From Candidatus Aenigmatarchaeota archaeon (lineage in GTDB: Archaea > Aenigmatarchaeota > Aenigmatarchaeia > GW2011-AR5), in NCBI GenBank assembly GCA_016198685.1, contig JACQID010000005.1, positions 1-17,965 on the forward strand: 17,965 nucleotides of DNA, in the 5' to 3' direction. Every line of letters begins with the position of its first letter. Within the stretch, counting starts at the first letter, position 1. Positions 1 through 17,965 of the stretch are shown here, in pieces. Position numbers and translations under genes: made by a program. The notes under the pieces are model-generated. The model was not told the origin of the DNA and ran no database searches. It worked only from the letters and a program-made list of their open reading frames with translations.

Positions 1-90
1 AGCGCACGTTTTCGCAAACACGGACGATCCGTCAATCAGGCGGTAATAGCGGTCGTTCCCTAAGCAGTAGTATCCTGAAGACGTGACCAT
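1..90. repeat. Terminal direct repeat, left copy (90 bp)
   Basis: agcgcacgtt...gacgtgaccat at 1-90 is identical to 17876-17965. Confidence 0.98.
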
Positions 91-207
91 ACCTGTCGGG
101 TTGGCGAAATCTGAGACAGCGTCTTTTATATCGTCAAGAAACGATCCGGAAGAGAATGACGGGATAATAAATAACATCAGAAGGATTGCATGGGATAAAA
201 ATCGCAT
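1..207 (-). CDS. 5' part of a secreted/surface protein gene running off the left end; continues at 17875 if the ends are joined
   Basis: ATG at 207 gives 69 open codons to base 1: MRFLSHAILLMLFIIPSFSSGSFLDDIKDAVSDFANPTGMVTSSGYYCLGNDRYYRLIDGSSVFAKTCA. It has a signal-peptide-like N-terminus and a TATA-like run at 226-236. Not in the ORF track. Confidence 0.8.
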   Translation of the reverse strand, partial: MRFLSHAILLMLFIIPSFSSGSFLDDIKDAVSDFANPTGMVTSSGYYCLGNDRYYRLIDGSSVFAKTCA

Positions 208-234
208 AATGATATTGCTTCGGAGTTATATATA

Positions 235-2466
235 TCATTTCCCGCTCTCAAGCCATGCTTTCCAGCGCTGGAAAATAACAGTGCTGTCCATTCCGCCTGT
301 TTCTTCAAGCACTTCCCTGCTTATAATATGGAACATGGAATTCGATTTAATGACGAATTCGGCTTCCATGATTTCAGGCATCCTGTTTTTGATGGCGAAA
401 TCCGTCAGGTATTGGAGTATATTGCCCCTAAGCTGTATATTCTCCCAGACAAGGTCCCATCGTCCTTTCCATTCGCGCGTGCGGGAAGCAATCTCATTCA
501 AAATAGCGCTTTCGCCAAGAACAAGAATTTCCGATGGCTTAAGAATATCGTCTTTAGCCGAGTACTCAAGAAGCTTGACAAAGCCTCCTTCCTCTTGTGG
601 ATCTGTCTTCCAGTGCTTCCTGACTTCCGTGACTTCAGTTAGGCGGCGGAAACTTGAAAGCCCGTCGGGGGACCGGAGTGCATTGGCTATAAGTATAAAA
701 TCCGTTGCCTTGAAACTCGTGGCAGGGACGCCCAAATCATTGACTACTCTATCAAATACTCCGTAAGCAGAATCGCCATGGATTGTTCCGGCTACTGTGT
801 TTGCCAAGGCGCCTATACGCATGGCTTCGTAAAGCGCTTTGGCTTCACTGCTTCTAACTTCGCCTATGATGAGAGAAGAGTCCCCAAGTCGCAATGCCGT
901 TCTCAATCCCTCTTCAGCAGGCATTTCAGTTTCAACTTGAGTGATGACGGATCTTGATTTTAATCGTTCTATATTGTAACCCAGGTCCCTCAATTGTTCA
1001 ATAGGCAATTCCAGCGTATCTTCAAGCGTAATTATTCTTATTTTTGGCATTATCTGGACCATTATCGCCCCAAGCAGGCTCGTTTTTCCGGAGCCTCTCG
1101 TTCCGCCGACAAGCATAGTTCTCGCTCCGTCAACAAGAAACCATATCAGGCCTGCAGAAAATGAATCGAGCATTTTCGTGCTGATGAATAGAGGGAAAGT
1201 CCATGGCTTTAGTCTATGACGACGGAAAGCAAATCCCAAGCCTTCGGGCGACAGGCTTCTGGTTATTGCAGTCACTCTTGCTCGCGCCTGCGGTAATTCT
1301 ATCTCCGTGTCAAGAACGGAATTCGCTTCATCCAAAGGGCGTCCGGAATGCAAACGGAAACGGGTGGCCCATGTCTCGGCATCTTCCATGCTGGGAACCA
1401 TATTGGTCTCGCATTCGCCGTAAATGCCGTGCACAATGTAAATGGGAGAAGAACCTATAGGTGAATTGACGGCTATATCCTGGACGCGTTCATCTTCGAG
1501 AAGCAATTCGAGAACGCCAAGCCCGGCAGTATAGCGTACAAGTATGTCCGCGAGCTTGTCTAATGAATCCTCAGCCACCGGTATTTTGTCGTTCCTTGAT
1601 ATATCTCTTAAGAGATCTGAGCTTATCCTTTTCATGTTTTCTCTTACGGTCTGCGGCTCGGTGAGCTCAATATCCCTTGGCTCATGCTTGCCGATATACT
1701 GTCTTGCCTTGTCAAGGATCGTGTATTCATTTTCATCAAGCTTGAATTCAGGCGGAATGAAATGATATAATCTCCTTACTTTTCCCGGGATATTGTATAT
1801 CTGTATATCCGTGTCGCCCAGCGAATAGCGTTCCAACAGTTCAGCATTGGCAGGCGGTGTAGCCACGTACCGCGTATACATGAAATTCGGTCTGATGCTC
1901 GGATGGAATATCTGCCTATAGAGTGACCGGTTCCTGTGTTCATGAAGGCGGTTGCGTACAAGTTGTATCATGCGGCAGGTCTCGAGGGCACTGGTCATGG
2001 GTGTCAGAGCATTGGCAATATAGTGCTCGGCGCATTTTCTTCGGGGTTCGTCCTCGTTCTTTTCTATCGCCGTGTTGGCGTGTCTTATTTCCCTCACTAG
2101 CCACTTGTAAGCCTCTATCGGGTCGTATTTTATCTGCGAGAAAACCTTCGTAAGAAAATCGTAGCGTTCCTGCGATTCGTATTCGCATTCAGGAATCACC
2201 ATGTTGCGTATCGTTATTATCCTATCGCGTATTATTTTTTCTATGACATTGGCGATTTCGAGAAGCATCCTGCTTTCATTGAAGTCGTACTCATGCTCGC
2301 GTCGTTCCACGAAAACGATCCTGACAAGTCTCTTTATTTCAAGAAGTTTGTCTATGGCGACAGACATAACAACGTCGTAATCCTCTATGCTTGGGCCGTA
2401 GATGCTGCCCATGCAGTTTATCCTTACTCGTTGAGACTCAGGATCATACTCGGATTCAAAAACCAT
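235..2466 (-). CDS. Type II/IV secretion system ATPase (VirB11/TadA/CpaF/ArlI-like) with long N-terminal extension, about 743 aa
   Basis: Walker A GGTRGSGKTS, Asp box ITLEDTLEL, Walker B LIIGEVR, His box GTIHGDS, and HxRPLDEANSVLD. Start moved from GTG 2583 to ATG 2466, which has a GAGGGA RBS. Confidence 0.93.
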   Translation of the reverse strand: MVFESEYDPESQRVRINCMGSIYGPSIEDYDVVMSVAIDKLLEIKRLVRIVFVERREHEYDFNESRMLLEIANVIEKIIRDRIITIRNMVIPECEYESQERYDFLTKVFSQIKYDPIEAYKWLVREIRHANTAIEKNEDEPRRKCAEHYIANALTPMTSALETCRMIQLVRNRLHEHRNRSLYRQIFHPSIRPNFMYTRYVATPPANAELLERYSLGDTDIQIYNIPGKVRRLYHFIPPEFKLDENEYTILDKARQYIGKHEPRDIELTEPQTVRENMKRISSDLLRDISRNDKIPVAEDSLDKLADILVRYTAGLGVLELLLEDERVQDIAVNSPIGSSPIYIVHGIYGECETNMVPSMEDAETWATRFRLHSGRPLDEANSVLDTEIELPQARARVTAITRSLSPEGLGFAFRRHRLKPWTFPLFISTKMLDSFSAGLIWFLVDGARTMLVGGTRGSGKTSLLGAIMVQIMPKIRIITLEDTLELPIEQLRDLGYNIERLKSRSVITQVETEMPAEEGLRTALRLGDSSLIIGEVRSSEAKALYEAMRIGALANTVAGTIHGDSAYGVFDRVVNDLGVPATSFKATDFILIANALRSPDGLSSFRRLTEVTEVRKHWKTDPQEEGGFVKLLEYSAKDDILKPSEILVLGESAILNEIASRTREWKGRWDLVWENIQLRGNILQYLTDFAIKNRMPEIMEAEFVIKSNSMFHIISREVLEETGGMDSTVIFQRWKAWLESGK

Positions 2467-2625
2467 TAGCTCCCTCAATGCGTCAATATAACATCGGAAT
2501 TTTATAAGCAAATTGCATATAGCTAACGGGTTTAATATCGTTATTTTATTACAGAAATATAGATATAATTCTGTTCTTTGCACGGGCTACTATAACTTAA
2601 TAAGCAATCAGCGCTAGTTATTCAT

Positions 2626-2985
2626 GTGCAGGACGACAAAACCAACATGATTCTACAGGAGCTCGTCAGAAGGACGAATGACAGTATAAGGCGTTTGCAC
2701 GAGCTTGAAGGCAAGATGGAGAACGTCGAAGAAAGGAGTTCTGCGCTTGAAAGCACAAGCATATCTAAGCTCAAATCGCTTAATGACAAAATCACGGAGA
2801 TGGAGAGCCGTATAAAGGATATGGATGCTAATCTTGCCCGGCTGGACAATACTATAGAAAAAATAAGCAAGCAGATGAACAAGATGGCGAGGCAAAGCGA
2901 TGTTAAGGAGCTTGAACGGATGTTCGAGCTGCTCAGTCCTCTTAGGGTAGAACGGATGCCTCGTCCAGAAAGGATCACCCAGTAA
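2626..2985 (+). CDS. Coiled-coil hypothetical protein (119 aa)
   Basis: Heptad-like E/K/L-rich helix throughout; divergent from the ATPase. Alternative ATG at 2647. Confidence 0.8.
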   Translation: MQDDKTNMILQELVRRTNDSIRRLHELEGKMENVEERSSALESTSISKLKSLNDKITEMESRIKDMDANLARLDNTIEKISKQMNKMARQSDVKELERMFELLSPLRVERMPRPERITQ

Positions 2986-2994
2986 CCCAAGATA

Positions 2995-3040
2995 TTTATA
3001 TAGACGGAAGCAATATTGGTATATTAAACCCATCTGGTGA
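2995..3040 (+). promoter_or_regulatory. TATA box and RBS for the 3045 gene
   Basis: TTTATATA at 2995-3002; GGTGA at 3036-3040 just before ATG 3045. Confidence 0.6.
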
Positions 3041-3044
3041 CAAA

Positions 3045-3683
3045 ATGTTTTTCAGGAAAAAGAAAGAATCAAATAAGGTTGTTCCCTCTGAAGAGATAGA
3101 AAGCCTGATTTCTCAGGGCATGAGTGACAAAGACATAATAAAGAAGCTAAAGTCCGAAGGTTATTCTTACGAAAGCATAGAGAATGCTATGCTCAAAGCA
3201 GTGAAGGTAGGCGTTGATGACAGTGGTGTTGGGCAGGATTCTTTCGATCCTGCCTTAGCTGCACCTGTTATGCAGCAGCCGCAGGAACCTCCTGCCATAG
3301 ATGATTTTTCAGACATGGACATGAAAAATGCCGAGGAGCTCTCTCCTGAGCAGATAGTTGAGGAGCTCATAGAAGGCGTTGTTGAGAGCAAATGGAAGCG
3401 GTTTGATGAGGAAATCGAGCGCATGAATATGGAAATTAATTCTATCAAGGAGTCAAGCAAGAACGCAAGACCTCCTGAAGGCTCTTCTGACGGCTCGCAA
3501 TATGATGAGAAGATAAACGCAATATCTGCCCAGGTAGAAGATATCTCAACGCGCGTGGGCGGTCTGGAAAAAGCATTCAAGCAGTTCCTGCCTTCACTCA
3601 CAAGGAATATAGAAAGCCTTTCTGCCATAATTCACGAGATGAAAGGCAAACAGCAAAGCGAGCCTAAGCCTTATTATCAATAA
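3045..3683 (+). CDS. Hypothetical protein: small N-terminal helical domain, P/Q-rich linker, C-terminal coiled coil (212 aa)
   Basis: QGMSDKDIIKKLKSEGYSYESIENAM, then PVMQQPQEPP, then EELIEGVVESKWKRF...LEKAFKQFLPSL. Clear RBS and TATA. Confidence 0.85.
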   Translation: MFFRKKKESNKVVPSEEIESLISQGMSDKDIIKKLKSEGYSYESIENAMLKAVKVGVDDSGVGQDSFDPALAAPVMQQPQEPPAIDDFSDMDMKNAEELSPEQIVEELIEGVVESKWKRFDEEIERMNMEINSIKESSKNARPPEGSSDGSQYDEKINAISAQVEDISTRVGGLEKAFKQFLPSLTRNIESLSAIIHEMKGKQQSEPKPYYQ

Positions 3684-3714
3684 TTCTTTCTGTTTTGGGA
3701 ATATTCAAAAATGC

Positions 3715-4206
3715 TTAGTGATGTGCTGCTGCAGCGACTTTCGCACCGCCTGCTATGAACATCACGGCGACTATCATGACAACGACCATAAATATTATTG
3801 ACATCACATCATTGGTTATCAGTTCCAGCCCGCCGAACACTGAGAAGAACACTATGATACCAATGCCAAGTCCTGCCGTCAGCAGCAGCTTGCTGTCTGC
3901 AAGCTTGCTTATGTCATATCCGGACATGCCGACAAACATCATGGTTATCAGCACACCTGCAAGCACCATGACCATAGTGCCGAATAATGATTTGAAAAAC
4001 ATGCCAAGGGCCACGCCACCAAATCCTATGACAAAGAACGCAACAACCATTGATACGACGCCTATGATCTTCTGGTCATCGCCAAGGGCCTTGGTTTTGA
4101 GCAACAAAGCGTAAAGCACTGCAAATGTCAATATCCATGGCAAAAGGAACCCAAAGAACCCTAATTGGTCAAGGTTTCTCACGAAAAGCTCGAAAGGCGA
4201 TGCCAT
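3715..4206 (-). CDS. Multi-pass membrane protein, paralog 4 of tandem array (163 aa)
   Basis: About 5 hydrophobic segments; GFFGFLLPWILTFAVLYALLLKTK motif shared with the upstream paralogs. Confidence 0.88.
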   Translation of the reverse strand: MASPFELFVRNLDQLGFFGFLLPWILTFAVLYALLLKTKALGDDQKIIGVVSMVVAFFVIGFGGVALGMFFKSLFGTMVMVLAGVLITMMFVGMSGYDISKLADSKLLLTAGLGIGIIVFFSVFGGLELITNDVMSIIFMVVVMIVAVMFIAGGAKVAAAAHH

Positions 4207-4210
4207 TGGC

Positions 4211-4708
4211 TCACTTCTTTTCCTCAGCTGTCACAAAATAGACCGCGGCAAGGAGTATAAGGCCCCAGAATATCATGGTCGCGGTCTGGCTATCTATCCT
4301 GAGCCCAGGTATATTGCCTCCGGACGAGAAGAACAATGCCGCGCCTACTACAAGAACGATCAGGAGTATTATCCAGTTTCTCATGGAGCCATTAGCGCCC
4401 ATAAGATTCTGGCCTACCATCTGAAGGAACATGACAAGCACAAGTATTCCTACGGCAAGCACGACAAAGTTGCCGAGCAGGCTCATGAAGAATGCTGCCA
4501 TCTGCGGGCCTGCTGCCGCAGTCACGAAGAATGCAAATATGAGTGAAAGCGCAATATTCGCCTTGGCTTTCAGATCCCCGAAAACGCTAAGCTTGTCAAG
4601 CAGGCCAAACGTTATCACGAACGTGAAGACCCACGGAAGCAGGAAGTTGAAGAAATCCGCGCCTAGCATTTGCGCAGGATTTATACCGAACTGGAAAAGT
4701 ACCATCAT
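4211..4708 (-). CDS. Multi-pass membrane protein, paralog 3 (165 aa)
   Basis: DFFNFLLPWVFTF...AFFVTAAAGPQMAAFF; AGGTGA RBS upstream. Confidence 0.9.
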   Translation of the reverse strand: MMVLFQFGINPAQMLGADFFNFLLPWVFTFVITFGLLDKLSVFGDLKAKANIALSLIFAFFVTAAAGPQMAAFFMSLLGNFVVLAVGILVLVMFLQMVGQNLMGANGSMRNWIILLIVLVVGAALFFSSGGNIPGLRIDSQTATMIFWGLILLAAVYFVTAEEKK

Positions 4709-4715
4709 GAGTCAC

Positions 4716-5291
4716 CTAATGAGCGCCGTGGCCTCCATCAGCAGGAGGATGTGCTGCGCCTCCTCCGCCCCCGCCGCTTGGCGCGGCAGGCTTCTTTTCT
4801 TCGGCTTTGTGTTGAGTCACATAAATCACAGCGCCGCCGAGTATGACTGCCCAGAATATCAAGGTAGCTGTCTGCTGGTCAAGGCGGAATCCGGGTATGT
4901 GGCCGCCTGATGCAAGGAACATCGCTACTGCAACTACAATTGTAACCCAGAACAATAAAGTTCCGGGAAGCTGCTCAAGACCCTTGCCCGTGACCAATGT
5001 CACGAACATAGCAAGTATCAAAACTCCTGTTATATAGACCGCTGCGTTTCCGAAGAATTCTATGAAGAATGCTGCCATCTGCGGTCCAGCTGATGCTGTC
5101 ACAAAGAATGCAAAAACAAACGCTAAAGCAAGGCTTATCTTTGGCCTCAGGGCATCGCTGAATATCTTAAGGTTCATGAGGAGTACATATGAGATGACAA
5201 ACGTCAGAACCCAGGGAAGCAAGAAATTGAAGAAATCCGACCCAAAAACTTGAGTAGGATTGAAAGCAAGCTGAAACAATACCATGAACAT
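4716..5291 (-). CDS. Multi-pass membrane protein, paralog 2, with Gly/His-rich tail (191 aa)
   Basis: DFFNFLLPWVLTF...AFFVTASAGPQMAAFF; tail KPAAPSGGGGGGAAHPPADGGHGAH. TATA-like AATATATAAG at about 5323-5333 on the minus strand. Confidence 0.9.
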   Translation of the reverse strand: MFMVLFQLAFNPTQVFGSDFFNFLLPWVLTFVISYVLLMNLKIFSDALRPKISLALAFVFAFFVTASAGPQMAAFFIEFFGNAAVYITGVLILAMFVTLVTGKGLEQLPGTLLFWVTIVVAVAMFLASGGHIPGFRLDQQTATLIFWAVILGGAVIYVTQHKAEEKKPAAPSGGGGGGAAHPPADGGHGAH

Positions 5292-5342
5292 CCCTTCTTT
5301 TCTTACTTATTTGCGCCTCAACCTTATATATTTGCTTTTTGC

Positions 5343-5792
5343 CTATGTTCCGGCGCGTTTGCCTTGCATATGCACCACGTAGAATATCATTGATATAACT
5401 ATGATACCTATAATCCAGAGAATATTGTCTGTGGACAGATATTTTGGCAGGAACGGGGTTATTTTATCCCATAGAATTGCCAATAATATCAGGGAAATCG
5501 CAAGCCCCATGCCCGTTGTGGTCATGTCATGCTCTCCAAGCTTGCCGGTAAGGTCCTTGAAGAAGAATATTCCAAAGAATATGATTATGAGTATGACAGC
5601 AACCGGCAGAAATTCCTGCAGGCCGATTACAAGAGGCTCATAGAGAGACGCGAACAATGCCATTGCCAAAGCAAGCACGGCATTGACATTCCTTTCCGCT
5701 ATCTTGGTCTTGTTAAGCAGGAAGAAAATGATTGCAAAAACAAACAGGAACGCTGCGACGAAGGGCGCCATCTGCGGGTCAATGAATGCCAT
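5343..5792 (-). CDS. Multi-pass membrane protein, divergent paralog 1 (149 aa)
   Basis: PFVAAFLFVFAIIFFLLNKTKIAERNVNAVLALAMALF aligns by eye with the array motif. Start reset to ATG 5792 (GCGGTG RBS; 4 nt after the upstream stop). Confidence 0.82.
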   Translation of the reverse strand: MAFIDPQMAPFVAAFLFVFAIIFFLLNKTKIAERNVNAVLALAMALFASLYEPLVIGLQEFLPVAVILIIIFFGIFFFKDLTGKLGEHDMTTTGMGLAISLILLAILWDKITPFLPKYLSTDNILWIIGIIVISMIFYVVHMQGKRAGT

Positions 5793-5796
5793 AAAA

Positions 5797-6525
5797 TTAC
5801 ACCGCCACTGGAGAAGGCGTTGGGTCATAGCGCTTCTGTTGTTCAATCAAATGATGCAAGCCCTGCATGTAAGAAAGCTGCTGCTGGAGCGACTGCGCGA
5901 GGCGGTCATTATGCTCGGTCCTTGCCTCGTTGTACTGCGTATTCAACGCAGCTATCGCCTTCGATAATATCGTTTTCTGCTCGTTGTACGTTCTTGCCCC
6001 CCGCAAAAGCTCGATCGTTATTCCTGCCTCGCCTGCTGCCATTGACGAGGCTACTGCCGCGCCAGGCATGTGTGCCGGACCTCCACCGCCGCCCATGGGC
6101 GGCGCAGCTCCGGGTCTTCCTCTGACTACCCAGAAATGGCTTATAATGTAGGCCAGTAATCCCCAGACTATAATCAGGATAAGGAAATATGCTTGGGCAA
6201 TATAAGCGAATATTTTGAAGTAGCCACCGAAGATAATGAATAAATATAATGTTATATCTGCCAGAAGTATCATTTTTGGTTGATCTACTATCTTTGCAGC
6301 TACAAGATTAACTATGATTATAATAAACGCCGTGGGCACAAAGAAGAACATGACAAGATCATTGATGATATTCCCCGTAAACGGAGCTCCTGGGTATTCT
6401 GTCATTTTGAGGAAGTCTCGGAACAGAAGCTCGCCGATATCTATGTTCTGAAATCCTTGTGCAAAAGCGGCTGCAGGCATAAGCGCCAGTAGCAATGCGA
6501 GCAGCAGAACACGATTCATCTCCAT
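5797..6525 (-). CDS. Membrane protein with signal peptide, 3-4 TM segments, Gly/Pro linker and C-terminal coiled coil
   Basis: MEMNRVLLLALLLALMPAAAFAQ signal; hydrophobic core; RPGAAPPMGGGGGPAHMPG; helical tail. Start reset to ATG 6525 (or 6519) to avoid overlap with the GT4 gene. Confidence 0.82.
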   Translation of the reverse strand: MEMNRVLLLALLLALMPAAAFAQGFQNIDIGELLFRDFLKMTEYPGAPFTGNIINDLVMFFFVPTAFIIIIVNLVAAKIVDQPKMILLADITLYLFIIFGGYFKIFAYIAQAYFLILIIVWGLLAYIISHFWVVRGRPGAAPPMGGGGGPAHMPGAAVASSMAAGEAGITIELLRGARTYNEQKTILSKAIAALNTQYNEARTEHNDRLAQSLQQQLSYMQGLHHLIEQQKRYDPTPSPVAV

Positions 6526-6566
6526 ATTATGGTTTGCTGGGATAAAAAGATAACTCAAAAGGTACA

Positions 6567-7808
6567 CTAGCCTTTGAGCCATTGATGCAATTTTTGCAGG
6601 GCTTCCGGCATAGCAAGATTTCGGGGAATCGTGGGCACAACAGGTATTTCTCGATATAATTTTTCATAAATACGATATAATAGTCCTGTGATAACCCTGC
6701 TATCGTACATTTCTTCTATATATTGGCGGCCGATTTCTGCTCTTTGTTTTTCTTGTTCATAATTCCTATTCACGATATCAATTGCTTCTTGTATTTGTTT
6801 CGTGTTCCTTGGAGACACCCCTATAGCAACATGAGGGTCTACATAAACTTCCTTCATTCCTCCTTCATTTGAAACTATGATAGGAGTTCCCAACGACAAT
6901 GCTTCTAGTGCGCTCATGCAGAAAGTTTCATTTTTTGTATCTGACGGCATTACGAACATATCAGCTGCTTTATATATAGAAGGCAGGCCTTTTGGATCAG
7001 TTGATGGTTCTATTTTGCCAAGCATTATGAGGTTGTCTAAAACTCCCCTATCAGCGAAAATCTGGACAAGTCTTTCCTGATTTTGAGGATTATATATCAT
7101 CCCTGCATGCATTAACTTTAGTTGTTCTCCCGATTTTACAAGTTCAGCAACGGCCTCACCTAGTTCAAATATGCCTTTATCTTCTTCAAGCCTGCCTGTA
7201 GTAAGAACGAGGCGGGATCCATCAGGTGCATATTTCAATCTTATATCTTGTGCCCTTCGCAAGACATCATGATCTCTATTATATATACCATAATCAGTTG
7301 AATTAGGAAGTGTCAATACTTTATTGCTATATTTTCCATTGTCTAAACCTCTTATGAGGTTGGAGACATATTCTGAAGGCGCGGTAATTAAATCTGCATC
7401 ATTGAATAATTCTCTGTCCATAGGATCATACAGGGAATCCATTCCATGCATTGTATGTATGTGCTTTCCGCCAGTTTTTTTGTTTCTTTTTGCAAGCTCA
7501 ATTATCCGGCGTCCTCTAGTATGAGTATGGAAAAGACGAGGCTTTGATTCATATGTTAATGATGTAATGAGATGATCCAACTGTTCATATCTTTCAGTTT
7601 GATCGCCATGTCCGTTTCTTTTAAAAACAGTATAACCAGCCCAATCAAAGGGCTTATCTTCTGTGTAAAGATTGAGACCAGTTATCATTTTCATCTCGTC
7701 GTTATGTTGGCCGTAGTGAGACAAATGTTTCCAGTGCTGAAGCGGGACTGTATCTACTCCAGAAGCGATCTCGCTGCCAGGGCCAAACTTAGATATCCAG
7801 ACATCCAT
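6567..7808 (-). CDS. Glycosyltransferase family 4 (GT-B fold), 413 aa
   Basis: IHTMHG, GRLEEDKG and ETFCMSALEALSLGTPIIVSNEGG (EX7E). ATG 7808 overlaps the upstream TGA (TGATG) and has an AGGTG RBS. Confidence 0.92.
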   Translation of the reverse strand: MDVWISKFGPGSEIASGVDTVPLQHWKHLSHYGQHNDEMKMITGLNLYTEDKPFDWAGYTVFKRNGHGDQTERYEQLDHLITSLTYESKPRLFHTHTRGRRIIELAKRNKKTGGKHIHTMHGMDSLYDPMDRELFNDADLITAPSEYVSNLIRGLDNGKYSNKVLTLPNSTDYGIYNRDHDVLRRAQDIRLKYAPDGSRLVLTTGRLEEDKGIFELGEAVAELVKSGEQLKLMHAGMIYNPQNQERLVQIFADRGVLDNLIMLGKIEPSTDPKGLPSIYKAADMFVMPSDTKNETFCMSALEALSLGTPIIVSNEGGMKEVYVDPHVAIGVSPRNTKQIQEAIDIVNRNYEQEKQRAEIGRQYIEEMYDSRVITGLLYRIYEKLYREIPVVPTIPRNLAMPEALQKLHQWLKG

Positions 7809-8365
7809 CAATAAACACCTATGGCCCTCTTTAATCCGCCAACTACTGCTTTCAGGGAGTCAAGATCTGGCAACGGAGGAACTATGACGCCAGAAGCTGA
7901 TGGAGCAGGCGAAGGAGTTCCGGGTTGTCCTCCATAAGGATATGTTCTGGATGGCCCAGCACCTGCATAGGGAGTGTAGCCATATGGGTATCCTCCATAC
8001 GGATAACCAGCGTATGGGTAGTAGCTTGGATATCCTCCGTATGGCGAATCACCATACGGATTGTATGGATTCGGATGTGGCATGCCATGATGCTTATAAG
8101 GCGCCGCCTCATGCAGCACTGTCATGTGTCCGGGTGCATGTGGTCCTTTTGCAGGGTCAAAAGGATCAAGAAAGTATGGCCAAATTATTTTCAACTGTGG
8201 CCTGTTAAGGGGGCTGCCTGGGGATATCCAAGGCGTTCCTCCGAAGTTTCCATAATGAGGATCATCACTATCTTTAGAAGCGACATATCCCTCCTGATTT
8301 ACGGCCGCTCTCAGATGCGGCGTAATCACGAGTCCGGGTTGAAACTCAGGGACAGCTACCATCAT
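7808..8365 (-). CDS. Pro/Tyr/Gly-rich low-complexity protein (185 aa)
   Basis: GGAGG RBS; start and stop both overlap the neighbouring genes; PYNPYGDSPYGGYPSYYPYAGYPYGGYPYGYTPYAG tract. Confidence 0.8.
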   Translation of the reverse strand: MMVAVPEFQPGLVITPHLRAAVNQEGYVASKDSDDPHYGNFGGTPWISPGSPLNRPQLKIIWPYFLDPFDPAKGPHAPGHMTVLHEAAPYKHHGMPHPNPYNPYGDSPYGGYPSYYPYAGYPYGGYPYGYTPYAGAGPSRTYPYGGQPGTPSPAPSASGVIVPPLPDLDSLKAVVGGLKRAIGVY

Positions 8366-8940
8366 TCATCTCCTCCTGATGTGTATGCATAGTGCATGGT
8401 TTCAAGCGGGTCTGCCTTTGAGGCGATCGCCGCCGCTGCGTAATCCTTGGCAAAATCAATGAGCGGAGCCATTCCATCATTCTTGTGGTTCTGCACAAAA
8501 TTCCTGAATATCTTTGCGTCCTCGGATTCAGGATGAGTATAAGACAAAACGGCCCTGTTGAACAGAACGTTAAGGCCGACTATTGATTCATCATCCATCT
8601 TGTCAGGATCCTGGCTGGTTATTTCATAGTCAGATATCCTGTCATGATCATAGCCTATTGAGTGGGCGTATTCGTGCCTGCCTATGAGGCTTCTGTATAT
8701 TTCCGGTATCGGCTTTCCGCCAAGCATCTCGGCTATCCAGGTCTTGCCTGTCGCTTTGTCATAGCTGCCTACAGGGAAGTCGAGAAGGCTTTCCGAGCTG
8801 TCTCCGAAGTAGACTCCCGGGTGCTTCTTGTTATGTTCTGCATCGTACTCGGTTATCATTGCCCTTCTCTGTGGACCGCGCATCAAAGGCAGAAGTTCCG
8901 CGTCAAACGGGCTTATCATAGGTCTTTTGTATGGCATCAT
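8362..8940 (-). CDS. Putative zincin metallopeptidase, no signal peptide (192 aa)
   Basis: HEYAHSIGYDH matches HEXXHXXGXXH; upstream GSYDKATGKTWI segment. Confidence 0.75.
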   Translation of the reverse strand: MMPYKRPMISPFDAELLPLMRGPQRRAMITEYDAEHNKKHPGVYFGDSSESLLDFPVGSYDKATGKTWIAEMLGGKPIPEIYRSLIGRHEYAHSIGYDHDRISDYEITSQDPDKMDDESIVGLNVLFNRAVLSYTHPESEDAKIFRNFVQNHKNDGMAPLIDFAKDYAAAAIASKADPLETMHYAYTSGGDE

Positions 8941-8946
8941 TTTTCA

Positions 8947-8990
8947 TCACTATTCAGTTACTATAGTCTTTGCAATATATAAAGATTTCG
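8947..8990 (-). promoter_or_regulatory. BRE-TATA promoter with candidate palindromic operator
   Basis: Minus-strand CGAAAT (8990-8985) then TTTATATA (8983-8976); TCACTATTCAGTTA at 8947-8960. Confidence 0.6.
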
Positions 8991-9011
8991 CTACTATAGA
9001 GTAGTTAAATA

Positions 9012-9506
9012 TTATGCTCCTAAATCCTTGTTTTTCTGCAGTTTAGTACCCTTTTCGCGGTGGTCGCGCAATTTTTTGACTGCAGCTTTTCCGCCCCCGA
9101 TAACTGCGGCTCCTGCGGTGACTATAGGCGCAATGTTGTAGAAGTCCATTCTCTTTTGGGACGGAAATACATCCTGCGGCAATTGCGCTACTGCGGTATT
9201 GGCTTTTTCCCAAACATCATAAAGTCCCGCGCTTCCGATAGCTCCTACTGTAAAAGCCCCTATGTTCTCATACCATTTGAGATCCCTGCCGACAAGCGCT
9301 TTGAGTCCCTGCCTTGCGGTTTCACCCATTCCATAGGAAAGAACTGCCATTGGCGTCACGCTGGCAAGATAATTATCAGGCATATCACGTATCCCAATCC
9401 ATGCAAGGCCGGATGCTGCAAGTGTCAATGCAGGGGTATAGACCGCAGGCTTTCTAATCAATTCGAGCGCATTCTTCGCTGTTTTTCCGATGTAATTCAT
9501 CATCAT
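9012..9506 (-). CDS. Gly/Ala-rich putative membrane protein (164 aa)
   Basis: Hydrophobic small-residue segments IGAFTVGAIGSAGL and IVTAGAAVIGGG; basic C-terminus. Confidence 0.75.
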   Translation of the reverse strand: MMMNYIGKTAKNALELIRKPAVYTPALTLAASGLAWIGIRDMPDNYLASVTPMAVLSYGMGETARQGLKALVGRDLKWYENIGAFTVGAIGSAGLYDVWEKANTAVAQLPQDVFPSQKRMDFYNIAPIVTAGAAVIGGGKAAVKKLRDHREKGTKLQKNKDLGA

Positions 9507-9619
9507 CGCCTTCTTTCTGTTCCGCAGAAACCGCAGAACTTCAGGCCGCGGCTCTCTACGTAGCGGCCCTTGAAGCCGTCTCCGCAGTAGTGTACGTCTC
9601 TGAATATGTTCTTTTTCAT
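9503..9619 (-). CDS. 38-aa Cys/His microprotein, putative zinc finger
   Basis: MKKNIFRDVHYCGDGFKGRYVESRGLKFCGFCGTERRR*. AGGTGA RBS upstream; the stop overlaps the next start (ATGA at 9506-9503). Confidence 0.75.
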   Translation of the reverse strand: MKKNIFRDVHYCGDGFKGRYVESRGLKFCGFCGTERRR

Positions 9620-9641
9620 TTCATTCACCTTTAGTATGATA

Positions 9642-10055
9642 TTACGGATACCTTTGGCGTATCGCTTCTCTTATTCCGTGCCATCCGGCGCCTGCAATGA
9701 TTCCGGCGGCTACAGGCGGCACTCCGAGAGCAAATCTAGTGTCCGGGATAAGATTGTTTGCTATTTCCCCAAGAGAATAGCCTCCAACTCCGGCAATTAT
9801 TGCGCCTATGGCAGGAATTCCTTCTTTCGGGTTATCCTTTGCAAATCTGCAGAGTTCTTTAGCGTAAAAGCCTGAGGTACCTAGCACAGCGGCGTTGACA
9901 TAAGGCGCGGTGCCGTCTGCAAGGCAACCGATTCCAAGACCTATTATGCTGAGACCTGCAGCAGGTCCGGCCCGGGATTTATGCTCCCATAGATAGCTGG
10001 CAGTAGGTTTTAGGACATGCTGATAAGCATTTTTTGCGAGGACTTTGATATTCAT
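9642..10055 (-). CDS. Glycine-zipper-like membrane protein (137 aa)
   Basis: AGLSIIGLGIG, AIGAIIAGVGGYSLG and AAGIIAGAGWHG. TTTATATA 23 bp upstream, consistent with a leaderless transcript. Confidence 0.78.
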   Translation of the reverse strand: MNIKVLAKNAYQHVLKPTASYLWEHKSRAGPAAGLSIIGLGIGCLADGTAPYVNAAVLGTSGFYAKELCRFAKDNPKEGIPAIGAIIAGVGGYSLGEIANNLIPDTRFALGVPPVAAGIIAGAGWHGIREAIRQRYP

Positions 10056-10125
10056 GCTATTTACTACTCTTTAATGATATATAAAGCTTACTCCTTCTGA
10101 ATATATATTTAAGGCAATATAAGTC

Positions 10126-10147
10126 TTTAAATATCACTAAATAGTGA
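10126..10147 (+). promoter_or_regulatory. TATA box followed directly by a perfect 14-bp inverted repeat
   Basis: TTTAAATA at 10126-10133; TCACTA-AA-TAGTGA at 10134-10147. Confidence 0.6.
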
Positions 10148-10161
10148 CAAATATATGGTAT

Positions 10162-10320
10162 ATGCCTATGAGAGCGTTCGGAAGGAAATTTACAGTTGAT
10201 AGTGCTGAGGAGATGCAAATGTATGAGAATTCTGGAAAGATGGCATCAAATACTTCCGGGAGAAGAACACGGTTTGTGGACAGGTATTGCAATGAGATTT
10301 GCAACCTGTTCCGGGAATGA
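10162..10320 (+). CDS. Possible 52-aa small protein
   Basis: MPMRAFGRKFTVDSAEEMQMYENSGKMASNTSGRRTRFVDRYCNEICNLFRE*. Fills the intergenic gap about 29 bp downstream of a TATA box. No family recognised. Confidence 0.45.
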   Translation: MPMRAFGRKFTVDSAEEMQMYENSGKMASNTSGRRTRFVDRYCNEICNLFRE

Positions 10321-10385
10321 TTGAGGGATTGCGATAAATTTTTCGAGCCGGCAAATGACTTAAATTCGAGTCCCCAAATAAACCC

Positions 10386-11207
10386 ATGGTCGAAGTAATA
10401 TCCTTATCGTTCATTGAAAGAATCCTAACATTCGTATTCGTATTTTTTGCAACGCTTGTAATAGGCAATGCAGTTCATACTTTTATTATCAGAGAACTTC
10501 AGATCAGGCACATCACGTTCTCAGGATATTATTTCGTTGCAAAGATCCTGCTCTACGGCATATACGCCCTCGGCTTCTTCTACGGGTTCACGGTGGTGCT
10601 CAATTTCAACGTCGCCGAATTCGCGGCAAGCTTCGGCCTCATAAGCCTTGCGATAGCCTTCTCGGCGCAGCAGACCATACAAAATTACATCGCAGGCATC
10701 ATAATAATGGTGGACAGGCCGTTCCGCGAGCGCGATTACGTCGAGCACGCAGGGACGGTATGCAAGGTCATAGACATAGGCCTCCGCAGGACGCGGATGC
10801 GTTCGCTTGACGGCAGGATATTCATCGTCCCGAATTCCGCTTTCGTGACGGGCACGGTAATCAACTACACCGAAGGCGAATATATAAGATGCGTCACTAC
10901 TCTTCCGATTTCGCATGACTCTGAACTTGAAAAAGCCATGGCAATCATAATGGAAGCATGCGTTGAAAACCACGAAATAGTGCCTAGAGTTTCCAAGAAA
11001 ATGTCGGCTCTTGAGGCGCTTCTTACCATACCAAAAGACATGAAGAAGCTTGAGCCGAAGATTTTCATCAAAGAGATAAACAAGGACAGAGTCGTCTTGG
11101 AATTGTGGTTCTGGACAGACGGCATTCGAAGAAGGGAAATCGTAATCTCGCGTGTTCTTGAGGAAGTGAAGAAGCGATTTGAAAAGAACGGCATAAAATT
11201 CGGATGA
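10386..11207 (+). CDS. mscS: Small-conductance mechanosensitive channel (MscS family)
   Basis: Three N-terminal TM segments, then AFSAQQTIQNYIAGIIIMVDRPFRERDYVE...VIDIGLRRTRMRSLDGRIFIVPNS. Confidence 0.93.
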   Translation: MVEVISLSFIERILTFVFVFFATLVIGNAVHTFIIRELQIRHITFSGYYFVAKILLYGIYALGFFYGFTVVLNFNVAEFAASFGLISLAIAFSAQQTIQNYIAGIIIMVDRPFRERDYVEHAGTVCKVIDIGLRRTRMRSLDGRIFIVPNSAFVTGTVINYTEGEYIRCVTTLPISHDSELEKAMAIIMEACVENHEIVPRVSKKMSALEALLTIPKDMKKLEPKIFIKEINKDRVVLELWFWTDGIRRREIVISRVLEEVKKRFEKNGIKFG

Positions 11208-11296
11208 TGTTTTTTGTCTCAGGTTAATGATTTTTGCATTAGCCAAATTGCTTTGTGCGAGAGATAGAAATAAGGTCTAGTTAAGTAGTATTTTTA

Positions 11297-11327
11297 GCAG
11301 GGAAATATTTACATATTATTTCCCTGC
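11297..11327. other. Intergenic inverted repeat (11-bp stem, 9-nt loop)
   Basis: GCAGGGAAATA at 11297-11307 and TATTTCCCTGC at 11317-11327. Confidence 0.7.
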
Positions 11328-11395
11328 ATACAATACTCTGCGATAGCTGCCTTATGTGGGATGAAATAAATTTAAGCGGGCCGCATAATTAAATT

Positions 11396-12481
11396 ATGAA
11401 AGCTGCGATAGTGGCTCTGTTCCTCATTCACGTGTCCTTTGCCTCTGTTATAACGCCGTTTTCTTCTCCGGATAACATGGAAAAAATTGTTGGTGGATTC
11501 CTGCAGGAAAGCGAATCGCCGTTGGTAGCCGTCTATACGTTTACAAATCCTGCCATAGCATGGGCGCTTGCAGGCAAAAATGCGACAATACTGGTCGAGA
11601 AGGCGCCCGCAGGAGGGATTCCTGATCGGTCGATCCTTTGCTTCCTGCAAGACAGCGGCTCGAGAGTTCTCCTTTATGACGGTCCCTATAGATTCATGCA
11701 CGCAAAGTATGCTGTTTCAGGCAACAGATCTTTAATATTATCAGAGAACTTTGGATCTTTCAAGGCGCGCGGCTGGGGAGCAATAATCGAAGATGAGCAT
11801 ATAGCATCCAATCTTACGTCCATGTTCAATGAAGATTCCATGCATGCCGTGCCATTCGTATGCCAAATGAATTATACGTTCCATGAAAGTTCTGTTGCGC
11901 GAGAAACGATGCCTTCATATCATGGCAATGCGACGATAGTCGCAGCGCCAGGAGCTACGCAAGATATTGTGTCCTTTCTTTCATCTGCAAAAGAAAGGCT
12001 ATGGATACAGCAGGCTTACATATACAGGAAATGGAGTCATGGCCAGAATCCGTTCATAGAAGCAATAGAATCCTCTCCTGCCAAAAAGAAAATAATGATG
12101 GACGGCTCATGGTTCAACATTGACAAGAACGACAGGAATAGCAATTATTATACGGATCAATACATGAAATCACTGGGAATTGCATCAAAAATTTCGGATT
12201 TCGAAATTCATAATAAAGGCGTTGTTGCCGATAGTACAGCACTGGTCTCAAGCATAAACTGGAACGAGAATTCGCCCGAAAATAATCGTGAAGTGGGTGT
12301 CCTAGTAACCGGCGAAGCTGCAAAGTATTTTGCCGCGCGTTTCGAGGAAGACTGGCACAAAACGGAAATTCCGTTTTCGGCTTTAGCCGTTTTTATATTC
12401 TCACTTGGCATAGTTAAGCTATGGATTATTCTCCGAAATCGAAAAAAATACTCGGCAAAGCTTCGATCGGCGACAGAGTAG
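11396..12481 (+). CDS. Phospholipase D superfamily protein, secreted with C-terminal membrane anchor
   Basis: Signal peptide MKAAIVALFLIHVSFA; motifs HAKYAVSG...SENF and HNKGVVAD...SSINWN; C-terminal TM followed by RNRKK. Confidence 0.88.
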   Translation: MKAAIVALFLIHVSFASVITPFSSPDNMEKIVGGFLQESESPLVAVYTFTNPAIAWALAGKNATILVEKAPAGGIPDRSILCFLQDSGSRVLLYDGPYRFMHAKYAVSGNRSLILSENFGSFKARGWGAIIEDEHIASNLTSMFNEDSMHAVPFVCQMNYTFHESSVARETMPSYHGNATIVAAPGATQDIVSFLSSAKERLWIQQAYIYRKWSHGQNPFIEAIESSPAKKKIMMDGSWFNIDKNDRNSNYYTDQYMKSLGIASKISDFEIHNKGVVADSTALVSSINWNENSPENNREVGVLVTGEAAKYFAARFEEDWHKTEIPFSALAVFIFSLGIVKLWIILRNRKKYSAKLRSATE

Positions 12482-13740
12482 TCGTGCATACTGACGGAAA
12501 AAAATACGAAGGGCTTCTTATGCCTAAGTATTCGGAAAATCCGGATACCGTGACCCTGAAGTTAGACAGCGGCTATACTATAGGGCTAAAGCCGGATAGA
12601 ATAACGGTAGTGGAGAAGTCTGGCCGCGGCAAGCCACGGTCTTCTGTCAAGCGGTCTCATGATTCTTCCAAGCCGACAATAACTATACTCCATACCGGAG
12701 GCACTATAGCCTCAAAGATAGATTACAAAACCGGAGCGGCTTATCCTGCTATCTCGCCGGAAGAATTGAGCGATGCTGTTCCTGAATTAAGAGAAATTGC
12801 GAACTACAACGCAAAAGTCGTGTTTCAGATGTATTCAGGAGACATGGAGCCTGACCACTGGAAAATACTTGCGGAAAAAGTTTACGATGAGGCAAGAAAT
12901 GGCGTTGACGGCATCATAATCTTGCACGGAACCGATACCATGGCCTATTCGGCAGCTGCGATAGCTTTCATGGTCCAAAAGCTTCCAATACCTGTGCTTT
13001 TCGTAGGCTCCCAGCGTTCTTCAGACAGGGGAAGCGCAGACGGCCCTATGAATATAACGTGCGCGTCAAAGTTCATAGTCAAGAGTGATTTTTCAGGCGT
13101 TGCCATCTGCATGCACGGGACGTCAAGCGATGATTATTGTCTGATCAATCCGGCAGTCAACGTCAAAAAAATGCATACTTCCAGGCGGGACACGTTCCGG
13201 CCTATAGACGTCAAGCCTTATGCAAAGGTCTGGCAGGACGGTAAAATTGAGATGTTAAGAAATGATTATATTGCGAAAGACATGAAGAAAGAACCTGTTT
13301 TAAGGAATGGCATTGAGAGAAAAGTTGCCATAATCAAAATCAGGCCGGGCATAACGCACAAGGAACTCGAATTCTACAAGGATTACAGAGGCATAATAAT
13401 TGAAGGAACGGGGTTGGGCAATGCGCCTGTGACTGTTCTTGACAAATACACCTCTCATCATGCCAAGCTCCTTGATACTATGAAAAAACTGTCAAAGAAA
13501 GGCGTGAAAATGTTCATGGTTTCTCAATGCCCCTACGGCAAGGTAAACATGAACGTTTATGCTTATGGCAGGATGGTGCAGGATGCCGGCATCGTTCCAT
13601 TGTCCATGACATCGGAAGCGGCCTATACCAAGCTTATCTGGGCACTTGGCAACTTTCCAAAGCAGGTCGAAAAGATAATGCTTGAGAACTTTTGCGGTGA
13701 AATTATCGAAAATATAAAGGCCGATACGTTCCTTATTTAG
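12421..13740 (+). CDS. gatD: Glu-tRNA(Gln) amidotransferase subunit D
   Basis: N-terminal GDRV...YEGLLMP domain; asparaginase motifs HTGGTIAS, HGTDTM, GSQRSSDR and KMHTSRRDTF. Confidence 0.96.
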   Translation: MDYSPKSKKILGKASIGDRVVVHTDGKKYEGLLMPKYSENPDTVTLKLDSGYTIGLKPDRITVVEKSGRGKPRSSVKRSHDSSKPTITILHTGGTIASKIDYKTGAAYPAISPEELSDAVPELREIANYNAKVVFQMYSGDMEPDHWKILAEKVYDEARNGVDGIIILHGTDTMAYSAAAIAFMVQKLPIPVLFVGSQRSSDRGSADGPMNITCASKFIVKSDFSGVAICMHGTSSDDYCLINPAVNVKKMHTSRRDTFRPIDVKPYAKVWQDGKIEMLRNDYIAKDMKKEPVLRNGIERKVAIIKIRPGITHKELEFYKDYRGIIIEGTGLGNAPVTVLDKYTSHHAKLLDTMKKLSKKGVKMFMVSQCPYGKVNMNVYAYGRMVQDAGIVPLSMTSEAAYTKLIWALGNFPKQVEKIMLENFCGEIIENIKADTFLI

Positions 13741-13841
13741 TGAACAGAAGAATTATTCCCCTAAAACGACCGTATTCGTTTACCTGGGGTATAATCCATG
13801 AAAACCTTATTTAGTGAACAGAAGAATTATTCCCCTAAAAC
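13731..13841. repeat. Two identical 37-bp direct repeats separated by 37 bp
   Basis: CCTTATTTAGTGAACAGAAGAATTATTCCCCTAAAAC at 13731-13767 and 13805-13841. Confidence 0.97.
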
Positions 13842-14267
13842 TATCATGGTGTTCGTTCTTTCCACTCCTGGGAAATTTTGTATATAGCTCGTTACGAACC
13901 TATCCATCTCGTTCACGTCGCGGGCAGTGACTTTTATTATCATGTCGTTTCCGCCTGTAATGACATCGGCAAGCTGCACATTCTCCTTTTCCCGGCACTG
14001 TCTGGCTATTTCATGCTGCGTTATGCGGTTCTTTTTGAGTTCCTCGTAATTGAATACAATGCCTATGTAGGCCGTTATGGTTTTTCCGATCTTCTGCTCG
14101 TTGAGTTTTACCGTGTATTGCTCTATCACTCCGTCTTCCTCCATCTTCTTGATTCGGTTATATACGGTGGTTGTAGGCATATTGAGCTTCTTTGAGAGCG
14201 CTTGCATGCTAAGGCGGGCATTTCTTTTGAGAACGCTTAGAATATTTTCATCTTTTTTGTCAATCAT
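13827..14267 (-). CDS. Lrp/AsnC family transcriptional regulator
   Basis: IDKKDENILSVLKRNARLSMQALSKKLNMPTTTVYNRIKKMEEDGVI HTH; C-terminal RAM domain ITGGNDMIIKV...PGVERTNTMIVL. ATG 14267 preferred over TTG 14285 (TATA at about 14291-14298). Confidence 0.95.
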   Translation of the reverse strand: MIDKKDENILSVLKRNARLSMQALSKKLNMPTTTVYNRIKKMEEDGVIEQYTVKLNEQKIGKTITAYIGIVFNYEELKKNRITQHEIARQCREKENVQLADVITGGNDMIIKVTARDVNEMDRFVTSYIQNFPGVERTNTMIVLGE

Positions 14268-14397
14268 ACGGAATGTATATTCCAAAAATTATTTAAAAAG
14301 CACTTTAGAATGCCATAACTATTCAGGAAAATCGCAGGATTTTTTTATCTTCCATAAGACTATTATTAAAATGGATCTAAAATATTTATGCAATTTT

Positions 14398-14613
14398 ATG
14401 CAAGAATTCTCGCTTTTCGTACATGAAGACGAGCTTAAAGAAGCGCTTCATGCTGTAAGAAAAACAATAGATGATATGCCTTATCAAAAGGGTCTCTTCT
14501 TCAAATTGCTTCTGCAATTCATGGAACGCCATATAGACTGGAGATTTGCAGAAGAAATGGAAAATGCATTCATTGAAGGCATGGGGAAGCGCAAAATTGT
14601 GGTTAGCGTTTGA
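14398..14613 (+). CDS. Small hypothetical protein (71 aa; 80 aa if started at 14371)
   Basis: MQEFSLFVHEDELKEALHAVRKTIDDMPYQKGLFFKLLLQFMERHIDWRFAEEMENAFIEGMGKRKIVVSV; fills the Lrp-gatE gap. Confidence 0.6.
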   Translation: MQEFSLFVHEDELKEALHAVRKTIDDMPYQKGLFFKLLLQFMERHIDWRFAEEMENAFIEGMGKRKIVVSV

Positions 14614-14650
14614 AAGATAAAGATTTTAACTCCCTTGTATAGGTTGTTTC

Positions 14651-16438
14651 ATGGCTTATGGAAAACATATCAATATAGGGCTTGAAATCCATCAGCAACT
14701 TAACACTTCCAACAAGCTTTTCTGTTCTTGCCCCATTCTAAAGAGTGAAAACTTCCCTTTCTCAACCACTAGAAGAATCAGGGCAGTTGCTGGTGAAGGC
14801 GGTAAAATAGATCCTGCAGCTCTTTACGAAATGACGCGCGGCAGGGAATTCATTTATAGATCCGATAATATTAGCAGTTGTTTAATTGAATTGGATGAGG
14901 AGCCACCCAAGCAGATAAATGAAGATGCGCTTTATATCACGCTTCAGGTTTGCAAGCTTCTCTCTTCCTCGTCGGTAGAAGAAGTGCATGTTATGCGAAA
15001 GACCGTGGCTGATGGGTCGGCTGTATCCGGTTTCCAGCGCACGGCTCTTGTAGGCGTAGGCGGGCAGGTTAAGACCTCCTTTGGCAAGATAGGGATACAA
15101 ACTGTATGCCTGGAGGAAGATTCTTCTGTAGATATGCATACGGGCAGGCCGGAATATCGTATAGATCGTTTAGGCGTGCCACTTGTCGAGATAGCGACTG
15201 CGCCTGACATGCACTCGCCTGAAGAAACAATGGCTGCCGCAGAGAAAATAGGTACATTGCTTCGCAGCTTGAATGTCCGCAGGGGGATAGGCAGCATACG
15301 CCAAGATATCAACGTTTCGATAGAAGGCGGAGAGAGGATTGAGATAAAGGGATTTCAGGAACTTGATAGGATTGCTGAAGCTGTAAATAACGAAGTCTTG
15401 CGGCAGGTCGCTCTTCTTGAGGTACGCGATGAACTCCGCAAAAGGGGCGTCAGGGACGCGCCTGAAAAAGTAATTGACGTAACACATGTTTTCCGGAATA
15501 CCGAATCCTTTGTCAGAAAATCTCTGGCAGACGGCAAGGTTCTTGCATCGGTATTGCATGGGTTTGGCGGTCTTATGAAAAAGGAACTCGGCGACAGAAC
15601 CCTGGGCAAGGAACTTTCCGGTTACGCTGCAGCGTACGGCTATGGAATAACGCATTCAGACGAAGACATGGAAAAATACAAGCTCACTGAAGAGTTCATG
15701 GAACTAAGAAAACTTCTCAATGCGGGGCAGCGTGATATTGTTTTTATAGTGGCGGGCAAGGGTCCGGAAAAAGGCATTACGGCAGTGATTGAGCGCGCAC
15801 GGTACTGTCTTATCGGAATACCTAAGGAAACGCGTGTCGCAGACGGCGCAGGGTCAAGATATACGCGTCCATTGCCCGGCTCAGAAAGAATGTATCCGGA
15901 AACCGACGTGCCTGTTCATACCATAAGCGGAATCAAAGTCTCGGTTCCCAAAACAATTGAAGAGCGCACGGCGGAATTAAAAAAATTGATGCCGGAAGAC
16001 ATGGCTAATCAGTTGGCGCGTTCGGAAAAATACTATTTATACGAAAACCTGACAAAAAAATTCAACGTAGACGCTGTGCTTGTTGCTACCACCCTGCTTT
16101 CAACGGTTAAGGATCTGAAGAGGCGGGGTCTTGATGTTGACAAAATAAGTGAAGATGAATTAGAAAAAGTCTTTGCTTATGCGGCTTCTGGGAGGATGCC
16201 CAAGAGCGCGGTGCCCACGGCTCTGGAAGGGATAGCCTCAGGCAAAACGGCTGAAGAGATCATCCAGTCTCTGGAGCCTGTGAATGAAAAGAAGCTTCGT
16301 TCTATAGTTAATGAAGCGGTCGATGCCAATGCAGGCCAGAAGGAAAGCGTTATTATGGGCATAGTGATGGCCAAAGTGCGCGGCCGGGCTGACGGGAGCA
16401 TGGTTGCGAAACTATTAAGGGAAGCCATGCGAAAGTAA
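14651..16438 (+). CDS. gatE: Glu-tRNA(Gln) amidotransferase subunit E
   Basis: GLEIHQQL, DEEPP, MRKTVADGSAVSGFQRT, RLGVPLVEIAT, GSIRQDINVSI, RIEIKG, RPLPGSERMYPETD; C-terminal MGIVMAKVRGRADG. Confidence 0.96.
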   Translation: MAYGKHINIGLEIHQQLNTSNKLFCSCPILKSENFPFSTTRRIRAVAGEGGKIDPAALYEMTRGREFIYRSDNISSCLIELDEEPPKQINEDALYITLQVCKLLSSSSVEEVHVMRKTVADGSAVSGFQRTALVGVGGQVKTSFGKIGIQTVCLEEDSSVDMHTGRPEYRIDRLGVPLVEIATAPDMHSPEETMAAAEKIGTLLRSLNVRRGIGSIRQDINVSIEGGERIEIKGFQELDRIAEAVNNEVLRQVALLEVRDELRKRGVRDAPEKVIDVTHVFRNTESFVRKSLADGKVLASVLHGFGGLMKKELGDRTLGKELSGYAAAYGYGITHSDEDMEKYKLTEEFMELRKLLNAGQRDIVFIVAGKGPEKGITAVIERARYCLIGIPKETRVADGAGSRYTRPLPGSERMYPETDVPVHTISGIKVSVPKTIEERTAELKKLMPEDMANQLARSEKYYLYENLTKKFNVDAVLVATTLLSTVKDLKRRGLDVDKISEDELEKVFAYAASGRMPKSAVPTALEGIASGKTAEEIIQSLEPVNEKKLRSIVNEAVDANAGQKESVIMGIVMAKVRGRADGSMVAKLLREAMRK

Positions 16439-16449
16439 TACTAGGTAAT

Positions 16450-16827
16450 ATGGTTGACATACTCGGCTACACTATAGGCATAAGCCTGGCGCTTCTTGCA
16501 AGCCAGGCGGTTTCGGCGCTTCTTGCATTTATCGCAGTTGTAATTTCTGATAATTATATTGGCCATAATATTGAATTAAAAAGAGCTTTAGGTCTTTCGG
16601 TCATTTCATTTTTCATCGTGCCTCTGATTATTCCATATTTGGGCTTGAATTATCCTTATCTCAATCTTTACTTCCCGCTTATATCATGGATAATACTTGG
16701 AGAAATAATACTCAATAATGACTTTGGAACGAAACTCAAGATCCTTGGCGTTGCGTTCTTCGTATACTACATACTGAATATAATAGTTCAGCCGATCCTT
16801 CTGGATTACTTGCGATTTCTGAGTTGA
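16450..16827 (+). CDS. Small multi-pass membrane protein (125 aa)
   Basis: About 4 hydrophobic segments; 11 nt downstream of gatE on the same strand. Confidence 0.8.
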   Translation: MVDILGYTIGISLALLASQAVSALLAFIAVVISDNYIGHNIELKRALGLSVISFFIVPLIIPYLGLNYPYLNLYFPLISWIILGEIILNNDFGTKLKILGVAFFVYYILNIIVQPILLDYLRFLS

Positions 16828-16871
16828 ACGTTGAAAAATACAAATGGGAGCACTAGAAGGTTACATTTTCT

Positions 16872-17965
16872 CTATTCAATATCGGTAGCTATTGAGTATA
16901 CTGCAGTGGACCTAAATCCTTTCCAGTATGCCAAGTTAAATTCATGAATAGTCATGACATGATAATATTTCTGTCCGCGGGCAGATATCTCTATAAGGAA
17001 AAGTCCATTATCGCCCGTAACACTTATGGCGCCAAATGGATTGGGTTTCAACGTATGGCCGGTGGCGGTTGTTAAAGAATGAACAGGCTGATTTGGCAAG
17101 ACAAGCTCGCCATTGTTGTTGGTAGTTCCTGATAAGACGAGGGACGATGAGGATATTTTTTTGTTCGACGATTGCCATACAATAACTATTGCGTCGGCCA
17201 AAGGTGCCCCGTTCAAATCGTTTATTCTGATAATATTATTTTCAGGGGTGTCAAACAGATATTCTCCATAATATCCTCGTCGATAATCTTTTGTGGAGGC
17301 CAAGGCTGTTAATATATATGATGGCGGTTTTATCCCGGTTTCTGCAGATATTCCGATGTCATCTTGACCGCCCGTTACCTCGGGGTTTTTCAAATTAAGA
17401 CGTTCTCCAGTGATGGCGTTATCGGCAGGCAATACGTTGGCATCGTACATATGTGCGAATCCAAGTTGATGTGCCCATTCGTGCACAAGGCTTGGCTGAA
17501 TTCTCATTGCCCAATATGCGATTTTGTTTGGGCATGTGTTTTCACACCATTCATCAGTTTCAAACCCCCATCTGCCATCCCATAGAATGTCGTGGGGTGC
17601 ATGGGTTGCACCTCTTGGTAGTATACCATTGGGTTCAACCACGATGTTGTCTATGCGCATGGACATGCCAGATTCAACTATCATTTCATTTAGTCTATCC
17701 GCGTGCACTTGTATCCAGTCCTCAAACGAAGAGATTCCTTTCAAATGGACGGCACGATTGAAGGAATCGTAAACATCCTGCTCCACATGAATTCTCATAG
17801 ACATTGCGTTTGTGGCATCTTCTATGTGGTTGTTGGTATTGTGTTGCAGTCGTTTGTTGCCGTGTTGCAACCGTAAGCGCACGTTTTCGCAAACACGGAC
17901 GATCCGTCAATCAGGCGGTAATAGCGGTCGTTCCCTAAGCAGTAGTATCCTGAAGACGTGACCAT
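16872..17965 (-). pseudogene. Secreted zincin metallopeptidase gene, 3' part, frameshifted at about 17825 (true lesion or sequence error)
   Basis: The frame entering from the right end reads MVTSSGYYCLGNDRYYRLIDGSSVFAKTCAYGCNTATNDCNTIPTTT then TAG (17824-17822). The overlapping frame continues IEDATNAMSMRIHV...VHEWAHQLGFAH (HEXXHXXGXXH)...GAPLADAIVIVWQ...GTTNNNG to the stop at 16872. Confidence 0.7.
17876..17965. repeat. Terminal direct repeat, right copy (90 bp)
   Basis: Identical to 1-90. Confidence 0.98.

Follow-up and report, generated by a model that had tools for sequence, protein, structure and literature searches.

Matching ends of a 17,965-bp Aenigmatarchaeota contig very probably reflect a direct repeat in a linear chromosome and not a circle

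The contig described here raises the question of whether a DPANN archaeon keeps an essential translation enzyme on a small circle. The window, i.e. the whole stretch of 17,965 bp that was analysed, is contig C8 of an eight-contig, 935-kb Aenigmatarchaeota genome. Bases 1-90 are exactly those of 17876-17965, with a spacing of 17875, as a preliminary description had reported. The same description had a gene that starts at 207 continue in frame across the join, and on the joined circle it does: the open reading frame runs on the minus strand from the ATG at 207 to the stop at 17822, encodes 86 aa with a hydrophobic N-terminus and reads ...YGCNTATNDCNTIPTTT ahead of that stop. The terminal overlap and the open frame over the join are the features in favor of an autonomous minichromosome, a stable 17,875-bp circular replicon with gatDE, in which case the chromosome would pass from contig C3 through one repeat copy directly to contig C6. 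A minichromosome of this kind, with genes for translation, would be remarkable in a DPANN archaeon, and showing its absence is useful.

The gene content of C8 is that of a chromosome region. A FlaI/TadA-type secretion (type IV filament) ATPase of 743 aa is encoded at 235-2466 on the minus strand, followed by a series of short minus-strand genes without annotation (3715-9506), in the midst of which lies a GT4 glycosyltransferase gene (6567-7811, minus). On the plus strand are genes for a MscS-type mechanosensitive channel (10386-11207), a PLD-like domain protein (11396-12481), GatD (12421-13740) and GatE (14651-16438), and a Lrp/AsnC-type regulator lies on the minus strand at 13827-14285. GatD (460.5 bits against a cut-off of 310) and GatE (621.3 bits against 456) both score above the curated NCBIfam equivalog cut-offs and show the Pfam domains GatD_N, Asparaginase, GatB_N and GatB_Yqey. 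The two subunits of the archaeal GatDE Glu-tRNA(Gln) amidotransferase are thus carried by the contig, in agreement with the earlier reading. Each gene is present once in the genome, and for GatE there is elsewhere only a GatB-like paralog, on C2.

The ATPase has a match in all 30 relatives searched (28 of them at E below 1e-150) and adjoins the gene of its T2SSF-type platform partner where this was examined. In the genome under study the platform gene is on C3, and the two genes are adjacent in the relatives G001 and G002; joining C3 to C8 therefore restores a functional pair, whereas the circle would part the ATPase from its platform gene. The FlaI/TadA/VirB11-type ATPase is also the only match to a mobility-related superfamily in the window. 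Its assignment as a conjugation gene was rejected, the best matches being FlaI and TadA, all under the curated cut-offs.

The features of an independent replicon were sought in the window. Scans of its open reading frames against Pfam, NCBIfam and PHROGs returned no replication initiator, integrase, transposase or relaxase and no viral genes, and among the frames scanned nothing matched Rep, Orc1/Cdc6 or primase. The earlier statement that the contig has no recognizable replication or mobility gene therefore holds for these scans. The only Orc1/Cdc6 (Cdc6_C) match of the genome is on C1, and an origin used by an unfamiliar initiator is conceivable on C8. No tRNA genes that might serve as integration sites were found. 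The tetranucleotide composition of the contig is that of the chromosome: 67% of equal-sized chunks from the other contigs are farther from the genome mean. The composition and the lack of an initiator or other replication gene both argue against the minichromosome.

The matching ends are not private to C8. The 90-mer, present in the window at 1-90 and at 17876-17965, recurs as the terminal 90 bases of C3 and as the opening 90 of C6, and in the genome it occurs at these four contig ends only. Since C3 and C6 hold it as well, the matching ends of C8 are no evidence of self-closure, and this sharing counts against a minichromosome. The shared sequence extends further on each side. At the ends of C3 and C8 exactly 141 bases are identical (17825-17965 in the window), and upstream of them the sequences are unrelated. 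On the other side, C6 and C8 open with exactly 141 bases in common (1-141 in both), with the first mismatch at 142 and the similarity gone by about 160. Taken together, 17825-17965 and 91-141 define an exact repeat of 192 bp, which two contig ends enter (those of C3 and C8) and two contig starts leave (those of C6 and C8). The genome holds no copies of the repeat beyond those at the four contig ends.

The length of 141 bases recurs in independent contig pairs of the assembly: the ends of C1 and C2 share 141 bases, and the overlap from C5 to C2 is also 141. The ends of C8 are thus shared over the same k-sized length as those at the other branch points. As judged from the contig sequences, the pattern is that of an exact 192-bp repeat acting as a two-in/two-out branch in a graph built at k = 141. 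Both this k and the assembler are inferred; MEGAHIT is commonly run with '--k-max 141'. In such a de Bruijn graph each contig would end at a branching 141-mer, which explains why C3 and C8 share their ends and C6 and C8 their starts: the former two would end with the initial 141 bases of the repeat, and its final 141 would open the latter two. Between these two 141-mers the overlap is 2 x 141 - 192 = 90 bases, as observed at the termini, and C8 would consequently seem to close on itself. The connecting unitig of 192 bp would have been too short to be kept and was probably lost.

Taken by itself, the graph fits a linear order of the three contigs as well as it fits C3-C6 plus a circle. It also permits a path from C8 to C8, as expected if at least two copies of the segment with one repeat followed each other head to tail from C3 to C6. 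Such a tandem amplification is highly improbable, given that the block occurs once in the relatives and that there is no hint of extra copies. A mixed population is another arrangement that a de Bruijn graph cannot tell from the linear one: the chromosome would read C3-repeat-C8-repeat-C6 and some cells would pop out a non-replicating 17.9-kb circle by homologous recombination, for which the 192-bp direct repeats, exact copies at a distance of 17.9 kb, might serve as substrate. This is very unlikely. Nothing points to the excised circle and the graph signature is fully explained without it. Moreover, the segment has the only gatD and gatE and no Orc1/Cdc6 gene, so that cells losing it should not survive. 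The broader proposition, that part of the population holds the 17.9-kb segment as an excised or amplified circle with the cell's only gatDE, is very unlikely as well; if true, an essential region of a DPANN archaeon would exist in an extrachromosomal state driven by recombination.

The nature of the repeat supports the explanation that the earlier description ranked as most likely, namely that two paralogous genes for surface proteins, with 90 bp or more in common, gave rise to an assembly loop. The repeat copies are the 5' module of two secreted-protein genes, identical over 192 bp, and the four contig ends meet there. The shared module lies directly after the signal peptide and comprises a small Cys-rich domain and the beginning of a Thr-rich linker. 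The first gene has its 5' end, with the signal peptide and the small Cys-rich module, at 1-207 on the minus strand; on the C3-C8 join it runs on into C3 and encodes a Cys- and Thr-rich protein of 559 aa with weak Ig-like matches. The second is a short paralog (about 87 aa), whose 3' end is at 17822-17965 on the minus strand and whose start, with a different signal peptide, lies where C6 begins; the paralog terminates in TTT followed by the stop.

Comparison with relatives separates the possible joints. In G003, a same-genus relative (JAGVVY010000030.1, Candidatus Aenigmatarchaeota, 79,389 bp), the end of C3, C8 and the start of C6 are colinear on one contig with a single repeat copy. The modelled C3-C8 joint aligns to it in one 2,648-bp HSP at 85% identity, over the repeat and with unique sequence on both sides, and for the C8-C6 joint the two flanks map at a distance of 11 bp. 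On the other hand, the C3-C6 joint and the C8-C8 joint of the circle each break at the repeat edge, with a jump of about 20 kb. The genes at the end of C3 directly adjoin the ATPase of C8 in G001, G002, G007 and G008 as well, and 11 relatives or more have the ATPase 7-17 kb from gatD, the longest of the contigs concerned measuring 918 kb. The right-hand joint, C8-C6, has the support of one relative, G003; other genes come after gatE in G001 and G007. A block embedded in the chromosome of relatives had been named beforehand as a finding against the circle, and it is found in five relatives. The excised circle and the minichromosome of the earlier description are thus left without support. With the block chromosomal in all relatives examined and its own joints at odds with G003, the minichromosome is the least probable of the readings, and extremely so.

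The second repeat copy lies in a stretch of 1,288 bp without counterpart in G003, which extends from 16826 to the end of the window and on to position 238 of C6. The stretch also holds a minus-strand gene (16872-17804) for a 310-aa HExxH (HEWAH) protein without family match, which matches only the C-terminal half of secreted CARDB-containing proteins of 590-710 aa in two family relatives. The second copy is probably recent and would have arrived with about 1.3 kb inserted or rearranged downstream of gatE. On this reading the HExxH gene is a truncated, peptidase-like one, and at its head stands a duplicate of the 5' module of the neighboring gene.

Bridging contigs were searched by an exact look-up of the ATPase protein in other public assemblies, which returned only two short Logan contigs (SRR12113430 and SRR12113384) with an identical ATPase. 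Both break off within the repeat, 123 bases beyond the gene, and are therefore uninformative on linkage. A 45-base core of the repeat had no match in the JGI metagenome contigs scanned.

On the sequence data, C8 is very probably a linear chromosome stretch between C3 and C6 with the 192-bp direct repeat, left unresolved by short-read assembly, at both borders, and its circle a false one. From topology and synteny we infer the physical linkage of C3 to C8 and of C8 to C6 in the source population. The order would be C3, repeat, C8, repeat, C6, and the three contigs can be placed in one stretch of about 494 kb.

Three known systems are instructive for comparison. Complete circular plasmids and viral genomes are recognized by their terminal overlap, and C8 resembles them in its exact ends and in the open reading frame over the join. 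However, the overlap of a real circle is private to its contig, whereas that of C8 is common to two other contigs, and C8 carries core chromosomal genes in conserved synteny and no replication gene. Secondary replicons with essential genes, e.g. the haloarchaeal minichromosomes, are far larger and carry origins and Orc1/Cdc6 or Rep genes of their own. Housekeeping genes, gatDE among them, would likewise sit on a small circle in such a system, but C8 has no Orc1/Cdc6 or Rep gene and the relatives hold the block in the main chromosome. The closest likeness is to the repeat-induced cycle of short-read de Bruijn graphs, in which a segment between two repeats longer than k acquires the same sequence at both ends. 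C8 differs from the usual case in that its overlap (90 bp) is neither k nor k-1, its repeat (192 bp) being slightly longer than k, and in that the bin lacks the connecting unitig, so that the cause escapes notice if the contig is read alone. For a repeat that exceeds k by little, the overlap can differ from k in length, and a binned contig with matching ends should be compared with the other contigs of its bin before it is called circular.

The preliminary description had presented contig C8, the whole window, as an apparent circle with housekeeping genes, and each of its observations was recovered. The 90-bp terminal repeat is exact (bases 1-90 equal 17876-17965 of the 17,965-base window). 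On the joined circle, an open reading frame of 86 residues runs in frame across the join on the minus strand, from the ATG at 207 to a stop at 17822, with the C-terminal reading ...YGCNTATNDCNTIPTTT. The genes gatD (12421-13740; 460.5 bits, cut-off 310) and gatE (14651-16438; 621.3 bits, cut-off 456) both exceed their NCBIfam equivalog cut-offs, and Pfam agrees. Scans of the window with Pfam, NCBIfam and PHROGs gave no replication, integration or transposition gene, and a search for tRNA genes found none. Where gatD and an Lrp gene converge at their ends, there is an exact 37-bp direct repeat (13731-13767 and 13805-13841; spacing 74 bp).

The genome comprises 934,889 bases in eight contigs and is 93.7% complete, C8 being represented entirely by the window. 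The 90-mer occurs at exactly four sites, all on one strand: at either terminus of C8, as the final 90 bases of C3 and as the initial 90 of C6. The last 141 bases of C3 and C8 are exactly identical and the sequences upstream of them are unrelated; the first 141 bases of C6 and C8 are likewise exactly identical, with a mismatch at 142 and divergence by approximately 160. The exact repeat (R) is therefore 51 + 90 + 51 = 192 bp long. Two ends lead into it (C3 and the C8 end) and two lead out (C6 and the C8 start), a topology that allows either the linear order C3-R-C8-R-C6 or C3-R-C6 together with a C8 circle.

All four possible joints were modelled and each was aligned to G003, a same-genus genome and the nearest relative to have a long contig (JAGVVY010000030.1, Candidatus Aenigmatarchaeota archaeon RIFCSPHIGHO2_02_FULL_49_46, 79,389 bp). 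In one direction, this contig matches, in turn, the final 15 kb of C3, C8 1-16825 and C6 from 239 onward. The C3-C8 joint gives a single 2,648-bp HSP of 85% identity that continues across the repeat into unique sequence on either side. Across the C8-C6 joint the flanks lie 11 bp apart in G003, from which the intervening 1,288 bp are absent. The C3-C6 joint and the circular C8-C8 joint both break at the repeat edge with a jump of about 20 kb. G003 has one repeat copy, at the C3-C8 position.

Four relatives besides G003 support the left joint: the C3-end genes adjoin the C8 secretion ATPase gene in G001 and G002, of the same genus, and translated comparison shows the same arrangement in G007 and G008, of the same family. 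For the right joint, G003 is the sole supporting relative; in G001 and G007 gatE is followed by other genes. In at least 11 of the 30 relatives searched, one contig, of up to 918 kb, carries both the ATPase gene and gatD, at a distance of 7-17 kb. The relatives thus carry the block embedded, which speaks against an excised circle or a minichromosome, two of the readings proposed earlier. The favoured one, an assembly loop between paralogous surface-protein genes, holds. The apparent circle is most probably an assembly artefact and C8 a piece of the chromosome that lies between C3 and C6. A minority of excised C8 circles in the population, or a tandem amplification of C8, is conceivable but improbable, and nothing calls for either. 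Logan contigs from two runs, with an identical ATPase, both stop inside the repeat, and the core of the repeat had zero matches in the metagenome contigs scanned for it.

The ATPase, of the FlaI/TadA type (743 aa; 235-2466, minus strand), is seemingly an orphan within the window. The contig break parts it from its usual partner, a T2SSF-type platform protein of 653 aa encoded across the break on C3 (L024:3716-5677 = C3:129863-131824, minus strand). The two genes are directly adjacent in G001 and G002. Here and in G003 they are separated by three genes for secreted proteins: the 559-aa Cys- and Thr-rich junction protein, a 1,355-aa CARDB/M64-like/beta-helix protein and one of 219 aa. In the relative G018, the ATPase ortholog lies within a single 1,292-aa open reading frame (G018:C4:526533-530267), where the query matches as two segments, residues 39-524 and 520-779, with about 1.5 kb between them; this frame appears to contain an in-frame insertion of about 500 aa resembling an intein.

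Archaea generally rely on GatDE for Gln-tRNA. Both gatD and gatE are single-copy in the genome, and the sole Orc1/Cdc6 match is on C1. With the platform gene on C3, a C8 circle would therefore be origin-less, carry essential genes and split the ATPase-platform pair. The tetranucleotide profile of C8 is nearer the genome mean than are those of 67% of the chunks of equal size taken from the other contigs. A contig of a Candidatus Dojkabacteria bacterium (L032, JAFCCB010000004.1) encodes a protein with 37% identity to GatD across residues 3-439, a span that apparently takes in the GatD-specific N-terminal part; the gene is of archaeal type, in the bin of a CPR bacterium.

On the linear model, the left repeat copy is the 5' part of the gene for the 559-aa secreted protein, which starts at window position 207 with its own signal peptide and extends into C3, where its C-terminal body is encoded. 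The right copy supplies the 5' portion of a short paralogous gene, whose product has about 87 aa; this gene opens at the beginning of C6, where a different signal peptide is encoded, and stops at window position 17822. Its Cys-rich frame ends with TTT before the stop. A 310-aa HExxH protein (16872-17804, minus strand) starts 17 nt downstream in another frame, and the two (window 16872-17965, minus strand, plus L025:91-238, the C6 start) may together be a chimeric gene that has been frameshifted or truncated. The HExxH domain is covered by no family in Pfam or NCBIfam. The protein has zero matches in the four same-genus relatives and matches only the C-terminal half of secreted proteins of 590-710 aa encoded by single genes in G008 (L018:1480-3603) and G017 (L019:1492-3273); these proteins combine a signal peptide and Thr-rich linkers with a small Cys-rich domain and a CARDB-like region. 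The 1.3 kb absent from G003 thus appears to be what remains of such a gene, recently acquired or rearranged, with a copy of the neighbour gene's 5' module at its head. The two repeat copies are identical at 192/192 positions, whereas the module is about 91-94% identical between this genome and G003; this contrast points to a probable recent duplication or gene conversion as the source of the second copy.

The length of 141 bases recurs at unrelated branch points: C1 and C2 have exactly 141 terminal bases in common, and the end of C5 and the start of C2 overlap by exactly 141. C7 begins with 90 bases that are identical to C2:399-488. The C1/C2, C5/C2 and C7/C2 ends are other unresolved graph nodes, from which further joins and repeats could be derived likewise. 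The 141-base pattern at the contig ends reads as the signature of a de Bruijn graph built with k = 141, a value very commonly set in MEGAHIT. Every contig would then end at a branching k-mer, and the branching 141-mers at the two ends of the 192-bp repeat would overlap by 2 x 141 - 192 = 90 bases; this overlap is the apparent "terminal repeat". The 192-bp connecting unitig would fall below contig-length or binning filters and so presumably be lost. Ambiguous cycles created in this manner by repeats are well known (Recycler, PMC5408804).
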